Below, piece by piece: positions 1 to 64,000 of a stretch of DNA of 64,000 bases. The DNA is taken from contig OZ219816.1 of assembly GCA_964291235.2 (NCBI GenBank), positions 1,696,001-1,760,000 on the forward strand, read 5' to 3'. The DNA comes from Vicinamibacteria bacterium (GTDB lineage: Bacteria; Acidobacteriota; Vicinamibacteria; Marinacidobacterales; Marinacidobacteraceae). The notes beneath the pieces were generated by a model that worked only from the letters and a program-made list of their open reading frames with translations, did no database searches and had not been told where the DNA came from. How positions within the stretch are numbered: position 1 is the first letter of the stretch; every line of letters starts with the position of its first letter. The translations under genes were made by a program, and so were the position numbers.

Positions 1-1116
1 GACCAGCATCGAGAGCGGAATGACCGCGGCCACGATGAGCGCCGCCCGGACATCGCGCAGGAATAGGAAGAGGACCACGATGACCAGCAGGCAGCCCTCG
101 ATGAGGTTCCGGCGCACAGTGGCCGAGGTGCGGTCGATGACCTCGCTCTGGTCGTAGAACGGCTCGATGTCCATCCCCGGCGGCAATCCGGTCAGGATCT
201 CGGACATCCGCGCCTTGACCAGGTCGGATACCTCAAGCGCGTTCTCGCCCTTGAGCATGACCACCATGCCGCTCGTGACCTCGCCCTCGCCGCCCGCGGT
301 GACGGCGCCGTTCCGCTGCATCGCCCCCGTTCCGATCTCGGCGATGTCGGAGAGGAGCACCGGCACCCCGTCGTCGGCGCGCACCACCACCCGTTCGAGA
401 TCCCCGGGTCCGGTGAACAGGCCGATCCCCCGCACGGTGTAGCGCTCGTCGCGCGCTTCGATGAACCCGCCGCTGAACGCCCGGTTGCTGTCCCCGATGG
501 CGTGGAAGACCTCCCGCAGGGTGAGGTCAAATTCCTCGAGCGCCTCCGGCCGGACGACCACCTCGATCTGCCGGGTGAGGCCGCCCCACGAGTTCACCTC
601 GCTCACCCCCGGGACCGAGCGGAGCCGGGTGCGCACCTCCCAGTCGTGGATCGTCTTGTTCGCCATCGGGTCGTCGCCGGTGACGACGTACTGGTAGATC
701 TCGCCGAACGCGGTAGCGGGGGGACCCAGGGTGGGTTCGAGCCCGGCGGGCAGCTGCCCACGGACCTCGGTCAGCCGCTCGGTCACGAGCTGCCGCGCGA
801 GGTACATCGGCACCGCGTCGTCGAAGACGACGGTGACCAGCGAGAGCCCGAACTTGGAGACCGACCGTACCTCTTCGGCGTCCGGCACTCCCATGAGGGC
901 CGTCTCGATGGGATAGGAGACCTGCTGCTCGACCTCCGGGGCGCCCAGGCTCGGGGCTTCGGTGATGACGACCACCTGGTTGTTCGTCAGGTCGGGGAAC
1001 GCCTCCACGGGGAGGTTCCAAAGCGCCGCCGTCCCGATGAGCGCGAGTGCGGCCACGAACACCAAGACCAGGGCGCGCCGGCCCGTGGCGGCGGCGACGA
1101 AGCGCTCGACCAGCAA
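1..1116 (-). CDS. CusA/CzcA-family heavy-metal RND efflux permease, 5' part (runs off window start; absent from ORF track)
   Basis: Manual translation from TTG at 1116: MLVERFVAAATGRRALV...LPVEAFPDLTNNQVVVITEAPSLGAPEVEQQVSYPIETALMG...RSVSKFGLSLVTVVF...GEIYQY...FYDQSEVIDRTSATVRRNLIEG, typical of the CzcA N-terminus; lies directly downstream of the MFP gene. Confidence 0.93.
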   Translation of the reverse strand, partial: MLVERFVAAATGRRALVLVFVAALALIGTAALWNLPVEAFPDLTNNQVVVITEAPSLGAPEVEQQVSYPIETALMGVPDAEEVRSVSKFGLSLVTVVFDDAVPMYLARQLVTERLTEVRGQLPAGLEPTLGPPATAFGEIYQYVVTGDDPMANKTIHDWEVRTRLRSVPGVSEVNSWGGLTRQIEVVVRPEALEEFDLTLREVFHAIGDSNRAFSGGFIEARDERYTVRGIGLFTGPGDLERVVVRADDGVPVLLSDIAEIGTGAMQRNGAVTAGGEGEVTSGMVVMLKGENALEVSDLVKARMSEILTGLPPGMDIEPFYDQSEVIDRTSATVRRNLIEGCLLVIVVLFLFLRDVRAALIVAAVIPLSMLV

Positions 1117-1120
1117 ACGG

Positions 1121-2317
1121 CTACTCCTCTTCGGGGAGGCCGATCAGGGCCGACTTGAGCAGGAAGGCCCCCTCGGTGGCGACCACTTCGCCCGCCGCCA
1201 GGCCCTCGATGATCTCGACGTCACCGTCGAAGGAGGCGCCGGTGACCACCGGGCGCCGCCGGAACTCCCCGGGGCCGGCCTCGACGAAGACCACCGACTC
1301 GCCGGCGAGTTCCTGCACGGCGTCCGCCGGCGCCACCAGCAGGCTCCGCGGGGTGCCGGAAGCGACCGTCAGTCTCGCGAACATCTCGGGTTTGAGACGG
1401 CCGTCCCGGTTGTCCGCCTCGGCCCGGATCGTCACCCGGCGGGTGTCCGGATTGATCACGTCGCCGATGGTGGTGAGCGTGGCGGAGAAGACCTCATCCG
1501 GCCACGCTTCCACCCGGAACTCGACGGGCTCCGGCGCCGAAAGGCGATGGAGGTCGGTTTCCGGGACCTCGGCGGTGATCCAGACGCTCGACAGGTCCGA
1601 AACCACTACCAGCGGCGTCCCCAGGGTAACCGCCTCGCCCGGCGAGGCGCGCCGCTCGATGACGGCGCCGCCGAACGGCGCGCGCACGGGGACGTGCTCG
1701 TTTTCGCGCGGGTCGGCGTCCGGGCTGGGGGTGAGGCCGTAGTGCAGGAGATCCTGCTCGGTCCGCCCGACATCGGCTTGGGCGGCAGCGAGTTCTTCCT
1801 CGGCCGCGCCCAGATCGGCGCGAGCCCGTTCGAGTTCCTGCTCCGCGAGCGCCTTGTCGGCCACCAGCCGCTCGGCGCGCGCCGTGGCGGTCCGCGCGTA
1901 GCTCAATCCGGCCTCGGCGTGCTGTCGGCGGGCCGCCGCCGTGAAGTACTCGGCCCAGACGTCGTGGATCTGATGGCTGAGAATGAGCGCCAGCACCGCG
2001 CCGGCCTCGACCCGGTCTCCCGGTTGGACCAGCACTTCGGCGACCACGCCGTCCACGATGGCACCCGGACGAGCGGTGCGCCGCTCGTCGAGGTTCACCA
2101 CCCCGAGGGCTTCGAGCGCATCCGTCCGGGTCACCTCCCGCACCGTGGCGGTCGTGATCCCCGCCGCCTCACGCCCCGCCGCGGTCATGGTGACGACGCC
2201 GGTAGCGGAATCGGCAGTGGCCGGCGACGAAGATGGGGCTTCGGGGGCGTCGCCGCAGGCGAGCCCGAGCAGAAGGAGCGGGAGCAAAGGGGCGCGGGTC
2301 ATGGCAGCGCTGGTCAT
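1121..2317 (-). CDS. RND efflux periplasmic adaptor (CzcB/CusB-like MFP), lipoprotein
   Basis: Lipobox LGLAC, VRAPFGGAVIER, DLSSVWITAEVPE, NPDTRRVTIRAE, LKPEMFAR; sits between OMF and permease. Confidence 0.92.
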   Translation of the reverse strand: MTSAAMTRAPLLPLLLLGLACGDAPEAPSSSPATADSATGVVTMTAAGREAAGITTATVREVTRTDALEALGVVNLDERRTARPGAIVDGVVAEVLVQPGDRVEAGAVLALILSHQIHDVWAEYFTAAARRQHAEAGLSYARTATARAERLVADKALAEQELERARADLGAAEEELAAAQADVGRTEQDLLHYGLTPSPDADPRENEHVPVRAPFGGAVIERRASPGEAVTLGTPLVVVSDLSSVWITAEVPETDLHRLSAPEPVEFRVEAWPDEVFSATLTTIGDVINPDTRRVTIRAEADNRDGRLKPEMFARLTVASGTPRSLLVAPADAVQELAGESVVFVEAGPGEFRRRPVVTGASFDGDVEIIEGLAAGEVVATEGAFLLKSALIGLPEEE

Positions 2318-3552
2318 GGCAGGGGCGCCTCCCCGAGCGCCAGCCGGGCCGCGACGGCGGCGGCAAGCGCTTCGATCCGGATGTCGTTCGCGAGGAGCCG
2401 GGCGCCGGCGAAGGCGCGCTCGGCATCCACCACCCGGAGGGGGTCGGCCGTGCCGAGGTCGAATGCGGACCTCATTGCGGTGCGCGCGATGGTAGCGGGG
2501 TCAACGAGTTGGGCGTCCGCCCCGCTCGCCGCCTCGGCCAGCCGCCGGGCGGTTCGGAGGGCGGCCGTCGCGTCCGCCTCCGCGCGCCGGGTGACGAAGT
2601 CCCGTTCGAGTTCCGCGGCGCGGACCTCTCCGCGGGCGAGTGCCGTGGCCACCTGGTTGCGGTCAAAGAACGGGAGGCCCACTCCGATTACCAGGACGCC
2701 GGTGTTCTGGTCGAGAGTGCGCTTCAGTCCGCCGCGCACCGTCAGGTCCGGGACCCGGAGGGAGTTCTGGAGGTTGAGCCCGCGTTCGGCGGTCTCGACC
2801 CGCGTCGCGGCGGAACGGACGTCGGGCCGGGCGGCCGCCACCTCCGCGGCGAGCGCCTGCGCCTCACCGGCCGGCAGCGGCACCGGGCCGGGCCGGACGA
2901 GCGCCACCGCCGTGGCTCCCTCCGGCAGGCCGGCTAGCGCCTGGAGATCGAGAAACGCCCGATCGGTCGCCGCCTCGGCCCGAGTCAGAGCGATGGCGAC
3001 AGCGGTGGCTTCGGCGGCAAGCCGGGCGCGATCAGCGTCCGGCGCGAACCCCTCGGCCACCCGGCGTTCGAGGACGCGGACCAGTTCGTCGAGCGCGTCA
3101 CGCTGTTCCGCCAGGATCGCCGCCTGATCGCGGAGGCGGACGGTTTCGAGGAAACGCCCGGCCAGTTCTCCTTCTATCGCCCGCATGGCGGCGAAGGCAT
3201 CGGCCCGGGCCGCCTCCGCGCCGGCCAGCGCCGCTCCTTTCCGCGCGCCCCGCTTGCCGCCGAGTTCGAGCCGCTGGGTGACGGTAACGAAGCTGTCGTA
3301 GGGAAGGCCCGGCGATGGAGCGCCCCAGTTCTCGCTCTGGAACTCGAGAGCCGGGTCGGTCCAGCGCCCGGCCACTCCCGCGGCGGCGACTGCCGCCTGC
3401 TCGCGAGACCGCGCCGCCGCGATCCGGGGTGACTGGCCCCGTCCGGCCGCCAGCACTTCGGCCAGCGTGATGGGCTCCGGCGCCGGACCTTCCTGGGCGA
3501 CTGCCGGAGCCGCGCCCAGGAGCCAGGCGGCCAGGAGAACGGTGCTGCGCAT
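2314..3552 (-). CDS. TolC/CzcC-family outer membrane efflux protein
   Basis: Start moved to ATG 3552 (MRSTVLLAAWLLGAAPAVAQ signal peptide); QRLELGGKRGAR and GLPFFDRNQ OEP motifs; ATGA overlap with the MFP gene. Confidence 0.88.
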   Translation of the reverse strand: MRSTVLLAAWLLGAAPAVAQEGPAPEPITLAEVLAAGRGQSPRIAAARSREQAAVAAAGVAGRWTDPALEFQSENWGAPSPGLPYDSFVTVTQRLELGGKRGARKGAALAGAEAARADAFAAMRAIEGELAGRFLETVRLRDQAAILAEQRDALDELVRVLERRVAEGFAPDADRARLAAEATAVAIALTRAEAATDRAFLDLQALAGLPEGATAVALVRPGPVPLPAGEAQALAAEVAAARPDVRSAATRVETAERGLNLQNSLRVPDLTVRGGLKRTLDQNTGVLVIGVGLPFFDRNQVATALARGEVRAAELERDFVTRRAEADATAALRTARRLAEAASGADAQLVDPATIARTAMRSAFDLGTADPLRVVDAERAFAGARLLANDIRIEALAAAVAARLALGEAPLP

Positions 3553-3648
3553 GTCGGCCTCCTCGTATCGGGGCGGGAGCCTACCCGCAGCCTTGGTCCG
3601 GCGGGCACCTTGAGGTCCCGGGTCCGACCGGGCAGACTTCAACCGCCC

Positions 3649-4176
3649 ATGCCCAACGGCGGATCCGACTGCTGCGGAACCTGCTGGTTCAATCGGGCCA
3701 ACCGCGGCAGGGCCGGCAGCGTCAATCACGACCACTCGGTCCCATCGCATTGCGAGATCCGCGACCTGCCAATCGAGGATCCCTTCTACACCTACTGCGC
3801 GAACCATCCCTATCGCCGCCCGGATCGGGATCCCGTCCCCATCGGGCCGATCCTGCGCCCGGGGCCCGTCACCGCCGAAACCCCGGAAATCGAACCCATC
3901 GTCCTCGACACCGGCACGGAGTGGTCCGCCCGGGTCGTCTGGAGGCGCTCTCCGGATACCGAAGAGATCCGGGAACACCTGCTGGCGCTGCTGATCGACC
4001 TCGGACGGGAGTCCGCAAAGGACACTTACATCGCGACTCCCGACCTGGCGGCTGCCGTCATCTGGCAACTCGGCGAGTTTCGCGAGGACCGCGCCGTGCC
4101 GGCGCTGCTGTGCATCCTCGAACACGAGGACTATCCCCTGGCCGGGCAGGCCCTCGCCAGGATCCGGGGCGGTTGA
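3649..4176 (+). CDS. Hypothetical protein with N-terminal Cys/His cluster and C-terminal HEAT-like repeat
   Basis: MPNGGSDCCGTCWFN...HCEIR...YTYCANHP; C-terminal AAVIWQLGEFREDRAVPALL resembles a HEAT repeat. Confidence 0.65.
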   Translation: MPNGGSDCCGTCWFNRANRGRAGSVNHDHSVPSHCEIRDLPIEDPFYTYCANHPYRRPDRDPVPIGPILRPGPVTAETPEIEPIVLDTGTEWSARVVWRRSPDTEEIREHLLALLIDLGRESAKDTYIATPDLAAAVIWQLGEFREDRAVPALLCILEHEDYPLAGQALARIRGG

Positions 4177-4237
4177 GCGCTCGCGGCGGGCGCCGGGAGG
4201 ACGGGAAAGCTGGACGACGCGCTCAGGTCGCGGCCGT

Positions 4238-5923
4238 TCAGTGATGCTCGCGCAGGCAGTAAAGGATTTCCTGCATCACCCGGCAGTCCACCTCGTTGTA
4301 CTCCTCGATCTCCAGCATCAACCCGGTGTCTGCCAGGCGGACCCCCTTGCGCTGCGCCTCCTCGTCCGAGCGCCAGGCGCCGACCATCGCCCCCTGTCCA
4401 TCCACCTTCGAGTCACCCCACGAGGTCTCGATGAGTCCGCGCTCGTGGAGGGCGTTGGCGACCGCCTTGAGTCCCAGGCCGTGCGCGCCGCAGACGAAGA
4501 CCGGCTGGGCCTTGAAGACCCTCTTGTGGAGGTCGAAAAAATCGAGATCGAGCCACCCTTCGTCCGGGTGACGTGCTCTCGCTGAGTCATACCATCCGCG
4601 TTCCGCATCGCTCCAGTGGAAGACCGGGGGGTCTTGGACGCCGAAACGACGACCCAGCTCGTCCATATGGTCGAGCCAGGCCTCGACGATCCGCGCCTCG
4701 CCGTCGGCGTCGAGCCGCTCTGCGACAAAGCACCGGAACTGCCAGGCGCCGTCCTCGACGTGGCCGCAGCCGATCATGAAGATCATCGCCTGACCGCCCG
4801 CCTGCGGGAAGGCGCCGAAGTCGTCGTTCAGATCGTTCACCGTCTCGAAGTCACAGAAGAACTCGAGCGGCGGGCTCTCGCGCCACCGCTCCTCCTCGAC
4901 GGTGACCCTCTCCGGCAACAGGGCCGGTCGCGACAGGGCAGGCCCCGGCGGGTCTGCGTGGATCGGTTCCCGACGCTCGCGGCCGATGGAACTGATGGCA
5001 TCGCTCCACGGCGCCGACGGCTTCCCCCGAGGCTCAAGTTCGGGCACCGACGGCTCGGGCAGCGGGCTCCAGCCCCCTCCCTCGCGGCGCAGCCTGCGGA
5101 TCCAGTCGGCGGCCTCGGTCGTTCTCTCACGGAGAACGTCGCCCATGGAAACCGGGCCGAGCCGCTCCACGGCAACGCCACTCCGCATCTCGAACTTCTG
5201 CTTCTTGCGGGTGTACGTGTGTTCGTAGCCGCGCCCGATCAAGAAGGCCCGGGGCGGCGCGTAGCCCTGGAGGCGACCGAGCGCCGCGTTATAGACGAAG
5301 AGCTGTCCCTTGTAGGCGGGCGTCGAAGAGCCCTGGTTGAGCACGCTCTTGCGACCCTTCCCCAAGTGGAGCTTCGCAAACTTGGCATCCAGGACGAGGT
5401 AGTGCCACGGCCGATCCAGCTCCGGGGCCGGCCGCTCTCCCTCCCCCGGCTCCAAGTGATCGGGAAACAGCCGGTCGAACACATCGGAGCGGACCAGGAA
5501 ATCGGGCGCTCCGTAGGTGCGGTCTTCCGGGTTCCAGAGGACCCCCTGGTGGACGATCTCGCGCCCATCCGCCAACGCGGCGACGGTCTTCTTCGCCGAG
5601 TCGAGGTCCTGGCTGTCGAGCCCGGAAGCCCCGATTCGGACGAGATCGCTGCGGCCGGCAAGCCAGGCGGCCACCGCGTCTTCGAACGCGACGCCCCGGT
5701 CTCGGACGAAGCGGAAGAAGTCCAGCCGCTCGTCGTACCCGGGACGGGCGCTGTCGCGCTGGAATCCATTGGCCTCGCCGTAGAGCTCCAACCAATCCCC
5801 GAGGGTGTTCTTCAGCAGATACCCGCGAAGCTTCGTGGCGGATACCCACGCGCCCCAATCCCCGCGCGTCCGCGGCGTCACGTCGTTGCCGGCGTCGTCG
5901 TGCGTCAGGTTGGAGAACTTCAC
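4238..5923 (-). CDS. TM0106-family RecB-like nuclease with C-terminal RNase H-like (YprB/RNase_H_2) domain
   Basis: G-x-PDFLVR...VLDAK...QLFVY (PD-(D/E)xK-like) plus FCDFET, FHWSDAE, DLHKRVF, GLKAVA, YNEVDC DEDD-type motifs. Confidence 0.8.
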   Translation of the reverse strand: MKFSNLTHDDAGNDVTPRTRGDWGAWVSATKLRGYLLKNTLGDWLELYGEANGFQRDSARPGYDERLDFFRFVRDRGVAFEDAVAAWLAGRSDLVRIGASGLDSQDLDSAKKTVAALADGREIVHQGVLWNPEDRTYGAPDFLVRSDVFDRLFPDHLEPGEGERPAPELDRPWHYLVLDAKFAKLHLGKGRKSVLNQGSSTPAYKGQLFVYNAALGRLQGYAPPRAFLIGRGYEHTYTRKKQKFEMRSGVAVERLGPVSMGDVLRERTTEAADWIRRLRREGGGWSPLPEPSVPELEPRGKPSAPWSDAISSIGRERREPIHADPPGPALSRPALLPERVTVEEERWRESPPLEFFCDFETVNDLNDDFGAFPQAGGQAMIFMIGCGHVEDGAWQFRCFVAERLDADGEARIVEAWLDHMDELGRRFGVQDPPVFHWSDAERGWYDSARARHPDEGWLDLDFFDLHKRVFKAQPVFVCGAHGLGLKAVANALHERGLIETSWGDSKVDGQGAMVGAWRSDEEAQRKGVRLADTGLMLEIEEYNEVDCRVMQEILYCLREHH

Positions 5924-6003
5924 TTCGTCACCTTACAGGAGATGACAGCACCCGGAGGGACCACCACGTCACCCGCGGTCGCCGGACAATGGCCGGTGCG
6001 AAA

Positions 6004-6369
6004 TGACCATGGCTTCCGGCCGGATTGACCATGGCTCGGGGTCGTCTGCCGGGTTTTTGACCGGAGTTCCCGATCGCCCATTCCGGCTCCTTCGCGATAC
6101 CGGTTCCGGAACCGGAATCCGGGGAATACCGGCCGGAAATGCCGAATCCGGGCCGGAAATAGCCGGTATTTCGAGGCTGTGGGCCGGTTTCGGCCGGAAA
6201 CCGAAAAATCCACGAATTCGGTCTCCGGAAGCCCGAATTCCGCCTTTGACCATGGCTTTCGGGGCAAATTCGAGGTTTGACCATGGCTCGGACGCCGTTT
6301 GACCATGGTTCCGGCATTTGACCATGGCTCCGACCTTTGACCATGGCTCCCGCGTTTGACCAAGGCTCT
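6004..6369. repeat. Array of 8 direct repeats with core TGACCATGGCT (iteron/operator-like)
   Basis: Cores start at 6004, 6026, 6247, 6278, 6300, 6319, 6338 and 6357; last four at 19-bp period; single-base variants at 6300 and 6357. Confidence 0.9.
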
Positions 6370-6402
6370 CCGAAAAGGTCGCCGGGCCGCGACGCTGATC
6401 GT

Positions 6403-7290
6403 TCAGGCGCCGGCGCCGTACGCCTGGTCCGGGTGACTCCGGTTGCCGGGATAGCGGAGCCGGAGCTGGCCGGATTTCAGCAGCGGCCGGAGGTGGCGCT
6501 TTTGCAGGTTGCTCGCGTCCATCCCGAGCCAGTCCGCGAGATCGCCCACCGTCGTCCATTCTCGATCCGCGCAGATGTCCAGGATGAGCTGGCGGAGCGG
6601 TTTCGAGCGCTTTCGCTTTCCGAGGGCGCGGATGCGGTCCCGGAAGACCTCGGGGAGTTCGCCGCCCAGATCGGCCTTGTCGGGTTCGTCGCTCTCCGGA
6701 ACGACCGCGGACGGCGGGAGGATGGCGGGTGCGCGCCGCGGCAACCGGTGGCGGGGGCGAACTTCGATTTTCGGCTTCGGCTCGGAGACACGCCGCGCCC
6801 GGCGCCCCGGTTCACCGTCGTCACCTACCAACGAAACGAGGCCCTCCCCGAGGTCCTCCACCCCCTCGGCCACATCCCCGGAGCGCGTCCCGATCCGGAC
6901 CGCGTCCTTCCCGAAACGCCGCATTCCCTCGCCGATGCGACGGAGCCTCACGCCCCCGGCGTCACGGCGGTCCCTGCCCCAGGCACTGACTTTGCCGCCG
7001 ATCTCTCCCGCCGCCTGCCCGACCTTGACGGCGCCCTCGGACACGCGGACCGCGGTGTTCCCCGCCTTCTCGATGCCGCGGGCGATGGGGCCGGCGTTCT
7101 GGTCGAGCCATTTCCAAGTGGCCTGAAGGCCGCGTCCGATCGCGCGCACCCAGAGCCAGACGCCCCGGAAGAAGGGGTGGCGGAAGAAGCGCCGGACGGC
7201 GCCCATCCCGGGCGGGTCGCCGGGCCGGCGCGCGGGGGCCTGCGGCGCATTCCCTGGCGCTGGGGTTTTTTCTTCGTGGTGCAGGGTCAA
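6403..7290 (-). CDS. Hypothetical protein with C-terminal winged-HTH (Fic/RecG-like C-terminal domain)
   Basis: C-terminus LRQLILDICADREWTTVGDLADWLGMDASNLQKRHLRPLLKSGQLRLRYPGNRSHPDQAY matches the wHTH that ends many RecG-like/Fic regulators; true start uncertain. Confidence 0.65.
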   Translation of the reverse strand: MTLHHEEKTPAPGNAPQAPARRPGDPPGMGAVRRFFRHPFFRGVWLWVRAIGRGLQATWKWLDQNAGPIARGIEKAGNTAVRVSEGAVKVGQAAGEIGGKVSAWGRDRRDAGGVRLRRIGEGMRRFGKDAVRIGTRSGDVAEGVEDLGEGLVSLVGDDGEPGRRARRVSEPKPKIEVRPRHRLPRRAPAILPPSAVVPESDEPDKADLGGELPEVFRDRIRALGKRKRSKPLRQLILDICADREWTTVGDLADWLGMDASNLQKRHLRPLLKSGQLRLRYPGNRSHPDQAYGAGA

Positions 7291-7532
7291 GAACAGGCGC
7301 CCGGTCTCGGGGACTGTATTCGTAAGTCAAGGTCGCTGCTAGGAGTTTTCGCTGCGCTGTACGCGACCACGCCGGCCTCGGGGGCTGGCCCGGCGTTCGC
7401 GGTGGGGGCTCCCGTGCCAGTGCGCCACCACGGCTGGCGTGGTGCACGCCGAGAGGGGAGCCATCCCGGTCACCGGGAGTCCGTCCCGCCGCCCCGCTTC
7501 GCGGGGCTGCGCCGGTCTGGAGGACGGCGTTG

Positions 7533-7847
7533 CTATACGCGCGTCTCCGCCTCGGGAACCTCCAACAGGCGCTCGCTTCGCCAGACGCGCACGATCGAAA
7601 CGCCGTCCGGCTCACGGCGATAGACGATGCGGAAGGGCGGCCGGATGAGTTCGCGCAGTGAATCCTCGCTGAACTCCGGGACGATTCGTCCGGCATCCGG
7701 CATCTCGCCGAGTAGCTGGATGCTCTTCAGAATCCGCCTGAGGGTCCGCCCACCGGCTTCGGGGGCGCCCTGTTCCGCATACCAGCGTCTCAGTTCTTCC
7801 AGATCCCGGACCGCCGATTCCGCCAGCCGAATGGCCCTCCTCGGCAT
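7533..7847 (-). CDS. Type II toxin, RelE/ParE family
   Basis: AVRDLEEL...PDAGRIVPEF...LRELIRPPFRIVYRR...IVRVWRSER. Confidence 0.88.
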   Translation of the reverse strand: MPRRAIRLAESAVRDLEELRRWYAEQGAPEAGGRTLRRILKSIQLLGEMPDAGRIVPEFSEDSLRELIRPPFRIVYRREPDGVSIVRVWRSERLLEVPEAETRV

Positions 7848-7851
7848 GGAG

Positions 7852-8121
7852 TCAATCGAGACCGAGCCGCGTCACAGCTTCGGCAAACGACAGGTCACGT
7901 CCGGCCTCGAGGTCGGCAAGACCGATCACGACCGCCCGCATGAACTCCCGTTCCTCCGCGGCGGCGTCGAAGTCTGCGACGGACTGGACAACGGCTACGC
8001 CGCGACCCCGGCGGGTCAGGAGAACCGGCCGTCCGGCATCTGTCGCGTGACGAACCACCCGGGCGGGGTTGGTCTTGAGATCGGTGAGCGGAATCACGTC
8101 TTCGGAGAATCTGGTGGTCAT
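7852..8121 (-). CDS. Type II antitoxin, Phd/YefM family
   Basis: EDVIPLTDLKTNPARVVR...PVLLTRRGRGVAVV; ATG 8121 with GAGG RBS; immediately upstream of the toxin. Confidence 0.9.
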   Translation of the reverse strand: MTTRFSEDVIPLTDLKTNPARVVRHATDAGRPVLLTRRGRGVAVVQSVADFDAAAEEREFMRAVVIGLADLEAGRDLSFAEAVTRLGLD

Positions 8122-8131
8122 ATTCGTCCTC

Positions 8132-8152
8132 ACAGGTCTGGCAACAGGTCTG
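8132..8152. promoter_or_regulatory. Direct repeat ACAGGTCTG x2, probable TA autoregulatory operator
   Basis: Copies at 8132-8140 and 8144-8152, just upstream of the antitoxin start. Confidence 0.4.
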
Positions 8153-8360
8153 TAAACCGCACCTATTCATGGCGATTGTAACTCCTCCGGAGGCCAGCCG
8201 CATGCCACCACGACTGCCGTGGCGTACGCCGAGAGGGCAAACATCTTGGCGCTGAGGGTCTCTCCCGCCGCCCGCCTGCGGCGGGCTGTGCCGGCCTGGA
8301 GGCCGGCGTTCCCGTGCGGTCCACGAGCTTCGGGCTCAACGGCGAAACGCGGTTCCGCCG

Positions 8361-9107
8361 TCAGTCGGTGGGGAGTTCGTCCGCGAGGGCGGCGTTCGCG
8401 AGGCGGCTGATCCAGCGGATGAGGTAGAAGGTGGCGCCGAGACCGATGATGGTGAGCGCCGCGGACCAGGAGAAGCTCTCGGTCGCCAGCGTCGCGCCGG
8501 CCTTCGCCGCCGCGCCGAGATGGGCAAAGAAGGACGCTCCGACCGGGACCGCGAGGAAGGAACCCACCGCGTAGTTGCGGAAACGCACGGGGGTCGCGGC
8601 CCAGCCGAAGTTCTGGAACGCGAACGGGAACAGCGGCGACAGCCGGGTGAGGCACACCGTGCGGATACCGGCGCTGCCGAGCGCGGCGAGAATCCGGCTC
8701 GCGGACCGGAACCCCGCGAGCCACCCCACGAGCCAGCGGCGCAGAAACAGCCTGCCGACGCCGAAGGCGGCGAGGGAACCGAAGAAGGTGCCGAGCGTCG
8801 CATAGACCATCCCCGGCCCCAGGCCGAACAGAAATCCCGCGGCGAGGCAGAAGAGCGTGTTCGGCACCGCGAAGGCCACCGCCGCCGCGTGGAGCGCGAT
8901 CAACGCCAGGGGGCTCGTCGGAAGCCACTCCGGCGGTACGAACGGCTCCTCCCCCGCCCCGCCGAAGAGCAGCGGCAACAAGAGGACGTTCAGGACGAAG
9001 AGGGTCCACAGTGCCGGTTGCCAGAAACGGCGAACCAGCCTTCGAACCCCCTTCCTCCCGGAAGCGGGATCGGGCGTCAAAAGCGCTTCGAGGCGTCGCG
9101 GGGCCAA
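8361..9107 (-). CDS. TVP38/TMEM64 (DedA/VTT, SNARE_assoc) membrane protein
   Basis: [11 protein letters not shown]...[10 protein letters not shown]...[16 protein letters not shown] motifs; several TM helices. Confidence 0.88.
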
Positions 9108-10558
9108 CGCTCCACGACGACCTTCGTCTGGGTATAGAACTCGATCGCGTGCGCCCCCTGGGCGTGCAGGTCTCCGAAGAAGCTGCCGCGCCAGCCGCTG
9201 AAGGGGAAAAACGCCATCGGGGCGGCGACTCCCACGTTGATCCCCACGTTGCCGGTCAGCACCTCGTGGCGGAAGCGGCGCGCCGCGCGGCCGTCGTTCG
9301 TGAAGAGGCAGGCCATGTTCCCAAACTCGCCGCTGTTGACGAAGGCGACCGCGTCCTCGACGGAATCGACGTGGATGATCCCGAGCACCGGTCCGAAGAT
9401 CTCGGTGCGGGCAATCTCTCCCTCGGCGGGAAGTCCGTCCAGCACCGTGGGACGCACGAAGAACCCGTCCTCGTGGCCGGCAATCCGCGCCCCCCGGCCG
9501 TCCACCACCGCGGTAGCGGCCTCCCGGTCCACCGCCTGGCCGATCAGCCCCTCGATCCGGGCCCGGCTCTCACCCCGGATCACCGGTCCCATGTCCACCG
9601 CTTCGTCGAGCCCGGAACCCACCACCCGGCTCTCGGCGGCGGCGCTCACCAGATCGCGGAACGGCCGGTGGGCGCCGCCCACGGTGATCGCCAGCGAGGC
9701 CGCGAGACAGCGCTGGCCGGCACACCCGAAGGCGCTCTCCGCGACCGTCGAAACCGCGGCCTCGACATCGGCATCCTCGAGGACCACCACCGGATTCTTC
9801 GCACCGCCCTGGCACTGCACCCGCTTCCCGTTCTTCGCCGCCTGCGCATAGACGATCCGCGCCACCGGGGATGAGCCCACGAAGCTGACGGCGGCGACGT
9901 CCGGATGGTCGAGCAGCGCCGAAACCGCCTCCTGCCCGCCATGGGTCACCTGCAGCACGCCGGGCGGGAACCCTGCCTCCTCCATCAGCGCGACCACCCG
10001 CTGCATGGTCAGCGGCGTCTTCTCCGACGGCTTCATCACCACCGTGTTCCCGCAGGCCAGCGCGTAGGGGAGGAACCAGAACGGGATCATCGCCGGGAAG
10101 TTGAAGGGCGCGATCACCGCCACCACCCCCACCGGCTGGCGGATCATCAACTCGTCGATCCCGCGGGCGATGTCCTCGAGCACCCGGCCCTGCATCAAAG
10201 AGGGAATCCCGCACGCCACCTCCACGTTCTCGATCGCGCGGCGCAGCTCGCCGCGCGACTCGGCGAGCGTCTTTCCGCTTTCGGTGGTGACGCAGCGGGA
10301 GAGCTCCTCGAAATCGCGCTCGAGGAGGGATTTGAGCCGGAAGAGCGGCTGGACCCGGTCGGTGGGCGGCGTCTCGCGCCAATCGCGCAGCGCCTCCCTC
10401 GCGCTCTCCACCGCCCGGCCCACATCCTCCGGTCCGGAGAGCGGGATCCGGGACAGGATTTCTCCGGTCGCGGGGTTGAGAACCGGCAGACTTTCGGAGA
10501 CCGGCGGCACCACGTAGCTGCCGCCGATGAAGTTGGGAAGAATCGCGTTTTCGGCCAT
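9077..10558 (-). CDS. mmsA: CoA-acylating methylmalonate-semialdehyde dehydrogenase
   Basis: Start ATG 10558 ([13 protein letters not shown]); [62 protein letters not shown]. Confidence 0.92.
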
Positions 10559-10588
10559 GTTCTTTCCCGCGTAGGATACGCGCGGCCC

Positions 10589-12931
10589 ATGCGACGTTCT
10601 CCGATGAAATCCCCGGGAGGAGGCCGGCTCGCGTTGCCGTTTCTGCCCGGTTTCCTGCTGCTCGTTCCCCTCGCATCGGGAGGCGCCGCGCCGCCGAACG
10701 ACGGGGCGGTTCAGGCGCTTGCCGAGGGCATGGAGGGGCCGGTGGTCGACGGGCTGGTCACCGACGAACAGTGGGCCACCGTCGAACCCTTCACCGACTT
10801 CATCCAGCAGGAGCCGGACAACGGCTCGCCCGCCTCCGAGCGGACCGAAGTACGCCTGCTGCTCTCCGAAACCACGCTCTACGTGGGGATCGTGGCGTTC
10901 GACAGCGAACCCGGCCAGGTGCTCGTCTCGGAGAGCCGGCGCGACGGGGACCTGAACGAGTCCGACTCCGTCCAGATCGTGCTCGACACCTTCAACGACA
11001 ACCAAAACGCCTTCCTCTTCGGGACGAACCCGGAAGGGATCGAGTACGACGGCCAGATCGCCGGCGAGGGCGCCACCGGCGGCTACAACCCCCGCCCCGG
11101 CCAGCGCGGCTCCCAGCGCGGGGGCATCACCGGCTTCAACGCCAACTGGGACGGCGACTGGACGGTGCGCTCCCAGCGCAGCGAGCGCGGCTGGGAGACC
11201 GAGTTCGCGATTCCCCTGCGGACGCTCCGCTACGAGGCCGGACCGGACCGGACCTGGGGCATCAACGTGATGCGGAACATCCGCCGCAAGAACGAACAGT
11301 CCTTCCTGGCTCCGATCCCCCGCGGTTACAACATCTACCGCGTCTCCCTGGCGCGCAAGGTGTCCGGGCTGGTCCTGCCCTCGCGCCGCGACATCAAGGT
11401 CACCCCCTTCGCGCTCGGCGAGGCGAGTCGCAACCCGCTCGCGGTCCGCTCCGAGAACCGCGAAACCGAGGGGCTCGACATCGGCCTCGACGTGAAGTGG
11501 GGCGTCACTCCGAACCTCACCGTGGACCTGACCGCGAACACCGACTTCGCGCAGGTGGAAGCCGACGACCAGCAGATCAACCTGACGCGGTTCCCGCTCT
11601 TCTTCCCCGAGAAACGGCCTTTCTTCCTGGAGAACGCATCCACCTTCCAGTTCGGAGCGCCCCAGGAGGTGGACCTCTTCTTCAGCCGCCGCATCGGGCT
11701 CAACGCGGGCCAGCCGGTGGGAATCGTCGGCGGCGCCCGGCTCTCCGGAAAGATGGGGTCCACGAACATCGGCCTCATGAACATGCAGACCGACGCGGCG
11801 TTCGACAACGAGACCGGCGCCCTCTCCCTCGCGGCCAACAACTACAGCGTCGCGCGCATCCAGCGCGAGGTCGGCAGGTCCAACTTCGGCGGCATCTTCG
11901 TGAACCGCCAGGCCACCGGCGAATGGGCCGAGGACGGGGATACCAACCGCGCCTTCGGCGCCGACGCCGCGATCCAGATCGGAGAGCACGCCCGCTTCTT
12001 CACCTTTCTGGCCAAGACGGCCTCAGTGGGTTCGGATCCGGAAGCAAGCGCCTCCGACACCCTGGCGGGCCGGGCGTTCCTGAACTACGCCGACCAGCTC
12101 CACCAAGGCCACGTCGGCTTCACCCAGGTGGGCGAGGACTTCAACCCCGAGGTCGGTTTCGTGCCCCGGCGGGGATTCCGGAAGTACCAGTGGCGCTACT
12201 ACCTCGACTGGCAGCCCTCCCACCTTGCCGGCCTGTCCTGGGTGCGCCGCTTCTCCCCGCACGTGACCTGGAACGCGTACTACGGTTTTGACGGAGAAGT
12301 TCAGTCCGGACGCGGGCACTGGCATCCGATCGAGTTTCAACCGAACGGGGGCGGCCGCTTCGGGCTGTTCATCGACCGGCACCGCGACCGGCCGCTTGAC
12401 GACTTCACCGTGTTCTCGGGGGTGGACGGGCACCGCGTGGTGATCCCGCCCGGCCTCTACAACTGGACGCAGGTGAGCGTGAACTACCTCGGAAACGCCA
12501 GCGCCCGCTTGTATCCCACGTTCTACCTGAGGAACGGCGGCTTCTACGACGGGGATTACCTGGGCCTCAGCTCCAGTCTGAACGGACGGATCGGCGCGAC
12601 CTTCCAGGCGAGCATCGGCTGGAACCGTGACGTGGTGGACCTCCCCGGCGGCACGTTCACCACCGACCTGATTCCGATCCGGGTCAACTACTCGTTCACC
12701 CCGCTGCGCCGTCTCGAAGCGCTCATCCAGTACAACAGCCAGACCGCGTCGGTGTCGTCGAACATCCGGCTGGTGATGCTGGACCGGAGCGGAACCGGTC
12801 TCTTCCTCGTTTACAACGACCTGCGAAACACGGCCACCCTCGACCGGTTCGACGACGAGACCGGGTTCCTGGTGCCCACGGTGATGGGCCGTTCGCTGAT
12901 CATCAAGTACACGCGTCTCTTCGACTTCTGA
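10589..12931 (+). CDS. DUF5916 / CBM9-like domain outer-membrane protein
   Basis: Signal peptide; [12 protein letters not shown]...[61 protein letters not shown]; C-terminal Phe. Confidence 0.85.
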
Positions 12932-13006
12932 CCGGCCGCGGCAATGCCGCGGTCAGTCCCGTCCATTCCCATCAAGGCCGGCGCAGCGAGCGCCGGCCGG
13001 GGCGCG

Positions 13007-13234
13007 TCAGTTCGCGAGGACGGGAATCTTGTCGAGGATCTCGGCGTTCTCGGGGAAACGGCCGGTGTCGTACTTGGAATAGACCAACTCGCCGTCCACC
13101 TTCACGTCGAAGATGCCCTTGCCGCCTTCGATGAGTTCGGGTTCGATGCCCCGTTCCTCCCGGATTGCCGCCGCCAGACTGGAGGCGTTAGGGAGGTAGT
13201 TTCAAACGACGCAGTACGTGATCGAGATCTTCAT
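13007..13234 (-). CDS. Rdx/SelW-family selenoprotein (CxxU), in-frame TGA at 13202-13204
   Basis: Manual translation MKISITYCVV-U-NYLPNASSLAAAIREERGIEPELIEGGKGIFDVKVDGELVYSKYDTGRFPENAEILDKIPVLAN; matches the Rdx pattern YCxxU...GxFDVxVDGELVYSK...RFP. Confidence 0.9.
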
Positions 13235-13305
13235 GAGAGGCCTCTGGAACTCCGCGGGAAATGTGCCGGAAGACAACATCCGACAGGGTGGCGGGGACGC
13301 GATGA

Positions 13306-13383
13306 TGGCGGGGCCGACGGGACTCGAACCCGCGACCTCCGGCGTGACAGGCCGGCGTTCTGGACCAACTGAACTACGACCCC
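13306..13383 (-). tRNA. tRNA-Asp(GTC)
   Basis: Reverse complement GGGGTCGTAGTTCAGTTGGTCCAGAACGCCGGCCTGTCACGCCGGAGGTCGCGGGTTCGAGTCCCGTCGGCCCCGCCA; anticodon GTC, encoded CCA. Confidence 0.97.
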
Positions 13384-13688
13384 ATCTCTCGCAAGAAGCG
13401 CGGATACTAGCAGCCTGTGGTGAAACGCACGTGAGCACCGAGGCGGGGGAGGCGCCCGGCTGACAAGGCGCGTGAGGGAGGAATACCGGATGTATTGCGA
13501 CCGAAGCGCAACGATGAGCGCCTCGTAGAGGCGCGGTTCAGCCGGGATGCATCGCCCGTCGAATGCCGCGTGGGTTTTGCCACAGGCTGCTACCAGCGTA
13601 ATTCCCGCCGTAACCCCATCGTTTCTGCTTTCCCGTATCCCGTTCGCTTGGGGCCCGCGGGATGTGATACGCTCACGGGTCGCGCGCC

Positions 13689-13967
13689 ATGCGGTTGACC
13701 AAGAGCCAGATCCAATTCCTGGGGTACCGGATTACCGACGACCTGCAGGTTGCCGGCTACATTGATCCGGAAGATCCGAACGCGCTGATGGACGCGATCG
13801 TGGATCTGATCACCGAGGATCTGCGCCAGGAAGATGACCTCAACGAAAAGGTCCGCCAGCTTCTCGACGGTTACGGCGAGGAGATTCGCACGGGCGGCGT
13901 CGAATACCGGGAAATGTTCAAACTGGTCAAGAAACGGCTCGCCCGCGAAGAGGGGATCATCCTCTAG
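13689..13967 (+). CDS. DUF507-family protein
   Basis: MRLTKSQI...EDDLNEKVRQLL...VEYREMFKLVKKRLAREEGIIL. Confidence 0.8.
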   Translation: MRLTKSQIQFLGYRITDDLQVAGYIDPEDPNALMDAIVDLITEDLRQEDDLNEKVRQLLDGYGEEIRTGGVEYREMFKLVKKRLAREEGIIL

Positions 13968-14007
13968 GAATGGCGCGGCCGTTCTCTCTCCCTCGAAAGA
14001 TCCAGCC

Positions 14008-14313
14008 ATGCGCCTGACCAACGGGAAGATCAACCACCTCGCGAACCAGATCATGGATCTGCTGCGCGCCGACGAGACGGTGGAGTTCTACGCCGAGGAC
14101 AGCGAGATCCGCCGCATGATCATGCGAATCATCAACTCCGAACTCGAGGACGATGAGCGCATCGATCAGATCGTGCGCCGGAAGATCGACTCGCAGAGCC
14201 GGACGGTCCAGCAGGGCACCGAGACCTGGGACATCCTCTATCGCCGTTACTACGACGAGGAGATGGTCAAGAGCCGGCGGGTGATCCCAGGCCAAGAGCG
14301 CGTAGTCGAGTAA
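14008..14313 (+). CDS. DUF507-family protein (second tandem paralog)
   Basis: ATG 14008: MRLTNGKINHLA...IDQIVRRKIDSQSRTVQQGTETWDILYRRYYDEEM. Confidence 0.8.
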   Translation: MRLTNGKINHLANQIMDLLRADETVEFYAEDSEIRRMIMRIINSELEDDERIDQIVRRKIDSQSRTVQQGTETWDILYRRYYDEEMVKSRRVIPGQERVVE

Positions 14314-14399
14314 ACGGCGCGCCGGCTCTCGGGCCAGGAGCGCGTTCGCAGCCGGCGCTCCTGCGCACCACTCTCGTTTGGGCCGCCGGGCCGAGGAGG

Positions 14400-14451
14400 A
14401 GGAGCGCCAGCCTCCGGCTAGCATCGCCGAGCGAAGTGAGGCGGAACTCCC
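14400..14451. repeat. REP-like element, left copy (inverted partner at 16508-16559)
   Basis: AGGAGCGCCAGCCTCCGGCTAGCATCGC...GCGGAACTCCC versus reverse complement of 16508-16559 AGGAGCGCCGGCCTCCGGCCGGCATCGC...GCGAAACTCCC. Confidence 0.65.
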
Positions 14452-14681
14452 GGACTCGGTCAGCCTCGACCGCGCCAACCCCAACGGGGACGGCGCGACG
14501 CTCATACCTGCGTGAGCGACGCCAGTCTGAATCCTGGGCCGGCCCGGGCGCGCCGAGATGGTTGGAGGAGGTCCGGCCCGAGGCGGATTACCGGTCTCAT
14601 CCCCAATAGAAACCAAGATCCCCAATAGTCGTTGGGGTCGGGTGGGGTTTTCGTTAGACTTCGGCACCGGAGGATCCAGAT

Positions 14682-16418
14682 GTGAGCTCGGGGACTGCGG
14701 AACAGTCTTCACCGCATCGGCTGGAGCGCACCGGTTTCGGCGCGTTGTTGGCGGCGATCCTGCTTCAGGCGGCGTGTGGAAGCCAAGGTGGGACCGCACC
14801 CGGCGCGACGACTCCCGGCGCTGCCTCCCCGCCACCGGCGCCGTCCATTACCTCTTTGGAACTGACGAGCGCCGAGGAGTTCCCGATCTTTCCCGGGGAG
14901 ACGGCGGAGCTTCGGGTCACGGCGGTACGATCCGACAACTCGCGCGTTCCGGTGGACAGCGCGCTACCGGTGTGGACTTCCTCCATTGTGAGCGTGGCGA
15001 CCGTATCGGCGGGAGTGGTGACCGCCGTCGAACCGGGGAACGCGGAAATCCGCGCTTTGTACGAGGGGGTGTCCGCAGAGGTTCCGGTCCCGGTACGGAT
15101 TCCGCCGACCGCCCGGGGCAAAGTCCGGGTCATCTACGCGGCGCCGGCGGACCGCCCCTTCCGGGCCGACTACAGCGCCGGAATTTCCCGAACCATCGCG
15201 CACGCGCGGACCTGGTTTCGCCGCCAACTCGGGGGACTCACCTTCGAACTCCACGACACCACCCCCGAGTTTTGCCAGCTCCCGGAAGACTTCGACCACT
15301 ACAGTCAGGGCGATTCGTGGAACAGGATCATCGAGGGCTTACAGGATTGCGCCGAGGTTCGTCACCTCACGCCGAGTATTTCGTGGTACGTGTTCGCTGA
15401 TGTTGGGGAACTTTGCGGACAGGACCACGAACTGGGAGCGGCCGTCGGCGGCCTGGCCATCGTCCCCAGGCACGATCTGGAGTTGTTGGTGGGCTCTCAA
15501 CGCATCGAGACCTGTGCCGGACGGCGGAGGCGGTCGCGCTTGAGCGTCGCCGGAGGCTTCGGGCATGAGCTCGGCCATACCTTTGGTCTGCCCCATCCAC
15601 CGGGATGTGACGAAAGGCGGCCGCACTGCGACAGGGATGCCCTCATGAGTTTCGGCGTTTACGAGTACCCGGACACGTATCTGCGGCCGGACGAGAAGGA
15701 AGTCCTGATGCGATCCCGGTTCTTCAGGAGAACCGGGCCGCGCGGCGCCAGCCCCCAGGAGTTTGCAATCCAGGGGGTGGTCCGAGACGCAACCGGCGCC
15801 CCGCTGCAAGGTATCCGGGTGTCGGTGATGTCGGATCACTACTGGGACTGGTCAGAAACCCGCTTCGACGGAGGTTTCTCGATCGGAGTTCCTGACCGGC
15901 GGGCCGGCCCGTTCCTGGTCTCGGTGCATGCCGGCGACACGGCCGACTGCAACTGGCTCGGGTACCACGGTCCGGGCGGTCTGCATTCATCGCGCCGGGA
16001 TGCCACCCTGGTGGAGGTGGCAGACGGCGCGCCCGAATCTCTTGAAATAGAGCTCCCTCTTTCACCGAGCGAACTGTGCAACCTCGACCGGACGGTGAGC
16101 GGAATCGTGCTGGACCACAGCGGCCGACCTGTCGAGGGAGCCCGGGTCTACTTTGATCGCTTCGGATTTCGCACAGGCCAGGATGGGACCTGGAAACATC
16201 GCCTTTTCGAGGGGTGGTGGGCGCACCACATGTTTCAGCCACTAAGACTCTTTCTGCCGGAGTGTGACGACCTGTTCTTTTTCTCCCAGGACGGATTCAG
16301 CAGCCAGGTGTACTGGTCCGAGGAACTGGAGCGGCGCTTCGAAGTCGGACCGCTGGGTGTCACGGACATCCGGATACGGCTTCGAGCCAGCCCGGCACAG
16401 GTCTGTCGCGAAAGCTGA
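14682..16418 (+). CDS. Lipoprotein with Ig-like domain, metzincin-type Zn peptidase domain and carboxypeptidase-regulatory-like domains
   Basis: Lipobox LQAAC; WTSSIVSVATVSAGVVTAVEPG (Big_2-like); HELGHTFGLPH (HExxHxxGxxH) plus DALMS Met-turn; IQGVVRDATGAPLQGIRV and VSGIVLDHSGRPVEGARV repeats. Confidence 0.8.
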   Translation: MSSGTAEQSSPHRLERTGFGALLAAILLQAACGSQGGTAPGATTPGAASPPPAPSITSLELTSAEEFPIFPGETAELRVTAVRSDNSRVPVDSALPVWTSSIVSVATVSAGVVTAVEPGNAEIRALYEGVSAEVPVPVRIPPTARGKVRVIYAAPADRPFRADYSAGISRTIAHARTWFRRQLGGLTFELHDTTPEFCQLPEDFDHYSQGDSWNRIIEGLQDCAEVRHLTPSISWYVFADVGELCGQDHELGAAVGGLAIVPRHDLELLVGSQRIETCAGRRRRSRLSVAGGFGHELGHTFGLPHPPGCDERRPHCDRDALMSFGVYEYPDTYLRPDEKEVLMRSRFFRRTGPRGASPQEFAIQGVVRDATGAPLQGIRVSVMSDHYWDWSETRFDGGFSIGVPDRRAGPFLVSVHAGDTADCNWLGYHGPGGLHSSRRDATLVEVADGAPESLEIELPLSPSELCNLDRTVSGIVLDHSGRPVEGARVYFDRFGFRTGQDGTWKHRLFEGWWAHHMFQPLRLFLPECDDLFFFSQDGFSSQVYWSEELERRFEVGPLGVTDIRIRLRASPAQVCRES

Positions 16419-16507
16419 AGTCGGCGATCGCCGGCGTCCAGTCCGGTCAGCGCACTCCCCGCTCCGGAGGCTCGGAATCGCGCGGTGCTGCAGGGAAGAT
16501 CAGCGAC

Positions 16508-16559
16508 GGGAGTTTCGCTCCGCGGTGCGGAGCGATGCCGGCCGGAGGCCGGCGCTCCT
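16508..16559. repeat. REP-like element, right copy (inverted relative to 14400-14451)
   Basis: See partner at 14400-14451; internal palindrome GCCGGCCGGAGGCCGGC. Confidence 0.65.
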
Positions 16560-16583
16560 GGCGCCGGCCGCGGGGTTGGGTCG

Positions 16584-17066
16584 TCAGTTGACGCTGACTT
16601 CGATCTGGCGCGGCTGCGCCTTCTCGAGCTTCGGCAGAACGACCTTGAGAACGCCGTCCCTGGACTCCGCCCGGATACCGGAGCTGTCCACCGTCTCCGG
16701 AAGATCGAAGGAACGATGGAACCTACCGATCACGCGCTCGCGCCGAAGCCAGGCTCCGGAGTCCTTCGCGTCGGCGGCCTCCGGACCGGTCTCGCGGACT
16801 TCCTCCCGCTGGCCCTCGAGGATCAGGCGGCCGTCGTGGTAGCGGACCGAAATATCGTCCCGGGCGATCCCCGGCAGTTCCGCTTCGACCACCACCTCGG
16901 TGTCCGATTCGCGCACGTCCACCGGCGGGCTCCACAGCGTCGCGCCGTTCGTCCTGCCACCGGCGGTCTCGCCAAGGCGGCCCTCGCCAAAGCGGGCCGG
17001 AAGATCGAAGAAGGGGTCGGCGAACACACGCCGCAGCGAAGGGTTGAAGAGAGTCAGATGGGTCAT
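16584..17066 (-). CDS. Hsp20/alpha-crystallin small heat-shock protein
   Basis: ATG 17066 with AAGGAG RBS; WSPPVDVRE...AELPG...RERVIGRFHRSFDLP...DGVLKVVLPK. Confidence 0.93.
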   Translation of the reverse strand: MTHLTLFNPSLRRVFADPFFDLPARFGEGRLGETAGGRTNGATLWSPPVDVRESDTEVVVEAELPGIARDDISVRYHDGRLILEGQREEVRETGPEAADAKDSGAWLRRERVIGRFHRSFDLPETVDSSGIRAESRDGVLKVVLPKLEKAQPRQIEVSVN

Positions 17067-17182
17067 TTGGTTTTCTCCTTTGGTGAATGGCTGGGAGCCG
17101 GTCGGGCCGCTCCCCGCGCCCGTCAGACGAGTTCTTCGGCTGACAGGAGGAATATAGCCGGAGGAGAAGAAAATATCAAGTG

Positions 17183-17209
17183 TGAACACTCCTATTATAT
17201 GAGTGTAAA
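17183..17209. promoter_or_regulatory. CIRCE-like inverted repeat (putative HrcA operator) upstream of hsp20
   Basis: TGAACACTC-N9-GAGTGTAAA versus consensus TTAGCACTC-N9-GAGTGCTAA; the 9-bp spacer contains TATAAT on the minus strand. Confidence 0.6.
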
Positions 17210-17240
17210 TAACGCAGATTGAATCAATACCCGGAATTCG

Positions 17241-17269
17241 TTGACCGTCCGGGCGGCTGTCCCTATCAT
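17241..17269 (+). promoter_or_regulatory. Sigma70-type promoter for gap
   Basis: TTGACC-17 bp-TATCAT about 90 bp upstream of the gap start. Confidence 0.55.
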
Positions 17270-17341
17270 CCCGGCCATCACGGGGTTGGGAGTTCCACCA
17301 GGGAACACCGGGGCGATTCGAGACCGTCGCCGGGAACCTGA

Positions 17342-18367
<1,026 letters not shown>

Positions 18368-18378
18368 GCGGCTTCGCC

Positions 18379-20766
18379 TCAGCGGGGGCTCCACTCCAGG
18401 TTGACCCGCGCCACCCGGCCCAGCGGCCGGAAGCCGCCGCTCTGGTAGGCGGCGTCGTCCAGCGCGTCCTGCACGAGCGCCCGGACCCTCAGCTCGCGCG
18501 CGACCTCGAACGAAAGCGCCACATCGAGACGGCGCATCCCGGAAAACCGGAACACCCGGGAGGCGAAGGTGTCCCGGTCGAAGAGCGGCGCGTAGATCTC
18601 GGAGGAGAGCAGCAGGTCGGCGCTCCAGCGGAGCTTTTCCGAGAAGGCGCCGGACAGGAGAGCGCCTCCCTGGTGCCGCGGGACCAGCCAGTCGGATTCG
18701 AGTTCGCCGGGAGCGTTCGCCGGCGGATCGGCGTCCGTGTAGGTGTAGTGCAGGTGCGCCCGGGTGCGGCCCGGGAGGGTCAGCCGGTACGCGGCCTCGA
18801 AACCCTTCGCGTTGCCGCCCTCGGTGTTTTCGTAGCCGGCAAAGCGGCCGAAGGGATCCGAGGCAAAGTCGAGCGTCCCGAAGGCGATGATCCGGCTCCG
18901 CGCCGACCAGAAGAAGGCTCCCCGGGCTTCCTGGCCGCCGTCCGCGGAGACGGCCGAGAATCCGCCGTCCAGGGTGGTGGTGAACTCGGGAGCCAGCCGG
19001 GGGTCGCCGAACACCGAGTACCCGAAGCTCGAATACCAGGTCCCGAACCGCTCGTAGAGCGACGGAGCGCGGAAACCGCGCCCGGCGGAGGCGCGCAGAC
19101 GGACTCCCGGGGTCAGCGCGACCGATCCCGATGTCTCCCCGGTGATGGCTCCGGCCTCGGGCGGAGGAGCCGTGTCTCTCCAGGGGCTTCCTTCGACGGG
19201 GGTCAGTTCGGGCGCCCGGGTGGTGAAACGCTGGGCCCGGAGCGCGCCCCGCCAGCGAGCCCGGCCGTCCGTGGTTCCCGACTCCGCCTGCACGAAGCCG
19301 GCGACGCTGGTCTGGCGGAGCCGGGTCTCGAACCCGGGATCGGTCGTCGCCGCCCGCTCCGCTTCGAACTCGCCGCCCGCGAGCAGGCGAGTCCGCCCCC
19401 CCGTGACCTCGACGCGGGCCGCCCCGCTCCGGACCCAGCCCTCGTAGGTCAGACTCGAGAGAGACGGCGGGTCGAACGGATTGACGCCCGCCGGTCCGTC
19501 CTCGTTCTCGCGGCGGGTCCGGAGGTCGTGCAACCGCACTGTCCACGTCAGGTAGGGCCCGGCCGCGCCGGTAGCCGACAGCAAGGTGGAGAGGAACCGC
19601 GTTTCCTGGGTGTTGTCCGGGTCGTTGATGGACGGCATGAAGGTTCCCCCGCCAAGGTCCAGTTGGTCGAGGGAGGTTCCGGTTTCGAAGCCGCTGATGG
19701 CCGCGTGGGGCACCGCTTCAGCGTCCGCAACGCCGGGGACCACCGGGCCCAGCGGAAAAGGACTCTCGTTCAGGCCCACGGTCGCCAGCGAAAACAGCGA
19801 CCGCGCCGTCACCCGCATGGATTCGGTCGGCCGAAATCCGGCCCGCGCCACCGCGGTGTGGTTCGTGAAGGGATCGTCGCCGTCCGCTCCCTCGCTGACC
19901 GCCAGCCGGCTGAAACCGCCCGAGACCCCGCCGCGCGAACCTCCGCTCCCCCATTCACCACTGGCCGCGGAGTGACCCCGCTCGCCAAGCCCCGCCGCGA
20001 GTCGAATCAGGTCGGGCGCGGTTTCCGATCGCGTGACGATGTGCAACACACCGCCCATGCCGTTCGAACCGTAGATCGTCGAACCGCCGCCGCGCCGGAT
20101 CTCCACCCGGTCCACTCCGAGCAGCGAGAGCGAGGGCAGCAGCGAGGTGGCATCCGACTGCGGCGCCGCCGCATCGCGAAGCGGCACGCCGTCCACCGCA
20201 ACGACGGTCGCCGCCGAGGGGAGGCCGCGAAACCGCAGTCCCAGCTGGTGCCCCTGGCTGCCGGTCTGGTGCACGAGTACTCCCGGCACCCCGCGCAGCC
20301 CCTCGAGCAGGAACCATTCATCGCGTTCCCGGAGCGATTCACCGGAGCGAACGTCCACGAAGGTTCCCGACTCGTCCTCCCGCCGCGCCCCGAGCGCCGC
20401 GGACACCACCACGGACTCCCGGACCGCCGCGAAACGGAGCGACAGTTCCAGCGCCTCGGAGGTTCCGTCGCGCAGCGTGACTTCCACGGGAGAGGCGGAC
20501 AGGTCGGCCGAATGCGCGGAGACGAGGTAGCGGCCGTCCCGGAGCCCCGCGATCATGACCCGCCCGTCGTCTCCGGCGAGTCCCGAGACCCGGCTCCCGC
20601 CGGCAAGCGCCTCGGCGACGACCAGCGCCCCCGGCGCCGGCTGCCCGTCCTGGTCTATGACCGCGACCTGGATCCCTTCACCGCCGAACGCGACGGAGGC
20701 GAGCGTGAGTAAGGCGGCGATTGCCAAAGATCGCCCAATCGGACGAAGATGAGTGAGAAAACGCAT
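18379..20766 (-). CDS. TonB-dependent receptor, probable cobalamin uptake (BtuB-like)
   Basis: ATG 20766 with GGAGG RBS and signal peptide; plug motifs VDGVPL, VDRVEIRRGGGSTIYGSNGMGGV; GFRAPSLYE; lies downstream of a cobalamin riboswitch. Confidence 0.88.
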   Translation of the reverse strand: MRFLTHLRPIGRSLAIAALLTLASVAFGGEGIQVAVIDQDGQPAPGALVVAEALAGGSRVSGLAGDDGRVMIAGLRDGRYLVSAHSADLSASPVEVTLRDGTSEALELSLRFAAVRESVVVSAALGARREDESGTFVDVRSGESLRERDEWFLLEGLRGVPGVLVHQTGSQGHQLGLRFRGLPSAATVVAVDGVPLRDAAAPQSDATSLLPSLSLLGVDRVEIRRGGGSTIYGSNGMGGVLHIVTRSETAPDLIRLAAGLGERGHSAASGEWGSGGSRGGVSGGFSRLAVSEGADGDDPFTNHTAVARAGFRPTESMRVTARSLFSLATVGLNESPFPLGPVVPGVADAEAVPHAAISGFETGTSLDQLDLGGGTFMPSINDPDNTQETRFLSTLLSATGAAGPYLTWTVRLHDLRTRRENEDGPAGVNPFDPPSLSSLTYEGWVRSGAARVEVTGGRTRLLAGGEFEAERAATTDPGFETRLRQTSVAGFVQAESGTTDGRARWRGALRAQRFTTRAPELTPVEGSPWRDTAPPPEAGAITGETSGSVALTPGVRLRASAGRGFRAPSLYERFGTWYSSFGYSVFGDPRLAPEFTTTLDGGFSAVSADGGQEARGAFFWSARSRIIAFGTLDFASDPFGRFAGYENTEGGNAKGFEAAYRLTLPGRTRAHLHYTYTDADPPANAPGELESDWLVPRHQGGALLSGAFSEKLRWSADLLLSSEIYAPLFDRDTFASRVFRFSGMRRLDVALSFEVARELRVRALVQDALDDAAYQSGGFRPLGRVARVNLEWSPR

Positions 20767-20929
20767 GGGCCGGCCCTCCTGGAGGTTCGGGAAGCGCTCC
20801 TCGGGGGCCGACAACGGTGCTGGACGCCGCCGGCCGCAACTCGCCCCGAACTCGGGAGTCGATTTGGCGGCGGGTGAGTCTCAAGAACCAGTCCCTTCCC
20901 AGCGAAGAGGTTTTTCGAGGTTCGGGCTC

Positions 20930-21160
20930 CGGGCAGGTCTCCTGACTTACGGACGGACGCTTCGAGCCTGGTGGCGGGAGGCGTCCACCCTTCCCACCTT
21001 CCCCCCGGCGGTTGCCGGGAGTGGCCGCGGTCCGTCGTAAACGTTGGGACCGCCCGGGTCGGGCATTCCGATCACAGTGGCGTGGGCCGTCCGGGAATGG
21101 CACCCGGTTCCCTCTTCGTCCGACCGGGCGGCGAACCGCCCAACCGAAAACCTGAAGCCG
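20930..21160 (-). ncRNA. Cobalamin (AdoCbl) riboswitch
   Basis: Minus strand shows AAGAGGGAACCGGGTGCCATTCCCGGACGGCCCACGCCACTGTG...GCCACT...GGGAAGG...AAGTCAGGAGACCTGCC (B12 box); ends approximate. Confidence 0.93.
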
Positions 21161-21207
21161 CGCGTTGGAAGCCGGCGACCATATCAGCCTGTGCCCTGCC
21201 GGAAGGT

Positions 21208-22402
21208 ATGTTTTGCGCGGCCGTGCTCCCGCCCCCCCGAAAACTCTCGCTGACCGACCTGGATCTGCGTGGCCGCCAGCTCCTCCTGCGGGCCGACCTG
21301 AACGCGCCGCTGGCCGGCGGGAGGGTAGCGGACGACAGCCGTCTCCGGGCGTCCCTGCCCGCCCTGCAGGCGGCCCGCCACCGGGGCGCGTCGGTGGTCG
21401 TGACCTCACACCTCGGCCGGCCCCGCGGAAAACCCGACCCCGCCTTCAGTCTCCGGCCGGTCGCCGCCCGGCTTCGGGAACTGTTGGAGGCGCCGGTGCG
21501 CTTTCAGGCGACGCCGGTGGGTTACGGAGAACCGCCGCCCCGCCTCGTGCCCGGTGAAGTCCTCCTCCTCGAGAATCTCCGCTTCCACCCGGGCGAAACC
21601 GGGAACGCACCCGAATTCGCGGCGGCGCTCGCCGCCTGCGGGGACGAGTACGTGAACGACGCGTTCGGGGCCGCCCATCGCGCCCACGCCTCGGTGGACA
21701 CCTGCGCGCGGCGCTTCCCGCGCGCCGCCGCGGGCCCCCTCATGGAAGCGGAGCTCGGCGCGCTCGGTCTGGCCCTCGACTCTCCCCCCCGCCCCTTCGT
21801 GGCGATCCTCGGCGGCGCCAAGGTTTCCGACAAGCTCCCGGTCATCCTCTCACTGCTTCGCGAGGCCGACCGCGTCCTGATCGGGGGGGCGATGGCGTAC
21901 ACCTTCCTGGCCGCCCAGGGACTTCCGACCGGCCGCTCGCTCGTGGAACCCGACCGGACCGCCGAGGCCGAAAGGCTGCTCCGCGAGCATACCGACCGCC
22001 TGGTGCTCCCCACCGATCACCTGACGGCGCCGTCCCCGGACCGAAGTCCCGTTCGCGAGGGCCCGATCGGTGAGGTCCAGGCCGACTGGATGGGGCTCGA
22101 TATCGGTCCTGTCTCGCGCACCACCTTCGCCGCCGCGATCGCCGGGGCGGCGACCATCGTCTGGAACGGACCCATGGGGCTCTTCGAGAACCCGCGCTTC
22201 GCGGAGGGGACGAAAGCGGTGGCGGTGGCGGTCGCCGAGGCCACCCGCAAGGGCGCGACGAGTATCGTGGGCGGCGGAGATTCGCTGGCCGCGGTACGGC
22301 GCGCCGGAGTCGCGGACCGCATCAGCCACCTTTCGACCGGCGGGGGCGCTTCGCTCGCCTTTCTCGCCGGGCGACCGCTTCCGGGGGTGGAGGCCCTCAC
22401 CA

Positions 22403-22410
<8 letters not shown>
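21208..22410 (+). CDS. pgk: Phosphoglycerate kinase
   Basis: RADLNAP, SHLGRP, LLENLRF, VNDAFGAAHRAHAS, GGAKVSDK, WNGPMG, STGGGASL; start is ATG 21208 or GTG 21223. Confidence 0.96.
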
Positions 22411-23173
<763 letters not shown>

Positions 23174-23267
23174 CGCCGGCTGACCGGCGGACGAGGCGTC
23201 AGGGCCGTCGCGCCTCCCGGAAACTTCTCCCGATCAGCGCCTTGCCCCGAACCGGAATTCCAACGCC

Positions 23268-23681
23268 ATGACCATTCTCCTCACTATCGTCCACATCCTC
23301 ATCTGCCTGTTCCTCATCCTCGTGGTGCTGACCCAGCAGGGCAAGGGCCAGGATCTCGCCAGCGCCTTCGGCGGCGCGGGCAGCCAGGCAGCCTTCGGGG
23401 CGCGGGGCACCGCGACCCTGCTGACCAAGGTGACGGCGGTGGTCGCCGGCACCTTCATGGTCACCTCGCTGCTCCTCGGGTACGTGCAGGACGATCCGGA
23501 GTCCCAGACGGTGGTGACCGCACCGGGCGTCGCGATCCCGGTTCCGGACGCTGCGACTCCGGCGGCGGACGAGATGGCGCCGGCCGACTCCGAAGCCGCG
23601 GAAGAGCCCGAGAATCCCGACGGTTCCGAATCCGGCGAAGGAACCGGCGAGCCCGAACCCGAGGGGCCGGCGGGCTTCTGA
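23268..23681 (+). CDS. secG: Preprotein translocase subunit SecG
   Basis: LILVVLTQQGKGQDLASAFGGAGSQAAFGARG...LLTKVT; conserved tpiA-secG-tRNA-Leu order. Confidence 0.95.
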   Translation: MTILLTIVHILICLFLILVVLTQQGKGQDLASAFGGAGSQAAFGARGTATLLTKVTAVVAGTFMVTSLLLGYVQDDPESQTVVTAPGVAIPVPDAATPAADEMAPADSEAAEEPENPDGSESGEGTGEPEPEGPAGF

Positions 23682-23758
23682 TTCCGACGGGGCCCGTCCC
23701 GGAGCCGGCCCCTATAATTCCGCGTCCGGCAGTTGCAGATCTGCCGGTCCTCACCGCT

Positions 23759-23844
23759 GCCGAAGTGGTGGAATGGTAGACACGTGCGCTTGAGGGGCGT
23801 ATGGGAGTTATCCCGTGGGGGTTCGAGTCCCCCCTTCGGCACCA
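23759..23844 (+). tRNA. tRNA-Leu(GAG)
   Basis: GCCGAAGTGGTGGAATGGTAGACACGTGCGCTTGAGGGGCGTATGGGAGTTATCCCGTGGGGGTTCGAGTCCCCCCTTCGGCACCA; long variable arm. Confidence 0.96.
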
Positions 23845-23847
23845 GGT

Positions 23848-23936
23848 CGGGCGGCGTGGAGACGGGGCGCACGCGGAGCGCGAGAAAGACGGAGTCGAAG
23901 GCGCGATGTGAGTGCGCCCCGTCTCCACGCCGCTCG
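23848..23936. repeat. Long inverted repeat (REP doublet/REPIN-like) immediately after tRNA-Leu
   Basis: 25-bp arms CGGGCGGCGTGGAGACGGGGCGCAC (23848-23872) and GTGCGCCCCGTCTCCACGCCGCTCG (23912-23936), one mismatch. Confidence 0.8.
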
Positions 23937-24013
23937 GCGCTGCGCGCCGAGAACCGGAACTTCCTCGCGCGCTCCCGCGCGCTTCGGCAAGTCCCGGTTC
24001 CTGGTTTCTTCTT

Positions 24014-24045
24014 GTGAAAGGGGGAGCGCCCCCTTTCACACTTTC
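24014..24045. terminator. GC hairpin, possible intrinsic terminator or REP
   Basis: GTGAAAGGGGG-AGCG-CCCCCTTTCAC followed by ACTTT. Confidence 0.4.
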
Positions 24046-24148
24046 CCCCCGGAACTCGTAAGCACCGAACCAGAGGTTCGGTCCCATCTTGTTTTGTGTG
24101 CATTCGCAGCGCGTTTCGCTGCTCAGCCGCACACCTCACGCCGGCACG

Positions 24149-24726
24149 GGAGTCCCCACCAGGAGAACTGAGCCGGCCTCTCGGCCGGGACCGCAAGGGA
24201 ACGCCGATCTCCAGATCGGCACAGCCCCGCCGGAGGCGGGGCGGCGGGACGGACCCTCCCAAGCACAGACGGCGGGCGACCGCAACGGAGCCCCACCGGG
24301 AAAACTGGGCCGGCCTCTCGGCCGGGACCGCAAGGGAACGCCGATCTCCAGATCGGCACAGCCCCGCCGGAGGCGGGGCGGCGGGACGGACCCTCCCAAG
24401 CACAGACGGCGGGCGACCGCAACGGAGTCCCCACCAGGAGAACTGAGCCGGCCTCTCCCGGGACGCAAGGGAACGCCGATCTCCAGATCGGCACAGCCCC
24501 GCCGGAGGCGGGGCGGCGGGACGGACCCTCCCAAGCACAGACGGCGGGCGACCGCAACGGAGTCCCCACCAGGAGAACTGAGCCGGCCTCTCGGCCGGGA
24601 CCGCAAGGGAACGTCGATCTCCAGATCGGCACAGCCCCGCCGGAGGCGGGGCGACGGGACGGACCCTCCCAAGCACAGACGGCGGGCGACCGCAACGGAG
24701 CCCCCACCGGGAAAACTGGGCCGGCC
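24149..24726. repeat. Tandem array of ~135-138-bp palindrome-rich units (BIME/REP-like), 4 full copies plus 1 partial
   Basis: Units start at 24149, 24287, 24424, 24559 and 24697; each full unit has GCCGATCTCCAGATCGGC (one variant), GCCCCGCCGGAGGCGGGGC and GGGACGGACCCTCCC hairpins. Confidence 0.93.
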
Positions 24727-24808
24727 TTCAAACCAGTACAGCCCGACGGAACGGACGCCGGCCGCGCTCGTTACAACGTCTGCGGGATGGTTCGGGGTGA
24801 GGGGCCCA

Positions 24809-25876
24809 ATGCGCGCGATCCTGCTTGCCGGCCTGCTGGCCGCCGCGACCTTGGGAATGGGATGGGGGTGCTCTTCCTCCCCGGCGCGGCATCCTCCCCG
24901 TCCCGGCGATCCGAGTTCTCCGGAGGCCGCCTGCCGCGTCGGCTATACGACCAGCACCTACCTGTTCCGGTTGATGCTGGATCAGTGTGGCGAAGAGCGG
25001 GTGAACATCGTCGCCATCGGCGACTCCTGGTTTTCCTTCGCCGACGGGAACCTGCTGGTCTCCCTACGGCTGGCAATGGATCGTTCGCGGGCGCGGCCCG
25101 TCACCAACCTCCTGAACCTGGCCCGGCCGGGCAATGATGCGAACACGGCGGTGTCCGGCGTGATCAAGAGGGACTTCGCGGATGTGTTGCGATATCGGGA
25201 CTACGAGATCCGCTTTCTCCTGATCTCCGGGGGCGGAAATGACGTCCTGGGCCGCAACGACCTGGACCGGCTCCTGCGGAACGCGCTGCCGACGGCGAAC
25301 CCGTCCGCGCCCGCGACCTACTTCGACCAGCCGACCCTTGACCGGAAGCTGGAAGGCATCAGGGTGGCCTACGAGGAGATCCTGGACATGCGGGAGACCT
25401 GGGCGCCGGAGGCGATCGTGGTCACCCACACGTACGCGCGAGTCAAGCCGAGCGGCAGGCCCGCCAGCCTGGAGATTGCCTCCTTCGATGTGGAAGTGGA
25501 CGGTCCCTGGATCGCCCCGTTTCTGGAAGAAAAGGGGATCGTGGACGAGCGGATTCAGCAGGACGTGATGGATTAGCTGCTGGAACAGGTCAACGGGACC
25601 ATTCGAAACACCCTGTCGTCCCACCGCGGCGGACGTGCTCCCATCGTCATCGTGGACACGCGCAACGTCAGTCCACCGCTCGAGCCCGGCAACACGGAGC
25701 ACTGGCAGGACGAGATCCACCCAACGCCGATGGGCTTCGACATCCTCGGACAACAAGTCATCCGCTGCATGCAGCTCGTTTCCCCATATTTCCTGAGGGA
25801 TTTCCGGCCGCACCACGGGGATCCGCGGTTGTGCCTCGAGATCCGGCCGGATGCCCTCCCGGCCCCGCGCGGGTAG
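24809..25876 (+). pseudogene. SGNH/GDSL-like lipoprotein hydrolase interrupted by an in-frame TAG (25574-25576)
   Basis: Lipobox GWGC, GDSWFS, SGGGNDVLG, THTY; the frame continues after the TAG to WQDEIHPT (catalytic DxxH). Confidence 0.75.
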
Positions 25877-26546
25877 TCGAGCGATCTCGAGGAGCGCCGG
25901 CCAAGAGCGCCGCTCGCAGCAGGTGGTGCGGGGTGCCGTCGGCGTCCTCGACCCGGTCGAGCGTCAATCCGCCGAACCCGAGTTCAGTAACCCACTCCCG
26001 GACCTCCGGACTCCCGGCGTCCACCGGCGCGTCTTCGCCCGCTTCCCGATGGAACCGGGTGTGCTGGTGATCCTCGGGAAAATCCTCATCCACCAGCACC
26101 AGTCGGCCTCCGGGAGCGAGCACCCGGCGCACCTCGGCGAGGCCCCGCCGCGGATCCTCCCAGTGATGGAAGGCGTTGATCGAGATCACCAGGGTCGCCC
26201 AACCGTCCGGGACCGGTAGCCGCTCCGCGGCGCCGCGGCGCACCCTGACCGCGCCGCGCCGCCCGAGCGCGCGCAGCGCCGTGGCCGCCCGGAAGGGCCA
26301 GGCCGGATCCACCCCGACGACCTGCACTCCCGGCGTGCTGGCGGCGGCGAGCGCCACCGATTCGCCCGGCCCGCAGCCGATGTCCACCACCCGGTCTCCG
26401 GAGCGGACCTCGGCCCGCTCGATCACCATCCGGTTCCTGGGCTCCCGGTAGTGCCGGATCACGTAGCCGATCGCGGCCGTGGTCCGAAACCCCTTCCACC
26501 AGGGGCGTTTCGCACCATGGCCGTGGTGATGGCGGTGGTGCGGCAC
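25758..26546 (-). CDS. Class I SAM-dependent methyltransferase (His-rich N-terminus)
   Basis: VVDIGCGPG, VGVDP, AERLPVPD, NAFHHWEDPRRGLAEVRRVLAPGG. Confidence 0.85.
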   Translation of the reverse strand: MPHHRHHHGHGAKRPWWKGFRTTAAIGYVIRHYREPRNRMVIERAEVRSGDRVVDIGCGPGESVALAAASTPGVQVVGVDPAWPFRAATALRALGRRGAVRVRRGAAERLPVPDGWATLVISINAFHHWEDPRRGLAEVRRVLAPGGRLVLVDEDFPEDHQHTRFHREAGEDAPVDAGSPEVREWVTELGFGGLTLDRVEDADGTPHHLLRAALLAGAPRDRSTTRAGPGGHPAGSRGTTADPRGAAGNPSGNMGKRAACSG

Positions 26547-26603
26547 GACAGAAAACCGTACCAGCGACGGTGAATTTGGTCGCGGGCGCCGAGCCTGCGT
26601 CGT

Positions 26604-27455
26604 TTATTCCGGGCTGTCGAGAACCCCGTGGCGGGCGACCCGCCAGACCTTGGCTTCGTCCGCGGTCGTCACCCGCTCCACGGCGCTCTCCTTGTGCTCG
26701 TAGTCGGCGTCGAACTCGAACACGACGTAGTCGCCCGGAGGGGCGCCCGGTAGCGTGATCGTGGGTGTCGCGCTCCGGAAGGCGCGAGAACGCACGGTTC
26801 CGAGCAGTGAACGCGCCTCCTGGTACGCCGCCACGAACTCGTCCCGCGTCACGTTCTCCTTGAGAAGGCTCGATGCCATGTCATATGCCTCCGCGTAGTT
26901 CCCGGCGTCGATCAGCGAGAGCCACTCATCGACCGTCACCCGCGCGCCGGCGGTGTCCGACTGCATGCCGCCTTCCGGTTCCGGGGGATCGAGAACCCAG
27001 TGGCCGGCGACCCGGCTGACCCCGGCTTCCCGCGCGGTCGTAACGCGCTCCACGGCATTCTCCTTCCGCTCATAGTCGGCGTCGAACTCGAACACGACGT
27101 AGTCGCCGCGAGCGGCGCCCGGCAGCGTAGTGGCGGGCATTGCGCTCCGGAAGACGCGAGAACGCACGGTTCCGAGCACCGAACGTGCCTCCTGGTACGT
27201 GCTCACAAACTCGTCCCGCGTCACGTTCTCCTTGAGAATGTCCGATGCCGTGTCATACGCCTCCGCGTAGTTCCCGGCATCGATCAGCGAAAACCACGCA
27301 TCGACCGCCTCCCGCGCGACGGCTGTGGTGTCCGGTGGCGTGTCGACAGACGGCCCGGTATCGGTTGTCGGCGCCACCGGGTTCTCGCCGCCGTCACCAC
27401 ACGCCGCGAGTCCGAAGACCGCAACGGCCATCAGCATCGTTCGCGAGTGCGGCAC
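26604..27455 (-). CDS. Lipoprotein with two tandem DUF4019-like domains
   Basis: Lipobox LAAC; duplicated W.SLIDAGNYAEAYD.AS..LKENVTRDEF...LPGA..GDYVVFEFDADYE.KE.AVERVTT; start uncertain (27455 or 27437). Confidence 0.78.
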   Translation of the reverse strand: MPHSRTMLMAVAVFGLAACGDGGENPVAPTTDTGPSVDTPPDTTAVAREAVDAWFSLIDAGNYAEAYDTASDILKENVTRDEFVSTYQEARSVLGTVRSRVFRSAMPATTLPGAARGDYVVFEFDADYERKENAVERVTTAREAGVSRVAGHWVLDPPEPEGGMQSDTAGARVTVDEWLSLIDAGNYAEAYDMASSLLKENVTRDEFVAAYQEARSLLGTVRSRAFRSATPTITLPGAPPGDYVVFEFDADYEHKESAVERVTTADEAKVWRVARHGVLDSPE

Positions 27456-27517
27456 GATCACAACCGTAGCAGCTGGGTACCGGTGAGCGCCCCGCAACGC
27501 TCCGGTATCTTTGCCCC

Positions 27518-28429
27518 ATGACCCAGACCGCCGCCTCCGCCACCGGGCTCGTGTACCGCGAGTCGTTCCTGCGCCACAACATCCGCCGCGGCCACCCCGA
27601 GTCGCCGACCCGACTCGTGAAGATCCGGGAGGCGCTCGAGGCCGCCGGGCTCTTCCCCACCCTGGTCCCGGTCGAGAACTGGCCGGATGCCCTGCCCTAC
27701 CTGATGGGTCACCACACCCGCGAGCACGTGGACCGGATCCGGCGCATCCCCACCACCGGCGAGATCGCCGAACTCGCCGTGGCCGGGGCGCTGGGCGCCG
27801 TGCGGGAGGTCTCCGCGGGCCGGCTCCGGAACGCTTTTTGCGCCATCCGCCCTCCCGGACACCACGCGAACAACAGCGGGGCCGAAGAGGGCTTTTGCTT
27901 CTACTCGAACGCCGCGGTCGCCGCCCGTTACGCCCAGCAGGCCTGCGGCCACCAGAAGGTGCTGATCGTGGACTGGGACTACCACCACGGAAACGCCACC
28001 CAGAACGCCTTCTACGAGGATCCCTCCGTCCTCTTCTTCTCGACCCACAACTGGTACGACTATCCGGGCACCGGAGATCCGTCGCTCGGCGGCGCCCGCG
28101 ACGGCAGTGGAACCAATCTGAACGTGCACCTCGGGCCCGGCGCCACCGACCGGGACATGCTCTCGGCCTGGGACCGGACGCTCCTTCCCGCCGTCGAGAC
28201 GTTCCGTCCCGACTTCGTGATCATCTCCGCCGGCTTCGACAGCCGGAAGGAGGATCTGCTCGGCTCTTTCGAGTGCACCGACGACGTCTTCTCGCGCATG
28301 ACCCAGACCCTCATGGACGTCGCCGACCACTACTGCGGCGGCCGGGTGGTGTCGCTGCTCGAAGGCGGCTACAACGTGGACGGACAGGCGCGCGCCGCCG
28401 CCGCGCACGTGAGCACCCTCACCGCCTGA
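27518..28429 (+). CDS. Histone deacetylase-family (AcuC/AphA-like) Zn hydrolase
   Basis: HPESPTR, RPPGHHA, GFCFYSNAA, DWDYHHGNATQ, SAGFDS, LEGGY. Confidence 0.95.
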   Translation: MTQTAASATGLVYRESFLRHNIRRGHPESPTRLVKIREALEAAGLFPTLVPVENWPDALPYLMGHHTREHVDRIRRIPTTGEIAELAVAGALGAVREVSAGRLRNAFCAIRPPGHHANNSGAEEGFCFYSNAAVAARYAQQACGHQKVLIVDWDYHHGNATQNAFYEDPSVLFFSTHNWYDYPGTGDPSLGGARDGSGTNLNVHLGPGATDRDMLSAWDRTLLPAVETFRPDFVIISAGFDSRKEDLLGSFECTDDVFSRMTQTLMDVADHYCGGRVVSLLEGGYNVDGQARAAAAHVSTLTA

Positions 28430-28462
28430 CCGCGCCCCATCCGCGCTCGCCCGGGCGCCCCG

Positions 28463-29290
28463 TCAGCGGAAATAGAGCGAGTGATCGACGGGGAAGATCT
28501 CCGCCGCCGGCCGCGCGATGGCCGAAGTCAGGCCCGAACTCCGCCGCGTGCGCCCCGCCGCATCCTGAAAGCCCGGGCCGGAGACCCGCTCGTCACAGGC
28601 GAGGCACGGATTCAGGTTCCCATGTTCGTCCGTGTTCGGCGCGCTCATCCGGTTCGTAAGCAGGTTCCAGAAGCCGTAGTACTCGATGCAGGGCGCCGCG
28701 CAATGGCGCCTGGTGTGGAGCGCGTTGTCGGCCCAGGTCTCGGCGCAGCGCTCCCCGAAGCCGATCTCTTCTATGAAACAGGCCTTCACGCTGCCGGCGG
28801 TCAGCCTCCGGGCGCAGTCCCGGGCCGGAGACGTCAGGTCCGGTTGCGCCAGGTACACCGCCAGATCGCCGAGGGAGGAACAGGTGCCGCAGTGGCGGCG
28901 ATGGGTGACCACGTAGCCGGCCGCAACAGCGCTCTCGCGGTCAGGGAAGGTCTCGAGTCGGTAGTCCACCCGCTCTGGGTTGACGAACCGGACCCCGCAT
29001 ACCTCGGTCTTCCCGGGCAGAGAGGAGAACCGGCGCGGTACCGACTCTCCCCGGTCGAAGGCGGACCCGCCGTCATCGAGGCCCAACCGCCGGTAGATCT
29101 CCTCGCCGTTCAGCAGGTTCGTCTGCCGCAGGCGCTCGACCAGGACGCCGATCCCCGGAGGGTGGGCCGGAAGCGCACGCTGGTCTGCGGGCGTCCCGGG
29201 ATCCGGATCCACCGTCGGCCCGGCCAGCCACAGCCCCAGCAGCGCCGCTCCGCCAAGCCCGAGCGCCGCGATCCCGGTCCGCTTCGACAC
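28463..29290 (-). CDS. Secreted or membrane-anchored Cys-rich hypothetical protein
   Basis: N-terminal TM/signal; THRRHCGTCSSLGDLAVYL, CAETWADN, HCAAPCI, LNPCLACDERVSGPGF, GRTRRSSG. Confidence 0.72.
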   Translation of the reverse strand: MSKRTGIAALGLGGAALLGLWLAGPTVDPDPGTPADQRALPAHPPGIGVLVERLRQTNLLNGEEIYRRLGLDDGGSAFDRGESVPRRFSSLPGKTEVCGVRFVNPERVDYRLETFPDRESAVAAGYVVTHRRHCGTCSSLGDLAVYLAQPDLTSPARDCARRLTAGSVKACFIEEIGFGERCAETWADNALHTRRHCAAPCIEYYGFWNLLTNRMSAPNTDEHGNLNPCLACDERVSGPGFQDAAGRTRRSSGLTSAIARPAAEIFPVDHSLYFR

Positions 29291-29390
29291 GCTTGCAATT
29301 ACCCTTCAACTTGAAATCATGCCCGACGCGGCCACCGCGGCGCGCCGGCCCGCGTCCCGGTAACGACGTCCCGCCGAAGGAGACCTCCGC

Positions 29391-32300
29391 ATGCTCCAGA
29401 GTCCGCTCACCCGCTTCGCCCCCACAGGCGGCCTGCTCGCCGCCGGCCTGCTCACCGCCGGCCTGCTCGCCGCCCCGACAGCGGCCGCCCAGGAATCCCC
29501 GGCCGTCACCGAGAGCCTCCTCTCCGGCCTGAAACTCCGTGGCATCGGCCCCGCGGCCCGTTCGGGGCGAGTGGCCGACGTGACGATCGACCCCAACGAC
29601 CGGGCGACCTGGTACGTCGCGGTCGCTTCCGGAAATGCCTTCAAGACTACGAATCGGGGCACCACCTGGGAGCCCATCTTCGAGAACTACCCGGTGTACT
29701 CGACGTCCACCATCGTGATCGATCCGGAGAACTCGAACGTGCTGTGGCTCGGCAGCGGCGAGAACAACGGCCAGCGCTCGGCGGGCTACGGCAACGGGGT
29801 GTACCGGAGCCGCGACGCCGGGGCCTCCTTCCAGCACCTCGGACTCGACGAGTCGGAGCACATCGGCAAGATCGTGATCGACCCGCGCGACGGCGACACC
29901 GTCTATGTCGCCTCGCAGGGGCCGCTCTGGCGAGCCGGCGGGGATCGCGGGCTCTACAAGACGACCGACGGCGGCGCCACCTGGGACCGGGTGCTCCACA
30001 TCTCGGAGGACACCGGCATCAGCGACGTGCTCCTCGACCCGCGGAACCCGGACATCGTGTACGCCGCGTCCTGGCAGCGGCGGCGGCACACGGGACTCCT
30101 GGTGGCGGGCGGTCCCGAGGGCGGCATCCACAAATCGGAGGACGGCGGGGCCACCTGGCGGAAGCTCTCGAAGGGCCTCCCCTCCCCCGACCGGCACGAC
30201 ATCGGCCGGATCGGGCTGGCGCTCGCGCCCCAGGACCCGGACGTCGTTTACGCCCTGATCGCCGCCTCCGACGACGCGAGCGGCTTCTACCGCTCCACGG
30301 ACCGCGGCGAGAGCTGGGAAAAGCGCAGCGACTACATCTGCGTGGATCCGCAGTACTACATGGAGATCTTCCCGGACCCGCACCGTCCGGGACGGATCTA
30401 CTCGATGGACGTCTGGGTCCAGATCACCGACGACGACGGGAAGACCTGGCGCGATCTCAACAGCCGCTGGAAGCACGTGGACAACCACGACCTGGAGTTC
30501 GATCCCGGCGACCCGGATTACCTGATGGTGAGTTCCGACGGCGGCATCTACGAGAGCTGGGATCTCGGGGAGCGCTGGAAGTTCCATGCGAACCAGTCGC
30601 TCACCCAGTTCTACCGGGTGGGAATCGACAACGACTTCCCCTTCTACAACGTCTATGGCGGCACCCAGGACAACGCCACCCTCGGCGGTCCCTCGCGGAC
30701 GATCAACATCCACGGCATCCGCAACAGCGACTGGCTGGACGTCATCGGCGGCGACGGCTTCCAGGCGCGGGTGGACCCCGACGATCCCAACATCATCTAC
30801 GCCCAGTACCAGTACGCCGGGATCGCCCGCTTCGACAAGCGCACCGGCGAACGGATGGAGATCCAGCCGCAGCCCGAGCCGGACGATCCGCCGCTCAAGT
30901 GGAACTGGGACGCCCCGCTCATCATCTCGCCGCATGACGGCCAGCGCCTCTACTTCGGCGCCAACCGGCTCTATCGGAGCGACGACCGGGCGAACACCTG
31001 GGTCCCGATCAGCGAGGACCTCACGCGCGGGATCAACCGCGCCGAACGGACCGTCATGGGCCGCACCTGGAGCACGGACGCGGTCTGGCGGAACGTCTTC
31101 ACCTCCACCTACGGGAACATGGTGGCGCTCGACGAGTCCCCGCTGGTGGAGGGATTGCTCTACACCGGCATGGACGACGGCCGCGTGCAGATCAGCGGCG
31201 ACGGAGGACTCGAATGGCGCGCTGTGGACGCCGTCCCCGGGGTGCCTCCGCGCACCTACGTGGCGGACCTCCACGCTTCCCGTCACCGGGAAAACACGGT
31301 GTACGCCGTCTTCAACAACCACAAGGAAGGCGACTTCAAGCCCTACGTGATGCGGAGCGACGACCGGGGCGTCACCTGGGAGGACATCACCGGCGACCTG
31401 CCGGAGGACCAGCTCGCCTGGACGGTGGTCGAGGATCCGGGACAGGAGGGTCTGCTCTTCCTCGGTACGGAGTTCGGCCTCTTCGTGACGCTCGACGGCG
31501 GGGATCGGTGGGTCCGGCTGAAAGGCGGCCTGCCGACCATCGCGATCCGGGATCTGGAGATCCAGGCGCGGGAGAACGACCTCGTCGCCGCCTCCTTCGG
31601 CCGCGGCTTCTTCATTCTCGACGACTACACGCCCCTCCGGCGCCTCTCGGTGGACGCACTGGCAGCCGAAGGCACGGTGTTTCCGGTCAAGGACCCGTGG
31701 ATGTACGTGGAGGCGAACCCGCTCGGCGGCGGCGAGAAGTCGCAGCGCGGCGACGCCTTCTACACCGCGCCGAACCCGCCGTTCGGGGCGGTGGTGACCT
31801 ACCACCTGAGGGAGAGCGTCCGGAGCCTCCGCGAAGCGCGCCGCGAGCGCGAACGCGCCCTGGCCGCCGCCGGGGAGGCACTCCTCTACCCCGCCTGGGA
31901 CGAGCTGCGCGCCGAAGACCGGGCCGAGGATCCGGCGGTCTTCGTGGTCATCCGGGACTCCGGCGGCGAGGTCGTGCGCCGCATCCCGGCGCCCGGAACC
32001 GCCGGAATCCACCGGGTGGCGTGGGATCTGCGGTATCCGGACCCCGAGCGGGGCCCCATCGGCCCCTGGTCGCAGCGCGCCGGGCCACTCGCGATGCCGG
32101 CGACCTACACCGCGGAACTCGTCCGGCGCGACGAAAACGGCGCGACCCGTCTCGGCGAGCCGCAGGCCTTCACCCCCAAGGTGCTCGCGGCAGCCGGCGT
32201 ACCGCCGGTGGACGTGGAGGCCCGCCACGCCTTCCAGCGCGAGGTGGCGGATCTCCAGCGCCGGGTCTTCGGGGCGGTGTCGGCGCTCCGCGCGTCCATC

Positions 32301-32672
32301 GAGCGGGTGGAAGCGCTGGCCGAGGCGATCGACGAGTCCGGCGCCGAGGGCGACCTGCGCTCCCAGGCGTCGGCCATCCGAACCGGACTGCTGGAGCTGC
32401 GGGTCCGGTTCCTGGGCGATGACACGGTACGGTCCCGCCGGGAGGCGGTCCTTCCGGGGATCCGCGACCGCATCCAGCGGGTGGTGGGCGCCTTCTGGTC
32501 CACCGCGGACCCGACCACGACCCACCGCCGCCAGGTAGAGATCGTCCAGGAACAGTTCGGCCCGGCGAACGCCGCACTGGTGGACCTGGTCGAAGTACAG
32601 CTCGCGGGTCTCGAGGCCCAGGCCGACGCGGCAGGAGTTCCGTGGACGCCGGGCCGACGCATCCCACAGTAG
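29391..32672 (+). CDS. VPS10/sortilin-like BNR(Asp-box)-repeat secreted protein, paralog 1
   Basis: LRGIGPAARSGRVAD, multiple SxDxGxTW Asp-boxes, YGGTQDN, LGTEFG, SFGRGFFILDD, APNPPFGA, HRVAWDLR. Confidence 0.9.
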   Translation: MLQSPLTRFAPTGGLLAAGLLTAGLLAAPTAAAQESPAVTESLLSGLKLRGIGPAARSGRVADVTIDPNDRATWYVAVASGNAFKTTNRGTTWEPIFENYPVYSTSTIVIDPENSNVLWLGSGENNGQRSAGYGNGVYRSRDAGASFQHLGLDESEHIGKIVIDPRDGDTVYVASQGPLWRAGGDRGLYKTTDGGATWDRVLHISEDTGISDVLLDPRNPDIVYAASWQRRRHTGLLVAGGPEGGIHKSEDGGATWRKLSKGLPSPDRHDIGRIGLALAPQDPDVVYALIAASDDASGFYRSTDRGESWEKRSDYICVDPQYYMEIFPDPHRPGRIYSMDVWVQITDDDGKTWRDLNSRWKHVDNHDLEFDPGDPDYLMVSSDGGIYESWDLGERWKFHANQSLTQFYRVGIDNDFPFYNVYGGTQDNATLGGPSRTINIHGIRNSDWLDVIGGDGFQARVDPDDPNIIYAQYQYAGIARFDKRTGERMEIQPQPEPDDPPLKWNWDAPLIISPHDGQRLYFGANRLYRSDDRANTWVPISEDLTRGINRAERTVMGRTWSTDAVWRNVFTSTYGNMVALDESPLVEGLLYTGMDDGRVQISGDGGLEWRAVDAVPGVPPRTYVADLHASRHRENTVYAVFNNHKEGDFKPYVMRSDDRGVTWEDITGDLPEDQLAWTVVEDPGQEGLLFLGTEFGLFVTLDGGDRWVRLKGGLPTIAIRDLEIQARENDLVAASFGRGFFILDDYTPLRRLSVDALAAEGTVFPVKDPWMYVEANPLGGGEKSQRGDAFYTAPNPPFGAVVTYHLRESVRSLREARRERERALAAAGEALLYPAWDELRAEDRAEDPAVFVVIRDSGGEVVRRIPAPGTAGIHRVAWDLRYPDPERGPIGPWSQRAGPLAMPATYTAELVRRDENGATRLGEPQAFTPKVLAAAGVPPVDVEARHAFQREVADLQRRVFGAVSALRASIERVEALAEAIDESGAEGDLRSQASAIRTGLLELRVRFLGDDTVRSRREAVLPGIRDRIQRVVGAFWSTADPTTTHRRQVEIVQEQFGPANAALVDLVEVQLAGLEAQADAAGVPWTPGRRIPQ

Positions 32673-32788
32673 GGGAGCAATCGGAAGCCCGCGAAAGGCG
32701 AGTGGTCGGCCGCGATTGAGCGGGCGATGGACGCCTTCAACCGCCTGGCCGCGCGCTAACGAAGGAGACGCACCGGCAGCGATTCCGT

Positions 32789-33226
32789 TCAGTCAGCCCG
32801 CAGCGGATTGCGCATCCGGATTCCCGGAAATCGGGCGAAGTCACGGTCCGCCGTCCAGAGTTCGCTCACTCCGTGCTCGTGAGCGAGCGCGGCAATGTGG
32901 GCGTCGTGGACCAGGTTCCCGGTCGCGCGCCCACCATGCACCATGGAACGGAGATGCCGCGTGTGCGCCGTTCCCTCGCCCAACAGAACCAGCGAGGGCG
33001 AAGCGAGAAGCGATTCGACATCCGCGAGTGCCTTTTCCAGGTCGGTTGGGGGATCGAAGACGCGGTGGTGGGTAACCACTCGAAGGAATTCGTACACGCA
33101 GGGCCACGGCAGCGCCCAGGGCTCGTCACCGTTGGCGAGCCGGCTCAGAAGCCGGTGCGCGCGGGCGTGGTCCGGGAGTTCCTTGCGGTACGCATAGATC
33201 AACAGGTTGGTGTCCAGCGCGATCAA
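32789..33226 (-). CDS. vapC: VapC PIN-domain toxin
   Basis: MIALDTNLLIYA...YEFLRVVTH...GNLVHDAHIAALAHEHG..LWTADRDF. Confidence 0.92.
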   Translation of the reverse strand: MIALDTNLLIYAYRKELPDHARAHRLLSRLANGDEPWALPWPCVYEFLRVVTHHRVFDPPTDLEKALADVESLLASPSLVLLGEGTAHTRHLRSMVHGGRATGNLVHDAHIAALAHEHGVSELWTADRDFARFPGIRMRNPLRAD

Positions 33227-33459
33227 TCCCGTCCCTCCATCAGGTCGAAGAGAGCGTCACGATCGTCCAGCCGGACGCCCGGCCGCAACCGGCCGTGTTC
33301 GGGCCGCCACCGGAGGCGGTAGCCGGATCTCCGAGTGCCTCCCTCCAGATGGGAGCGAAGCGCCCGCTCCACCACCGCGCGCAGAGTCGTGCCCTCGCTA
33401 GCCGCGCGTTGCTTGGCGCTGCGAAGGAGTTCGTCGTTCAGGTCCATGGTAGTCCGCAT
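33223..33459 (-). CDS. vapB: VapB-type RHH antitoxin
   Basis: MRTTMDLNDELLRSAKQRAASEGTTLRAVVERALR; overlaps the vapC start. Confidence 0.88.
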   Translation of the reverse strand: MRTTMDLNDELLRSAKQRAASEGTTLRAVVERALRSHLEGGTRRSGYRLRWRPEHGRLRPGVRLDDRDALFDLMEGRD

Positions 33460-33585
33460 TGCATAAGAGCATATCAAATGATGCATAAATATGCCAATCC
33501 ATGATCCCCTCACCGAGACTTCGCAGCCAGCGGTACCCTAGAACCCGGTAACCGGATTCGACCTCCGGACACCCGGAGGCCCCCC

Positions 33586-36500
33586 ATGAACCGATCCCTT
33601 CGAACGACTCCCGTTCTCGTCGCGGCCGTCCTAATCGCGGCTGTCGCGACTCCCCAGGACGCCGAGACCCCGGCCATCACCGAGGACACCCTCTCCGGTC
33701 TGAAGCTGCGCGGCATCGGGCCCGCGTCACGGTCCGGCCGGATCGCCGACGTGACGATCGACCCGAACGACAAATCCACTTGGTACATGGCGGTCGCGTC
33801 CGGGAACGCCTTCAAGACCACGAACCGCGGCACCACCTGGGAGCCGATCTTCGACAACTACCCGGTCTATTCGACCTCAACGGTGGTCGTGGATCCCACG
33901 AATTCGAACGTCGTCTGGCTCGGGACGGGCGAGAACAACGGCCAGCGATCGGTGCCCTGGGGGAACGGCGTCTGGCGGAGCCGCGATGCGGGCGGCTCGT
34001 TCGAGCACCTGGGGCTCGACGAGTCGGAGCACATCGGGAAGATCGTGCTGGATCCCCGGGACACCGACACCGTGTACGTCGCCGCGCAGGGCCCGCTCTG
34101 GCGGTCCGGCGGTGACCGGGGCCTCTACAAGACCACCGACGGCGGGGAAAGCTGGGAGCGCGTCCTCTACATCTCGGAAGACACCGGGGTCAGCGACGTC
34201 GTCATCGACCCGAGGCATCCCGACACCGTCTATGCATCGGCCTGGCAGCGGCGGCGGCACACGGGCGTCCAGATCGCGGGCGGCCCCGAGGGAGGCATCC
34301 ACAAGTCCGAGGACGGCGGCGCCACCTGGCGGCAGCTCACCAAGGGGCTTCCCTCGGCGAGCCGCCACGACATCGGCCGCATCGGGCTCGGAATCTCGCC
34401 GCACAACCCCGACGTGGTCTACGCGCAGGTCGCGGCCACCGACGGTCAGCGCGGGTTCTACGCCTCGACCGACCGCGGCGAGAGCTGGGAAAAGCGAAGC
34501 GAATACTTCCCGACGGACCCGCAGTACTACATGGAGTTCTTCCCGGATCCGCACCGCCCGGGCCGGCTCTACTCCATGGACACCTTCTCGCGCGTTTCCG
34601 ACGACGACGGCAGGACCTGGCGGCGGATCGAGATGGAGTGGATCCACGTGGACCACCACGACCTCGAGTTCGACCCCGACGACCCGGACTACCTGATGAT
34701 CAGCACCGACGGCGGTCTCTACGAGAGCTGGGACCTCGGCAAGAACTGGAAGTACCACGCCAACCAGGCGATCACCCAGTTCTACCGCGTCGGCATCGAC
34801 AACGCCTTCCCGTTCTACCGGGTCTATGGCGGGACCCAGGACAACGCCACCATGGCGGGTCCCTCGCGCACCGTCAACGTGCACGGCATCATGAACAGCG
34901 ACTGGGTGGACGTGCTGGGCGGCGACGGTTTCCAGGCCCGGGTGGATCCCGAGGACCCCAACATCGTCTATGCGCAGTACCAGTACGCCGGGATCGTCCG
35001 CTTCGATCATCGGACCGGGGAACGGACAGAAATCCAGCCGCAGCCGGAACCCGACGACCCGCCGCTGAAGTGGAACTGGGACTCGCCGCTGATCATTTCC
35101 CCGCACGACAACAAGCGGCTCTACTTCGGCGCCAACCGGCTCTACCGGAGCAACGACGGGGCGAACACCTGGACTCCGGTGAGTGACGACCTCACCCGCG
35201 GGATCGACCGCAACCAGCGTCTGGTCATGGGCCGGACCTGGAGCGTGGACGCCATCTGGCGCAACCGCGCCACCTCGACCTACGGCAACATGGTGGCGCT
35301 CGACGAATCACGCTTCGCCGAGGGCCTGCTCTACACCGGGATGGACGACGGGCGCATCCAGATTACCGGCGACGGCGGACTCGAGTGGCGGACCGTGGAC
35401 GTGGTCCCCGGCGTGCCCGAATTCACCTACGTGGCGGACCTCCACACCTCGCGCCACCGCGAGAACACCGTGTTCGCGGTCTTCAACAACCACAAGCAGG
35501 GGGACTTCAAGCCCTACGTGGTCCGAAGCGACGACCGGGGCGTGACCTGGCAGGACATCACCGGCGACCTTCCCGAGGACCAGCTCGCCTGGACCATCGT
35601 GGAGGACCACGAGCGGCAGGGGCTGCTCTTCCTCGGCACCGAGTTCGGCCTCTACGTCAGCCTCGACGACGGCGAACACTGGGTCCGGCTCAAGGGCGGC
35701 CTGCCGACCATCGCGATCCGGGACCTCGAGGTGCAGGAGCGCGAGAACGACCTCGTCCTGGCGTCGTTCGGGAGGAGCTTTTTCATCCTCGACGACTACA
35801 CCCCGCTGCGGCACCTCTCGGCCGAGATGCTGGCCGCGGAAGGCGCGGTGTTCCCGGTGAAGGACCCCTGGATGTACATCGAGGCGAACCCGCTCGGCGG
35901 CCGGGGGAAATCCCAGCGCGGGGCCGCTTTCTACACCGCGCCGAACCCACCGTTCGGAGCGGTGGTGACCTACCATCTGAAGGAGAGCGTTCTGAGCCTG
36001 AGGGACCAGCGGCGGGAGCGCGAGCGAGCCCAGGCGGCCGCCGGCGAACCGCTCCCCTACCCTGGCTGGGACGAACTGCGGGCGGAGGACCGCACCGAGG
36101 ATCCCGCGGTCTTCGTGTTGATCCGGAATGCGGAGGGCGAGGTGGTCCGCCGCCTCGAGGCGCCGAAGACCAAGGGAATCCACCGGGTGGCCTGGGACCT
36201 CCGGTATCCCGACGCGGCCGGCGGAGGGCGCGGGGGCCCGCTCGCGATGCCGGCGACCTACACCGCGGAACTGGTGCGGCGGGACGAGAACGGGACCACC
36301 CGGCTCGGCGAGCCGCAGTCCTTCACCCCGAAAGTGCTGGCCCGGGCGGGCGTCCCCGAGGGAGACGCCGAGGCGCGCCACGCCTTCCAACGGGAGGTCG
36401 CGTCGCTCCAGCGGCAGGTATTCGGCGCGGTGTCGGCGCTCCAGGCGTCCATCGAGCGGGTGGAAGCGCTGGCCGAGGCGATCGATGAATCCGGAGCGAG

Positions 36501-36825
36501 CGACGAGCTGCGGTCCCAGGCGTCGGCGATCCGGGCCGGGCTTCTCGACCTCAGGGTCCGCTTCCTCGCCGATGACACCGTCCGCGCCCGCAGCGAAGCC
36601 ACCCTCCCCGGCATCCGCCAGCGCATCCAGCGAGTGGTCGGGGCGTTCTGGTCCATGGCCGACCCGACGAACACTCACCGGCGTCAAGCCGAAATCGTGC
36701 GGGAGGAGTTCGCGACCGCCAACGCGGAACTGGTCAACCTCGTGGAGGTCCAACTCGCCGGCCTCGAGGCCGAAGCGGACGCCGCGGGTGTCCCCTGGAC
36801 CCCGGGACGCAGGATCCCGCGCTGA
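33586..36825 (+). CDS. VPS10/sortilin-like BNR-repeat secreted protein, paralog 2
   Basis: Colinear with and visibly highly similar to 29391-32672 along its whole length. Confidence 0.9.
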   Translation: MNRSLRTTPVLVAAVLIAAVATPQDAETPAITEDTLSGLKLRGIGPASRSGRIADVTIDPNDKSTWYMAVASGNAFKTTNRGTTWEPIFDNYPVYSTSTVVVDPTNSNVVWLGTGENNGQRSVPWGNGVWRSRDAGGSFEHLGLDESEHIGKIVLDPRDTDTVYVAAQGPLWRSGGDRGLYKTTDGGESWERVLYISEDTGVSDVVIDPRHPDTVYASAWQRRRHTGVQIAGGPEGGIHKSEDGGATWRQLTKGLPSASRHDIGRIGLGISPHNPDVVYAQVAATDGQRGFYASTDRGESWEKRSEYFPTDPQYYMEFFPDPHRPGRLYSMDTFSRVSDDDGRTWRRIEMEWIHVDHHDLEFDPDDPDYLMISTDGGLYESWDLGKNWKYHANQAITQFYRVGIDNAFPFYRVYGGTQDNATMAGPSRTVNVHGIMNSDWVDVLGGDGFQARVDPEDPNIVYAQYQYAGIVRFDHRTGERTEIQPQPEPDDPPLKWNWDSPLIISPHDNKRLYFGANRLYRSNDGANTWTPVSDDLTRGIDRNQRLVMGRTWSVDAIWRNRATSTYGNMVALDESRFAEGLLYTGMDDGRIQITGDGGLEWRTVDVVPGVPEFTYVADLHTSRHRENTVFAVFNNHKQGDFKPYVVRSDDRGVTWQDITGDLPEDQLAWTIVEDHERQGLLFLGTEFGLYVSLDDGEHWVRLKGGLPTIAIRDLEVQERENDLVLASFGRSFFILDDYTPLRHLSAEMLAAEGAVFPVKDPWMYIEANPLGGRGKSQRGAAFYTAPNPPFGAVVTYHLKESVLSLRDQRRERERAQAAAGEPLPYPGWDELRAEDRTEDPAVFVLIRNAEGEVVRRLEAPKTKGIHRVAWDLRYPDAAGGGRGGPLAMPATYTAELVRRDENGTTRLGEPQSFTPKVLARAGVPEGDAEARHAFQREVASLQRQVFGAVSALQASIERVEALAEAIDESGASDELRSQASAIRAGLLDLRVRFLADDTVRARSEATLPGIRQRIQRVVGAFWSMADPTNTHRRQAEIVREEFATANAELVNLVEVQLAGLEAEADAAGVPWTPGRRIPR

Positions 36826-36934
36826 ACGAAGCGCACCGAATCGCAAGCCGGGCGGGGACGAACCGGATGGAAGAGATCGACCGCCGGGCGCTCGGTGAGG
36901 CGATGTGCCCGCCCGCTACCGCGCGCCTCGTCGG

Positions 36935-37135
36935 CTATTGCGCGTCATGCAGAACAAGGCCCGGAACACGATCGAAATCCCTCCGGTTTCGGGTCGCCAG
37001 CACCATCGAACGAGTCATGGCGGTCGCGCCGATCAGCGTGTCCGGAAGGCGGAGTCCGGTCTCCCGGCGAATCCGCCCCGCACGCTCGGCGATCTCTCGA
37101 TCCACGGTTAGTTCACCCAGCGGAGCCAGCAAGGG
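36935..37135 (-). pseudogene. C-terminal half of a VapC PIN toxin
   Basis: LLAPLGELTVDREIAERAGRIRRETGLRLPDTLIGATA...LATRNRRDF; no N-terminal DT motif upstream in frame. Confidence 0.8.
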
Positions 37136-37192
37136 CTCGCCGGGTGGGTCGGCAGCCTCGTTCGGGCGTGCTCAGCGAGCGGGCGGTTGATA

Positions 37193-38305
37193 TCAGACGG
37201 CTCCGGACAGCACCAGGAACACGTAGCCCTTCGCCTGCCGGAGTTGGTTGCCGGAAATGACCAGCTTGATGTGGTGAATGCCGCGTAGCAGCACGTAGCG
37301 GCCGGACTTCGCAAAGAGGGTTGTCGGTTTCGAAACCCAGTCGGCCAGCGCTGTCAGCTTCTCCGAGACTACGAGATCCTCATGGCTCAGGGCTTTCAGG
37401 AACGGTTCCCAATCGGTGAGGCCGTCGAGCCAATAGCGTGAACTCTTGGTGTATCGCTGCTTGACGATGAGCGTCAGGCCGAGTGTCGGACCGACGCCCT
37501 CTTCCTGCAAGTCAATGTTCACCCCGGTTCGGACCACGTTCGCGCGTTCCTCGAAGCGCTGAATCACCGCTTCGACGGCCGCGAGCTGGCCTGGCCAGCC
37601 CGTGCTTTCGAGGTACGACCCTACTTCCCGCTGCGATTGGAAGCCCATGACCGCCAAGCGGATCGCCCGTGAGCGGGACGGGAATACGCCGAACGAGTCC
37701 ATGCGAGTGTCTTCCGGCTGCGCCAGGTAAACGCGTTCGACGTTCGCCCGTTCGGCGTCACGCAGCTCCCAGCCGACGCCGGAGACGAGCGCGCCAACCA
37801 CGGTAACGGCGTCGTGTCCCTGACCGCGGGCGCCCATTATGGGTCGTTCGCCGGGCCGCAGGAATATTCCTGGAAGCGAGCCCTGACCGTCCCGAGCGGA
37901 GCCGATGTCATGTTCCAGCATCAGCTTGCGGCCCACGATCGCACGCAGGGGGGAGTCTTCCGCATCCATCCGGCGGAACAATCGCCCGATCACTCTTGCG
38001 GTCTCATCGGCAGGATCGGTCCGTTCGCGCTCCCGGAAAAACGCCGCCGTCCTGGTTCCGCTCGCGAGGGAGACGCCGAGATCCGCTCTTGGCTCCGGCG
38101 CATGCAGCGGCAGCTCGAAGCCGAACGGCAAGGCGCCCATCGTGATCGGAAGTTCCCGGGCGCGCTCGAGCACGAGGCCCCATTCCGGATCGCCGATAAG
38201 AACCGGCGAGATCCTGTTTCGGAAATGCCCGAGCAGTTCGCACATGGTGCCGCCTTCCTCGGCGAGACGATCCTCGGTGAGGGTGACTGCCTGGTCAAGT
38301 TTCAT
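37193..38305 (-). CDS. Conserved hypothetical RiPP-associated protein (possible ABBA prenyltransferase-like fold), cluster 1
   Basis: Last gene of the YcaO operon; shares PFGFELPL, ADLG.SL, GRK..LE.D, PG.FL, R.LAV.GF, RGIHHIK, K.YVF with 55865-57001. Confidence 0.8.
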   Translation of the reverse strand: MKLDQAVTLTEDRLAEEGGTMCELLGHFRNRISPVLIGDPEWGLVLERARELPITMGALPFGFELPLHAPEPRADLGVSLASGTRTAAFFRERERTDPADETARVIGRLFRRMDAEDSPLRAIVGRKLMLEHDIGSARDGQGSLPGIFLRPGERPIMGARGQGHDAVTVVGALVSGVGWELRDAERANVERVYLAQPEDTRMDSFGVFPSRSRAIRLAVMGFQSQREVGSYLESTGWPGQLAAVEAVIQRFEERANVVRTGVNIDLQEEGVGPTLGLTLIVKQRYTKSSRYWLDGLTDWEPFLKALSHEDLVVSEKLTALADWVSKPTTLFAKSGRYVLLRGIHHIKLVISGNQLRQAKGYVFLVLSGAV

Positions 38306-38314
38306 GTTGCGTCC

Positions 38315-40657
38315 TCACGCGATCACGGGTGCGGGATTCAGATCGGCTTCGGCGAGAGGGTGGTTGCGATGGCCCATCCTGACGGGCACGTCGTAGAGAC
38401 GGCCGGGGGCGAATCGTGCCCAGAAGTGCCGCATTCCGGGCACGATGACCCGCGCCACGGGCATACCGATGTCGGGCCGGGTCTGATCCAGCACCAGCAA
38501 CTCCATGCCCTTCGCTTCGACGAGCGCACGGCAGTTCTCCACATCGTCGCGCGTGTCTGCCGTTTCGATCGCCGCATACCGCGAAGCCTTGCACTGCGGT
38601 GCGTCAGCCGGCGCCAGCCAGGAACAATCGGCGAGACGAGCGGTTTTCCACCACCAAAGCGCCAGTGGGTCATCAATCGCGGGCCGGCCGTCTCTGCTCC
38701 CCGGCCGTGGCAGCCAGGTAAGGCATTGGTTCAGTTCGCACATCGCCCGCAGCGCCGCGATGCGCGGGTCGGCGTGGGCGCCGGCGCCGTAGATGATGTC
38801 CTCGGTCTGGCCCTCCGGCCTGCGCGAGAGCGCGACGAAGGTGGGAATGCCTATATCGGAGGTGACGTCGAGCATCCACACGTCCCGCTCGTAGCGGGCG
38901 TAGTGCTCTGGGGCCGATGCGAGGTAATCGTCGTCGAAGGTGGCGAGATCGACCGCCGGGGCCCGCAGCCGGTTGTACCACCAGATTGCGAACGCATCGC
39001 GCTCTACCAGTTCATAAAAGCCCTGCAGGACGGCTTCTTCCAGGGTATTGCCGGCAGCGCAGCCGTTCGAATCGGCGATCAGGTCCGCAGGGCCGCGCCG
39101 TTCGGCGGGCATGCTGTAGAGCATGGACGTCGGCAGATAGCGATGCCGCTGCTGCGTCAGCGACCACGCCGGTGTCCAGTCGATTTCGGCGTCGGGATCG
39201 AGACGCTGCGGGACGATGTTGTACGGATGACCCTTCGCGTTGATGCTTGCGGCATTGTCGAACTGATGGTCGCTGAACAATTGCGCGTCGTTGGGATGGA
39301 TGGCCTCGCCGCCCGCGAACTCCCTGAACCGCCTCCGCAGGCGGATCTCATCTCCACTGCACGCGCCCGAATGGCGTTCGACCGCTTCGCAGAGCGCGCT
39401 GACCCTGGATTGCTCCCGAGTGGCGCCCTTGCCGGCGCTCTTGCTCCGGAGGCTGCGCCGGAGCGAACTCAGGGTTCGGCTTCTCACGCCGAGATTGCTG
39501 CCGGCCCAATAGACGTGCAGCCACGAATCGTTCTCATCGGTGGTGCGCGACAGCCAGGTCACGACCCCACTGATCGGGCTCACCAGGTGGCGGTATTTCG
39601 CCAGCGTGACTTCCGGCGACACGGTGCGTGCGCCGCCGCTGTTGCGGTGAGCCTTGGGACTCGCTTTGAGAGACAGCGGCACCGGAAGCCGGTCCGGCCG
39701 ATGGAGCGCTTCGTCGCCACAGGCCGGGCACTGCGGCCGGCGCACTACGGGGTGTTGCGAACTCGTGAAGGTGCCGACGTTCATGGCAATCGCGTGTTCG
39801 TGAATCGGGGCCGCGTCCTCCAGCACGAGCCACTTGACGATTTCGGCCGCGATCAGCCGGTAGAGCGCCTCCAGAACCGCGGGCTGGGCCGCGAACGGCT
39901 TGAAGGCCGCCTGGTCGCCGGCAATGTTGCGCAGAAAACCGTGGACCTCCTGATGGCTTCCCAGCCGGTACGCCAGACAGTCCCAGCAGGGTCCTTGTTC
40001 GCCCGCGTGAAAGACGGGGCCGAACAGCGCCTCCATGCCACGCGGCCGCACCAGCGTCCACGCCGCTTTCGCCTCGAGCTGGCGCCGATTCACTGCTGCA
40101 AGGTGCGTCTCGAGGTAGTCCTCGCAAACGATGACGGTGAGCGTGGGATCGGTAGTCCCCACGACGGCGCCGCCCTCCTCGAGATGCCGAATGAACTGGC
40201 TCTCGTCACCGTTGACCGCGATGCGCGATTCCGCCAGCCGCCTTTCGACCCAGCGCGGGGATGCGCCGAGCGACGACCAATAGGCGGCCCGGCGGCGGTC
40301 CATGCCGTGATCGGCAGAAACGACATAACCCTTGGCCGAAAGCGACCCAAGGGCCGAGAAGACCTCGGAGGCGGCATGGACGCCCTCCACGGCGGCGACG
40401 ATCGCATCCAGCGGGTGCTGACCATCGAGGAGCGGTAGCAGGTTGCAATACAGCTTGCCGTGCAGCAGGGTGTTGAAGGTTTCGGAAACCAGCAGCGTCT
40501 GCTGGTCGCCAATCTGGTGAAACCGGAGGTGCGGTGCGAGAGCAGGAAGCTTGACCAGTCCCCGGTCCGCGGAGGTTCTTCGCGGCAGGATTCCGGGCCG
40601 GGAATTCGTGTCCGTATGCCTTGCCAGCGGGGACTTCCGCGCCGAATCAGCCGGCAT
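38315..40657 (-). CDS. Fused E1-like/YcaO cyclodehydratase (TOMM C-D), cluster 1, SrpC-like
   Basis: GPCWDCL, RRPQCPACG, LVSPISGVV, SAGKG, ALCEAVER, DSNGCAAGNTLEEA, ELVERDA, ARVIVPGMRHF, C-terminal LNPAPVIA; start ATG 40657. Confidence 0.95.
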   Translation of the reverse strand: MPADSARKSPLARHTDTNSRPGILPRRTSADRGLVKLPALAPHLRFHQIGDQQTLLVSETFNTLLHGKLYCNLLPLLDGQHPLDAIVAAVEGVHAASEVFSALGSLSAKGYVVSADHGMDRRRAAYWSSLGASPRWVERRLAESRIAVNGDESQFIRHLEEGGAVVGTTDPTLTVIVCEDYLETHLAAVNRRQLEAKAAWTLVRPRGMEALFGPVFHAGEQGPCWDCLAYRLGSHQEVHGFLRNIAGDQAAFKPFAAQPAVLEALYRLIAAEIVKWLVLEDAAPIHEHAIAMNVGTFTSSQHPVVRRPQCPACGDEALHRPDRLPVPLSLKASPKAHRNSGGARTVSPEVTLAKYRHLVSPISGVVTWLSRTTDENDSWLHVYWAGSNLGVRSRTLSSLRRSLRSKSAGKGATREQSRVSALCEAVERHSGACSGDEIRLRRRFREFAGGEAIHPNDAQLFSDHQFDNAASINAKGHPYNIVPQRLDPDAEIDWTPAWSLTQQRHRYLPTSMLYSMPAERRGPADLIADSNGCAAGNTLEEAVLQGFYELVERDAFAIWWYNRLRAPAVDLATFDDDYLASAPEHYARYERDVWMLDVTSDIGIPTFVALSRRPEGQTEDIIYGAGAHADPRIAALRAMCELNQCLTWLPRPGSRDGRPAIDDPLALWWWKTARLADCSWLAPADAPQCKASRYAAIETADTRDDVENCRALVEAKGMELLVLDQTRPDIGMPVARVIVPGMRHFWARFAPGRLYDVPVRMGHRNHPLAEADLNPAPVIA

Positions 40658-40659
40658 TC

Positions 40660-41970
40660 TCAGGCGGTCAGGACTCCGACAAGGCGCTCCAGAGCTTCCA
40701 CACAAAACGCGGAGGTCACGGCTTCGGAGCCGTGTCCGATCTGCCCGACGGCGCCCCATTTCAGCGTCTGGTCGCCGAACGCCAGAAACTCCGGCCAACT
40801 GCCGTCCTCGCGTTGTGAACTCAGGAGCCGCTCCACCTGGCGTTTCACGCCAATGCTCTTGAGGCTTCCGACGCCATCGAGCGCCGACACTGCCTGGGCG
40901 GTCTGAAGGATGTTGCCGAATTCCCCGTTCTCGTCGCGCAACGCCAGAATGCGGTCCGCGAGTATCGGCCGTAGTCGAGCCAGAGCAGGCCGCGCGCGAA
41001 CCATGGCGCGGACGGTCGCATAGTAGATCGCGACCGTGTCGGGATACCACTTGGATGAGCCCTCGACCTTGCCTTCGGTGATCAGAGCCTCCAGCCACCT
41101 TTGGGCGTCCCTGGTTTCGGGGCAGGCGCCAAGATAGGCGATGACATTCGCATTGACTACGGGATCCGCTTCTATCCGGAACGGCGAAACGACATCGGGT
41201 TCGTCCTCGGCCAGGACCCAGGTCAGGAAACGGCCCCGCTCATCGCGATTCGCCAGCAGTGCCGGAATGTTCCTCCCCAAGAGGATCCAGGGATGCGTCC
41301 CCAAGACCTGTGAGCAGAGGGTGGTGCTGTCGAGATCCTGGGGAAGGTGGCGGTAATACCGCCACAAACCGGGATACTCGATGGTGTTCGTAAGGTGCGC
41401 CCTGGTAGCGTCGCACATGGCCCTGGCCCGCGCTTCGTGGCAACTCTCCAGAGCCAGTACGCAAAGAGCCGAAATGAACGGCGGCCTTTCGAAGTGCCGT
41501 GGAATGTTGGGGTCGGCGACGTTGAACCGGATGCAGTGCCAAGCGCCATTTTCGTCGAGGGTGGATTCCAGAAACGCGAGACCGCGGCGGATGCTCTTCC
41601 GAGCCGATCGGGCGAGGGTTGCGGAAGTGGCGCCGCTCTTCCCGGCGCGCGGGCGCTCGGGGGTCGGCGGTCGAAGGGGCGGTGCGGGGTCGTAGAGCGT
41701 CTTCTTGAGAAACGCGAGTGATGCGGCGCCGGTCCGCGCCTCCTTTCGTTCGGACTGGCTGAGTGTGGCACGCGGCGGAAGCACCAGGTGGGTCGTGGAA
41801 TAGGTCTCTTCGTGCACGTGAATCTGGTGGCCTTCGGCCAGCTTCACGCCGAGTTCCTCTTCGATCGTGGCTTTGGGTTTCGCGAGCAGGCGTTCGCGAA
41901 AGTCGTTGTCCTCGCCGGCTCGCGATACGAGGGAGTCGGCGACGGCATTGAGTCCCTTCCTTGATGTCAC
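40660..41970 (-). CDS. NHLP leader-like domain fused to a prenyltransferase/squalene-cyclase-repeat (class II terpene cyclase-like) domain
   Basis: N-term RAGEDNDFRERLLAKPKATIEEELGV...IHVHEE...HLVLPP (NHLP); C-term RRGLAFL..DENGAW, LWRYY...PQDLDSTT, DPVVNANV, QREDGSWP, GSEAVTSAFCVEAL. Confidence 0.82.
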   Translation of the reverse strand: MTSRKGLNAVADSLVSRAGEDNDFRERLLAKPKATIEEELGVKLAEGHQIHVHEETYSTTHLVLPPRATLSQSERKEARTGAASLAFLKKTLYDPAPPLRPPTPERPRAGKSGATSATLARSARKSIRRGLAFLESTLDENGAWHCIRFNVADPNIPRHFERPPFISALCVLALESCHEARARAMCDATRAHLTNTIEYPGLWRYYRHLPQDLDSTTLCSQVLGTHPWILLGRNIPALLANRDERGRFLTWVLAEDEPDVVSPFRIEADPVVNANVIAYLGACPETRDAQRWLEALITEGKVEGSSKWYPDTVAIYYATVRAMVRARPALARLRPILADRILALRDENGEFGNILQTAQAVSALDGVGSLKSIGVKRQVERLLSSQREDGSWPEFLAFGDQTLKWGAVGQIGHGSEAVTSAFCVEALERLVGVLTA

Positions 41971-44906
41971 GCGATCTGCCTCCTGATCAATTCCTTGAAC
42001 ACGCCGTCGGTTTCCATGAGTTCGCTGAAGGATCCGCTCTGTACCACTTTGCCGGCCTGCAGGACATAGATGCGGTCCGCCTGTTCCAGCGTGGACAGGC
42101 GGTGGGCGATGACGAGGCGGGTGGAGGTCAGGGCGGCGAGGTTCTTCATTACCCTGGCCTGGTTTTCGTTGTCCAGCCAGTTGGTTGCCTCATCGAACAG
42201 CATGATCCGCGGACTGCCGATCACCGAGCGGGCGATCGTCACCCGCTGACTTTCGCCGCCCGACAGGACAGCCCCGCTGGTCCCCACCATGGTCATCAGG
42301 CCCATGGGCATTCCCTTGATTTCGCTTTCGACCTCGGCGGTGCGGACGGCCGTCCAGACCTCCTTGCTCGTCACTCCGTCGTGGTGGCTGACCAGGTTGT
42401 CCCACAGATCCAGGGGATGAAGCCGGACGGACTGCGGCACCGCGCCGACCTGCCGGCGCACCTGCTTCAGGTTCAAGTGCCTCAGGTCGCGCCCGTCGTA
42501 GTACACGGCGCCGGCACTCGGCCGGTCGACTCCGAGTGCGAGCCGGAACAGGGTGCTCTTGCCAGCGCCGGACTCCCCGGCGATCGCCACGAATTCGCCA
42601 GGACGGGCGCGAAGGGTGACATCGTCCAGAATCAAAGGGCCGTCGGGGTCGTAACGGAAGGAAACACGGTCGAAGAGAAGCTCGCCGCCCAGCGAGTCGA
42701 CCGGTTCTCCTTCGAGTTCGGTCTCGGGAACCGCGGCGAGCAGGGGGCGCATCTGATCGAACGCCGGGACCATGGAGGCAACGGCGCCGAAGGACTCGCC
42801 GAGCCGGGCGACTGCGGACTGGAAGGCGATGAAGACGGTGTAAACGACGAGAAAATCGCCAACCGGAACGTTCCGGTCGCCCACTGCCACGGCCAGGAGC
42901 AGTACCCCACCGGCAAGAAAGGGAAGTGCGGCGCCGAAGGCCCGCGAGTGCCCCTCGAGTGCGCCCAGTTCGAGTTCCGCGCGTTTCTGCTCGCGATAGT
43001 CCCGCGCCCAGATGGCGAAAGCCGATCCTTCGGCGTTTTCCACCCGCAGCTTGGTGATTCCGCCCACGATCTGGAACAGCCGGCCGGCTACGCGACGGGC
43101 CGCGCCGATCATCTGCCCATGAGGGGATACCTGGCGTAAACCGAGCGCCACGGTGATCAGGACCGAAGCCAGGCTGAAGATCAGGGCGACGGTCCCAAGG
43201 CCGGTGTCATAGAAGAAGATGACGGCCAACACCGGAAGCAGGAAAACGACCGACAGCAGGCTGTCGGCGACGACTCCCTGCAAGCCGTCGCGAAGACTCT
43301 GGAACGTCATTCCCGACATGGCCAGATCGCCGGCCGGACGGCGGCGGAGAACGCTGGGCGGAAGCCGCATGAGGCGGTCCCAGAAGGCGGCTTCGACCCG
43401 CGACGCCGAGCGTCCCTCGAGCCGCATCATCGCGGTGCTCTGCAGCAGGTGCAACAGTGCGCCGAGCAGGCCGAACGCGGCCACCGTCACGGCCACGGCA
43501 TAAAGCGCTGAGGTGCTTCCGCCGTCCGTCAGGTGGTGGGCAACGAATCCGAGCGCGAGGGCCGGCACCAGCTTGACCAGGCCGCCCGGAAGCCCGGCAA
43601 CCACCAGCCGCGCCAGGTCCGGGCCCGATCCATGGAGGGCCGTTCCGAGGAGCTCTGCCGGTTTCACGCTGCCGGGCGGCAAGGGCCGATAGAACATCCA
43701 GGCTTCCTCGCCCAGCGTGCGGGCGCGATCCGGCGTGATCCGGACACCGCGCTTGCTGACCGGGTCCACCTCCCGGTAGCGCCCGAAGATTCCCGGCAGG
43801 AGCGCTACGGGCCGGCCGTCCTCCGCGCGGAATGCCAGCAGCGCGTTGCTGTCGCCGTGCCACCAGTCGCCCTCGGCCTTGAACCGCACCCGCCGGGCGC
43901 GTACGCCGGACGCATCGAGCACGTCAACCAGGCCGACTCGAGCATCAGATGCACCCGAACGCGCCGGAATCCTGAAATCGATTCCTTCACGGCGGCCGAT
44001 GATCCGGAGGGCGTCCGCCAGAGCCGCGTCATCGACTCTCGCACCTCGATCGGTCGGAAGGTCGTAGATATTGAAGAGCCGCTGCCGCGCCGCCTTTGCG
44101 GCCCGGCGGCGGCTGGTGGTCCGTGCGCGTTCGAGATTGGCATCGTCAACCGTGGCGAGTCGGCGGTTGTGGCGCTCGAGGGCGAACGCGGCCGTGTGGA
44201 AGGAGGCGAGCGCCCGCGGCAGCATGCCGCGTTCCGCCAGGGTCTTTGTTGATTCGCCGGAAAGGGTGACCTTGTCGAACAGGCTGAGCCAGCTCGTTCG
44301 CGTCAGCGGTACCGGAGTCCGACTGGCGCCGCTCGTCCCGGCGAGTTCCGCCGGGTCCACGATCCCCATGAACAGGCTTGCGCCGCGCGGCGGTTCGGAT
44401 ACCCAGACCACCCCGCGCCGCACGGACAGCGTACAAGGGGCCAGGGTCTGGGTGACACCGGGTTCGGCCAGGGCGGTTGCACGCGGAAGGCGGCTTGCAA
44501 AACGCGAAAGCGTGTCCGTTATGGCGGTCAACCAGGTATCCGTCTGTTCCCCCAGTTCCGACGGATCGACCTCTGACAGCAATGACGCCGACAGGCGCTT
44601 CAGAATGGTGCCGGGCAATCCCTTGGCAATCAGGCTGAGCGTCGCGCCTTCGTCGCTCTCCCGTTCGTCCGGTGCGACACCCGGAAGCAGACAGCCCGAT
44701 TCGCGCCGCAACAGGTGCTGCGGCGCCGCTCGTTCCACCCGGTCCTTGAGTTCGACCAGAAACAGATTGACCGAACCCCGATCAATGAACCAGACAGTGT
44801 CTGGGTCATCGAGTTCCACCGGCAGGTTGCCGGCGCAGGGCACAGACGTCCCGGAGCGGGCCGCGAGTTCGGCCAACGATGTGTATCGCGGTCTCGTGTC
44901 GTGCAT
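41967..44906 (-). CDS. NHLP-type bacteriocin export ABC transporter permease/ATPase
   Basis: cNMP-like N-terminus, ASGVRARRV...WWHGDSNALLAF, AFWDRLMRLP, GESGAGKST, LSGGESQR, DEATN, IAHRLST; start ATG 44906 (TGATG overlap). Confidence 0.93.
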   Translation of the reverse strand: MHDTRPRYTSLAELAARSGTSVPCAGNLPVELDDPDTVWFIDRGSVNLFLVELKDRVERAAPQHLLRRESGCLLPGVAPDERESDEGATLSLIAKGLPGTILKRLSASLLSEVDPSELGEQTDTWLTAITDTLSRFASRLPRATALAEPGVTQTLAPCTLSVRRGVVWVSEPPRGASLFMGIVDPAELAGTSGASRTPVPLTRTSWLSLFDKVTLSGESTKTLAERGMLPRALASFHTAAFALERHNRRLATVDDANLERARTTSRRRAAKAARQRLFNIYDLPTDRGARVDDAALADALRIIGRREGIDFRIPARSGASDARVGLVDVLDASGVRARRVRFKAEGDWWHGDSNALLAFRAEDGRPVALLPGIFGRYREVDPVSKRGVRITPDRARTLGEEAWMFYRPLPPGSVKPAELLGTALHGSGPDLARLVVAGLPGGLVKLVPALALGFVAHHLTDGGSTSALYAVAVTVAAFGLLGALLHLLQSTAMMRLEGRSASRVEAAFWDRLMRLPPSVLRRRPAGDLAMSGMTFQSLRDGLQGVVADSLLSVVFLLPVLAVIFFYDTGLGTVALIFSLASVLITVALGLRQVSPHGQMIGAARRVAGRLFQIVGGITKLRVENAEGSAFAIWARDYREQKRAELELGALEGHSRAFGAALPFLAGGVLLLAVAVGDRNVPVGDFLVVYTVFIAFQSAVARLGESFGAVASMVPAFDQMRPLLAAVPETELEGEPVDSLGGELLFDRVSFRYDPDGPLILDDVTLRARPGEFVAIAGESGAGKSTLFRLALGVDRPSAGAVYYDGRDLRHLNLKQVRRQVGAVPQSVRLHPLDLWDNLVSHHDGVTSKEVWTAVRTAEVESEIKGMPMGLMTMVGTSGAVLSGGESQRVTIARSVIGSPRIMLFDEATNWLDNENQARVMKNLAALTSTRLVIAHRLSTLEQADRIYVLQAGKVVQSGSFSELMETDGVFKELIRRQIA

Positions 44907-47116
44907 CAGCCTGACCTGATCAGCTTGTAATACGACCCATCCCGGTCCGCCATCAGTTCGTCGTGCGTGCCGCGTTGCGCTTCCGCGCCCTTGTTGAGCA
45001 CGATGATCTCGTCGCAGTCCCGCACGGTGCTGAGCCGGTGCGCCACGATCAGGCAAGTGACGCCGCGTCGCCGCAAGGCGTCGTCCACGTATTCCTCGGT
45101 TGCTGCATCGAGGGCGCTCGTTGCCTCGTCCAGAACGAGCACTGTCGGATGGCCCACGAGCGCGCGGGCGATTTCGAGTCTTTGGCGCTGGCCGCCGCTG
45201 AAGTTCGCCCCGCCTTCTTCGACGATGGTCGAGTACCCGTCCGGTCTCACCAGGATTTCGTCATGGATCCATGCATCCCGGGTGGCGGCGAAGATGGCTT
45301 CATCCGGAATCGCCGGGTTCCAAAGGGTGATGTTGTCGCGTAGAGATGCGGAAAACAGCACGACATCCTGATCCACCATGGAGATGGACTGCTGGAGAAC
45401 TTCCTCGGGTATCTCGTCCCGCAAGTGGCCGTCGAACAGGATCTCGCCCGACCAGGGCTGATAGACACCGGAAACGAGCCGAGCCAGCGTCGACTTGCCA
45501 GAACCGCTGGGACCGACCACGGCAACCCGCTGGCCGGGCTTGAGTACCAGGTTGAAGTTCTCGATCAGCGGCGCCCGACTCTTGTTGAACCCGAAGGTGA
45601 TGTTCCGCAGTTCGAGGCGGCCGGTAAGCTGGAGCCGGCCGTTGAATGTGGGGATGGATTCTGATTCCGGGCTCCGCCGGCTGAAAACGGGATCTTCGGT
45701 GGCGGCGGATATGTCGTCCAGGCGTTGCAGATCCGTTTCGAGCGCCTGGCGTTTGTCGGCGAACTCCAGGAAACGGTCCACCGGCGCCAGGAACATTTCC
45801 GCGAGGACGAAGAACGCCACCAGCGTTCCCAGGGTCATTTCGCCATTCAGGACCAGGCTCCCTCCGATACCCAGGACCGCCGCACTGCGGACTGCGGCGA
45901 TGAGGCCCGGAAGCGCGGAACTAATGGAGCCCAGTTCGGAATAGAGCTGACGCGCATGGAGTTCGCGCGCCTGCTGGCCGCTCCAGCGCGAAAAGAACCG
46001 GTCATCCGATCCCGTCATGCGCAGGTTTTCCGCATGACTCAACATCTGCATGCCGACGCCGATCAGCAGCCCCTGTTCGCGCCGCATCGCCCGGCTGCGA
46101 ACGGCCTGGGGTCCGTTGACCAGGTGGGCCACCGCTCCGTGGAGAACCGCCAGGAGCACCACGACCAGGGCAAGCAGGGCATCGTAGGCCACCATGGCGA
46201 CGAGCAACACCACGCTCATCGCCATGTCGATGATGAGCACGAGGAACTGGTCGGTCAGGTTCTTCGCGATCCTGTCGATAGACGAGACCCGATCGGTCAG
46301 GTCGCCCACCAGCCGGTGCGCGAAGAACTCGACCGGCAACCGCAGCAGGCGTGTCACGCCCCGGTTGTATCCGGTCACCGAGATCCGGACTGCGAGCCGT
46401 TTCAGGAATCGGTGCTTGAGCAACGACAGTATGTAGACCAGGACGCCGCCGCCCAACAGGGCCACCACCACACCGATCCACGGCCCATGGTTCTCCAGGA
46501 CGTCGTCCACGAAAACACCGATCGTCGCCGGCACGATGAGCGCCAGCAAGGTCAACATGAGCGCGCAGGCGGTTACTCCGGCAAGCACGCTCCATGATCC
46601 GGCGAGCAACGAGCCCAACTCCGCGAAGAGGCTGCGCTGTTCGCCTCCCGTGCTGAAGTCGGCGCCACGTTTGAATCGCAGGGCGATTCCACTGAAGCCC
46701 TCGCAAAACTCCTCGACGGAAAGCTTGCGTCGCCCCGTGGAGGGGTCGTTGAGGTAGTAACTGGTGCCATCGAATCCTTCGAGGACCACGAAATGGCTGA
46801 ATTGCCAGAACAGAATCAGCGGTAGTTCCAGGTGTCTCAGTTGATCGGCGCGTACGCTGAGTCCTTTGCACTCGAGACCGTAGTGTCTGGAGGCGCGCCG
46901 GATGCTGGCGGCACTACTCCCGTCCCGACTCACCTCGCATCTTTCGCGCAGTTCGGTGAGTGGCACAAAGCGCCCGAAGTAGGCCAGGATGCTGCCGAGG
47001 CATGCGGCGCCACATTCCGACGCGTGCATCTGCAACACAATGGGCGTGGTGATCCTTCGCTTCGAGGACTCCGATGCGGCCCTGCCGCGAGTCCTTCCGG
47101 AAGCGCGTGGCGCCAT
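44906..47116 (-). CDS. NHLP-type peptidase-containing ABC transporter (C39 peptidase + TMD + NBD)
   Basis: VLQMHASECGAACL (catalytic Cys), HFVVLEG, LNDP; GPSGSGKST, FSGGQRQRLEIARAL, DEATSALD. Confidence 0.95.
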   Translation of the reverse strand: MAPRASGRTRGRAASESSKRRITTPIVLQMHASECGAACLGSILAYFGRFVPLTELRERCEVSRDGSSAASIRRASRHYGLECKGLSVRADQLRHLELPLILFWQFSHFVVLEGFDGTSYYLNDPSTGRRKLSVEEFCEGFSGIALRFKRGADFSTGGEQRSLFAELGSLLAGSWSVLAGVTACALMLTLLALIVPATIGVFVDDVLENHGPWIGVVVALLGGGVLVYILSLLKHRFLKRLAVRISVTGYNRGVTRLLRLPVEFFAHRLVGDLTDRVSSIDRIAKNLTDQFLVLIIDMAMSVVLLVAMVAYDALLALVVVLLAVLHGAVAHLVNGPQAVRSRAMRREQGLLIGVGMQMLSHAENLRMTGSDDRFFSRWSGQQARELHARQLYSELGSISSALPGLIAAVRSAAVLGIGGSLVLNGEMTLGTLVAFFVLAEMFLAPVDRFLEFADKRQALETDLQRLDDISAATEDPVFSRRSPESESIPTFNGRLQLTGRLELRNITFGFNKSRAPLIENFNLVLKPGQRVAVVGPSGSGKSTLARLVSGVYQPWSGEILFDGHLRDEIPEEVLQQSISMVDQDVVLFSASLRDNITLWNPAIPDEAIFAATRDAWIHDEILVRPDGYSTIVEEGGANFSGGQRQRLEIARALVGHPTVLVLDEATSALDAATEEYVDDALRRRGVTCLIVAHRLSTVRDCDEIIVLNKGAEAQRGTHDELMADRDGSYYKLIRSG

Positions 47117-47117
47117 C

Positions 47118-47660
47118 CTAGGATCGCCCCATCCGCAAGAGTTGGACGGGAGACTGCCTGCCCAGTTCGATGACAATCCGGCACTCCCGATCCGTCAGGG
47201 AAGCAAGGTCAACGCTTTCTTCGAGCGCGATGTCGACGCGATACACCGCGACTGCGGATCCGAACGCCGCCAGTCCCTCGGAAAGGGGTACGGCGGAAAT
47301 CGCCGTCACCTTTCCGTCCAGCGTATCTGCCCCATCTTCGGTGGTCAGCACCAGGACCGCCGGCATCCCGGACCTGATCTGCGGCGCGAGGTCGCGCTCG
47401 ACCTGGACAAGCGCCTGGACGGACGTGCTGCCCTCGGTCAGGATTCCGCCAGGGTCGGCCAGTACTCCGTTCACCGCCCGGCGGTGGGCCACGTCACCAA
47501 ATAAGAGCCACCCGGTGAGGGCGAACAACAAAAGACCAATCGCGGCGACGAGCAGCCGCTCCCGGGGTGTCGAAATCGTCAACAACCGGTCGAGTTGTTC
47601 GCGTTCTTCCTTTGCCTCCGCAACAGTGTTGTGAAATGAGCCAAATGGATTGTTGAACAC
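47118..47660 (-). CDS. Short NHLP-system secretion accessory protein (HlyD-like N-terminus)
   Basis: EQLDRLLTISTPRERL + TM + W..FG motif typical of NHLP HlyD proteins; C-terminal IELGRQSPVQLL; only ~180 aa; GTG start with GGAGG RBS. Confidence 0.75.
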   Translation of the reverse strand: MFNNPFGSFHNTVAEAKEEREQLDRLLTISTPRERLLVAAIGLLLFALTGWLLFGDVAHRRAVNGVLADPGGILTEGSTSVQALVQVERDLAPQIRSGMPAVLVLTTEDGADTLDGKVTAISAVPLSEGLAAFGSAVAVYRVDIALEESVDLASLTDRECRIVIELGRQSPVQLLRMGRS

Positions 47661-47700
47661 GACCGTGCATTGCCTCCGTTGAAGTGTTCCAGGACCGGCA

Positions 47701-48975
47701 CTAACGCCCAAGGCCCTCGGACATCTGGGCGTAACTGGTGAGCGGGACCGCGCACATCCGACTCAAGTCTGCCTGTTCGACGACGGGCTGGTTCAGTAGT
47801 TCGATCATTGCGTCGAACTTGTGGAGTGCGCCGCAACCAGTCACGTCGGGGTCCGCTGCCTTGCGGTATTGCGGCCATGCGGCGTCGCGGGCGTGGCGCC
47901 AGAACGCGCTGTCGTACCCGGAGCCACAGGAATAGTGCCAACCGACGAACAGGCCGTAGCAGAGCATGTTGCTGACAAGAAACCGATTGACGACAAGCGC
48001 ATCTTGCTCAAGGTTCTCTACCGGGCGGTTGAGACGAATCTGGAGCACCATCCCGATTTGAAACTGGGCGGATACGATTGCCGTTGCTTCGAGCGGCTCC
48101 ATGAACGCCGCTGCGTTGCCTATCCGGGCTACCGCGCCATCGTACATCTTGCGGTGGACAAAATTGGGAAACGAAATGACGGCGCGCTGCTCGAACTCCG
48201 TTACGCCGTCGGTCTGGAGGAACGCGTCGAAATCCGACTCGACGTCAGCGAGGCCGGATACCTCGCGGTTGAAGATGTACCCGTAGGACGTGTGTACGGT
48301 AAGAGGAATAACGAAGATCCAACCGTGTGGACGCGCAACCGCACGGGTATAGGTGTGCTCCAGAACGGGCACATCCTGCTCGGCGTTGACAACTGCCGGA
48401 CCGCGGCGGATAACGGCGGTATCGGTGGGGATGAAAGGAATGTGGATGTGCCGGTCGGGATCGAGTTCCCCAGGAAACCCGCGGGCATCGAAGACCAGGT
48501 CGTAACGTTCAGGCGCCCGATCCTCGAATTCCACGTGCGCCCCGCCGTCAACGCTGGAGATGTTGAGCACTTTCGCGTCGATGTGGCGTGCGCGCGTGTT
48601 TTCCTGCAGCAGCTCCGACATGACGTCGGCGGATAGATGGTAGGCGTAGGACACCTGTTGCGGGGTGAAGTGGTGGATGAAATCCCGACCGCGCCGACCC
48701 CATCCCTCGAATGCAACACCGTACTTGCGAGTACCTTTCAGACGTATCTGGACGGTCTCCTGGGGCAGATCCGTCAATTGCTGCAGATGCTGAACGAGGC
48801 TCGGCCAACTGCCTTCACCCACTCCGATGACCGGGATGCGCGAGTCATAGATGTGGTGTAGCTCGTGGTCTTTGTCGGGGTGGAGACGCGTTACGGTTGC
48901 GGCCGCCAAAGACCCTGCGGTTCCTCGCCCGACGACCGCGATCTTCCGGAGAGATTCGCTGCCTGCTTGTACCAC
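47701..48975 (-). CDS. srpI: Flavin-dependent tryptophan halogenase-like enzyme, SrpI-type peptidyl brominase
   Basis: GRGTAG FAD motif, IGVGEG, RKYGVAFEGW (catalytic Lys region), GWIFVIPL, GNAAAFMEPLEATAI; clustered with an LCCCW NHLP precursor as in described sponge srp clusters. Confidence 0.85.
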   Translation of the reverse strand: MVQAGSESLRKIAVVGRGTAGSLAAATVTRLHPDKDHELHHIYDSRIPVIGVGEGSWPSLVQHLQQLTDLPQETVQIRLKGTRKYGVAFEGWGRRGRDFIHHFTPQQVSYAYHLSADVMSELLQENTRARHIDAKVLNISSVDGGAHVEFEDRAPERYDLVFDARGFPGELDPDRHIHIPFIPTDTAVIRRGPAVVNAEQDVPVLEHTYTRAVARPHGWIFVIPLTVHTSYGYIFNREVSGLADVESDFDAFLQTDGVTEFEQRAVISFPNFVHRKMYDGAVARIGNAAAFMEPLEATAIVSAQFQIGMVLQIRLNRPVENLEQDALVVNRFLVSNMLCYGLFVGWHYSCGSGYDSAFWRHARDAAWPQYRKAADPDVTGCGALHKFDAMIELLNQPVVEQADLSRMCAVPLTSYAQMSEGLGR

Positions 48976-49121
48976 CCTATGTGACTTCCACAGATACCGG
49001 CCGATTATCCCTACTCCCAGGCTGGAACCCGCTCTTCCCGCGGGTCGCGGCGGCCGGGGGAGCCAGGCAACGCCCAGTCCGTCTGCCTCTCCATCCCTCC
49101 GCTTCCGATAGCGAATGCTGT

Positions 49122-49345
49122 ATATCGAGCACCAGAACCTAGGTTTACCTGACTGAGGAACAGCGCCGGCGGATTGACACCCTGACGGAGGCGGAGGGAA
49201 TCACCTTGGCCGAGGTCGTCCGCGGAGCGCTTGACGACTACTTCAAGCGGCAGTCCGCCGACGTGGAGGCGGCGCTTTCCGCGACCTTCGGAGCGGCGCC
49301 GGATGCATCGGTGCCCGGTCGGGAGGAGTGCGATCGTGGCGGACG
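49122..49345 (+). pseudogene. Decayed RHH/CopG-type antitoxin (vapB)
   Basis: (I)SSTRT*VYLTEEQRRRIDTLTEAEGITLAEVVRGALDDY...ALSATFGAAP; in-frame TAG at 49140-49142 and no ATG. Confidence 0.72.
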
Positions 49346-49465
49346 TGCTGGTGGACACCGACGTCTTCCTCGATCACCTGCGCGGAGCCCGGCCACTGCG
49401 GACGGAGGGCCGCCGGTTGCACTACTCCGTCATCACTCGCCCTGAGCTGTTCTCTGGAACTCGCG
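49336..49465 (+). pseudogene. N-terminal half of a VapC PIN toxin
   Basis: GTG start: MADVLVDTDVFLDHLRGARPL...YSVITRPELFSG, then loses similarity. Confidence 0.75.
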
Positions 49466-49625
49466 GGGTTCCGGAGGCTGAGGCCTTACCCAGCACTCGG
49501 ACAGAAGAAGTCCGCAAGAACAGCGACCCTAAGACCCCCGGTCAGAAGCCGGGGTCATTCCAAGCGCTGTGAGTGCGGTTCGGATCGCTCCGCATCTTCC
49601 CCGGCCAGTCGCCAGCTACCGAGGT

Positions 49626-49877
49626 TTACCAGCAGCAGCAAAGGCCAGCCGAAATCGCTTCGAGTTGCTCCTCAGTGATGTTCGGGTCCGGCGGCAACGC
49701 GAGATGCACCGTCTGCATGTCGCTCTCGTGGACCTTGATGGTCATCGAATCGGGAATCGAAATGCCCAATTCCCCACTAATCGCGGCCTTTGGGTCAGCG
49801 AGCAGTTGACGCCTGAAGTTCGCGTCCACCGCAGATTTCCCAACGACATGCTGCAACATCTCATTGCCGTTTCTCAT
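49626..49877 (-). CDS. srpE: NHLP-leader (proteusin) RiPP precursor, core LCCCW (SrpE-type)
   Basis: AAGGAGG RBS; DANFRRQLLADPKAAI...KVHESD..TVHLALPP...TEEQLEAISAG|LCCCW. Confidence 0.92.
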   Translation of the reverse strand: MRNGNEMLQHVVGKSAVDANFRRQLLADPKAAISGELGISIPDSMTIKVHESDMQTVHLALPPDPNITEEQLEAISAGLCCCW

Positions 49878-50073
49878 GGCAATTCCTCCTTGGTGATGGC
49901 TGGCTACCCGGCCAGCAATGCCACAGGACTGTAACGTGGACATTGGGCAGGGTCAAGTCATTGGGGTCCGAGATGTTGCGGTGTTGCGGTGTTTTGGTGT
50001 TGCGGTACTGGGGATTGGACCTTCCCCGGCTCCGGGCGAGCGGTGGCGCGCCTCGGAAATCGCGCGATGGCCG

Positions 50074-50315
50074 CTATTCGCCGGCGGCGCGCCGGGCGGC
50101 GATAGCTTCGAGCGACTTCGCGATGTCCCCGGCGCCGAGGTAGCGCCGGCCTCGTTCAGCAGACCCAGGATCTGGCGGCGGAGCGCCGCGATCCGGGCGG
50201 TGTTCTCGGCGCCGTAGCGCTCCAGCCCGGAATCCACCGCCTCGGTCCAGCGGGCCACCGTTTCCGCCGGCATGTAGCGGATTTCCGGACAATCGGCAAG
50301 TTGCCTGGTAGGCAC
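50074..50315 (-). pseudogene. Internally deleted remnant of an amidohydrolase 3' end (paralog of 52728-54140)
   Basis: PEIRYMPAETVARWTEAVDSGLERYGAENTARIAALRRQIL..LNEA joined by a frameshift to RYLGAGDIAKSLEAIAARRAAGE*. Confidence 0.85.
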
Positions 50316-50492
50316 TCTGCCGCTATCGCATGCGCATCCTGTGGCCCCTCATCCCACCGCGCGTTGGCCTGGGGCCGCGTGCCGACGTGCAGGCCGGCGC
50401 CCTCCTTGCTCTGCTGGCCTCGTTCCAAGTTGCGACATCCCCCCGTTCGCCCCAGGCGTTCCAGACCGGAGGTCCTGCGCCACGCCACCCGG

Positions 50493-51362
50493 CTACCCCG
50501 GCCGGGTGCCGGAAAGGAAGTGGTAGGTGAAGAGACCCTCCTTCAGACCCCGGTCGTAGGCGACGGTCGCCTCCATGAACTCCCGGGACGCCTGGTTCGG
50601 CAGACTATCGGGGTCGATCACGAGTGTGAGCATCAGCCAGTTCTTCCGGAGGGTGTCCGTGTGCCGCGCCACCTCGGTGGAGAGGTCGCGGCCCGTCACC
50701 GCTGCGAACCCCGCTTCCTCGAGAGTTGCGAGCACTTCCCGCCACGGCTCCAGGGGGGGCATACGCCAGCCGCGCCGCGCAATGGCGTGAATCGCTTCCT
50801 GGGATTCGGAGACCGGCGCACCGCTCCGGAGTCCTTCGAGGGCCTGCCATTTTCCCCCCGGCTTCAGCACCCGGTAGATGCCCTGGAGGTAGGCGAGCTT
50901 GTCCGGCGCATAGCAGAAGGACTCATGGTTCAACACCGCATCGAACGTCCCGTCCAAGAACGGCAGATCCATGAAGTCGCCGGAGCGGAAATCGACCAGG
51001 TGGCCGACCCCGCGCTCCTCGGCGTGTTTCGTGGCCACTTCGATGTGGGGCTCGCAGATGGTCAGTCCGGTGACGTGGACGCCGTGCGCCTCCGCGAGCG
51101 TGATTGCCGTCCCGCCGACCCCGCAGCCGGCATCCAGCACCCGCCGCCCCGGGCAGAGGTCGCATCCGTCCACGAGCGTGCGGTTGGCGCGGACCAGCGC
51201 CTCGCGATCGTTCGTCGTCTCCGGTCCCCAAAGGCCGAAGTGGGTCGCCAGCAGGTCTCCGCCGAAGTCCTCCATCTGTTTTGTCAACGCGGCATAGTGC
51301 TCGGAAACCGAGCTGCCCCATTCCGGATTGCGCTGCGGCGGGCGTGGGTCGCGGTCCATCAC
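50493..51362 (-). CDS. Class I SAM methyltransferase (sterol/tocopherol-MT-like)
   Basis: HFGLW, VLDAGCGVGG, VTGLTI, GDFMDLPFLDGTFDAV, ESFCY, RVLKPGG. Confidence 0.9.
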   Translation of the reverse strand: MMDRDPRPPQRNPEWGSSVSEHYAALTKQMEDFGGDLLATHFGLWGPETTNDREALVRANRTLVDGCDLCPGRRVLDAGCGVGGTAITLAEAHGVHVTGLTICEPHIEVATKHAEERGVGHLVDFRSGDFMDLPFLDGTFDAVLNHESFCYAPDKLAYLQGIYRVLKPGGKWQALEGLRSGAPVSESQEAIHAIARRGWRMPPLEPWREVLATLEEAGFAAVTGRDLSTEVARHTDTLRKNWLMLTLVIDPDSLPNQASREFMEATVAYDRGLKEGLFTYHFLSGTRPG

Positions 51363-52690
51363 CCCAGCGACCTCAGCGACGAATCCGGGTTGTCAGCGAA
51401 CGGCAGGTCGTTCCCGCGGAAGACCCGTTTCGGATCGAACTCGCGCTTCCACTGCCGCCCCCGTTCGAAGTTCTCGCCATAGTGCTCCTTCCATTCGGCG
51501 CGTCCGTAGCCCACCCGGCCGGACAGATAGCTCTTTCCTCCGAGTTCGACGAGAGCCCGATCGACCTCCCGCAGCCTTTCCACCAACCCGGTTGCCTCCT
51601 CGTAGGTTCGCGCCACGCAGAGGACCGAGTACGAGGTCATCCGTTCCACGTCCGGACGCATGAAGAGTGGGGCGTCGTCCCTCTTCATTCTGATCGGGTA
51701 CATCCCGATCCAGTTCCAGGGAGATGGCGGCACCCACTCCGGATCCAGCCACGGCTGGGCAATCAGCTTGGGAAGGGTCTCCCAGGGCAGGAACCAGTCG
51801 CGCCACGGGTGGTAGTTGGTCCGGCTGAACCCCCACTTCGGATACATCCCGGCGCGTCCCACCTCGTCGGTGTCTCTGGCCCAGATGATCTTGTCGTGCC
51901 CCAACCCGTCGAGGGCCTTCCCATCGTACTGCTCCCCGTCGTACTCGGAGCCCACGGTCAGGATGATCTCCCGTTCCCGGACCCGGGTTTGCGCCCGCAC
52001 GTGATGAAACCGGTCCTCGGCGACCAGCCGCCGGAAGTCGCTCTCGAAGCGTCCGAAATCACGGTAGAGAAGCTCGTGCAGACGGATCCGCTTGCCGGCC
52101 CGGCGCAGCCGGATCCAGGCTTCGGTGATCACTCCAAACTGCCCCTGGCCACCCCGGACGGCATCGAACAGATCCGCGTTGTCGGTGCGTGAGCACCGCA
52201 GCCGTTCGCCGGTTCCGGTCACCACCTCGAGCTGCTCGACCTGGCCGGCCTGCACTCCGTGGCGGTGCGAGGTGGTCCCGAATCCCCCCGCGGCCAACGT
52301 TCCTCCCACGGTGGCCTCGGCGATGTCCACCAGTACCCGGGGCAGCCGCCCGGTTCCTTCCAGCGCGTCCACGACATCGTCCCACAGTGCGCCGCCCTGG
52401 GCTCGGATCAGCTCCTTCCCCAGCGGTTCGACGCGTTTGAGCCCGGTCGCGTCGAGGACCAGACCTCCCTCCGTGAGGCTCCCGCCACTTTGGGAATGGC
52501 CCGCTCCCCGAACGGCCACCGGGACTCCGTCCCGCCCGGCCCGGCGGACGACGCTCGCTACTTCCGCCGCGCTTTCCGGGGTCGCCACCGCCGCCGGCAT
52601 CCGCCGGATGATTCCCCCGAAGTCGGACGCCCGCGCCTCCCGTTCCTTCGCATTCACGCTCAGGCCGGGGAAGCCATCCGGTTCCAACAT
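51359..52690 (-). CDS. FAD-linked oxidoreductase (VAO/PCMH family, cytokinin-dehydrogenase-like)
   Basis: VRGAGHS (covalent-FAD His), TVGGTLAAGG, GGQGQFGVIT, HPW, KREFDPKRVF; overlaps the methyltransferase start. Confidence 0.88.
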   Translation of the reverse strand: MLEPDGFPGLSVNAKEREARASDFGGIIRRMPAAVATPESAAEVASVVRRAGRDGVPVAVRGAGHSQSGGSLTEGGLVLDATGLKRVEPLGKELIRAQGGALWDDVVDALEGTGRLPRVLVDIAEATVGGTLAAGGFGTTSHRHGVQAGQVEQLEVVTGTGERLRCSRTDNADLFDAVRGGQGQFGVITEAWIRLRRAGKRIRLHELLYRDFGRFESDFRRLVAEDRFHHVRAQTRVREREIILTVGSEYDGEQYDGKALDGLGHDKIIWARDTDEVGRAGMYPKWGFSRTNYHPWRDWFLPWETLPKLIAQPWLDPEWVPPSPWNWIGMYPIRMKRDDAPLFMRPDVERMTSYSVLCVARTYEEATGLVERLREVDRALVELGGKSYLSGRVGYGRAEWKEHYGENFERGRQWKREFDPKRVFRGNDLPFADNPDSSLRSLG

Positions 52691-52727
52691 CCTCGATCCG
52701 GAGGCCAGGCGACGATGCGGGCCGGAC

Positions 52728-54140
52728 CTATTCTCCGGCGGCGCGCCGGGCGGCTATGGCTTCAAGTGCGTCAGCGATGTCCGCGGCGGTCAGGTAGCGG
52801 CCGCCGGCGATCACCGCCGCGATTTCACGGGTGGCTCCGATGTTGTCGAGCGGATTCGATTCGAGGAGAACCAGGTCGGCCCGGTTCCCCGCCGCGATCA
52901 CCCCGAAGTCCGCGGCGATGCGGCCGCCGCGGGCGAGGTGTTCGGCGACGACCCGGGTGCCGGACTCCAGCACCTCGTACGGGGTCATTCCGGCCTCGAC
53001 GTAGGACAGCGCCTCGCGGTGGATCGAGAAACCGGGAACGCTGAAGATCTGCGGCGAGTCGGTGCCGAGCAGGATGAGCGCGTCCGCCTCGTTCAGCGCC
53101 GCCAGAATCTCGCGGCGGAGCGCCGCGATCCGCTCCGTGTTTTCCGCGCCGTAGCGTTCAAGGCCAGCATCCACCGCCTCGGTCCAGCGTGACACGGTCT
53201 CCGACGGCATATACCGGATCTCCGGGCGCTCGGTCCTGAGATCGGAGGACGGCCGGGTGGGGAGGATGCCCGATTCCCAGAGAACGATGGTGGGCACCAC
53301 TCCCGCTCCGCTTGCGCGAAACGCATCGATCACCCCGGGCAACCGGTCCCGGTCCACGAGTTCCGAGAGCCCGGCGATCCCGCGCAGCGCCTCCATTTCT
53401 CCCCGGTCTTCCTCCGGAATCAGCGCCTCCACGAAGTTGTCGAGGTGATCCACGGTGTCCTGCCCGGCTTCAAGGGCGGCAAGGAGACCGACCTCGTCCG
53501 CGACGTGCCCCGCAAACGGAATCCCGAGCTCCCGCGCCGTCGCCGCCAGCGCCGCGTAGGTCTCGGGCGCGAACCCCTCGTGCACCTTGAGCAGATCGAA
53601 GCCGGCGTCCGCGTACTCCCGGACCAGACGCACGGCCTCGTCCCCTGTCTCGATGCGTCCGCTCATCGAGGGACTGCCCACGATGAGGCGGGGCCCGATC
53701 AACTCTCCCGCCGCGATCCGGTCGCGAAGCGCGAGCTGGGTTGCATGTCCCTGCATGCCGCGCACGGTGGTGACGCCGTTTGCGACGTAGAGCATCAGCA
53801 CGTCCTCGATGAGCACGGAAGGGCTGTTCGCGCCGGGCAGGTGGCCGTGCATTTCGGCGAGCCCGGGGATCAGAAACCGTCCCTCCCCGGAAATGGCCAC
53901 CGTCTCCGCTCCCAGGGTCACCTCGGCCGCGGGCAACACCGCGGCGATGCGGCCGTCCTCGACGATCACGGTGTGGTCGGGCAGAACGCGGTCACTGTCC
54001 ATCGGAAGCACGGTGGCCGAGACGATGGCGAGGTCCGCACCGGGTACCGTCGGCTCGGGAGCGCAGGCCAGGCTCCCAAACAGCAGCAGCACCGCGCCCG
54101 GAAGGCGCCGGAACCTGGAATGAGGTCTGTCTTGCATCAT
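52728..54140 (-). CDS. Amidohydrolase-family lipoprotein
   Basis: Lipobox SLAC; IPGLAEMHGH, GVTTVR, LKVH, AGHV, DHLD, LLGTDSP, ADLVLL..NPL. Confidence 0.9.
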   Translation of the reverse strand: MMQDRPHSRFRRLPGAVLLLFGSLACAPEPTVPGADLAIVSATVLPMDSDRVLPDHTVIVEDGRIAAVLPAAEVTLGAETVAISGEGRFLIPGLAEMHGHLPGANSPSVLIEDVLMLYVANGVTTVRGMQGHATQLALRDRIAAGELIGPRLIVGSPSMSGRIETGDEAVRLVREYADAGFDLLKVHEGFAPETYAALAATARELGIPFAGHVADEVGLLAALEAGQDTVDHLDNFVEALIPEEDRGEMEALRGIAGLSELVDRDRLPGVIDAFRASGAGVVPTIVLWESGILPTRPSSDLRTERPEIRYMPSETVSRWTEAVDAGLERYGAENTERIAALRREILAALNEADALILLGTDSPQIFSVPGFSIHREALSYVEAGMTPYEVLESGTRVVAEHLARGGRIAADFGVIAAGNRADLVLLESNPLDNIGATREIAAVIAGGRYLTAADIADALEAIAARRAAGE

Positions 54141-54218
54141 TGGCGCCTCTCCCGGGGAAGATCCGCGGGGATTATGTGGGCGGGGCGGGTGGGAAACTAG
54201 GCGGACACCAGACACCCC

Positions 54219-55274
54219 ATGGCACTCAAGATCGAGATCTGGGGCCCGCCGCTCGGACCGCTGACCGGCGGGAACCTCTACGACCGAATCCTGGCCGAGA
54301 CCCTCCGGGGCCAGGGCCACGAGGTGAGGGTGCGTGAGTTCGCCGGGGACGGGCAGGAGGCCCGAAAGGATGGAAGCTGGGCCGACGTGGTCCTGCAGGA
54401 CGAACTCCTGCACCGGGAGTTTCTTCACCGAAACACCGCCTGGAGGGGCCGCCGGCCGCGGATCATCGCGCTCGTCCACCACCCGATGAGTTCCGAGCCC
54501 GAGCGGGGCGAGGCGGAGCGCCGCCGGCTTCGGAAGGAGGAGCGCGCCTATCTGCGGACGGTGGACGCGGTGCTCGCCCCGAGCCGGGCCAGCGCCACGG
54601 CGGCGCGGCGGCTCGCCGGCAGACCGGTACCGTTCGCCGTCGCGCCGCCGGGACGGGACCGGCTGGCGGGGGCGGAACTGCCTCCCCTGCCCGGCCCCGA
54701 CGAGGTTCGCGCCCGGGCCGTCGGACCGCTCCGCGCCGCTTTCGTCGGGAACCTGATTCCCCGGAAGCGCCTTCTCGAACTCCTCGAGGCGGTCGCCGCC
54801 GTTCCCGAATGGACACTGGCGGTCGCCGGCCGGGAGGACATCGACCGGGAATACGCCACCCGCGCGCACCACCGGGCCAGCGCTTCCGATCTCCGGGGTC
54901 GGGTAACGTTCCACGGGGCGCTCGGCCCGGACCGTTTGGCGACGCTGCTTCGGGCAAGCTGCCTGCTCGCGGTGCCCTCGACCCACGAGGGGTTCGGCAT
55001 CGTCTATCTCGAGGGTTTTGCGTTTGGGTTGCCCGCTCTCGCCGCCGCCTCCGGGGGCGCGACGGAAATCGTGTCTGACGGAGAGACCGGCTGGCTGATC
55101 CGGGCGTCGGATTTCATCCGCGCCACCGAGCGGATCGCCGACTGCCTGCGACTCCTCGCCGCCGATCGCGACCAACTGACCACCATGGCGCTCCGGGCCG
55201 CAGACCGTCACCGCCGCCATCCCACCTGGCGGGAGAGCGCAACCGCGGCGGACCGGCTCCTCACGTTGCCGTAG
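54219..55274 (+). CDS. Glycosyltransferase family 4
   Basis: TGGNLYD, FVGNLIPRK, PSTHEGFGIVYLEGFAFGLP, GGATEIVSDGETG. Confidence 0.9.
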   Translation: MALKIEIWGPPLGPLTGGNLYDRILAETLRGQGHEVRVREFAGDGQEARKDGSWADVVLQDELLHREFLHRNTAWRGRRPRIIALVHHPMSSEPERGEAERRRLRKEERAYLRTVDAVLAPSRASATAARRLAGRPVPFAVAPPGRDRLAGAELPPLPGPDEVRARAVGPLRAAFVGNLIPRKRLLELLEAVAAVPEWTLAVAGREDIDREYATRAHHRASASDLRGRVTFHGALGPDRLATLLRASCLLAVPSTHEGFGIVYLEGFAFGLPALAAASGGATEIVSDGETGWLIRASDFIRATERIADCLRLLAADRDQLTTMALRAADRHRRHPTWRESATAADRLLTLP

Positions 55275-55358
55275 TCCTCCCCCGTCGCCGAGCCGCGAAT
55301 CGGGCCACCTTTGGCGGACAGGGGCCCCAAGACATCACTCAAGCGGAAGTCAAACTCT

Positions 55359-55387
55359 TTGACAGTGATTACAGCTCATGCTACAAA
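55359..55387 (+). promoter_or_regulatory. Near-consensus sigma70 promoter of precursor 2
   Basis: TTGACA-17 bp-TACAAA with TGn extended -10, about 55 bp upstream of the start. Confidence 0.65.
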
Positions 55388-55441
55388 TCGCACAACTGAA
55401 TGAGCTGTCCGTTGCAGGGCACAAGAAACAAGGAGGAAACC

Positions 55442-55714
55442 ATGAATCCCGAAACGATCATGCAGAGTGCTGAGGACATGCGCCGGCGTCTCACCGAGAA
55501 GGCCGTGCAGGATCCCGAGTTCCGCGCGAGTCTCGTATCCGATCCGAAGGGCGTCCTTCAGGCCGAGTACGGCATCCAGTTGCCGGACGAGGTCAGCATC
55601 GAGGTACACGAATCCGACGACAACACCGTCCATTGGGCGCTGCCGTCTTCGGCGACACTGAGCGAGAAGCAGCTCGACCAGATCGCCGCCGGCCTCTGCT
55701 GCTGCGGAATCTGA
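55442..55714 (+). CDS. NHLP-leader RiPP precursor 2, core LCCCGI
   Basis: AAGGAGG RBS; EKAVQDPEFRASLVSDPKGVL...EVHESD.NTVHWALP...LSEKQLDQIAAG|LCCCGI. Confidence 0.92.
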   Translation: MNPETIMQSAEDMRRRLTEKAVQDPEFRASLVSDPKGVLQAEYGIQLPDEVSIEVHESDDNTVHWALPSSATLSEKQLDQIAAGLCCCGI

Positions 55715-55864
55715 AGCAACCGGCCCCCAGGGCCGCTTCCGTCCTCGCGTCCGCAGACCGCTGACCTGAGTTCGGAGCGCCAGCGCGGCCCCTTGCGCCG
55801 CGTTCCGGCGGGCGCTCTGTAAGCACGGAGCGTCCGCTTTGGCGTTTCCCCCGCGTCGCCTTAT

Positions 55865-57001
55865 TCAGACAGGCTGCTGGCCGGGGGCGACCCCGCCCGC
55901 CGGCTGGGCGTAGCGAATCAGCCAGAAGACGTACGCCTTGACCTGCTCGACCCGCTCCGGGGTCAGCGCCACCTTGATGTGGTGGATACCTCGGATCAGC
56001 ACGTACATACCGGCCTTGCCGAACAGCGGTTCCAGACCACACGACGTTTCCTCGAGCGCCGACAGCTTCTCCGGAATGCCCAGGCCGTCCTGCCCGAGCC
56101 CGTCCAGCAGGGCCTTCCAGGGTTCGATGTCCTTCACCCACTCACCCTGACTGGGGAAAAAACTCAACCCGAGCGTTCGTCCCAGGCCGTCCGCCCGGAC
56201 GTCCAGATGCACGCCCAGAGTGCCGAACGCCTCGCGCCGCTCCATGCGACTCGCGACCGAAGCGACCAGATCCCGATTGCCAGCCCAGTCCGCACGTTCC
56301 AGGAACGCGAGGAGTTGGGAGGCGTTCGAGAACCCCGTTACGGCAAGGCGAACCGCCCGCGTGCGTGAAAGGAAGGCCCCGGCGCCCCGAATCGCGGCCT
56401 CCGGCGCCATCGCGGCGTACACCCGTTCGGCTTCGCGCCGTTCCGTCTCGTCGGGCTCCCAACCCAGCGCCGCGACCAGGGCGTCCATCACGACGCCGAG
56501 GTCTCGGCGCGCCGCTTCGGAACCGCCGCCGGCCAGGACGCCCTCCGCCGGATACAGGAAGACACCCGGGGCCGGCGCCACCTCCCCTGGCGTCCGGGGC
56601 ACGTCGTACTCGAGCAGCATCTTCCTGCCGATGATCCGCCGGAGCGCGGAGTCCGCCGGCCTCGTTCCGTCGAGCAGCCGGGCGATGGCCCGCGTGATCG
56701 GATCGGCGCCCGCGCGCCGCGCCTCGGCCGTGTAGTACTCCTCGGAAAGGCTGTCGCCGAGGAGCGACAGGCCGAGATCCGCCACTGGCCGGGGTTCGAG
56801 AAGCGGCAACTCGAACCCGAACGGAAAGGCGGCCAGCGTGACGGGGAGGCCCCGCACCCGTTCCCACGCCCGCCGCCACTCGGCCTCGCCGATCAGCAGC
56901 GGCGACAGCCGCCGCCCGAACGGCGCCAGCAGCGCTTCAAGGGAGGCAGCCTCGCGCGGCAACACCCTCTCGGTCGGGGGCCAGTCCTCCAGGAAACTCA
57001 T
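55865..57001 (-). CDS. Conserved hypothetical RiPP-associated protein (paralog of 37193-38305), cluster 2
   Basis: FPFGFELPL, ADLGLSL, GRKMLLEYD, RAVRLAVTGF, RGIHHIKV, VKAYVF; directly downstream of YcaO as in cluster 1. Confidence 0.8.
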   Translation of the reverse strand: MSFLEDWPPTERVLPREAASLEALLAPFGRRLSPLLIGEAEWRRAWERVRGLPVTLAAFPFGFELPLLEPRPVADLGLSLLGDSLSEEYYTAEARRAGADPITRAIARLLDGTRPADSALRRIIGRKMLLEYDVPRTPGEVAPAPGVFLYPAEGVLAGGGSEAARRDLGVVMDALVAALGWEPDETERREAERVYAAMAPEAAIRGAGAFLSRTRAVRLAVTGFSNASQLLAFLERADWAGNRDLVASVASRMERREAFGTLGVHLDVRADGLGRTLGLSFFPSQGEWVKDIEPWKALLDGLGQDGLGIPEKLSALEETSCGLEPLFGKAGMYVLIRGIHHIKVALTPERVEQVKAYVFWLIRYAQPAGGVAPGQQPV

Positions 57002-57019
57002 GAATTCGACCCCAACAGC

Positions 57020-59356
57020 CTAGGCAATCACGGGGGCCGGGTTGAGTTCGGATTCGGAGAGCGGGCTCGGGAGCCGCCCCATCGCGACCGGCACATCGAA
57101 CAGCCGGCCGGGCGCGAAACGTTCCCAGAAGTGCCGCATTCCCGGCACGATCACCCTTGCCACCGGCATTCCGATGTCGGGGCGGGTCTGGTCGAGGACC
57201 AGGAACTCCATCCCGCGGGTCTCCACCAGCGCCCGGCAGCGCTCGACGTCTTCGCGCACGTCCGTCGTGTCCGGGACGGGATAGTCGTCCCTGCCGCAGA
57301 GAGACGATTCCGGCGCCGGCGCCAGGTAGGGGTTTTCTTCCACCGTGGCCTCCTCCCACCAGCGAAGCGACATCGGATCCATGAGGTCGCGCCCAGCGCC
57401 GCCCCCCTCCACCGCCTGGATCCAGCTCAGGCACTGGTTCAACTCACACACCGCGCGGAGCACCGCCACCTGCGGATCGGGATGCGCCCCCGCACCGTAG
57501 AGGATGGTTTCCGCGTCCCCGCCGGTGCGCCGCGAAACCGCGACGAAGACCGGAATTCCCAGGTCGCTCGTAACGTCAAGCACCCACATTTCGCGTCCCC
57601 GCCGCCGGTAATAGTCGGGCGCGGAAACCAGGTACTCGTCGTCGAAGCTCCCCAGGTCCACGCCGGGCGCCGGGAGCCGGTTGTACCACCAGATCGCGAA
57701 GGCGTCGCGTTCGACCAGCTCCAGGAACCCCTGCAGGATGGCCTCCTCCAGGGTGTTCCCGGCGGCGCAGCCATTGGAATCGGCGACGGGTTCCCAAGCC
57801 TCGCGTTCCTCGGACGGCAGGCCGTACAACATGGACGTCGGCAGGTACCGGTGGCGGCTCTGGGTGAGCGACCACACCGGCGACCAGCTCGCTTCCCGCT
57901 CCGGATCGAAGCGGGGCGGGATCACGTTGTAGGGATGGCCCTGGGCGTTGATCCGATCTCGCTCGTCCAACTGCCGGTCGCTGAAGAGTTGGACGTCGTT
58001 CGGGTGGATCGCCTCGCCGCCGCCCGCCCGTTCGAAGTCGCGGTAACACTTCCGGACCCGGATCTCGTCCCCGTGGAACGCGCCCGAATACCGTTCGAGC
58101 GCTTCACAAAGCGCGCTCGCCTCGGACTGCGCGCGCGTCTCGCCCTTGCCCGCGCTCTTGCTGCGCAGGCTGCGGGTCAGCGAACTCAGCGTTTTCGTGC
58201 GGAGGGCCTGATTGCTGCCGGCCCAGTACACGTGAAGCCACGGGTCCGCTTCCTCCGACGTGCGTTTGACCCAGGTCACGACCCCGCTGACCGGGCTCAC
58301 CAGGTGACGGTAGCGGGCGAGGGTCGCCTCCGGGGCGACACCGCGCACCCCGCCGCTGTTGCGAATCCGCTTCGGGCTGGAAGCGAGCCGGACCGGGACG
58401 GCCGGCCGGTCGGTGCGATAGAGCGCCTCATCGCCGCAGGCAGCGCACTGGGGCCGGCGCCTGACCGGGTGACGCTCATTCTTCAAATGGGTGAGGTCCA
58501 GAGAAAACGCGTACTCGTGGAGCGGCGCCAGCTCCCCGAACACCAGCCACTTGGCTATTTCCGCCGCGGCGAAGCCCAGGACCGAATCCCGGACTCCGGG
58601 TTCCGCTGCGGCCGGGTGGAAGACGGAGTCCGCGTTGCGATTGCGCAGGAAATTGTGGACTTCCTGGTGCCCGCGCAGGCGGTGGGCGAGACAGCGCCAA
58701 CAGGGTCCCTGATCCGCCGGCCGGAAAATCGGCCCGAACAGCGGAGACATTCCGCGGGGGCGGAGCAGCATCCACGGAGTTCCCGACTCGAGCTGCCGCC
58801 GATTGAGGTCGGCGTGCTGCTCATCAAGATAGTCGGCGCAGACGACCACCGTAAGAACAACGCCGGCGGTGCCTGACGGGACGCCCATCCGCTCCAGGCG
58901 CCTCGCGAGTCCGCCTTCGTCACCGTGCACCCGGACCCCGGCGGCGCCGAGTCGCTGCTCCGCCCACCGGGGGGAGGCTCCCAGTGAGGACCAGTAGGCG
59001 GCGCGCTCCCGGGCCATGGCGTGTTCGCCCGAAACCACGTATCCCCTGGAGGCAAGCGCGACGAGCGCCTCGAAGACGTCGGAAGCCGCATGGACGCCGG
59101 CGAGCGCGGCGGCCAGTTCCTCACGCGAGCGGCGTCCGTCGAGCAACGGCAGGAGGTCGGCGTAGAGGGCGCCCCCGAGCAAGGTGTTGAAGGTTTCGGA
59201 AACCAGCAGCAGCTGTCCGCCCCCAACGGGACGGAACTCCAGGTGGGGCGCCAGCGCCGGCCTGTCCACGACGCCGGCGTCGGCAGCGGTGATCCTCTTC
59301 AGGATGCCGCGGCCCGGATTCGCCCGTGGGGCACCCTCCCGGTCCCAGTCCGACAT
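57020..59356 (-). CDS. Fused E1-like/YcaO cyclodehydratase, cluster 2
   Basis: Same motifs as 38315-40657 (GPCWRCL, RRPQCAACG, SAGKG, DSNGCAAG, ELVERDA, LNPAPVIA); start ATG 59356. Confidence 0.95.
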   Translation of the reverse strand: MSDWDREGAPRANPGRGILKRITAADAGVVDRPALAPHLEFRPVGGGQLLLVSETFNTLLGGALYADLLPLLDGRRSREELAAALAGVHAASDVFEALVALASRGYVVSGEHAMARERAAYWSSLGASPRWAEQRLGAAGVRVHGDEGGLARRLERMGVPSGTAGVVLTVVVCADYLDEQHADLNRRQLESGTPWMLLRPRGMSPLFGPIFRPADQGPCWRCLAHRLRGHQEVHNFLRNRNADSVFHPAAAEPGVRDSVLGFAAAEIAKWLVFGELAPLHEYAFSLDLTHLKNERHPVRRRPQCAACGDEALYRTDRPAVPVRLASSPKRIRNSGGVRGVAPEATLARYRHLVSPVSGVVTWVKRTSEEADPWLHVYWAGSNQALRTKTLSSLTRSLRSKSAGKGETRAQSEASALCEALERYSGAFHGDEIRVRKCYRDFERAGGGEAIHPNDVQLFSDRQLDERDRINAQGHPYNVIPPRFDPEREASWSPVWSLTQSRHRYLPTSMLYGLPSEEREAWEPVADSNGCAAGNTLEEAILQGFLELVERDAFAIWWYNRLPAPGVDLGSFDDEYLVSAPDYYRRRGREMWVLDVTSDLGIPVFVAVSRRTGGDAETILYGAGAHPDPQVAVLRAVCELNQCLSWIQAVEGGGAGRDLMDPMSLRWWEEATVEENPYLAPAPESSLCGRDDYPVPDTTDVREDVERCRALVETRGMEFLVLDQTRPDIGMPVARVIVPGMRHFWERFAPGRLFDVPVAMGRLPSPLSESELNPAPVIA

Positions 59357-59378
59357 CCGAACGGCCTCCGGGTTGCGG

Positions 59379-60257
59379 TCAGCCGTCTTCCGGCTTCTTC
59401 GCACAGTAGCGCCGAAGCTCGAAGAAGCCCTTGGACCACACTTCGTGAAGCAGGCGCATGCGCTGGATCAGCCGGCCCAGCTCCGGGGTGTTCACGCCGG
59501 ACAGCCAGTACAGCGAGAGTTGCCGGTGCCGGTGCCCGATGAGCCGGATGTTCTCCGCATCCTTGCCGCCAAACCCCTCGAACTCGACCAGTTCGAAGCC
59601 GGCCCCGGCCAGCAGGCGGGTGTAGGTGGACTGGCGCTCAAGCGGAGACACCATCCACGGCTCGCAGAGCGGCAGGATGTGCTGCTCGTACTCCTCGCCG
59701 CTCAAATCGTCGCGAGCCATCCAGTCCATGGCCGCGATCCGGCCTCCCGGGGAGAGGATCCGGAACACCTCGCGAAGAAACGTTCCCCGGTCGCCGTAGT
59801 GGCAGGCGCTTTCGATATTCACTACGGCATCAATGGAGCCGTCGTCGAACGGAAGGTGTTCCGAGCAGTCGGCGTATCCAAAGCGCACCCGGTCTTCCAC
59901 GCCGGCATCCGCCGCCTTGCGGTTGGCGATCTCGAGTTGCTTCCGGTTCACGTTGACACCGGTAACGGCGCAGCCGTGTTTGTTCGCCAGGTAGATCGCG
60001 GTGCCCCCGACTCCACAGCCGGCGTCCACGACATGGTGGTCGGCTCCGATCCCGGCGGGGGCGGCAATCACATCCACCATCCGTTCCACCGCCCGCTGCA
60101 AACCGGCGGACTCGGCCAGCCGGTTCAGGTCCTCGGGAACGTCCTCCGGCTCGAAGAGCCCGAGATGAATGTGGTCGGGATTCCAGCTCGCGGCGTAACC
60201 CGCGGTGAGTTCGTCGTAGTGGAGCTCGACGAGGCGTGAGTGTTCCGAGAGCGCCAA
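59379..60257 (-). CDS. Class I SAM methyltransferase (sterol/tocopherol-MT-like), cluster 2
   Basis: HIHLGLF, VDAGCGVGGT, VTGVNV, LPFDDGSIDAVVNIESACHY, RILSPGG. Confidence 0.9.
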   Translation of the reverse strand: MALSEHSRLVELHYDELTAGYAASWNPDHIHLGLFEPEDVPEDLNRLAESAGLQRAVERMVDVIAAPAGIGADHHVVDAGCGVGGTAIYLANKHGCAVTGVNVNRKQLEIANRKAADAGVEDRVRFGYADCSEHLPFDDGSIDAVVNIESACHYGDRGTFLREVFRILSPGGRIAAMDWMARDDLSGEEYEQHILPLCEPWMVSPLERQSTYTRLLAGAGFELVEFEGFGGKDAENIRLIGHRHRQLSLYWLSGVNTPELGRLIQRMRLLHEVWSKGFFELRRYCAKKPEDG

Positions 60258-60328
60258 CTACCGGACTCCTCGTTTCCGGGCGGGGCGGCTGCGCGGCAAC
60301 GGGTCCGACCACTCCGGGGCGCGCACGA

Positions 60329-62821
60329 TTACGCGTGGCGATCCGTAGCAGCCGCCGCCCGGCTCCGTGACGCTTCACCAAGAGGGAAGGGTCCCGGCGC
60401 GGTCATGCCCTCGATCCCCCCGATGTCAGCCGCCACTCGCGCCGCCGTTTCACCAATGTGCCCGGTCAGCGCTTCGAAGTCCTTCGCCCCGCCGGCTTCC
60501 GCGACGACGGACCTGACCTCGGGCCTGACCTCGGGACGGGCCGATTCGGCCCCGAAGCCCTCGTCCGCGACCAGACGCAGGATGCCGCGCAGGTTGCGCA
60601 ACTGCGTCGCCGCTTCGGCCAGGCGCCCCGCGGCGGCCTCCGCGATCAGCCCGCGGGCGCCCGCGGCTTCGAAGACGGCCCCCGCGTCGAGGGACAGGAC
60701 CTCCGGCATTTTCCCGGCGCACTTCAGTTGCAGGAAGCGGGCGGCGCGCTCGACGTCGTGAAGACCGCCCGGCATGGCGTCGAGGGACGCCAGACCCGGT
60801 TCCGCCGCGCCATATGCGGCATGCGCCAACTGTGACATCAGGGTGTTGCGCGCGGGGCTGCGGGCCGCGATGTCCCGCCGCGCCGCTTCAAACCGCGCCG
60901 CAAGATCCGACCCGTCCGACTGGAAGACGCAGCGAGCGCGTATCAGTTCCAGGAGTTCGCCTTCCGGGCCGACATCCCGGTGGTAATCGAGGAAATCGGC
61001 GAACGACCTCACGGAGTGCGGCGTGGCTCCACGCGGAACCGGGGCGATCAGCAGGTTGTCGCGGGAGAGGCTGCGCAGCACTTTCCGGAAGCGGCGGCAG
61101 AGAGAGTCGTAGTACTCCGGAGGCCCGCCCTCGTACAGGAAAAGGAGGTCCAGTTCCGAGCCCAGGATCCTCTCCCGGCCGGCCACGTCTCCGAACGCGA
61201 CCACACAGATCCCGCTCCCGGGATCCGGAGAACTACTTTCCGCAAAGTCCTCGCAGACGGCGGACAACACGGCCGAGATCGACGCTTCGGCCACCCGGGA
61301 GGCCACCGCCCCCGCCTCGCTCGGGGTCAGGTTGCCGCGCATGGTGTGCACGCCGACCTGGAACGCCTTCGTGTTCGACCACTCGCGCGCCAGTCCCACC
61401 GCTTCCCCGGCGTTCTGAGCGGGGGTTTCCGCGATCTGTTCCTTCATCTCCTCCGCACCGAGTTCGCGCGTCCAGTAGAGGCGCACGAGTCCGCGGCGGG
61501 CGATCCTTTCGAATTCGGGATCAGGCCCGAACCCGCCCGGCAGGTCCAGATCGGTGAACTCCCTGGTGTCGAGGCTGTCCAGCAACTCCGGCGTCCGGTT
61601 TATCCAGGCGGCGAGCGGGGGCGAACCGCCGAGGATTTCCTGGATGGCGTCGAAGGCTGCCGGGCGGGCGGCGAACGCGTCGCTGTCGTACGCGCGCCAG
61701 TCCTTGACCTCGGGGTAGAAGTAGGCCCGCTGCTGATCCAGCAGGGGATCCATGAGCTTGAACCAGCGGCTCGGGAAGAGCGCCAGGTTGTTCATCTGCG
61801 AGTACCGGGCCGGTAGTTGCGGCGACTCTTCTCCGCCGTAGTGCTGCAGCACCGGGTAGCGCCGGTTGGACGCCGCATGGTGGTCGGCGTGCCGCTGCAT
61901 GTTGTAGTAGAGCCAGTTGGTGAACTTGTAGTCAGCGCTCCAGGCGTGCCGCGGGAGGACGCGCTCGAAGCGGCCGCTCGGCATCCGGATGCGCCTCAAT
62001 CCGTAGTGCTGGACGTAGTTGCTGACCTTCATCGAGAAGACCACGCTGAAGCACAAGACCGCGTAGATGAGAACGGCCCACGGCCCACCCAGAACGAAAA
62101 CCAGCGCATACCAGGCGCCGGTTTCCAGCACGTAGAGCCAGAAGGGATTGGAGTAGTGCCAGACCGGCAATCGGCTGCGCGCCAGTCGCTTTTTCTCGAA
62201 ACGCCAGGCCCCGGTCAGGTTACTCGCGATCTCCCGGGGCAGATACCGCCAAAAGCTCGTGCCCTTGGGGGCCGACCCGGGGTCCGCCGGAGTGCAGACC
62301 AGCGGATGATGGATGTAAACGTGCTCCGTCGCGTAGTGCGGATAGGACGCGGACGCCAGCACGAATTCCCCGAGCCGACGCTCCCACGTGGCGCGCCGGT
62401 GGACCAATTCGTGACCGACCACGAAAACCGTCTGGCCCACAAGGACCAGCACGAACGCCATCACCCCAATTTCCCATCCGGCGAGATGTCCGGACACCAG
62501 CATCTGCCAGAGTGAGAAGACGAAGGTCAGCGGCCAGATCATGGCCCACAGCCAGGCGGACAGCTTGTACACGAACAGGCGGCTCTCCGGAGTCCGGTCC
62601 GGGTCCATGTTCCGCTCCTGCTTGCCGAGCACCTGGTCGAACTGGTCGGCGATCGTGAGAAACAGGAAGGGACCCGCGAGCCACCAGCCGCCGTTCATCC
62701 CGGCAGCGATTACCAGCGGAAACACCAGCAGGGGCGCGAAATAGGGGAAGGCGTTCCCGAGGGAGGGTTCCACCCAGGCTGCACCGGCAGCCGCAACGGT
62801 GTTCGAACCTCCCGACGCCAT
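60329..62821 (-). CDS. AlkB-like membrane diiron monooxygenase/desaturase fused to a GlnE-like nucleotidyltransferase domain
   Basis: His boxes HELVH, EHVYIHH, NYVQHYG, MQRHADHHA; C-term VVAFGDVAGRERILGSELDLLFLY, LIRARCV, PGGLHDVE..ARFLQL resemble GlnE. Confidence 0.85.
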   Translation of the reverse strand: MASGGSNTVAAAGAAWVEPSLGNAFPYFAPLLVFPLVIAAGMNGGWWLAGPFLFLTIADQFDQVLGKQERNMDPDRTPESRLFVYKLSAWLWAMIWPLTFVFSLWQMLVSGHLAGWEIGVMAFVLVLVGQTVFVVGHELVHRRATWERRLGEFVLASASYPHYATEHVYIHHPLVCTPADPGSAPKGTSFWRYLPREIASNLTGAWRFEKKRLARSRLPVWHYSNPFWLYVLETGAWYALVFVLGGPWAVLIYAVLCFSVVFSMKVSNYVQHYGLRRIRMPSGRFERVLPRHAWSADYKFTNWLYYNMQRHADHHAASNRRYPVLQHYGGEESPQLPARYSQMNNLALFPSRWFKLMDPLLDQQRAYFYPEVKDWRAYDSDAFAARPAAFDAIQEILGGSPPLAAWINRTPELLDSLDTREFTDLDLPGGFGPDPEFERIARRGLVRLYWTRELGAEEMKEQIAETPAQNAGEAVGLAREWSNTKAFQVGVHTMRGNLTPSEAGAVASRVAEASISAVLSAVCEDFAESSSPDPGSGICVVAFGDVAGRERILGSELDLLFLYEGGPPEYYDSLCRRFRKVLRSLSRDNLLIAPVPRGATPHSVRSFADFLDYHRDVGPEGELLELIRARCVFQSDGSDLAARFEAARRDIAARSPARNTLMSQLAHAAYGAAEPGLASLDAMPGGLHDVERAARFLQLKCAGKMPEVLSLDAGAVFEAAGARGLIAEAAAGRLAEAATQLRNLRGILRLVADEGFGAESARPEVRPEVRSVVAEAGGAKDFEALTGHIGETAARVAADIGGIEGMTAPGPFPLGEASRSRAAAATDRHA

Positions 62822-62888
62822 CGTTACCTCCTTAAGGTCGCCTGATTCGGATCAGTCTGATCGTAGCACTTCGCCGGCCGCCGAACTT

Positions 62889-64000
62889 TCACGCCAACTG
62901 CCGGCGAACCAGGTCCTGGAACGGCCCCTCGGTTGCCACGAGGACCGCATAGGACCCCTCCTGAACGACCTTCCCGGCGCGCATCACGTAGATGCGGTCC
63001 GCTTCGCGGAGGGTGGACAGCCGGTGGGCGATGACGATCCGCGTCGAGGTGAGACGCGCGAGGTTGTCCATGACCGTCGCCTGCGAGTCGTTGTCGAGCC
63101 AGTTGGTTGCTTCGTCGAGAAGGAGGATTCGCGGATTGCCGATCAGCGCGTGCGCGATCGTGATGCGCTGGCTTTCGCCGCCGGAGGTGACGCTCCCGCC
63201 GGCCCCGACGGGGGTCAGCATCCCCATGGGCATCGCCGCGATCTCGCGGTCCACCGCCGCGATCCGGGCGGCCCGCCAGGCATCCTCGGCGGTGGCTTCT
63301 TCGTGGTCTCCCGCGATGTTGTCCCAAAGGTCCTGCGGATGGAGTTGGACCTGCTGGGGAACGGTGCCGAGCTTCCGGCGCACCTGCTTGACGTTGAGAT
63401 GCCGGAGATCGCGTCCGTCGTAGTACACCGCTCCCGACGACGGCTGGTCCAGGCCGAGCGCCAGGCGAAAGAGCGTGCTCTTGCCGGCGCCGGACTCGCC
63501 GGCGATCGCCACGAACTCGCCGGCGCGAGCGCGAATGGATACATCGTCCAGAATCGCCGGGCCGTCCTCGTCGTAACGGAAACTCACGTGGTCGAACGCG
63601 ATCTCGCCGCCCAGAACTTCTACGGCTTCCCCACCCGCGCTCATCTCCGGGGGCTCGGCCAGGAACGGCTCGACACGCTGGAGCGCCGGCAAGATGCCGG
63701 CAAGCGCGCTGAATGATGTCCCGAGACGCACTACCGACATCTGGAACAGCAGGAGCAGGGTGTAAACGACGAGAAAATCTCCCACCGCGATCGGCCCGCG
63801 GTCCGGGAGAGTCGCGCCGAGCAGGAGGAGCGCCGCCGCGAGCAGCGGCAGCGCGGCGCAGAACGCCTTCAGATGGGCCTCGAGGGAGCCGAGTTCCAGT
63901 TCGGCCTTCTTCTGGTCCCGGTAGTCGCGAGCCCACATCGCGAACGCCGACCCCTCGGCGCCGTCCACCCGCAGCTTCGAGATGCCTCCCACCAGTTGGA
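62889..64000 (-). CDS. NHLP-type export ABC transporter permease/ATPase, 3' part (runs off window end)
   Basis: Paralog of 41967-44906: GISKLRV.GAEGSAF, GESGAGKST, SGGESQR, DEATN, IAHRLST. Confidence 0.92.
   Translation of the reverse strand, partial: QLVGGISKLRVDGAEGSAFAMWARDYRDQKKAELELGSLEAHLKAFCAALPLLAAALLLLGATLPDRGPIAVGDFLVVYTLLLLFQMSVVRLGTSFSALAGILPALQRVEPFLAEPPEMSAGGEAVEVLGGEIAFDHVSFRYDEDGPAILDDVSIRARAGEFVAIAGESGAGKSTLFRLALGLDQPSSGAVYYDGRDLRHLNVKQVRRKLGTVPQQVQLHPQDLWDNIAGDHEEATAEDAWRAARIAAVDREIAAMPMGMLTPVGAGGSVTSGGESQRITIAHALIGNPRILLLDEATNWLDNDSQATVMDNLARLTSTRIVIAHRLSTLREADRIYVMRAGKVVQEGSYAVLVATEGPFQDLVRRQLA

What the first reader, a model, noticed from the sequence alone, without database searches (positions are those of the whole stretch)
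37193..64000. Twin proteusin (NHLP/YcaO) RiPP supercluster with two tris-Cys cores and unusual lipid/terpenoid-type tailoring enzymes
Seen: two paralogous modules (ABC exporter, YcaO, unknown ~370-aa protein) about 7 kb apart, each with its own NHLP precursor ending AG|LCCC-X (LCCCW and LCCCGI). Their tailoring genes differ: halogenase plus leader-fused cyclase-like protein versus methyltransferase plus AlkB-GlnE fusion, with a methyltransferase/FAD-oxidase pair in between. Known: LCCCW plus a flavin brominase is the sponge-microbiome srp system; from memory its mature product is uncharacterised. Inference: the locus makes a family of short poly-thiazoline peptides carrying prenyl/terpenoid, methyl and oxidative modifications, like linear cyanobactins but on a proteusin scaffold. 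The two clusters may share enzymes.
Basis: partly seen in the sequence, partly recalled or inferred. Interest (0 to 1): 0.9.

Follow-up and report, generated by a model that had tools for sequence, protein, structure and literature searches.

The report
Two neighbouring sponge-type srp peptide clusters
This stretch holds two neighbouring gene clusters of the known, widespread sponge-symbiont 'srp' peptide family, and their conserved genes of unknown function look like a prenyltransferase, a terpene cyclase and a membrane hydroxylase, which suggests that the still unknown final products carry lipid or terpene groups.

Summary
Window 37193-64000 carries two paralogous NHLP/YcaO modules with precursors ending AG|LCCCW and AG|LCCCGI.

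- **Cluster 1 is the published srp system.** It has the LCCCW core, a YcaO and a Trp brominase with Lys84. It is 98.5% identical in DNA to a cluster in another MAG, while the flanks are about 79% identical. It drags along a piece of the donor's amidohydrolase gene, so it arrived recently by lateral transfer and not by duplication.
- **Cluster 2 is a recurrent halogenase-free sister type.** Its relatives have cores LCCCG, LCCCG[LVI], LSCCV and LTCCGC. It runs past the window end into two NHLP-type ABC exporters and a HlyD gene.
- **The "unusual" enzymes are conserved parts of the family.**
  - The unknown ~370-aa protein models as a PT-barrel (aromatic prenyltransferase fold). It sits beside the srp-type YcaO in 14 of 14 genomes.
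[quoted passage not shown] It occurs with 20 of 21 LCCCW cores and 0 of 17 other cores.
  - The AlkB-GlnE fusion co-occurs with srp-type YcaO in 12 of 15 genomes that have it, against 2 of 186 without it.
  - The methyltransferase and cytokinin-oxidase-like FAD oxidase pair occurs only with non-Trp cores.

Prenylation and cyclisation are inferred from folds only. Verdict: a known family in a new variant, with testable leads to the unknown mature srp products.

The parts
37193..38305 (-). PT-barrel-like protein 1 (370 aa). This is the 'unknown ~370-aa protein' of cluster 1.
   Evidence: No Pfam or NCBIfam hit. There are 992 homologues; the best 120 are 74-99% identical. The AF2 model has pLDDT 76 and pTM 0.79. 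All listed Foldseek PDB hits are ABBA aromatic prenyltransferases, E about 1e-5, TM 0.39-0.56. The ESM atlas gives leads to Trp_DMAT and PTase_Orf2.
38315..40657 (-). YcaO cyclodehydratase 1 (780 aa) with a fused N-terminal wHTH/E1-like leader-binding part.
   Evidence: Pfam YcaO 326.8 bits. TIGR03604 280.5 bits and TIGR03882 140.6 bits. The start was fixed by alignment to YcaO2 and by the ATG right after the upstream stop. C-terminus is ...NPAPVIA.
40660..41970 (-). [quoted passage not shown]
   Evidence: TIGR03793 46.8 bits, below the 50.9 cut-off. The profile hits nitrile hydratase alpha and the NHLP leader structure 8tb1. A C-domain profile hits 8paj at E 1.2e-5, aligning the invariant DLDST (residue 212) with its DADST. 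Foldseek best hits are MstE, 8pak/8paj and drimenol synthase, on a weak model of pLDDT 57.9. There are 1097 homologues; the best 120 are 73-95% identical.
41967..44906 (-). NHLP-type ABC exporter, permease/ATPase subunit (about 979 aa from ATG 44906).
   Evidence: TIGR03797 NHLM_micro_ABC2 665.6 bits, cut-off 709.4. Pfam ABC_membrane and ABC_tran. Start candidates.
44906..47116 (-). C39 peptidase-ABC exporter (about 736 aa from ATG 47116). Predicted to remove the leader after AG.
   Evidence: Peptidase_C39 116.4 bits. TIGR03796 NHLM_micro_ABC1 847 bits, cut-off 853.3. Start candidates.
47701..48975 (-). Flavin-dependent Trp halogenase (424 aa), SrpI-like.
   Evidence: Trp_halogenase 153.2 bits. 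Solved Trp halogenases at E 3e-27 and weaker. GRGTAG motif, WIFVIP motif and Lys84. SrpI's catalytic Lys is Lys84 (PMC10858898, passage).
49626..49877 (-). Precursor 1 (83 aa): NHLP leader, ITEEQL motif, AG|LCCCW core.
   Evidence: The same core occurs in 21 related loci.
49953..50315 (-). Relic of a second amidohydrolase gene, carried in together with cluster 1.
   Evidence: Its translation repeats the tail of the 52728 gene. Window 50143-50296 is 96.8% identical in DNA to the amidohydrolase of L010, whereas the window's full-length gene is 78.8% identical.
50493..51362 (-). Class I SAM methyltransferase MT1 (289 aa). By co-occurrence it belongs to the LCCCG-X type.
   Evidence: Methyltransf_11 82 bits. 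Best NCBIfam hits, all below cut-off: sarcosine/dimethylglycine N-MT, fatty-acid O-MT, GPP 2-C-MT. Found only with non-Trp cores.
51359..52690 (-). FAD-linked oxidase, cytokinin-dehydrogenase-like (443 aa).
   Evidence: FAD_binding_4 99.6 bits and Cytokin-bind 29.9 bits. Closest solved proteins are cytokinin dehydrogenases at E 2e-41, then EncM. Found with 3 of 17 non-Trp cores and 0 of 21 LCCCW cores.
52728..54140 (-). Amidohydrolase with a signal-peptide-like N-terminus. A resident gene, probably not part of the pathway.
   Evidence: Amidohydro_1 61.6 bits. Start. Syntenic with GT4 and AlkB-GlnE in related Vicinamibacteria loci.
54219..55274 (+). GT4 glycosyltransferase (351 aa). A resident gene, probably not part of the pathway.
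   Evidence: NCBIfam GT4 families at E 1e-19, below cut-offs. Conserved next to AlkB-GlnE in L004-L010 and L032.
55442..55714 (+). Precursor 2 (90 aa): NHLP leader, LSEKQL motif, AG|LCCCGI core.
   Evidence: Related cores are LCCCG, LCCCGL, LCCCGV, LSCCV and LTCCGC in 17 loci.
55865..57001 (-). PT-barrel-like protein 2 (378 aa).
   Evidence: 38% identical to protein 1. Relatives at 42-55% identity lie next to non-Trp cores in 17 of 17 loci.
57020..59404 (-). YcaO cyclodehydratase 2 (794 aa).
   Evidence: Pfam YcaO 330.7 bits. TIGR03604 267.2 bits. 61% identical to YcaO1.
59379..60257 (-). Class I SAM methyltransferase MT2 (292 aa).
   Evidence: Methyltransf_11 75 bits. Closest solved proteins: MitM at E 1e-31, 3bus, sugar O-MTs, and further down prenyl-diphosphate C-MTs.
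60329..62821 (-). AlkB-type membrane di-iron oxygenase fused to a GlnE-type nucleotidyltransferase (830 aa).
   Evidence: FA_desaturase 87.4 bits and GlnE 52.5 bits. AlkB 8f6t at E 4e-55 and GlnE 3k7d at E 1e-9. His boxes HELVH, EHVYIHH, NYVQHYG and QRHADHH are present. 225 relatives in species genomes; 65 of the best 80 lie beside srp-type genes.
62889..64000 (-). 3' part of the ABC exporter of cluster 2. The gene runs to window-equivalent 65813. C39-ABC and HlyD follow outside the window.
   Evidence: ABC_tran 103 bits. L003:889-3813 scores TIGR03797 674.6 bits, L003:3825-6047 scores TIGR03796 864.6 bits (above cut-off), and L003:6210-7097 is HlyD.

Best explanation
**What it is.** The stretch is an 'srp island' in a genome whose nearest relatives are Vicinamibacteria (Acidobacteriota) MAGs.

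- Cluster 1 (37193-49877) is a canonical srp (sponge-derived RiPP proteusin) gene cluster. It was acquired recently by lateral transfer.
- Cluster 2 comprises precursor 55442-55714, operon 55865 to beyond 64000, and very probably MT1 and the FAD oxidase at 50493-52690. It belongs to a recurrent, halogenase-free sister type.
- Both clusters sit around a resident AlkB-GlnE gene. That gene travels with srp clusters at the level of whole genomes.

**Steps that rest on published work on the family (not tested here).**
- The YcaO turns the three Cys of the core into thiazolines while the NHLP leader is attached.
- The halogenase brominates the C-terminal Trp of LCCCW in a leader-dependent way.

**Steps that follow from family knowledge.**
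- The C39 domain of the NHLP-type ABC exporter cuts after AG and exports a 5- or 6-residue product.

**Steps inferred here from predicted folds and co-occurrence only.**
1. The conserved 370-aa protein is a PT-barrel enzyme that prenylates the peptide. It is present with every core type, so its target is probably a feature common to all cores.
2. The NHLP-domain-bearing class II cyclase cyclises a polyprenyl chain on the Trp-ending peptide. It occurs only with LCCCW, as in the NctPC/ChrPC systems. Its leader-like domain would dock it to the leader-binding machinery.
3. In the LCCCG-X type, two methyltransferases and a cytokinin-oxidase-like flavoenzyme replace the bromination/cyclisation branch.
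4. The AlkB-GlnE fusion oxidises a lipid-like (prenyl) part at the membrane. Its nucleotidyltransferase half has an unknown role.
For: **Family identity**
- Cores, leader motif ITEEQL, YcaO and a halogenase with Lys84 match the srp description. Sources: PMC10858898 and PMC10286304 (passages) and bioRxiv 10.1101/2023.06.09.544420 (section 10).

**Lateral transfer of cluster 1**
- Window 37131-43953 is 98.5% identical in DNA to L010.
- The amidohydrolase relic is 96.8% identical to L010's gene.
- The resident amidohydrolase/GT4 and AlkB-GlnE are only 78.8% and 79.4% identical.
- The paralogues within the window are only 38-61% identical, so this is not a recent duplication.

**Recurrence of cluster 2**
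- 17 non-Trp cores lie with YcaO2/PT2-type genes in other phyla.

**PT-barrel protein**
- Fold evidence.
- It lies next to the srp-type YcaO in 14 of 14 genomes of a 201-genome class sample.
- 5 of 5 LCCCW loci that seemed to lack it have it 1-4 kb past the fetched flank.

**Cyclase**
- Fold and profile evidence; the DLDST motif is invariant.
- It occurs with 20 of 21 LCCCW cores against 0 of 17 other cores.
- MstE uses a DxD motif (PMC12414744, passage).
- Precedent: NctPC, an ABBA prenyltransferase plus MstE-like cyclase acting on Trp (review PMC13290415, passages).

**AlkB-GlnE**
- 65 of 80 loci hold srp-type genes.
- 12 of 15 genomes with it hold an srp-type YcaO, against 2 of 186 without it.
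- 5 of 5 'orphan' loci have an srp-type YcaO elsewhere in the genome.

**MT and FAD oxidase**
- They occur with non-Trp cores only: 6 of 17 and 3 of 17, against 0 of 21.
Against: - The PT-like family has no sequence-level match to any Pfam prenyltransferase family or to any solved chain, even as a 52-sequence profile.
- Its model came from 7 sequences (pLDDT 76), and TM-scores to prenyltransferases are only 0.39-0.56.
- The cyclase model is poor (pLDDT 57.9; residues 196-267, which hold DLDST, are below 50). Pfam SQHop_cyclase_C scores 24.4 bits, below the 26.1 cut-off.
- The published reconstitutions that I could read needed only the YcaO and the halogenase.
- No isoprenoid-supply gene, rubredoxin or azoline dehydrogenase turned up in the cluster genes scanned with Pfam.
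- If the leader is cut only at export, a free N-terminus is not available inside the cell, so the prenylation site is unclear.
- AlkB-GlnE looks vertically inherited in this genus, with flanks of equal divergence. It lies more than 100 kb from the srp cluster in some genomes. It could therefore be a companion and not a tailoring enzyme.
- The co-occurrence counts come from related genomes, which are not independent. The 80 loci were chosen through AlkB-GlnE itself.
Confidence: 0.7

Rival explanations
1. The PT-barrel-like and cyclase-like proteins do not modify the peptide with isoprenoids. They could serve as scaffold, chaperone, immunity or leader-handling proteins, or catalyse unrelated chemistry. 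In that case the srp products are simply (bromo)tris-thiazol(in)e peptides.
For: No sequence-level link to prenyltransferase families. The cyclase model has low confidence. The passages I read from PMC10286304 and PMC10858898 describe only cyclodehydration and bromination. The NHLP-like domain on the cyclase suggests a binding role.
Against: Every listed Foldseek hit of the 370-aa model is an aromatic prenyltransferase. The nearly invariant residues lie in i/i+2 pairs on predicted strands (H345/K347, K359/Y361, E131/D133), as expected for a barrel-lining active site. The invariant DLDST aligns with DADST of a solved small class II cyclase. The strict pairing of the cyclase with Trp-ending cores mirrors the known Trp-directed prenyltransferase-cyclase systems (PMC13290415).
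Confidence: 0.3
2. AlkB-GlnE is a resident lipid-metabolism gene and is not part of the pathway. srp clusters merely tend to land or persist next to it, for instance by recombination through shared flanks.
For: In related Vicinamibacteria the order CDP-alcohol phosphatidyltransferase - AlkB-GlnE - GT4 - amidohydrolase is conserved, with or without srp genes nearby. Its divergence equals that of the flanking resident genes. 15 of 80 loci show no srp gene within the flank. In G001/G002 the srp YcaO lies about 0.5 Mb away. The amidohydrolase relic shows that flank-mediated recombination does happen here.
Against: At genome level, 12 of 15 genomes with it hold an srp-type YcaO against 2 of 186 without it, and 2 of the 3 exceptions carry a split or stop-containing copy. 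It sits directly upstream of the YcaO, co-directionally, in Alpha- and Gammaproteobacteria and Nitrospirales loci. In the minimal LCCCG clusters it is one of only three non-transport enzymes.
Confidence: 0.3
3. The twin arrangement is an assembly chimera. Cluster 1 would belong to a co-occurring strain (L010-like) and would have been joined wrongly at the shared amidohydrolase or precursor sequence.
For: Cluster 1 is 98.5% identical to another MAG. Short-read contigs of runs X1 and X4 break between 49487 and 50551, with loose ends at 50096/50106, and depth is 2-4 times higher at 47.6-50.4 kb.
Against: The genome is 3.45 Mb in 2 contigs. Exact-match contigs of cluster 1 (depth 29-42 in X1, 34-47 in X4) and of cluster 2 (30-33 and 31-46) have like depth in two samples. 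The relic is a truncated 120-aa piece placed after MT1, which no known parent arrangement would give by simple mis-joining. Gene order in cluster 1 differs from L010 by an inversion.
Confidence: 0.08

Closest known systems
srp (sponge-derived RiPP proteusin) gene clusters: SrpE precursor, SrpC YcaO, SrpI brominase. Nguyen et al., JACS 2021, was not held. I read the description in passages of PMC10858898, PMC10286304 and PMC12615548, and in section 10 of bioRxiv 10.1101/2023.06.09.544420.
   Same: Cluster 1 has the LCCCW core after AG, an NHLP leader with the (L/I)TEEQL motif, a YcaO, a flavin Trp halogenase with Lys84, and two transporters plus 'several genes of unknown function' (PMC11832590, passage). 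Its proteins are about 75-80% identical to hundreds of homologues across phyla.
   Different: A second, halogenase-free cluster with core LCCCGI lies about 5.5 kb away. Cluster 1 is a recent import.
Proteusin and other RiPPs with polycyclic isoprenoid moieties: NctPC and ChrPC prenyltransferase-cyclase fusions. Hubrich et al., Chem 2024, was not held. I read the description in passages of the review PMC13290415; its abstract is recalled only.
   Same: An ABBA-fold prenyltransferase combined with an MstE-like monodomain class II cyclase, acting on a Trp of a ribosomal peptide. Here the cyclase occurs only with Trp-ending cores.
   Different: Here the two activities are separate genes. The cyclase carries an NHLP-leader-like domain in place of a prenyltransferase domain. 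No fused form of the PT-like protein was found (weak evidence). The PT-like family shows no sequence similarity to known prenyltransferases. Activity is untested.
MstE and the small squalene-hopene-cyclase-like enzymes 8paj/8pak (monodomain class II terpene cyclases).
   Same: Size of the C-terminal domain (about 330 aa), repeated 'DGSW'-type motifs, profile match to 8paj at E 1.2e-5, and the acid motif DLDST aligned with DADST. MstE uses DxD (PMC12414744).
   Different: 16-19% identity in the Foldseek alignments. It has an N-terminal NHLP-like domain, sits in a RiPP cluster, and its substrate is unknown.
Linear cyanobactins (aeruginosamide type, AgeMTPT). Recalled; only the reference title was seen in PMC13290415.
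   Same: Short thiazol(in)e peptides made by a YcaO and then prenylated and methylated.
   Different: Here there is a proteusin (NHLP) leader, export by C39-ABC in place of PatA/PatG proteases, and a different prenyltransferase family. No chemistry has been shown.
AlkB alkane 1-monooxygenase (8f6t, 8sbb) and GlnE adenylyltransferase (3k7d, 1v4a).
   Same: The four His-box motifs searched for (HELVH, EHVYIHH, NYVQHYG, QRHADHH) are present, with E 4e-55 to AlkB. The GlnE domain scores 52.5 bits with a G-x-ELD nucleotidyltransferase-like motif.
   Different: The two are fused in one 830-aa protein. No rubredoxin domain or gene was seen in the cluster. The association is with RiPP clusters, not with alkane use or glutamine synthetase control.

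Membership tests
srp proteusin gene cluster | NHLP-leader precursor whose core is LCCCW after a double-Gly-type site | tested here: met
   Precursor 1 ends ...AISAG|LCCCW; TIGR03793 63.4 bits, above the 50.9 cut-off. Precursor 2 (LCCCGI) does not meet the Trp part.
srp proteusin gene cluster | Leader motif L(X)4L, (L/I)TEEQL, recognised by the YcaO and the halogenase | tested here: met
   ITEEQL in precursor 1 and LSEKQL in precursor 2. The ITEEQL consensus is reported in bioRxiv 10.1101/2023.06.09.544420, section 10.
srp proteusin gene cluster | YcaO cyclodehydratase with a fused leader-binding domain | tested here: met
   TIGR03604 280.5 and 267.2 bits (cut-off 219.25); TIGR03882 140.6 and 138.2 bits.
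srp proteusin gene cluster | Flavin-dependent peptidyl Trp brominase with a catalytic Lys | tested here: met
   Met for cluster 1: Trp_halogenase 153.2 bits and Lys84. Cluster 2 has none. Halide preference cannot be tested here.
srp proteusin gene cluster | Three thiazolines and bromo-Trp actually formed | not testable with these tools
   Needs expression and mass spectrometry.
NHLP bacteriocin export system (TIGR03796 / 03797 / 03794) | Scores above the curated equivalog cut-offs | tested here: inconclusive
   C39-ABC2 scores 864.6 against 853.3 (met). C39-ABC1 scores 847 (just under). The ABC2-type genes score 665.6 and 674.6 against 709.4 (under). HlyD scores 81.9 against 156.2 (under).
ABBA (PT-barrel) aromatic prenyltransferases | [quoted passage not shown] | tested here: met
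   Met at the level of a predicted model only: pLDDT 76, pTM 0.79, repeated helix/strand-pair pattern. All listed Foldseek PDB hits are prenyltransferases, prob 1.00, TM 0.39-0.56.
ABBA (PT-barrel) aromatic prenyltransferases | Sequence membership in PTase_Orf2, Trp_DMAT or cyanobactin prenyltransferase families | tested here: not met
   0 of 52 family members hit any prenyltransferase Pfam family at E<=0.01. No solved chain matched at E<=1. I therefore do not file it as a member, only as fold-alike.
ABBA (PT-barrel) aromatic prenyltransferases | Prenyl diphosphate binding and transfer | not testable with these tools
   Conserved basic and aromatic residues on strands (R211, R216, H345, K347, K359, Y361) are compatible but prove nothing.
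Monodomain class II terpene cyclases (MstE type) | Beta-domain alpha/alpha toroid of about 330-350 aa | tested here: inconclusive
   Best Foldseek hits are MstE, 8pak/8paj and drimenol synthase, but the model is poor at pLDDT 57.9. Profile match to 8paj at E 1.2e-5. Pfam SQHop_cyclase_C scores 24.4 bits, below 26.1.
Monodomain class II terpene cyclases (MstE type) | Acidic DxD(D) proton-donor motif | tested here: met
   The invariant D212-L-D-S-T aligns with D-A-D-S-T of 8paj. MstE uses DxD (PMC12414744).
AlkB alkane 1-monooxygenase | Conserved His boxes of the di-iron site and a membrane domain | tested here: met
   HELVH, EHVYIHH, NYVQHYG and QRHADHH. E 4e-55 to 8f6t over residues 47-363.
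AlkB alkane 1-monooxygenase | Rubredoxin electron partner | not tested
   None was seen among the cluster genes. The genome was not searched for one.
GlnE adenylyltransferase | Nucleotidyltransferase motif G-S-x(n)-D-x-D plus the GlnE helical domain | tested here: inconclusive
   GlnE Pfam 52.5 bits, cut-off 24. The motif reads ...GSELD, with Glu in place of the first Asp. Only one of GlnE's two halves is present.
Cytokinin dehydrogenase-like FAD oxidases | FAD_binding_4 plus a cytokinin-binding domain | tested here: met
   99.6 bits, and 29.9 bits against a cut-off of 23. E 2e-41 to CKX structures, but that alignment covers the FAD domain only, residues 18-225.

The most novel reading that the evidence does not exclude
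The srp peptides are reported as the most widespread and most highly transcribed RiPPs of sponge microbiomes, and no final structure appears in the texts I could search. On this reading they are not plain brominated thiazoline pentapeptides but peptide-isoprenoid hybrids.

- A previously unrecognised PT-barrel family prenylates every core type.
- A class II cyclase that carries its own leader-like docking domain cyclises the chain on Trp-ending cores.
- A membrane AlkB-nucleotidyltransferase fusion then oxidises (and perhaps activates) the lipid part.

This locus would be a natural experiment. It holds a Trp core and a non-Trp core side by side, sharing one AlkB-GlnE, with a cytokinin-oxidase-like enzyme and two methyltransferases as the alternative branch.
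Probability: 0.35. Interest if true: 0.8.

Novelty: new variant of a known kind. Interest (0 to 1): 0.58.

Why it matters
srp clusters occur across many bacterial phyla in sponges, and their precursors are among the most transcribed genes of these symbionts (bioRxiv 10.1101/2023.06.09.544420). Yet the ecological role is called elusive, and the papers I could read describe only two enzymatic steps.

If the conserved 'unknown' genes really encode a prenyltransferase, a terpene cyclase and a membrane oxygenase, the natural products are lipidated and would have been missed by searches for the simple peptide. That changes what to look for in sponge metabolomes. It also gives concrete enzyme-substrate pairs to test.

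A cyclase tethered to a leader-like domain would be a new way of recruiting a tailoring enzyme in RiPP biosynthesis. The locus also documents, at base-pair resolution, how such clusters move between symbionts.

Tried and rejected
**Searches that gave nothing**
- Sequence searches for the 370-aa protein found nothing: Pfam and NCBIfam on the single protein, Pfam on 52 family members (one chance-level Cu-oxidase_4 hit), and a PDB profile search.
- The search for longer, fused forms of the PT-like protein found none. The tool itself calls this weak evidence.
- Pfam on the ORFs at 49206-49572 (+), which looked to me like a toxin-antitoxin remnant, gave no family, so that idea is dropped. ORF 47118-47711 (-) gave only a chance-level HlyD_3 hit at E 0.09.

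- Complex prediction of YcaO1 with the NHLP-like domain of the cyclase: no verdict (score 0.00, controls not run). This is no evidence either way.
- The look-up of sequencing runs: no RNA holder listed, so expression could not be examined.
- Read laying: the contigs cover all 30 bins in X1 and X4, but none of the listed pieces bridges 49487-50551. The junction between the two clusters is therefore not independently confirmed.
- Fold search library pdb_via was not on the machine, and I did not try it again.

**Papers I could not read**
- The primary srp paper (PMC8780398), the MprC paper (PMC9746716) and Hubrich et al. 2024 (PMC11484575) are not held. Supplements are closed.
- Those texts may already annotate the genes that I call PT-like, cyclase-like and AlkB-GlnE, or may already describe LCCCG-type clusters.
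- Literature searches for such statements found none in the held library. That is not proof of absence.

**Ideas considered and rejected**
- Tandem duplication as the origin of the twin clusters: the paralogues are only 38-61% identical, and cluster 1 is 98.5% identical to a foreign MAG.
- A LanC-like function for the toroid domain: all structural and profile hits are terpene cyclases or prenyltransferase beta subunits.
- GT4 and the amidohydrolase as tailoring genes: they are syntenic resident genes in relatives that have no adjacent srp genes.

Full report
**Observation**

The window is about 68% G+C. I called genes by third-position G+C and by domain searches. Window 37193-64000 holds, almost entirely on the minus strand, two modules built alike.

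Module 1:
- An unknown 370-aa protein (37193-38305).
- A YcaO (38315-40657; the long ORF to 41098 is an artefact, since the true ATG follows the upstream stop directly).
- A 436-aa protein with an NHLP-leader-like N-terminus and squalene-cyclase-like hints (40660-41970).
- An ABC exporter (41967-44906).
- A C39-ABC exporter (44906-47116).
- A Trp halogenase (47701-48975).
- An 83-aa NHLP precursor ending AISAG|LCCCW (49626-49877).

Module 2:
- A 90-aa precursor on the plus strand ending IAAG|LCCCGI (55442-55714). It converges on a minus-strand operon.
- The operon holds an unknown 378-aa protein (55865-57001), a YcaO (57020-59404), a methyltransferase (59379-60257), an AlkB-GlnE fusion (60329-62821) and an ABC gene cut by the window end.

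Between the modules lie a methyltransferase (50493-51362), a FAD-linked oxidase (51359-52690), an amidohydrolase (52728-54140) and a GT4 glycosyltransferase (54219-55274, +). A 120-aa fragment of a second amidohydrolase lies directly upstream of precursor 1 (49953-50315).

The paralogues are 61% (YcaO), 38% (unknown protein), 45% (precursors) and 36% (methyltransferases) identical.

**Extent**

The window is G000:C2:1696001-1760000, in a 3.45-Mb genome of 2 contigs. The next 20 kb (L003) show the rest of the ABC gene (974 aa), a C39-ABC (740 aa) and a HlyD gene. After these come a CDP-alcohol phosphatidyltransferase and a TonB-dependent receptor on the other strand.

The exporters are the classical NHLP bacteriocin export set, TIGR03796/03797/03794, with scores around the curated cut-offs. 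Upstream of 37190 are two Sortilin/BNR proteins, GAPDH, PGK and the like. The genome has no other srp-type YcaO or precursor.

**What is known**

- srp stands for sponge-derived RiPP proteusins. The SrpE core LCCCW is cyclodehydrated to three thiazolines by the YcaO SrpC. The C-terminal Trp is brominated by SrpI in a leader-dependent way, and Lys84 is catalytic (passages of PMC10858898, PMC10286304 and PMC12615548).
- 191 near-identical precursors with the consensus ITEEQL were the most transcribed RiPP genes in four sponges; 116 lay with YcaO genes and 66 with halogenases. Their role is called elusive (bioRxiv 10.1101/2023.06.09.544420, section 10).

Cluster 1 fits on every point I could test, including ITEEQL and a Lys at position 84 of the halogenase. 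The primary paper was not held.

**The unknown 370-aa protein**

- It has 992 homologues. The best 120 are 74-99% identical and, where a source name was given, come from Acidobacteria and Gammaproteobacteria MAGs. None has a Pfam domain.
- A profile search of 1.8 billion representatives found 929 relatives.
- An AF2 model from 7 sequences (pLDDT 76, pTM 0.79) shows repeated helix/strand-pair units.
- Every listed Foldseek PDB hit is an ABBA aromatic prenyltransferase: 6-DMATS, CdpNPT, DMATS1, FunA, CloQ, FamD1, AmbP, NphB/Orf2, TleC and FgaPT2. E is about 1e-5, prob 1.00 and TM 0.39-0.56.
- The ESM atlas independently lists Trp_DMAT and PTase_Orf2 clusters at 0.88-0.90.
- At sequence level there is no link. 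I call it PT-barrel-like and do not file it as a member of any prenyltransferase family.
- Nearly invariant residues fall in i/i+2 pairs on predicted strands (E131/D133, H345/K347, K359/Y361). This is what a barrel-lining site would give.

**The leader-fused protein**

- Its first ~75 residues match nitrile hydratase alpha and the solved NHLP leader 8tb1. They lack a core and a true L(X)4L motif.
- A profile of the C-terminal 329 residues hits the small squalene-hopene-cyclase-like enzyme 8paj at E 1.2e-5. The alignment places the invariant DLDST (residue 212) on its DADST.
- The AF2 model is poor (pLDDT 57.9). Even so, its best Foldseek hits are the monodomain type II cyclase MstE, 8pak/8paj and the class II domains of drimenol and drimenyl-diphosphate synthases.
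- MstE uses a DxD motif (PMC12414744).
- There are 1097 homologues. The best 120 are 73-95% identical and span Deltaproteobacteria, Nitrospira, Nitrospinae, Gemmatimonadota and Acidobacteriota MAGs.

**AlkB-GlnE**

- Residues 47-363 match alkane 1-monooxygenase 8f6t at E 4e-55, and the four His-box motifs searched for (HELVH, EHVYIHH, NYVQHYG, QRHADHH) are present.
- Residues 456-750 match GlnE.
- In one genome per species, 225 relatives were found. The best 80 are MAGs of Acidobacteriota, Gemmatimonadota, Alpha- and Gammaproteobacteria, Nitrospirales and Chloroflexota. Several carry sponge-derived names in their record titles.

**Co-occurrence**

I mapped all window proteins onto these 80 loci with tblastn.

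- 65 of 80 hold at least one of YcaO, PT-like, cyclase or precursor within the flank.
- 38 complete precursors were read: 21 LCCCW and 17 others (11 LCCCG, 2 LCCCGL, 2 LCCCGV, 1 LSCCV, 1 LTCCGC).

| Gene within about 12 kb of the precursor | LCCCW cores (n=21) | Other cores (n=17) |
|---|---|---|
| Cyclase | 20 | 0 |
| Halogenase | 5 | 0 |
| Methyltransferase | 0 | 6 |
| FAD oxidase | 0 | 3 |
| PT-like | 12 | 17 |

- The 9 LCCCW loci without a PT-like gene are a flank effect, at least in part. In 5 of 5 tested genomes the gene lies 1-4 kb beyond the fetched end.
- All four LCCCG[LV] loci have methyltransferases, and three have the oxidase. The MT1/oxidase pair of the window therefore belongs, by association, to the LCCCGI cluster.
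- Caveat: the loci were chosen through AlkB-GlnE and come from related genomes.

**Genome level**

I sampled 201 genomes of the window's class.

- 15 have the AlkB-GlnE C-domain and 14 have an srp-type YcaO (>=63% identity). 12 have both.
- 3 have AlkB-GlnE alone: one is a fragmented assembly, one gives a split hit, and one carries an in-frame TGA.
- 2 have the YcaO alone.
- The PT-like gene is found in all 14 genomes with the YcaO, and lies directly beside it wherever I compared the coordinates.
- Only G000 has two srp-type YcaO genes.
- Five genomes whose AlkB-GlnE locus showed no srp gene all have an srp-type YcaO elsewhere.
- Distant PT-like paralogues (28-32% identity) occur in other genomes away from any srp YcaO, so the fold family is wider than srp.

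**Origin of the twin state**

Vicinamibacteria relatives (L004-L010, L032, L036) share the order CDP-alcohol transferase - AlkB-GlnE - GT4 - amidohydrolase. In the window, the cluster-2 genes are inserted on both sides of AlkB-GlnE, and MT1/oxidase follow the amidohydrolase.

blastn against L010 gives:

| Window region | Identity to L010 |
|---|---|
| AlkB-GlnE | 79.4% |
| GT4 + amidohydrolase | 78.8% |
| 37131-43953 (PT-like, YcaO1, cyclase, ABC) | 98.5%, in inverted order relative to the precursor |
| Amidohydrolase fragment 50143-50296 | 96.8% |

Cluster 1 was therefore imported recently from an L010-like genome, together with the end of that genome's amidohydrolase gene.

Short-read contigs from two samples cover the whole stretch with exact matches of like depth on both clusters. 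They break between 49487 and 50551, and depth is raised at 47.6-50.4 kb. The junction therefore rests on the assembly alone.

**Mechanism**

- From published work on the family: YcaO-dependent formation of three thiazolines on the leader-bound core, and leader-dependent bromination of Trp.
- From family knowledge: cleavage after AG by the C39 domain, and export.
- Inferred for all cores: prenylation by the PT-barrel protein.
- Inferred for LCCCW only: class II cyclisation of a polyprenyl chain on Trp.
  - This is analogous to NctPC (ABBA prenyltransferase plus MstE-like cyclase; geranylgeranyl on Trp, then cyclisation) and ChrPC. I read this in passages of the review PMC13290415. The primary paper was not held, and I recall from its abstract that one system is a cyanobacterial proteusin.
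  - The cyclase's own NHLP-like domain may dock it where leaders bind. A complex prediction gave no verdict.
- Inferred for LCCCG-X:
  - Two class I methyltransferases, whose nearest solved relatives are MitM, sugar O-MTs and prenyl-diphosphate C-MTs.
  - An oxidase nearest to cytokinin dehydrogenases. Those enzymes oxidise N-isopentenyl amines, a suggestive but unproven link to a prenylated amine.
- AlkB-GlnE: oxidation of a lipid-like part at the membrane is my best guess, and the role of the nucleotidyltransferase half is open. I also considered desaturation of thiazolines to thiazoles, because no McbC-type dehydrogenase is present. I have no evidence for that idea.

**Novelty and verdict**

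The family is known, the LCCC diversity has been noted, and prenyltransferase/cyclase maturation of proteusins has a 2024 precedent.

What may be new:
- The fold assignments for the conserved srp 'unknowns'.
- Their strict association rules with core type.
- The genome-level tie of AlkB-GlnE to srp.
- The leader-domain-bearing cyclase.
- The documented recent transfer that produced a rare two-cluster genome (1 of 14 in the sample).

I could not see the primary srp paper or any supplement, so some of this may already be in print.

- Interest: 0.58.
- Novelty: new variant of a known kind.

Noticed in passing
window 49953-50315 (with 50143-50296 matching L010:14576-14729): A truncated second copy of the amidohydrolase 3' end. 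It is 96.8% identical in DNA to the gene of another MAG, whereas the window's own full-length copy is only 78.8% identical. It marks the edge of a recently imported block.
   Followed up: yes
window 29391-32672 and 33586-36825 (+): Two paralogous proteins of about 1090 aa with Sortilin-Vps10/BNR repeats, just upstream of the cluster border.
   Followed up: no
window 47118-47711 (-): A 197-aa ORF between the halogenase and the C39-ABC gene, with only a chance-level HlyD_3 hit (E 0.09). Related type-1 loci show a weak, partial HlyD match at this position. It may be a short or diverged adaptor gene.
   Followed up: partly
window 49206-49572 (+): Two overlapping small ORFs between precursor 1 and the halogenase. 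They looked to me like a PIN/antitoxin remnant, but Pfam found nothing. The similarity to L010 ends here at 49486, so this is the inversion/insertion junction.
   Followed up: partly
genomes G126 (C1:1959857-1960683) and G156 (C11:5586-6866): Two of the three genomes that have AlkB-GlnE without an srp-type YcaO carry a copy that is split into two hits or holds an in-frame TGA. These copies may be decaying after loss of the cluster.
   Followed up: no
L081 (RKRZ01000017.1): A cluster with core LTCCGC carries three PT-like genes in tandem (35-42% identical to the window's) next to a YcaO and AlkB-GlnE.
   Followed up: no
L019 and L020 (same contig NZ_CBDBZT010000003.1): One Candidatus Palauibacter genome holds two AlkB-GlnE copies 1.7 Mb apart. 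One lies beside NHLP-type exporters, and next to it is a YcaO fragment with a TAG.
   Followed up: no
genomes G027, G129, G034: Distant PT-like paralogues (28-32% identity) occur in up to four copies per genome, away from any srp-type YcaO. The PT-barrel-like family is much wider than srp (929 representatives), and its other contexts are unexplored.
   Followed up: no
window 47601-50400: Summed contig depth in runs X1 and X4 is 2-4 times that of the neighbouring stretches, with several loose ends. Many organisms in those samples share near-identical halogenase-precursor sequence.
   Followed up: partly
L059, L061, L066, L068-L071, L073, L074, L076, L082, L083, L053: A group of mostly Gemmatimonadota loci (three are labelled Gammaproteobacteria) matches only the first ~645-690 residues of AlkB-GlnE (78-83% of the query). 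This looks like a shorter form lacking the C-terminal part of the GlnE region, and it occurs with both core types.
   Followed up: no

Follow-up and report, generated by a model that had tools for sequence, protein, structure and literature searches.

An NHLP-leader-like domain joined to a predicted class II terpene cyclase domain in an srp proteusin gene cluster of a Vicinamibacteria bacterium

The window, i.e., the whole stretch of 64,000 nucleotides that was analysed, contains an NHLP precursor with the core LCCCW, a YcaO protein, a tryptophan halogenase and NHLP-type exporters. As judged from these genes, the window holds the published srp proteusin biosynthetic gene cluster (BGC), and the comparison with srp clusters revealed nothing different. 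The gene under study lies between the exporter genes and the YcaO gene. The features are presented in Table 1. The srp identity of the cluster was missed in a preliminary description of this DNA.

Table 1. Features of the two srp-type clusters and of the fusion gene, in positions of the window.
Feature	Positions	Strand	Basis
370-residue PTL protein, candidate prenyltransferase	37193..38305	-	Fused to or beside cyclase homologues
SrpC-type YcaO cyclodehydratase with winged-helix (RRE-like) and E1-like domains	38315..40657	-	PF02624 E 1.5e-97, TIGR03882, PF21084
Fusion of NHLP-leader-like domain and class II terpene cyclase beta domain, 436 residues	40660..41970	-	Profile matches, start/stop context, homologue lengths
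Predicted class II terpene cyclase beta domain, residues ~121-436	40663..41610	-	Profile A1 against PDB
DLDST, residues 212-216	41323..41337	-	D214 aligned with middle Asp of AsDMS DLDTT (general acid)
Linker, residues ~73-120	41611..41754	-	Orthologue and SrpE leader alignments
N-terminal NHLP-like structured domain, residues 1 to ~72	41755..41970	-	TIGR03793, 8tb1, SrpE leader alignment
NHLP-system ABC exporter subunit 2 (bounds approximate at start)	41967..45056	-	TIGR03797 E 9e-200
C39 peptidase / ABC exporter subunit 1	44906..47176	-	TIGR03796 E 1e-254, PF03412
Short HlyD-like secretion protein	47118..47711	-	TIGR03794 E 1.1e-7, N-terminal 70 residues only
SrpI-type flavin-dependent tryptophan halogenase	47701..48975	-	PF04820 E 1.3e-44; role from literature
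SrpE precursor, NHLP leader ...AISAG then core LCCCW	49626..49877	-	TIGR03793 63.4 bits; core as published SrpE
Second NHLP precursor, core LCCCGI (no Trp), second srp-like cluster	55442..55714	+	Accompanied by PTL2 and YcaO2
Second PTL gene (PTL2), 38% identical to first	55865..57001	-	Beside second YcaO
Second YcaO (YcaO2)	57020-59404		Adjoins PTL2

The srp clusters, with the proteins SrpE, SrpC and SrpI, are those of sponge-derived RiPP proteusins (Nguyen et al. 2021, as cited in PMC10858898, PMC10286304 and bioRxiv 10.1101/2023.06.09.544420). According to PMC10858898 and PMC10286304, thiazolines are formed by the YcaO protein SrpC and 6-bromo-Trp by SrpI. Reports describe the clusters as conserved across sponge microbiomes, with strong transcription and an occurrence in every microbially diverse sponge that was queried; what they do ecologically is called elusive. 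'Several genes of unknown function' are ascribed to them (PMC11832590). In the main-text passages compared, which come from PMC10858898, PMC12537861 and PMC12615548, neither a cyclase nor prenylation is mentioned. The srp BGCs are drawn in Supplementary Fig. 1 of PMC10858898, which may name the cyclase and PTL genes. In the srp loci that reach far enough, the cyclase, YcaO and PTL genes are colinear, and no polyprenyl synthase was found in the srp cluster of the window. To our knowledge, no published srp product carries a terpene.

The preliminary observation of an open reading frame joining a leader-like part to a predicted cyclase is confirmed. The GTG start codon of the gene and the TGA of the ABC gene preceding it share letters (GTGA), and AGGAGG, a strong ribosome-binding site, lies 8 nt 5' of this start; the stop TGA of the fusion gene occupies positions 40662-40660, and the ATG of the YcaO gene follows 2 nt downstream, at 40657. 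This tight packing agrees with the translational coupling between exporter and YcaO that had been proposed. Among the matches listed, all 120 homologues of the fusion protein have 429-466 residues, with a coverage of 97-100%. A single contig of an independent run (X16) extends across positions 40400-42108 with the fusion gene free of indels, and the domain junction is covered by contigs from three further runs of other studies, with no indel or joint reported. The fusion, which the preliminary description had considered might be missing from homologues or raw data, is kept in both. The gene is real and conserved. That it could be an artefact of assembly or of ORF calling has practically no chance: no point was found in favour, the homologue lengths, the srp-locus comparison and the independent contigs already refute it, and the ribosome-binding site at the start also stands against it.

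When one phylum was surveyed with the fusion protein (E <= 1e-20), three of 301 genomes matched; the full-length match is in the genome of the window only, and the other two genomes match the cyclase part only. The homologues of the fusion protein come from MAGs of many phyla, and some of the runs containing this stretch are labelled sponge metagenome. No RNA data containing the stretch are among the 24 runs listed.

The C-terminal domain was compared with the PDB by means of a profile, A1, made of 65 relatives (323 positions). The best match is the drimenol synthase AsDMS (9mhs_B), with an E-value of 2.3e-29 over profile positions 21-317, followed by SHC (3.9e-23), AstC (4.4e-19), the monodomain cyclases 8paj and 8pak (~5e-19) and MstE (1.6e-4), the last being a weak local match of ~50 residues around the QW motif. 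The single query sequence reaches only an E-value of 0.075 against AsDMS. The QW-like motifs and the DLDST motif from which a cyclase-like domain had been proposed are present (DENGAW at residues 139-144, QREDGSW at 386-392, DLDST at 212-216), and the A1 match to AsDMS bears the proposal out. In the profile alignment, the family motif PDLDDT falls on PDDLDTT of AsDMS; there, according to PMC12232559, the Asp of the motif serves as general acid in catalysis and points at the bound farnesyl thiol. At least 90% of the 65 aligned relatives keep D212 and D214, and D212, L213, D214 and S215 are invariant in 29/29 close orthologues, as are many barrel residues besides the acid motif. In the fusion protein, Ser replaces the last Asp of the canonical DxDD, Ser or Thr standing there as in the AsDMS/AstC variant. 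Sequence homology confirms the C-domain as cyclase-like, with a single beta domain of the class II terpene cyclases; its barrel and the place of D214 are predicted from this homology.

AsDMS (9mhs) and the fungal AstC, the best solved homologues of the C-domain, share with it the single beta domain, the DxDT(T) motif and a C-terminal QxxDGxW. Their substrate is free FPP, and a HAD-like phosphatase domain is fused to their cyclase domain, whereas the srp cyclase has the leader-like domain instead. Two positions only were mapped in this comparison: the phosphate-binding R368 of AsDMS aligns with R265, invariant in 29/29 orthologues, and R370 with Glu267. The MstE-type likeness proposed in the preliminary description holds insofar as MstE (6sbb etc.) is a single-domain class II cyclase, which acts on a prenylated non-diphosphate substrate, but its match is weak and local, and AsDMS and AstC are much closer. 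Relatives also have the cyclase domain fused with an isoprenoid-synthase-looking N-domain (P0191, judged by eye), a weakly Trp_DMAT-like domain (P0182, E 1.9e-4), P450s or PhyH. Compared with the cyclases of 80 loci, the srp cyclase domain shows 25-37% identity throughout, with L034 the highest, and no clear clustering with the PTL-linked cyclases was found in this similarity ranking. The genome of the window, which is 90% complete, has one cyclase gene only.

The first ~80 residues had been described as an NHLP leader, and a HMMER check of both domains had been proposed. The TIGR03793 profile (leader_NHLP) matches residues 11-71 at profile positions 6-67 of 77 with an E-value of 2e-12, but the 46.8 bits fall below the curated cut-off of 50.9 bits; the C-terminal part alone is also sub-threshold in Pfam (PF13243, E 1.8e-5, 24.4 bits versus a cut-off of 26.1). 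Pfam NHase_alpha (E 5e-5) and the solved NHLP leader MprE7 (8tb1, E 1.3e-4) match the N-terminal part as well, and the N-domain can be aligned with the entire leader of SrpE, the precursor of its own cluster, at 31-37% identity (tblastn E 1e-10 to 1e-13). Judged by sequence, the N-domain is clearly homologous to the structured nucleus of NHLP leaders such as MprE7. It differs from these leaders in its sub-cut-off score, in the absence of L(X)4L, for which the aligned positions read x(X)4R, and in having a 350-residue enzyme where a double-Gly site with a short core would be expected. The earlier claim of a leader stands as to homology, yet not as to the curated cut-off or the L(X)4L motif.

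The linker sits where the L(X)4L / double-Gly region of a leader would be. It reads x(X)4R...TGA, with a conserved FL..T..DPAPP.R after the TGA, and E74, R75, A78, G81, S84, F87, L88, P95-P98 and R100 are invariant in 29/29 orthologues. TG-A of the fusion aligns with AG-L of SrpE, position -7 being an invariant Arg (29/29 orthologues) and position -4 an Ala. As reported in PMC10858898, PMC12455567 and PMC12715784, the leucines of L(X)4L are required by SrpI and YcaO and contact C39 domains, and a YcaO RRE is known to bind the structured nucleus of an NHLP leader. The degenerate double-Gly site read in the preliminary description is not sustained, the hydrophobic anchors for C39 being missing (x(X)4R, Ala at -4). 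Given these missing anchors, tagging for cleavage and export by the C39 ABC transporter is the least likely of the three roles that had been offered, next to docking on YcaO and its activation in trans, and cleavage of the N-domain by C39 appears unlikely. Since the anchors used by C39, SrpI and the YcaO RRE are lost, we read the N-domain as an uncleaved docking module, a role that is plausible on these alignments. A complex prediction of YcaO (4-row alignment) with residues 1-110 (29-row alignment) gave a score of 0.00 in both runs, with controls that did not fold, and is evidence neither way.

The PTL protein is, as we infer, a prenyltransferase. Its alignment with the N-domains of PTL-cyclase fusions covers the whole protein (BLASTP E 1e-4 against P0184), and in 15 of 80 other genome loci a PTL either forms one protein with a cyclase homologue or has one within 8 kb; at L084, a PTL stands directly upstream of one. 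In 64 of the 80 loci, neither a PTL nor an NHLP-like ORF occurs within 8 kb. The sole lead to ABBA prenyltransferases comes from the protein-language-model neighbours of PTL, which are the Trp_DMAT and PTase_Orf2 clusters. PTL has no match in Pfam, NCBIfam or the PDB; phmmer and two profiles gave no significant match in the PDB, only the cyclase part of fusions being matched in one search, and 16 PTL members searched against Pfam at E-values up to 10 yielded nothing significant. An hhalign comparison with a 12-row DMATS alignment is non-significant (probability 0.6%, E 0.098), being colinear over 218 columns, and that with the other fusion-type N-domain (P0182, P0213, P0232) has a probability of 0.5%. 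PF11991 (DMATS) and PF11468 find nothing in the genome of the window at E-values up to 10; PF11991 is found in one of five genomes sampled and in one of 301 genomes of one phylum. The family has about a thousand srp-type members. A role of PTL as a YcaO accessory was also considered and rejected: given a YcaO is present in only one of 16 PTL-cyclase loci, PTL is not simply such an accessory.

Precursors lie beside several of these genes. NHLP precursors accompany the PTL-cyclase pairs of L034 (core WRPF) and of L027 and L029 (core ITWSS...), and a Nif11 precursor (...GTWC) that of L021; at L016, a precursor of the L027/L029 kind, with Trp in its core, lies beside a cyclase, no PTL being found on this contig of 2976 bases. 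Trp occurs in the cores of LCCCW (one), L034, L016/L027/L029 and L021, and is absent from those of L035 and LCCCGI, both with a PTL.

The LCCCGI precursor is part of another srp-like cluster of the window, with a PTL-like gene and no cyclase, which the preliminary description missed. This cluster has no Trp in the core, no cyclase and no brominase. Since PTL2 and YcaO2 accompany LCCCGI there, the acceptor of PTL need not be Trp, and the function of PTL would be independent of the cyclase.

Terpene-cyclised RiPPs are already known. Two such maturases, NctPC, in which an ABBA-fold prenyltransferase of low sequence similarity is joined to an MstE-like cyclase, and ChrPC, attach a prenyl chain to Trp and cyclise it in a second step (Hubrich et al., Chem 2024, via the review PMC13290415). 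Compared by description only, the srp pathway resembles them as a RiPP pathway with a candidate prenyltransferase and a predicted MstE-like monodomain cyclase, and the family of the window's cyclase includes NctPC/ChrPC-type fusions (P0184, P0219, P0251, L001, L002). Unlike in NctPC/ChrPC, the srp cyclase and PTL are encoded separately, on either side of the YcaO gene; the cyclase has an NHLP-leader-like domain, and the pathway adds thiazolines and bromo-Trp. The precedent in print lowers the novelty, which here is the split enzymes and the leader domain on the cyclase. Together with the candidate prenyltransferase at 37193-38305, the same precedent strengthens the preliminary proposal of a terpene-RiPP hybrid.

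We propose, with a probability of roughly 0.55, that the product of the fusion gene is a tailoring enzyme in proteusin biosynthesis of the srp type, which cyclises a prenyl chain attached by PTL to the SrpE core, with the N-domain serving for docking. The core LCCCW would receive thiazolines from YcaO and 6-bromo-Trp from SrpI, and PTL would attach a polyprenyl chain to it, by analogy most likely on Trp. The monodomain class II (protonation-initiated) cyclase, of the AsDMS/AstC/MstE kind, would cyclise the chain on the core, with D214 of DLDST protonating the distal double bond. The N-domain would be a copy of the structured nucleus of an NHLP leader, an uncleaved docking module that may place the cyclase in a leader-recognising maturation complex (YcaO and/or PTL). 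This mechanism builds on what the sequences show, namely the two homologies, a conserved motif, a conserved fusion, tightly packed genes and PTL and cyclase families that are coupled in genomes. From the literature it takes the formation of thiazolines, the bromination and the precedent of RiPP maturases that join a prenyltransferase with a cyclase; the activity of PTL, the prenyl acceptor, the order of the steps and the docking role are what we infer.

The order of the steps could be reversed, the cyclase making a cyclic prenyl diphosphate from free FPP or GGPP that PTL then transfers to the peptide. The closest solved relatives, AsDMS and AstC, do cyclise free farnesyl diphosphate, and the invariant R265 takes the place of the phosphate-binding R368; the place of R370, however, is taken by Glu267, in a column that is variable in the wider family, NctPC and ChrPC prenylate before they cyclise (PMC13290415), and a leader-like domain makes little sense on an enzyme that never meets the peptide. 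We consider this order distinctly improbable. It is also unlikely, if slightly less so, that the main role is non-catalytic, i.e., that the protein is a leader mimic regulating or activating YcaO, or an alpha/alpha-toroid binding the lipophilic product for immunity or as a chaperone. SrpC is reported to be poorly active and not purifiable when expressed with SrpE alone (PMC10286304), the fusion gene ends 2 nt before the YcaO start, and cyclase activity in this subfamily is putative throughout, all of which would suit such a role. An acid motif and many barrel residues that are invariant across the 29 orthologues are nevertheless what is expected of an active enzyme, and YcaO2 of the second cluster has no such partner.

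Very improbable, in our view, is a true leader, cleaved by the C39 ABC transporter at TG/A or GA/A so that the cyclase is exported, either to work outside the cytoplasm or as the actual cargo. A Gly aligned with the -1 Gly of SrpE and the position of the gene directly after two exporter genes would fit such export, but the anchors, of which L(X)4L contacts C39 domains, are missing in 29/29 orthologues (invariant Arg at -7, Ala at -4). A folded barrel of ~36 kDa is far larger than the usual PCAT cargo, and the partner step, being cytoplasmic and dependent on prenyl diphosphate, fits a cytoplasmic enzyme better.

For the reading of the fusion protein as a docked cyclase of the prenylated SrpE core, the presence of a leader-tagged cyclase in an srp cluster suggests that the final srp product carries a cyclised terpene. 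More tentatively, and as a reading that we hold to be less likely than not, the end product may be a terpene-peptide hybrid rather than a brominated tri-thiazoline pentapeptide, with the cyclase plugging into the leader-binding site of a YcaO/PTL complex and rings possibly closing onto the bromo-indole. Such a ring closure would explain why cyclase and brominase both occur with the Trp core and are both absent from the Trp-less sister cluster. If PTL and the cyclase are indeed a prenyltransferase and a terpene cyclase, the mature srp product would be a brominated azoline-terpenoid peptide; searches by MS should then aim at another mass and at a product of greater lipophilicity, and srp reconstitution should include the PTL and cyclase genes. 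The low activity of SrpC makes it difficult to reconstitute maturation as it occurs physiologically (PMC10286304).

Under the terpene-peptide reading, the leader-tagged cyclase would be a natural counterpart of engineered leader-enzyme fusions. A natural leader domain on a tailoring enzyme would, if true, represent a new mode of recruitment for an RRE-less enzyme, with a possible use in RiPP engineering. The PTL family, if it is one of prenyltransferases, would be either a new family of peptide prenyltransferases or identical with the P domain that NctPC is already reported to have. FA_desaturase, a lipid-modifying enzyme family, is present inside srp variants.

The cluster in the window (see the table below) is the srp (sponge-derived RiPP proteusin) cluster, which is already known. 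[quoted passage not shown] A survey states, in the portion consulted, that srp-type clusters hold 'several genes of unknown function' (PMC11832590), and the words 'cyclase', 'prenyl' and 'terpene' are absent from the sections of the srp literature that were searched (PMC10858898, PMC12537861, PMC12615548). Four of the sequencing runs with the stretch are labelled 'sponge metagenome', and at least half of the words sampled from it occur in each of 20 rows from 9 studies. Across 38-50 kb the GC content is 0.61-0.66, lower than the 0.67-0.73 of most of the remaining window. Given that directly past the last cluster gene there is a 65-aa remnant matching the C-terminal part of a PIN domain only, and that a complete VapB/VapC (PIN) pair is present at 32.8-33.5 kb, this lower GC suggests an acquired island. 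The cluster is adjoined by a 1079-aa Sortilin/Vps10-BNR repeat protein, which is probably unrelated.

Features of the two srp-type clusters and their surroundings (window positions; srp genes in minus-strand order)
Feature	Position	Strand	Basis or remark
Precursor (SrpE type)	49877-49626	-	NHLP peptide ending ...AISAG-LCCCW; TIGR03793, 63.4 bits
Trp halogenase	2nd, after precursor	-	Trp_halogenase model
Short HlyD-like protein	3rd	-	gene order
C39 peptidase/ABC exporter	4th	-	TIGR03796
Second ABC exporter subunit	5th, directly before fusion gene	-	TIGR03797
Fusion gene	40660-41970, 6th	-	ORF
YcaO	7th	-	TOMM-type YcaO models
PTL, 370-aa ORF	37193-38305, last	-	ORF
PIN remnant, 65 aa	36938-37132	-	
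Sortilin/Vps10-BNR protein	33586-36825	+	
VapB/VapC (PIN) pair	32792-33513	-	
SAM methyltransferase (UbiE/CMAS-like), FAD-linked oxidase (FAD_binding_4, BBE-like) and 830-aa ORF with C-terminal amidohydrolase domain	50496-52690 and 52728-55220	-	between the two clusters
Second cluster	55400-64000		paralogous, srp-like
Precursor 2	55442-55714	+	NHLP; 45% identical to SrpE; core LCCCGI
PTL2	55865-57001	-	38% identical to PTL
YcaO2	57020-59404	-	62% identical to first YcaO
SAM methyltransferase	59379-60257	-	second cluster
FA_desaturase + GlnE-like protein, 830 aa	60329-62821	-	second cluster
ABC subunit	extends past window end		second cluster

The fusion gene, which encodes 436 residues, is tightly packed: its GTG start overlaps, as GTGA, the stop of the ABC transporter gene before it, AGGAGG lies 8 nt upstream of the start, and the YcaO ATG follows 2 nt past its TGA stop. 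The fusion is genuine and conserved. No indel or joint shows in the contigs that cover the gene, which come from four runs of four studies, and a single contig of run X16 spans 40400-42108. A search over 8000 candidates yielded 1097 homologous proteins at E <= 1e-3, and all 120 listed are 429-466 aa long, with 73-96% identity and 97-100% query coverage. Among these listed matches, the named hosts are MAGs labelled Deltaproteobacteria, Nitrospira, Nitrospinae, Gemmatimonadota and Acidobacteriota, and the annotation is 'hypothetical protein' or, once, 'nitrile hydratase subunit alpha'. Of 301 genomes sampled from the phylum of the window, only the window's own genome has the full-length protein. 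Such scattered occurrence agrees with the horizontal spread that has been reported for srp.

The preliminary description had read the C-terminal domain as class II terpene-cyclase-like with QW-like and DLDST motifs, and the profile comparisons bear this out. On its own the domain gives squalene-cyclase-repeat matches that are all sub-threshold; a family profile built from 65 relatives and searched against solved structures matched the drimenol synthase AsDMS over nearly the whole domain (E 2.3e-29), followed by squalene-hopene cyclase (3.9e-23), the fungal cyclase AstC (4.4e-19), the monodomain cyclases 8paj/8pak (about 5e-19) and the meroterpenoid cyclase MstE (1.6e-4). AsDMS and AstC are closer models than MstE. 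The family consensus PDLDDT (DLDST in the window) aligns to DLDTT of AsDMS, the Asp of which is described, in the part of PMC12232559 consulted, as the general acid facing the bound farnesyl chain. At least 90% of the 65 sequences keep D212 and D214, and DLDS is invariant across 29 orthologues of the fusion protein; QREDGSW is the one canonical QW-type motif and DENGAW a degenerate one. An exhaustive search gave 1707 representatives of the domain at E <= 1e-3, many of which stand alone (~320 aa, 30-46% identity), while others are fused to P450s, PhyH dioxygenase, a sulfotransferase-like domain or other N-terminal domains. Ten cyanobacterial loci from Nostoc, Spirulina, Microcoleus and others (L040, L045, L048, L049, L054, L056, L061, L062, L064, L066) have it within very long open frames of ~1090-1780 aa, in which the PTL domain was not detected.

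PTL, which starts nine bases past the YcaO stop codon, is probably the missing PRENYLTRANSFERASE of the cluster. It has 992 homologues at E <= 1e-3 (74-99% identity for the 120 listed) and no match in Pfam, NCBIfam or the PDB. It aligns full-length with the N-terminal halves of four proteins (P0184, P0219, P0251, P0270), the C-terminal halves of which are the cyclase domain (E 1e-4 in BLASTP; 16 aligned rows share ten invariant residues). In the 80 genome loci retrieved with an alignment of cyclase fusions, considering 8 kb around each, a PTL homologue is fused to the cyclase or nearby in 15: 12 with cyclase and PTL, and three that also have an NHLP-like small ORF. One further locus has the cyclase with such an ORF, and 64 have the cyclase only. 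PTL lies directly upstream of the cyclase in L084, which holds the closest cyclase relative in the phylum sample; in L034 the order is NHLP precursor (...PEG-WRPF), PTL, cyclase; and in L027 and L029 the pair is adjoined by NHLP precursors ending GGG-ITWSS...CSC, a kind that also stands beside the cyclase of L016, on the 2976-base contig of which PTL was not found. A Nif11 precursor ending ...GTWC is directly upstream of PTL in L021, and in L035 there is a weak Nif11-like ORF that lacks Trp. Only one of the 16 PTL-cyclase loci contains a YcaO.

The named protein-language-model neighbours of PTL, the Trp_DMAT (0.90) and PTase_Orf2 (0.88) clusters, are a lead only, and no sequence-based test of an ABBA relationship reached significance. 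Genomic coupling and precedent, rather than demonstrated homology, thus make PTL probably the prenyltransferase, with a probability of about 0.7. As summarized in the part consulted of a 2026 review (PMC13290415, citing Hubrich et al. 2024), NctPC and ChrPC are both fusions of a prenyltransferase and a cyclase: in NctPC the former has the ABBA fold, with low sequence similarity, and the latter resembles MstE, and in ChrPC the prenyltransferase is trans-IDS-like. Each of them attaches up to C20 to a Trp in a ribosomal peptide before cyclizing the chain. The same prenyltransferase-then-cyclase logic is proposed for PTL and the fusion protein, yet NctPC and ChrPC combine the activities in one protein, whereas here they would be split between two genes around that of the YcaO.

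Residues 11-71 of the fusion protein score 46.8 bits (E 2e-12) with the NHLP leader model, slightly below its cut-off of 50.9, and the domain also matches the solved NHLP leader MprE7 (8tb1; E 1.3e-4). Its similarity to SrpE (31-37% identity, E 1e-10 to 1e-13) spans the entire leader as far as the cleavage-site Gly. The L(X)4L positions of SrpE, however, read x(X)4R in the fusion protein, and the -4 Ile is replaced by Ala; all 29 orthologues have E74 and R75, and a conserved linker, FL..T..DPAPP.R, follows. According to the parts consulted of PMC10858898, PMC12455567 and PMC12715784, both leucines are needed by SrpI and by an NHLP-dependent YcaO, and the motif contacts C39 peptidase domains. 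The structured nucleus, notably helix alpha-1, is described as a protein-protein interface for the YcaO RRE and is also engaged by a LanM and a lanthipeptide prenyltransferase. Given that recognition elements are lost while the nucleus is a known interface, we infer a leader nucleus retained for docking, not cleavage.

In the pathway we propose, SrpE would be synthesized and receive three thiazolines from the YcaO and a Trp bromine from SrpI, as in the literature. PTL would then draw on the cellular pool to add a farnesyl or geranylgeranyl group; polyprenyl synthase genes are found elsewhere in the genome and none in the srp cluster. D214 would protonate the terminal double bond, leading to ring closure. 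Having no RRE itself, the cyclase would be kept by its leader-like domain at the machinery that binds leaders, and the C39 exporter would finally remove the true leader. Speculatively, the poor activity and insolubility of SrpC expressed without its neighbours (PMC10286304, in the part consulted) would be explained if the tightly coupled upstream fusion protein were its partner. Terpene-cyclized RiPPs, like the srp cluster, are already known. What appears to be new relative to the literature consulted is the reading of one conserved srp gene as a cyclase and of another as a likely prenyltransferase, the placing of these split activities on either side of the YcaO gene, and a leader-peptide domain naturally fused to a tailoring enzyme.

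The second cluster has neither cyclase nor halogenase, and the genome (3.45 Mb, 90% complete) has one cyclase-domain gene only. PTL function accordingly needs neither the cyclase nor a core Trp. Given the latter, Trp is not the sole possible acceptor, which could instead be a terminus or another side chain; an azole peptide prenylated at its terminus, muscoride, is cited in the reference list of PMC13290415. On the other side, cyclase and brominase both accompany the Trp core and are both missing from the Trp-less cluster, which, in this n=1 comparison, hints that cyclization involves the indole.

Eight metagenome srp loci were retrieved for synteny. The fusion gene is followed by YcaO in 6 of 7 loci with at least 1 kb downstream (in L091 there is no YcaO match in 1.96 kb), and YcaO by PTL in all four reaching that far. 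The positions of precursor and halogenase differ: the LCCCW precursor of the window (49626-49943) precedes the halogenase and shares its strand, whereas in L086, 95-99% identical to the window, it follows PTL on the opposite strand (14479-14727), with no precursor within 2.4 kb before the halogenase. Hence, the precursor gene has moved between near-identical clusters. Genes abut in L086, L089 and L090, and an insert of ~2.5 kb separates cyclase from YcaO in L087, L088 and L093. That of L087 (2907-5357) encodes a protein of 816 aa, which combines a membrane domain of the fatty-acid-desaturase/AlkB type with a GlnE-like (nucleotidyltransferase) domain, a fusion that recurs in the second cluster of the window. 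Its substrate may be a lipid chain carried by the peptide, and the recurrence of this FA_desaturase-family enzyme independently lends circumstantial support to a lipid substituent on the srp-type peptides.

Follow-up and report, generated by a model that had tools for sequence, protein, structure and literature searches.

The stretch of DNA analysed here (the window, 64,000 nucleotides) probably carries a functional second proteusin (NHLP) precursor, with the core LCCCGI, in a complete, halogenase-free srp-type paralogue (cluster 2) situated 5.5 kb from a srp-type cluster (cluster 1). The dedicated paralogous enzymes and separate exporters of cluster 2 support its reading as a complete paralogue. 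Rather than a new system, it is a bromine-free relative, and a common one, of the srp peptides published from sponge symbionts. The observation made in the initial annotation of this DNA is confirmed, and its interpretation as a whole is partly supported. Features are listed in Table 1.

Table 1. Features of the LCCCGI precursor gene and its cluster (window coordinates).
Feature	Coordinates	Strand	Details
Second SAM methyltransferase, MT'	50493-51362	-	Pfam and NCBIfam matches; probable accessory gene of this cluster type
FAD-linked oxidase	51359-52690	-	Pfam and NCBIfam matches; probable accessory gene of this cluster type
Promoter-like site	55359-55387	+	TTGACA 55359-55364; 17-nt spacer with TG at 55379-55380; TACAAA 55382-55387
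Ribosome-binding site, AGGAGG	55431-55436	+	5 nt ahead of the precursor ATG
NHLP/proteusin precursor, 90 aa	55442-55714	+	Leader 55442-55693, ending AAG; core LCCCGI 55694-55711; stop 55712-55714
GC-rich structured spacer between convergent genes	55715-55864		RNA fold
378-aa protein, predicted ABBA (PT-barrel) prenyltransferase fold	55865-57001	-	Fold from AlphaFold2 model; no Pfam/NCBIfam family
Fused E1-like/RRE/YcaO cyclodehydratase	57020-59404	-	778 aa from ATG at 59356; 794 aa from GTG at 59404
Class I SAM methyltransferase, MT2	59379-60257	-	PF08241, PF13649; nearest solved structure MitM (E = 1.1e-31)
830-aa fusion: N-part AlkB-like membrane di-iron hydroxylase, C-part GlnE-like nucleotidyltransferase	60329-62821	-	PF00487, PF03710
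NHLP-type ABC exporter subunit, ABC2	62889-64000	-	Cut by window end; TIGR03797, 445.7 bits on the fragment

The precursor and its promoter-like site

The precursor begins inside an open reading frame on the plus strand (55400-55714), and its C-terminus reads QIAAG followed by LCCCGI. Its leader scores above the cut-offs of both NHLP leader models (67.4 bits against 50.9 for TIGR03793; 34.7 against 27.2 for PF02979), so the claim of a second precursor with a Trp-less core stands. A Gly-Gly-type motif, at which cleavage is predicted, precedes the short Cys-rich core, and residues A83, G84 and L85 are invariant in our precursor alignment (A1). The leader also contains an L-x4-L motif, LSEKQL. 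The homolog P0001 is 92% identical to this precursor and has the same core, and the window's other precursor, which has the core LCCCW (49626-49880), is 45% identical to it. These two precursors, 5.5 kb apart, and one NHLP-fused protein are the only three NHLP matches in the whole genome.

Upstream of the gene, the annotation had described a near-consensus TTGACA-17-TACAAA promoter and a strong ribosome-binding site. The ribosome-binding site is as described. The promoter-like site is also present, and "near-consensus" is slightly generous for it: the -35 hexamer agrees with the consensus at 6 of 6 positions and the -10 hexamer at 4 of 6. The last T of a -10 hexamer is usually conserved, and a generic sigma-70 scan does not list the site because its -10 lacks this T, which the scan rule demands. 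One base ahead of the -10 hexamer is a TG, which we take to be an extended -10 element. When we aligned five upstream regions (those of the window's two precursors and of the related loci L019, L073 and L074), TTGAC and TA were kept in all five and TG in four, and the sequence AAGGAGG was invariant. The pattern TTGAC-N15-TGNTA, taken post hoc from the site itself, has a single match in the 64 kb, namely this site, and none in any of 100 shuffles. The site probably drives separate transcription of the precursor.

The precursor gene converges with the minus-strand YcaO operon, as had been claimed: the facing gene, which encodes the 378-residue protein, ends 150 nt from the end of the precursor gene, and the YcaO gene lies upstream of that facing gene. 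This orientation is the norm for the family and nothing particular to this cluster–among precursors with a YcaO gene in view, the nearest YcaO is convergent in 9 of 12 LCCCG[IVL] and 15 of 15 LCCCW cases. The RNA of the spacer (folded over 55712-55866) has a predicted energy of -75.9 kcal/mol (z = -3.08; none of 200 shuffles was equally stable). A terminator scan found no T-run terminator in the spacer, and it has no Rfam match; it may nevertheless act as a terminator.

Enzymes and exporters of cluster 2

The cluster 2 YcaO protein matches PF02624 (330.7 bits), TIGR03604 (267.2; cut-off 219.25) and TIGR03882 (138.2; cut-off 36.9). It has the fused architecture of LynD and TruD, which it matches over its full length (E = 2.8e-169 and 5.9e-165, respectively), with LynD residues 9-773 aligning to its residues 35-776, and it is 61% identical to the YcaO of cluster 1. 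No FMN azoline oxidase was seen for the LCCCGI cluster; the heterocycles of the product may be thiazolines or thiazoles. In the 830-residue fusion protein, homologs of which are present at many related loci, residues 47-363 match alkane 1-monooxygenase (8f6t, E = 4.4e-55), and there is a further match to GlnE (3k7d, E = 1.1e-09).

Beyond the window end (locus L087, G000:C2:1759001-1775000) are genes for a 936-residue ABC protein, a 740-residue Peptidase_C39 ABC protein and a 295-residue HlyD protein, followed by unrelated genes; an NHLP-type C39-peptidase ABC exporter pair thus adjoins the cluster, as in proteusin systems. On the other side of the precursor, MT' and the FAD oxidase probably belong to cluster 2 as well. 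We rejected a plus-strand open reading frame at 50301-51482 as a gene, since it is the shadow of MT'. Every gene of cluster 2 has an intact reading frame of full length compared with its relatives.

A conserved hypothetical protein with a predicted prenyltransferase fold

The 378-residue protein has no match in Pfam or NCBIfam at E-values up to 1, including the families PF11991, PF11468 and PF19156, and a profile search of PDB sequences with it found no prenyltransferase. Wherever a source names one of its 111 homologs, the name is "hypothetical protein". Its AlphaFold2 model (pLDDT 93.5, pTM 0.90) has helix pairs alternating with strand pairs, as in a PT-barrel, which is built from five alpha-alpha-beta-beta repeats. 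The top Foldseek matches of the model are LimF, PagF, EpzP and DMATS; VIA-align gave Z = 17.5 over 306 aligned residues (rmsd 4.4 to MpnD), and all 50 of the matches that it listed are ABBA prenyltransferases. A protein-language-model look-up, which we treat as a lead only, placed prenyltransferase clusters at rank 12 (score 0.90, with PF11991 in 75% of members). The protein is 38% identical to its cluster 1 paralog. We consider the predicted prenyltransferase fold of this conserved "unknown" gene to be the most useful new lead from this analysis.

It is possible, though on balance doubtful, that the product is a plain tris-thiazoline hexapeptide, with a scaffolding, carrier or immunity role for the PT-fold protein and some other target for the methyltransferases, the oxidase and the hydroxylase. 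A common fold does not prove function, and this one comes without any match to a prenyltransferase sequence family. The usual target of an ABBA prenyltransferase is an aromatic residue, and the LCCCGI core has none. Against the hexapeptide reading, the match of the predicted fold is long and uniform, and in the family alignment the acidic, basic or aromatic residues E131, D133, R213, R218, H340 and Y357 are invariant. The gene is found within 10.5 kb of most precursors in every core class (13/16, 15/16, 25/28 and 16/16), and it adjoins the YcaO gene in the mapped related loci. Its neighbors also recall isoprenoid chemistry: the hydroxylase is AlkB-like, the FAD oxidase resembles cytokinin dehydrogenase, and the methyltransferases are weakly similar to prenyl-diphosphate C-methyltransferases.

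Halogenases and other tailoring genes among related loci

We found no halogenase among the cluster 2 proteins scanned, in the region from 50.3 to 64 kb of the window, or in the 16 kb beyond its end, which extends the absence that had been noted inside the window. In the whole genome, PF04820 matches only the cluster 1 gene (47701-48975) and one place on the other contig. We surveyed 79 related loci for halogenase genes within 10.5 kb of a precursor. Such a gene accompanies 6 of the 16 LCCCW precursors and 2 of the 5 WCCCGx precursors, both of these at loci that also carry an LCCCW precursor, and none of the LCCCG[IVL] (0/16), [LM][SC]CCx (0/16), RCCC (0/28) or MCCCGI (0/9) precursors. The description of cluster 2 as a non-brominated type is upheld.

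Counted over the same distance of 10.5 kb, MT2 homologs accompany 13 of 16 LCCCG[IVL] and 5 of 5 WCCCGx precursors, versus 3 of 16 [LM][SC]CCx and 7 of 28 RCCC precursors, but these are raw counts, and with only three phylogenetically independent contrasts the link between tail and methyltransferase is not significant. Homologs of MT' accompany 12 of 16 LCCCG[IVL] versus 2 of 16 LCCCW precursors, and those of the FAD oxidase 11 of 16 versus none of 16. An NHLP-fused protein of 436 residues is found near 15 of the 16 LCCCW precursors and is missing from the LCCCGI cluster.

LCCCGI is not a rare core: of the 120 public homologs that ranked best, 64 have it, and precursors of the type LCCCG[IVL] occur in metagenome-assembled genomes (MAGs) of several phyla. 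The suggestion that the Cys triplet is conserved and the tail varies holds in that the triplet is constant and the ends differ among related precursors, but the residue ahead of the triplet varies too (L, M, W or R), and there are also variants with LSCC, LCGC or LCCG. In L019, a syntenic relative, the genes for the precursor, the PT-fold protein and the YcaO persist, the exporters and MT2 are absent, and the hydroxylase fusion, MT' and FAD oxidase are remnants only. Because L019 has lost its exporters and a methyltransferase, such clusters can decay.

Origin of the core types

In trees from "quick" IQ-TREE searches, rooted at the midpoint only, the YcaO proteins of all 16 LCCCW loci form one clade (SH-aLRT 98) nested within a grade of Trp-less types. 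The LCCCG[IVL] type is not monophyletic (at least four forced changes; AU test P = 2.65e-07). The leader tree likewise shows LCCCW as a single clade among Trp-less types and LCCCG[IVL] as scattered. On these results the proposal that LCCCGI represents a sister family of the Trp type holds only in part. A swap of Trp for Gly-Ile is not borne out as worded, since the window's LCCCGI YcaO and leader group, in the YcaO and leader trees, with clusters of the LCCCL/LSCCL type and not with LCCCW. The core of the nearest relative, L019, ends in TGT CTC TGA, compared to TGC GGA ATC TGA in the window. In our preferred explanation, LCCC-X cores ending in an aliphatic residue, or in Gly and an aliphatic one, are the usual form in the family, and a single derived clade holds the Trp/brominase type; the Gly-Ile end of the window's precursor then sits on an LCCCL-type lineage.

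One pathway or two

A different reading is that there is one pathway with two substrates: the LCCCGI precursor would serve the neighboring LCCCW (srp) cluster as an additional substrate, both clusters would form one regulon with cross-processing, and cluster 2 would not be an independent product line. SrpI is reported to tolerate other proteusin leaders (PMC10286304, consulted parts). Sharing is also suggested by the short distance between the two precursors and by the position of MT' and the FAD oxidase, directly upstream of the LCCCW precursor. Furthermore, at nine related loci a second precursor (MCCCGI or WCCCGx) is found no more than about 4 kb from an LCCCW precursor, and the sole YcaO seen there is on the LCCCW side. 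We nevertheless judge this reading improbable. Cluster 2 owns a YcaO, a PT-fold protein and exporters, and the two leaders, at 45% identity, are most divergent N-terminally, in a stretch that presumably forms the alpha-1 helix. A published NHLP/YcaO pair takes its specificity from this helix (PMC12455567, consulted parts), and SrpI acts on a C-terminal Trp (PMC10286304, likewise), which LCCCGI does not offer.

That cluster 2 is a silent or decaying duplicate whose precursor is not made, as the state of L019 might suggest, is very improbable given its open, full-length genes, its intact promoter-like site and ribosome-binding site, and the independent record P0001 with an identical core.

On the preferred reading of an independent, complete paralogue, sequence and conservation suggest that the precursor would be transcribed from its own promoter. 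By homology and analogy with published NHLP/YcaO pairs, its leader, with the LSEKQL motif, would be recognized by the RRE in the LynD/TruD-type YcaO from the opposite strand. The three Cys of the core would be cyclodehydrated to thiazolines, as the Cys-rich core and the action of SrpC on LCCCW suggest. With neither a Trp in the core nor a halogenase in the cluster, bromination would not take place. Further tailoring is likely, with candidate roles, taken from folds and families, for the PT-fold protein, one or two SAM methyltransferases, the FAD oxidase and the AlkB-like hydroxylase. Finally, the C39-peptidase ABC exporter, judging by its family, would cut after AAG and, acting with ABC2 and HlyD, export the six-residue product.

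Comparison with known systems

The founding paper on srp clusters is reportedly that of Nguyen et al. (JACS, 2021). These clusters encode sponge-derived RiPP proteusins, with a precursor SrpE, a YcaO SrpC and a brominase SrpI (PMC10286304, PMC10858898, bioRxiv 10.1101/2023.06.09.544420; each in the parts consulted). SrpC forms three thiazolines in the LCCCW core, whose C-terminal Trp is brominated by SrpI (PMC10286304, PMC10858898). As far as the consulted parts of these sources describe srp, the LCCCGI cluster shares an NHLP leader of about 84 residues, an AG/GG cleavage site, an L-C-C-C core and a fused YcaO cyclodehydratase, and it has the PT-fold protein and NHLP-type ABC exporters in common with LCCCW loci. 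The SrpC-likeness of its YcaO is measured by the identity to the window's LCCCW-cluster enzyme, used in place of published SrpC, and the protein falls outside the LCCCW clade. Unlike a strict srp core, LCCCGI ends in Gly-Ile and not Trp. The cluster has no SrpI-type flavin-dependent brominase–the one nearby belongs to cluster 1–and has one or more SAM methyltransferases and an FAD oxidase in its place.

The annotation overstated the novelty of this core type: proteusin clusters from mesophotic sponge MAGs in which an "LCCC" motif is conserved and the ends are diverse were published in 2025 (PMC11832590), and the gene-cluster families with this motif, in the parts consulted, match the LCCCGI cluster type. 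The string LCCCGI does not occur in the consulted portion of the text and two supplementary files of that paper, which in the same portion refers to the additional genes as "genes of unknown function" and offers no phylogeny of core types.

In the Mpr proteusin pathway (MprE precursors, MprC YcaO, MprD FMN oxidase; PMC12455567, PMC10286304), the alpha-1 helix and L-x4-L motif of the NHLP leader govern YcaO recognition (PMC12455567). According to the consulted parts of these papers, the LCCCGI cluster resembles Mpr in its NHLP leader with L-x4-L motif and presumed alpha-1 helix and its RRE-bearing YcaO, and differs in having one very short core compared to ten varied ones; it shows no MprD-like azoline oxidase. 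The cluster also resembles cyanobactin systems, in that its YcaO is a full-length homolog of LynD and TruD, a neighboring protein has the predicted fold of PagF, LimF and DMATS, with no detectable sequence similarity to cyanobactin prenyltransferases, and its product would be a short peptide with azolines derived from Cys. We found no PatA- or PatG-type subtilisin protease among the proteins scanned, and the precursor is of the NHLP and not the PatE type; where cyanobactin clusters use PatA and PatG proteases, the LCCCGI cluster would use an NHLP leader and C39-ABC export.

A bromine-free precursor gene and its upstream region

Two NHLP-type precursor genes lie in the window, which has a G+C content of ~68%. 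The leader ends in AG before the core LCCCW in one of them, and in AAG before the core LCCCGI in the other. The initial annotation had called the second a precursor gene, and we agree: besides its open reading frame and ribosome-binding site, its product scores above the cut-offs of the NHLP leader models TIGR03793 (67.4 bits; cut-off 50.9) and PF02979 (34.7 bits; cut-off 27.2), and it is 45% identical (37/82) to the LCCCW precursor. It is a real precursor, of the bromine-free kind within the LCCC-X proteusin family. NHLP matches genome-wide number three–the two precursors and an NHLP-fused protein of cluster 1, the srp-type LCCCW cluster in the same window. The fused protein scores 46.8 bits with TIGR03793, just under the cut-off, and its C-terminal part has a weak squalene-hopene-cyclase C-terminal match (24.4 bits, under cut-off).

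Upstream of the LCCCGI gene, the sequence TTGACA-17-TACAAA is present as first described, but the label 'near-consensus' does not hold. A generic sigma-70 scan of positions 49000-57500 listed TTGACC-17-TACAGT before the LCCCW precursor and omitted the LCCCGI site, because its rule requires T at the last -10 position. The TG that closes the spacer of the LCCCGI site is separated from the -10 hexamer by one base, and we take it to be an extended -10 element. When we aligned the upstream regions of the two precursors with those of three Acidobacteria relatives (loci L019, L073 and L074), TTGAC, the TA of the -10 hexamer and AAGGAGG were invariant (5/5) and TG was present in four; in all five the promoter-like site precedes the start codon by 79-87 nt. 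The LCCCGI site is the only match to the pattern TTGAC-N15-TGNTA in the window, and 0 of 100 shuffles contain one, although the pattern is post hoc because it was built from the site itself. From this sequence conservation, the promoter is likely to be real. Among the sequencing runs searched, DNA containing the stretch was found in four runs from one study, and no RNA run contained it.

Features of the two precursor regions; minus-strand genes of cluster 2 are in order from the precursor outward
Feature	Position	Strand	Remarks
NHLP-fused protein, cluster 1	40660-41970	-	436 aa; N-terminal NHLP leader domain and larger C-terminal part
Halogenase, cluster 1	47701-48975		PF04820
LCCCW precursor	49626-49880	-
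MT', second SAM methyltransferase	50493-51362	-	between precursors
FAD-linked oxidase	51359-52690	-	between precursors
Amidohydrolase			between precursors
GT4 glycosyltransferase			between precursors
Promoter-like site	55359-64 (TTGACA), 55382-87 (TACAAA)	+	17-nt spacer; sequence reading
LCCCGI precursor	55442-55714	+	90 aa; ATG 5 nt 3' of AGGAGG
PT-fold protein	55865-57001	-	378 aa; no family match
Fused E1-like/RRE/YcaO enzyme (YcaO2)	57020-59404, ATG at 59356	-	family models
MT2, class I SAM methyltransferase	59379-60257	-
AlkB-like di-iron hydroxylase/GlnE-like nucleotidyltransferase fusion	60329-62821	-	830 aa
NHLP-type ABC exporter subunit	after the 830-aa fusion	-	cut at window end

Gene content of cluster 2

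The precursor gene faces a tight row of minus-strand genes that overlap or lie 18-71 nt apart, and these positions confirm its convergence with the YcaO operon. The 150-nt spacer between the convergent genes folds strongly (-75.9 kcal/mol, z -3.08); we found no T-run terminator in it, and no Rfam match in 49000-57500. Over the following 16 kb the contig carries the remainder of the ABC gene, a Peptidase_C39 ABC exporter and an HlyD-like gene; the genes after these, among them a CDP-alcohol phosphatidyltransferase and a TonB-dependent receptor, are unrelated. Neither cluster 2 nor this 16-kb continuation contains a halogenase, extending what had been observed for the part inside the window. Genome-wide, PF04820 (Trp_halogenase) matches only the cluster-1 gene and one place on the other contig (G000:C1:867460-868524, plus strand), which is far from any NHLP gene; the window itself corresponds to G000:C2:1696001-1760000.

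YcaO2 is 61% identical to the YcaO of cluster 1 and, over its full length, homologous to two cyanobactin heterocyclases, LynD (E = 2.8e-169) and TruD (E = 5.9e-165). Because of this homology and the thiazoline chemistry described for SrpC, the srp YcaO, on LCCCW (PMC10286304 and PMC10858898), YcaO2 very likely makes thiazolines from the three cysteines of LCCCGI. The C39 exporter very likely cleaves the precursor after AAG. Four genes lie between the two precursors (MT', the FAD oxidase, the amidohydrolase and the GT4 gene). We rejected as a gene a 393-aa plus-strand frame in the same interval (50301-51482), which has no family and is the opposite-strand shadow of MT'; such shadow ORFs are a typical artefact of high G+C DNA.

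Relatives and core types

A scan of genome contigs with the single precursor as query found no relative, but an alignment query did. A word-index search returned eight close precursors, of which six end in LCCCGI, one in LSCCL and one in LCCCL. In a one-genome-per-species scan we found 310 loci encoding a relative; the best 80 of these represent 79 distinct loci with 91 precursors, all in MAGs (Nitrospirales, Alpha- and Gammaproteobacteria, Acidobacteriota, Binatia, Gemmatimonadota and others). One of the 28 RCCC cores is RCCCCW, and one precursor falls outside the six classes tabulated below. A profile search matched 1099 members of a 5.8-billion-protein collection at E <= 1e-10, and among the best 120 of them the ends were LCCCGI (64), LCCCL (14), LSCCL (6), LCCCGV (6), LCCCW (6), LCCCG (5), WCCCGN (4) and a scatter of others. 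Neither the locus sample nor the protein sample is a census, because the ranking profile is dominated by LCCCGI-type leaders. A search at the level of 50%-identity representatives, where core types are merged and so give no census, added the LCCC-X ends T, S, I and FFW. Some homologue records are annotated by NCBI as NHLP precursors, and many carry the precomputed Pfam label PF27793.1. The LCCCGI core is thus common, and the many ends among relatives bear out the proposal of a variable tail on an LCCC core.

Core type and neighbouring genes within 10.5 kb of each precursor, window excluded; some absences arise because loci end at contig ends
Core	n	Halogenase	MT2	MT'	FAD oxidase	PT-fold gene	Nearest YcaO convergent
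LCCCG[IVL]	16	0	13	12	11	13/16	9/12
[LM][SC]CCx	16	0	3	12	7	15/16	12/13
RCCC	28	0	7	9	0	25/28	13/21
MCCCGI	9	0	1	0	0
WCCCGx	5	2	5	5	0
LCCCW	16	6	2	2	0	16/16	15/15

Convergent placement of precursor and YcaO is the norm across the four core classes for which it was counted. A halogenase is near none of the 16 LCCCG[IVL] precursors versus 6 of the 16 LCCCW precursors, in keeping with the non-brominated reading of the initial annotation, and the NHLP-fused protein is near 15/16 LCCCW and 0/16 LCCCG[IVL] precursors. The suggested correlation of tail with tailoring genes is visible in the raw counts, but the link between MT2 and tail is not significant because phylogenetic control leaves three independent contrasts. 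We therefore abandoned a model of joint gain of MT2 and the Gly-Ile tail; L019, the nearest relative locus, simply lost a block of genes.

The other classes have features of their own. Both WCCCGx precursors with a halogenase nearby share a locus with an LCCCW precursor: in two alphaproteobacterial loci, an SrpI-like halogenase (L026, 7879-9135; L045, 8065-9321; both plus strand) lies between divergent LCCCW and WCCCGN/WCCCGQ genes, on the same strand as the WCCCGx gene and nearer to it (1.4-1.6 kb vs 2.1 kb), which raises the question of whether the N-terminal core Trp of WCCCGx may also be a halogenase target. All nine MCCCGI precursors (at ~10001-10262, plus strand, in L027, L028, L033, L035, L036, L038 and L039; also L029 and L046) form one leader clade (support 99), and seven are ~2.4-3.6 kb from an LCCCW precursor. 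The only YcaO found at the loci with both is upstream, on the LCCCW side, and the MCCCGI precursor of L033 has no YcaO of its own in the 10 kb downstream. RCCC loci often carry two PT-fold paralogues (L030, L031, L050, L052-L054, L057, L058, L060, L066, L069, L076, L078 and others).

Origin of the Gly-Ile tail

The initial annotation took the LCCCGI type for a sister family in which the Trp of LCCCW had been swapped for Gly-Ile, and neither idea agrees with the trees. In a quick maximum-likelihood tree of YcaO proteins (56 proteins, 773 columns, midpoint root only), the LCCCW-associated enzymes form one clade (16/16, SH-aLRT 98), which under this root is nested in a grade of LSCCx, LCCCG[IVL], LCCCL and RCCC types. 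LCCCG[IVL] requires at least four changes on starred branches. A single LCCCG[IVL] clade was rejected by the AU test (delta lnL 135.9, p = 2.65e-07; 11 rows vs 43, grouped by core label with the tree already seen, and leaving out L044 as a long branch and L029 as a duplicate).

YcaO2 is sister to the YcaO of L019 (Ca. Marinacidobacterium, core LCCCL) with support of 100. A weakly resolved tree of the leaders by themselves (100 rows, 78 columns) gives the same picture: the leader of the window's LCCCGI precursor and that of the homologous precursor P0001 (99) group with the LCCCL/LSCCL leaders of L019 and P0003 (86), and a branch with support of 95 parts the window's LCCCGI leader from a 57-row clade holding the other 20 LCCCG[IVL] leaders. 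YcaO2 and the LCCCGI leader thus group with LCCCL/LSCCL types and not with LCCCW. The LCCCGI precursor gene ends TGC GGA ATC TGA, versus TGT CTC TGA in L019. L019 (5783-14523) shares the amidohydrolase (87%) and GT4 (68%) neighbours and retains the precursor, PT-fold and YcaO genes; it lacks exporters and MT2, and of the hydroxylase fusion, MT' and the FAD oxidase only short remnants are left. It looks like a cluster in decay, and because it is reduced the tail and gene changes could have run in either direction.

A prenyltransferase-like fold beside YcaO

The PT-fold protein has 111 homologues; every source-given name is 'hypothetical protein', and none matches its Pfam-less core. Its AlphaFold2 model (40-row alignment; pLDDT 93.5, pTM 0.90) alternates helix pairs with strand pairs. 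The top Foldseek matches in PDB are LimF, PagF, EpzP, DMATS1 and Orf2 (E ~1e-5, TM 0.4-0.56); VIA-align superposes the model on MpnD (Z 17.5, rmsd 4.4, 306 residues), and all 50 of the rows listed are ABBA prenyltransferases. A protein-language-model look-up placed prenyltransferase clusters among those listed (rank 12, score 0.90), as a lead only. Family models gave no match to a prenyltransferase sequence family, and a profile of the PT-fold family against PDB sequences gave only chance-level ATP-synthase matches and no prenyltransferase. From the model and the two structural comparisons, the predicted fold is a PT barrel and the protein is a putative prenyltransferase. A predicted complex with the precursor scored 0.12, against a mark of 0.32, which speaks neither for nor against binding.

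Prenylation is our preferred guess for this protein and the tailoring genes, though a tentative one, because an isoprenoid flavour recurs among the neighbours: the AlkB-like hydroxylase, methyltransferases that weakly resemble prenyl-diphosphate C-methyltransferases but have better matches too, an FAD oxidase whose C-terminal part is cytokinin-dehydrogenase-like, and, beside MCCCGI precursors, a UbiA prenyltransferase and an MMPL/LolA-like export pair. At L033 these neighbours comprise UbiA, an MpaB/Lcp-like oxygenase, an MMPL transporter and a LolA-like protein. A further neighbour of this kind is the MMPL/RND-type transporter gene (10409-12775, plus strand) that lies directly 3' of an LCCCGI precursor at L003, an alphaproteobacterial locus; cluster 2 has none.

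Our speculative overall reading, which we consider possible but rather improbable as a whole, is that lipidated peptides are the products of the whole srp superfamily, the LCCCGI cluster included. The gene beside YcaO, conserved throughout, would encode a divergent ABBA prenyltransferase whose substrate is the tris-thiazoline core; in members with Gly-aliphatic tails, MT2, MT', the FAD oxidase and the AlkB-like hydroxylase would add further methylations and oxidations. Selection would have given rise to the Gly-Ile/Val/Leu tail repeatedly, with one of these origins on this genome's LCCCL-type lineage. The products would be akin to the linear cyanobactins that are N-prenylated and C-methylated, made on an NHLP leader with C39-ABC export. 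We found no link between srp and prenyltransferases in the literature searched, and no newer srp papers. By the comparative data prenylation may be a missed step; if true, it would shift the masses sought in sponge extracts.

Comparison with srp clusters

The srp papers define these clusters by LCCCW, SrpC and the brominase SrpI (PMC10286304, PMC10858898, bioRxiv 10.1101/2023.06.09.544420). The bioRxiv survey counts 343 precursors, of which 116 have a YcaO beside them and only 66 a halogenase, and it ranks srp-type clusters with the peptide clusters that are most widespread and most highly transcribed in sponge microbiomes (bioRxiv 10.1101/2023.06.09.544420). According to PMC11832590, sponge proteusin clusters have in common a precursor, a YcaO, two transporters and genes of unknown function; their 'LCCC' motif is conserved and their final structures are diverse, so a halogenase-free LCCC-X type has already been noticed in print. 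LCCCGI was not found in the searchable text of that paper or in two of its supplements, and the founding srp paper and the supplements of the bioRxiv survey may list it; the string otherwise occurs in one paper on neuromuscular disease genetics, judged unrelated by its title. We found no natural srp product or role in the accessible literature, where the reported srp peptides were made heterologously only.

This genome carries brominated-type and bromine-free clusters side by side, each with a YcaO, a PT-fold protein and an exporter, and the pair lends itself to testing leader/enzyme specificity. The main value of the locus is these two orthogonal-looking clusters in one genome, together with the prenyltransferase-fold lead. 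By the comparative data, the published Trp/brominase type is one branch of a larger LCCC-X family.
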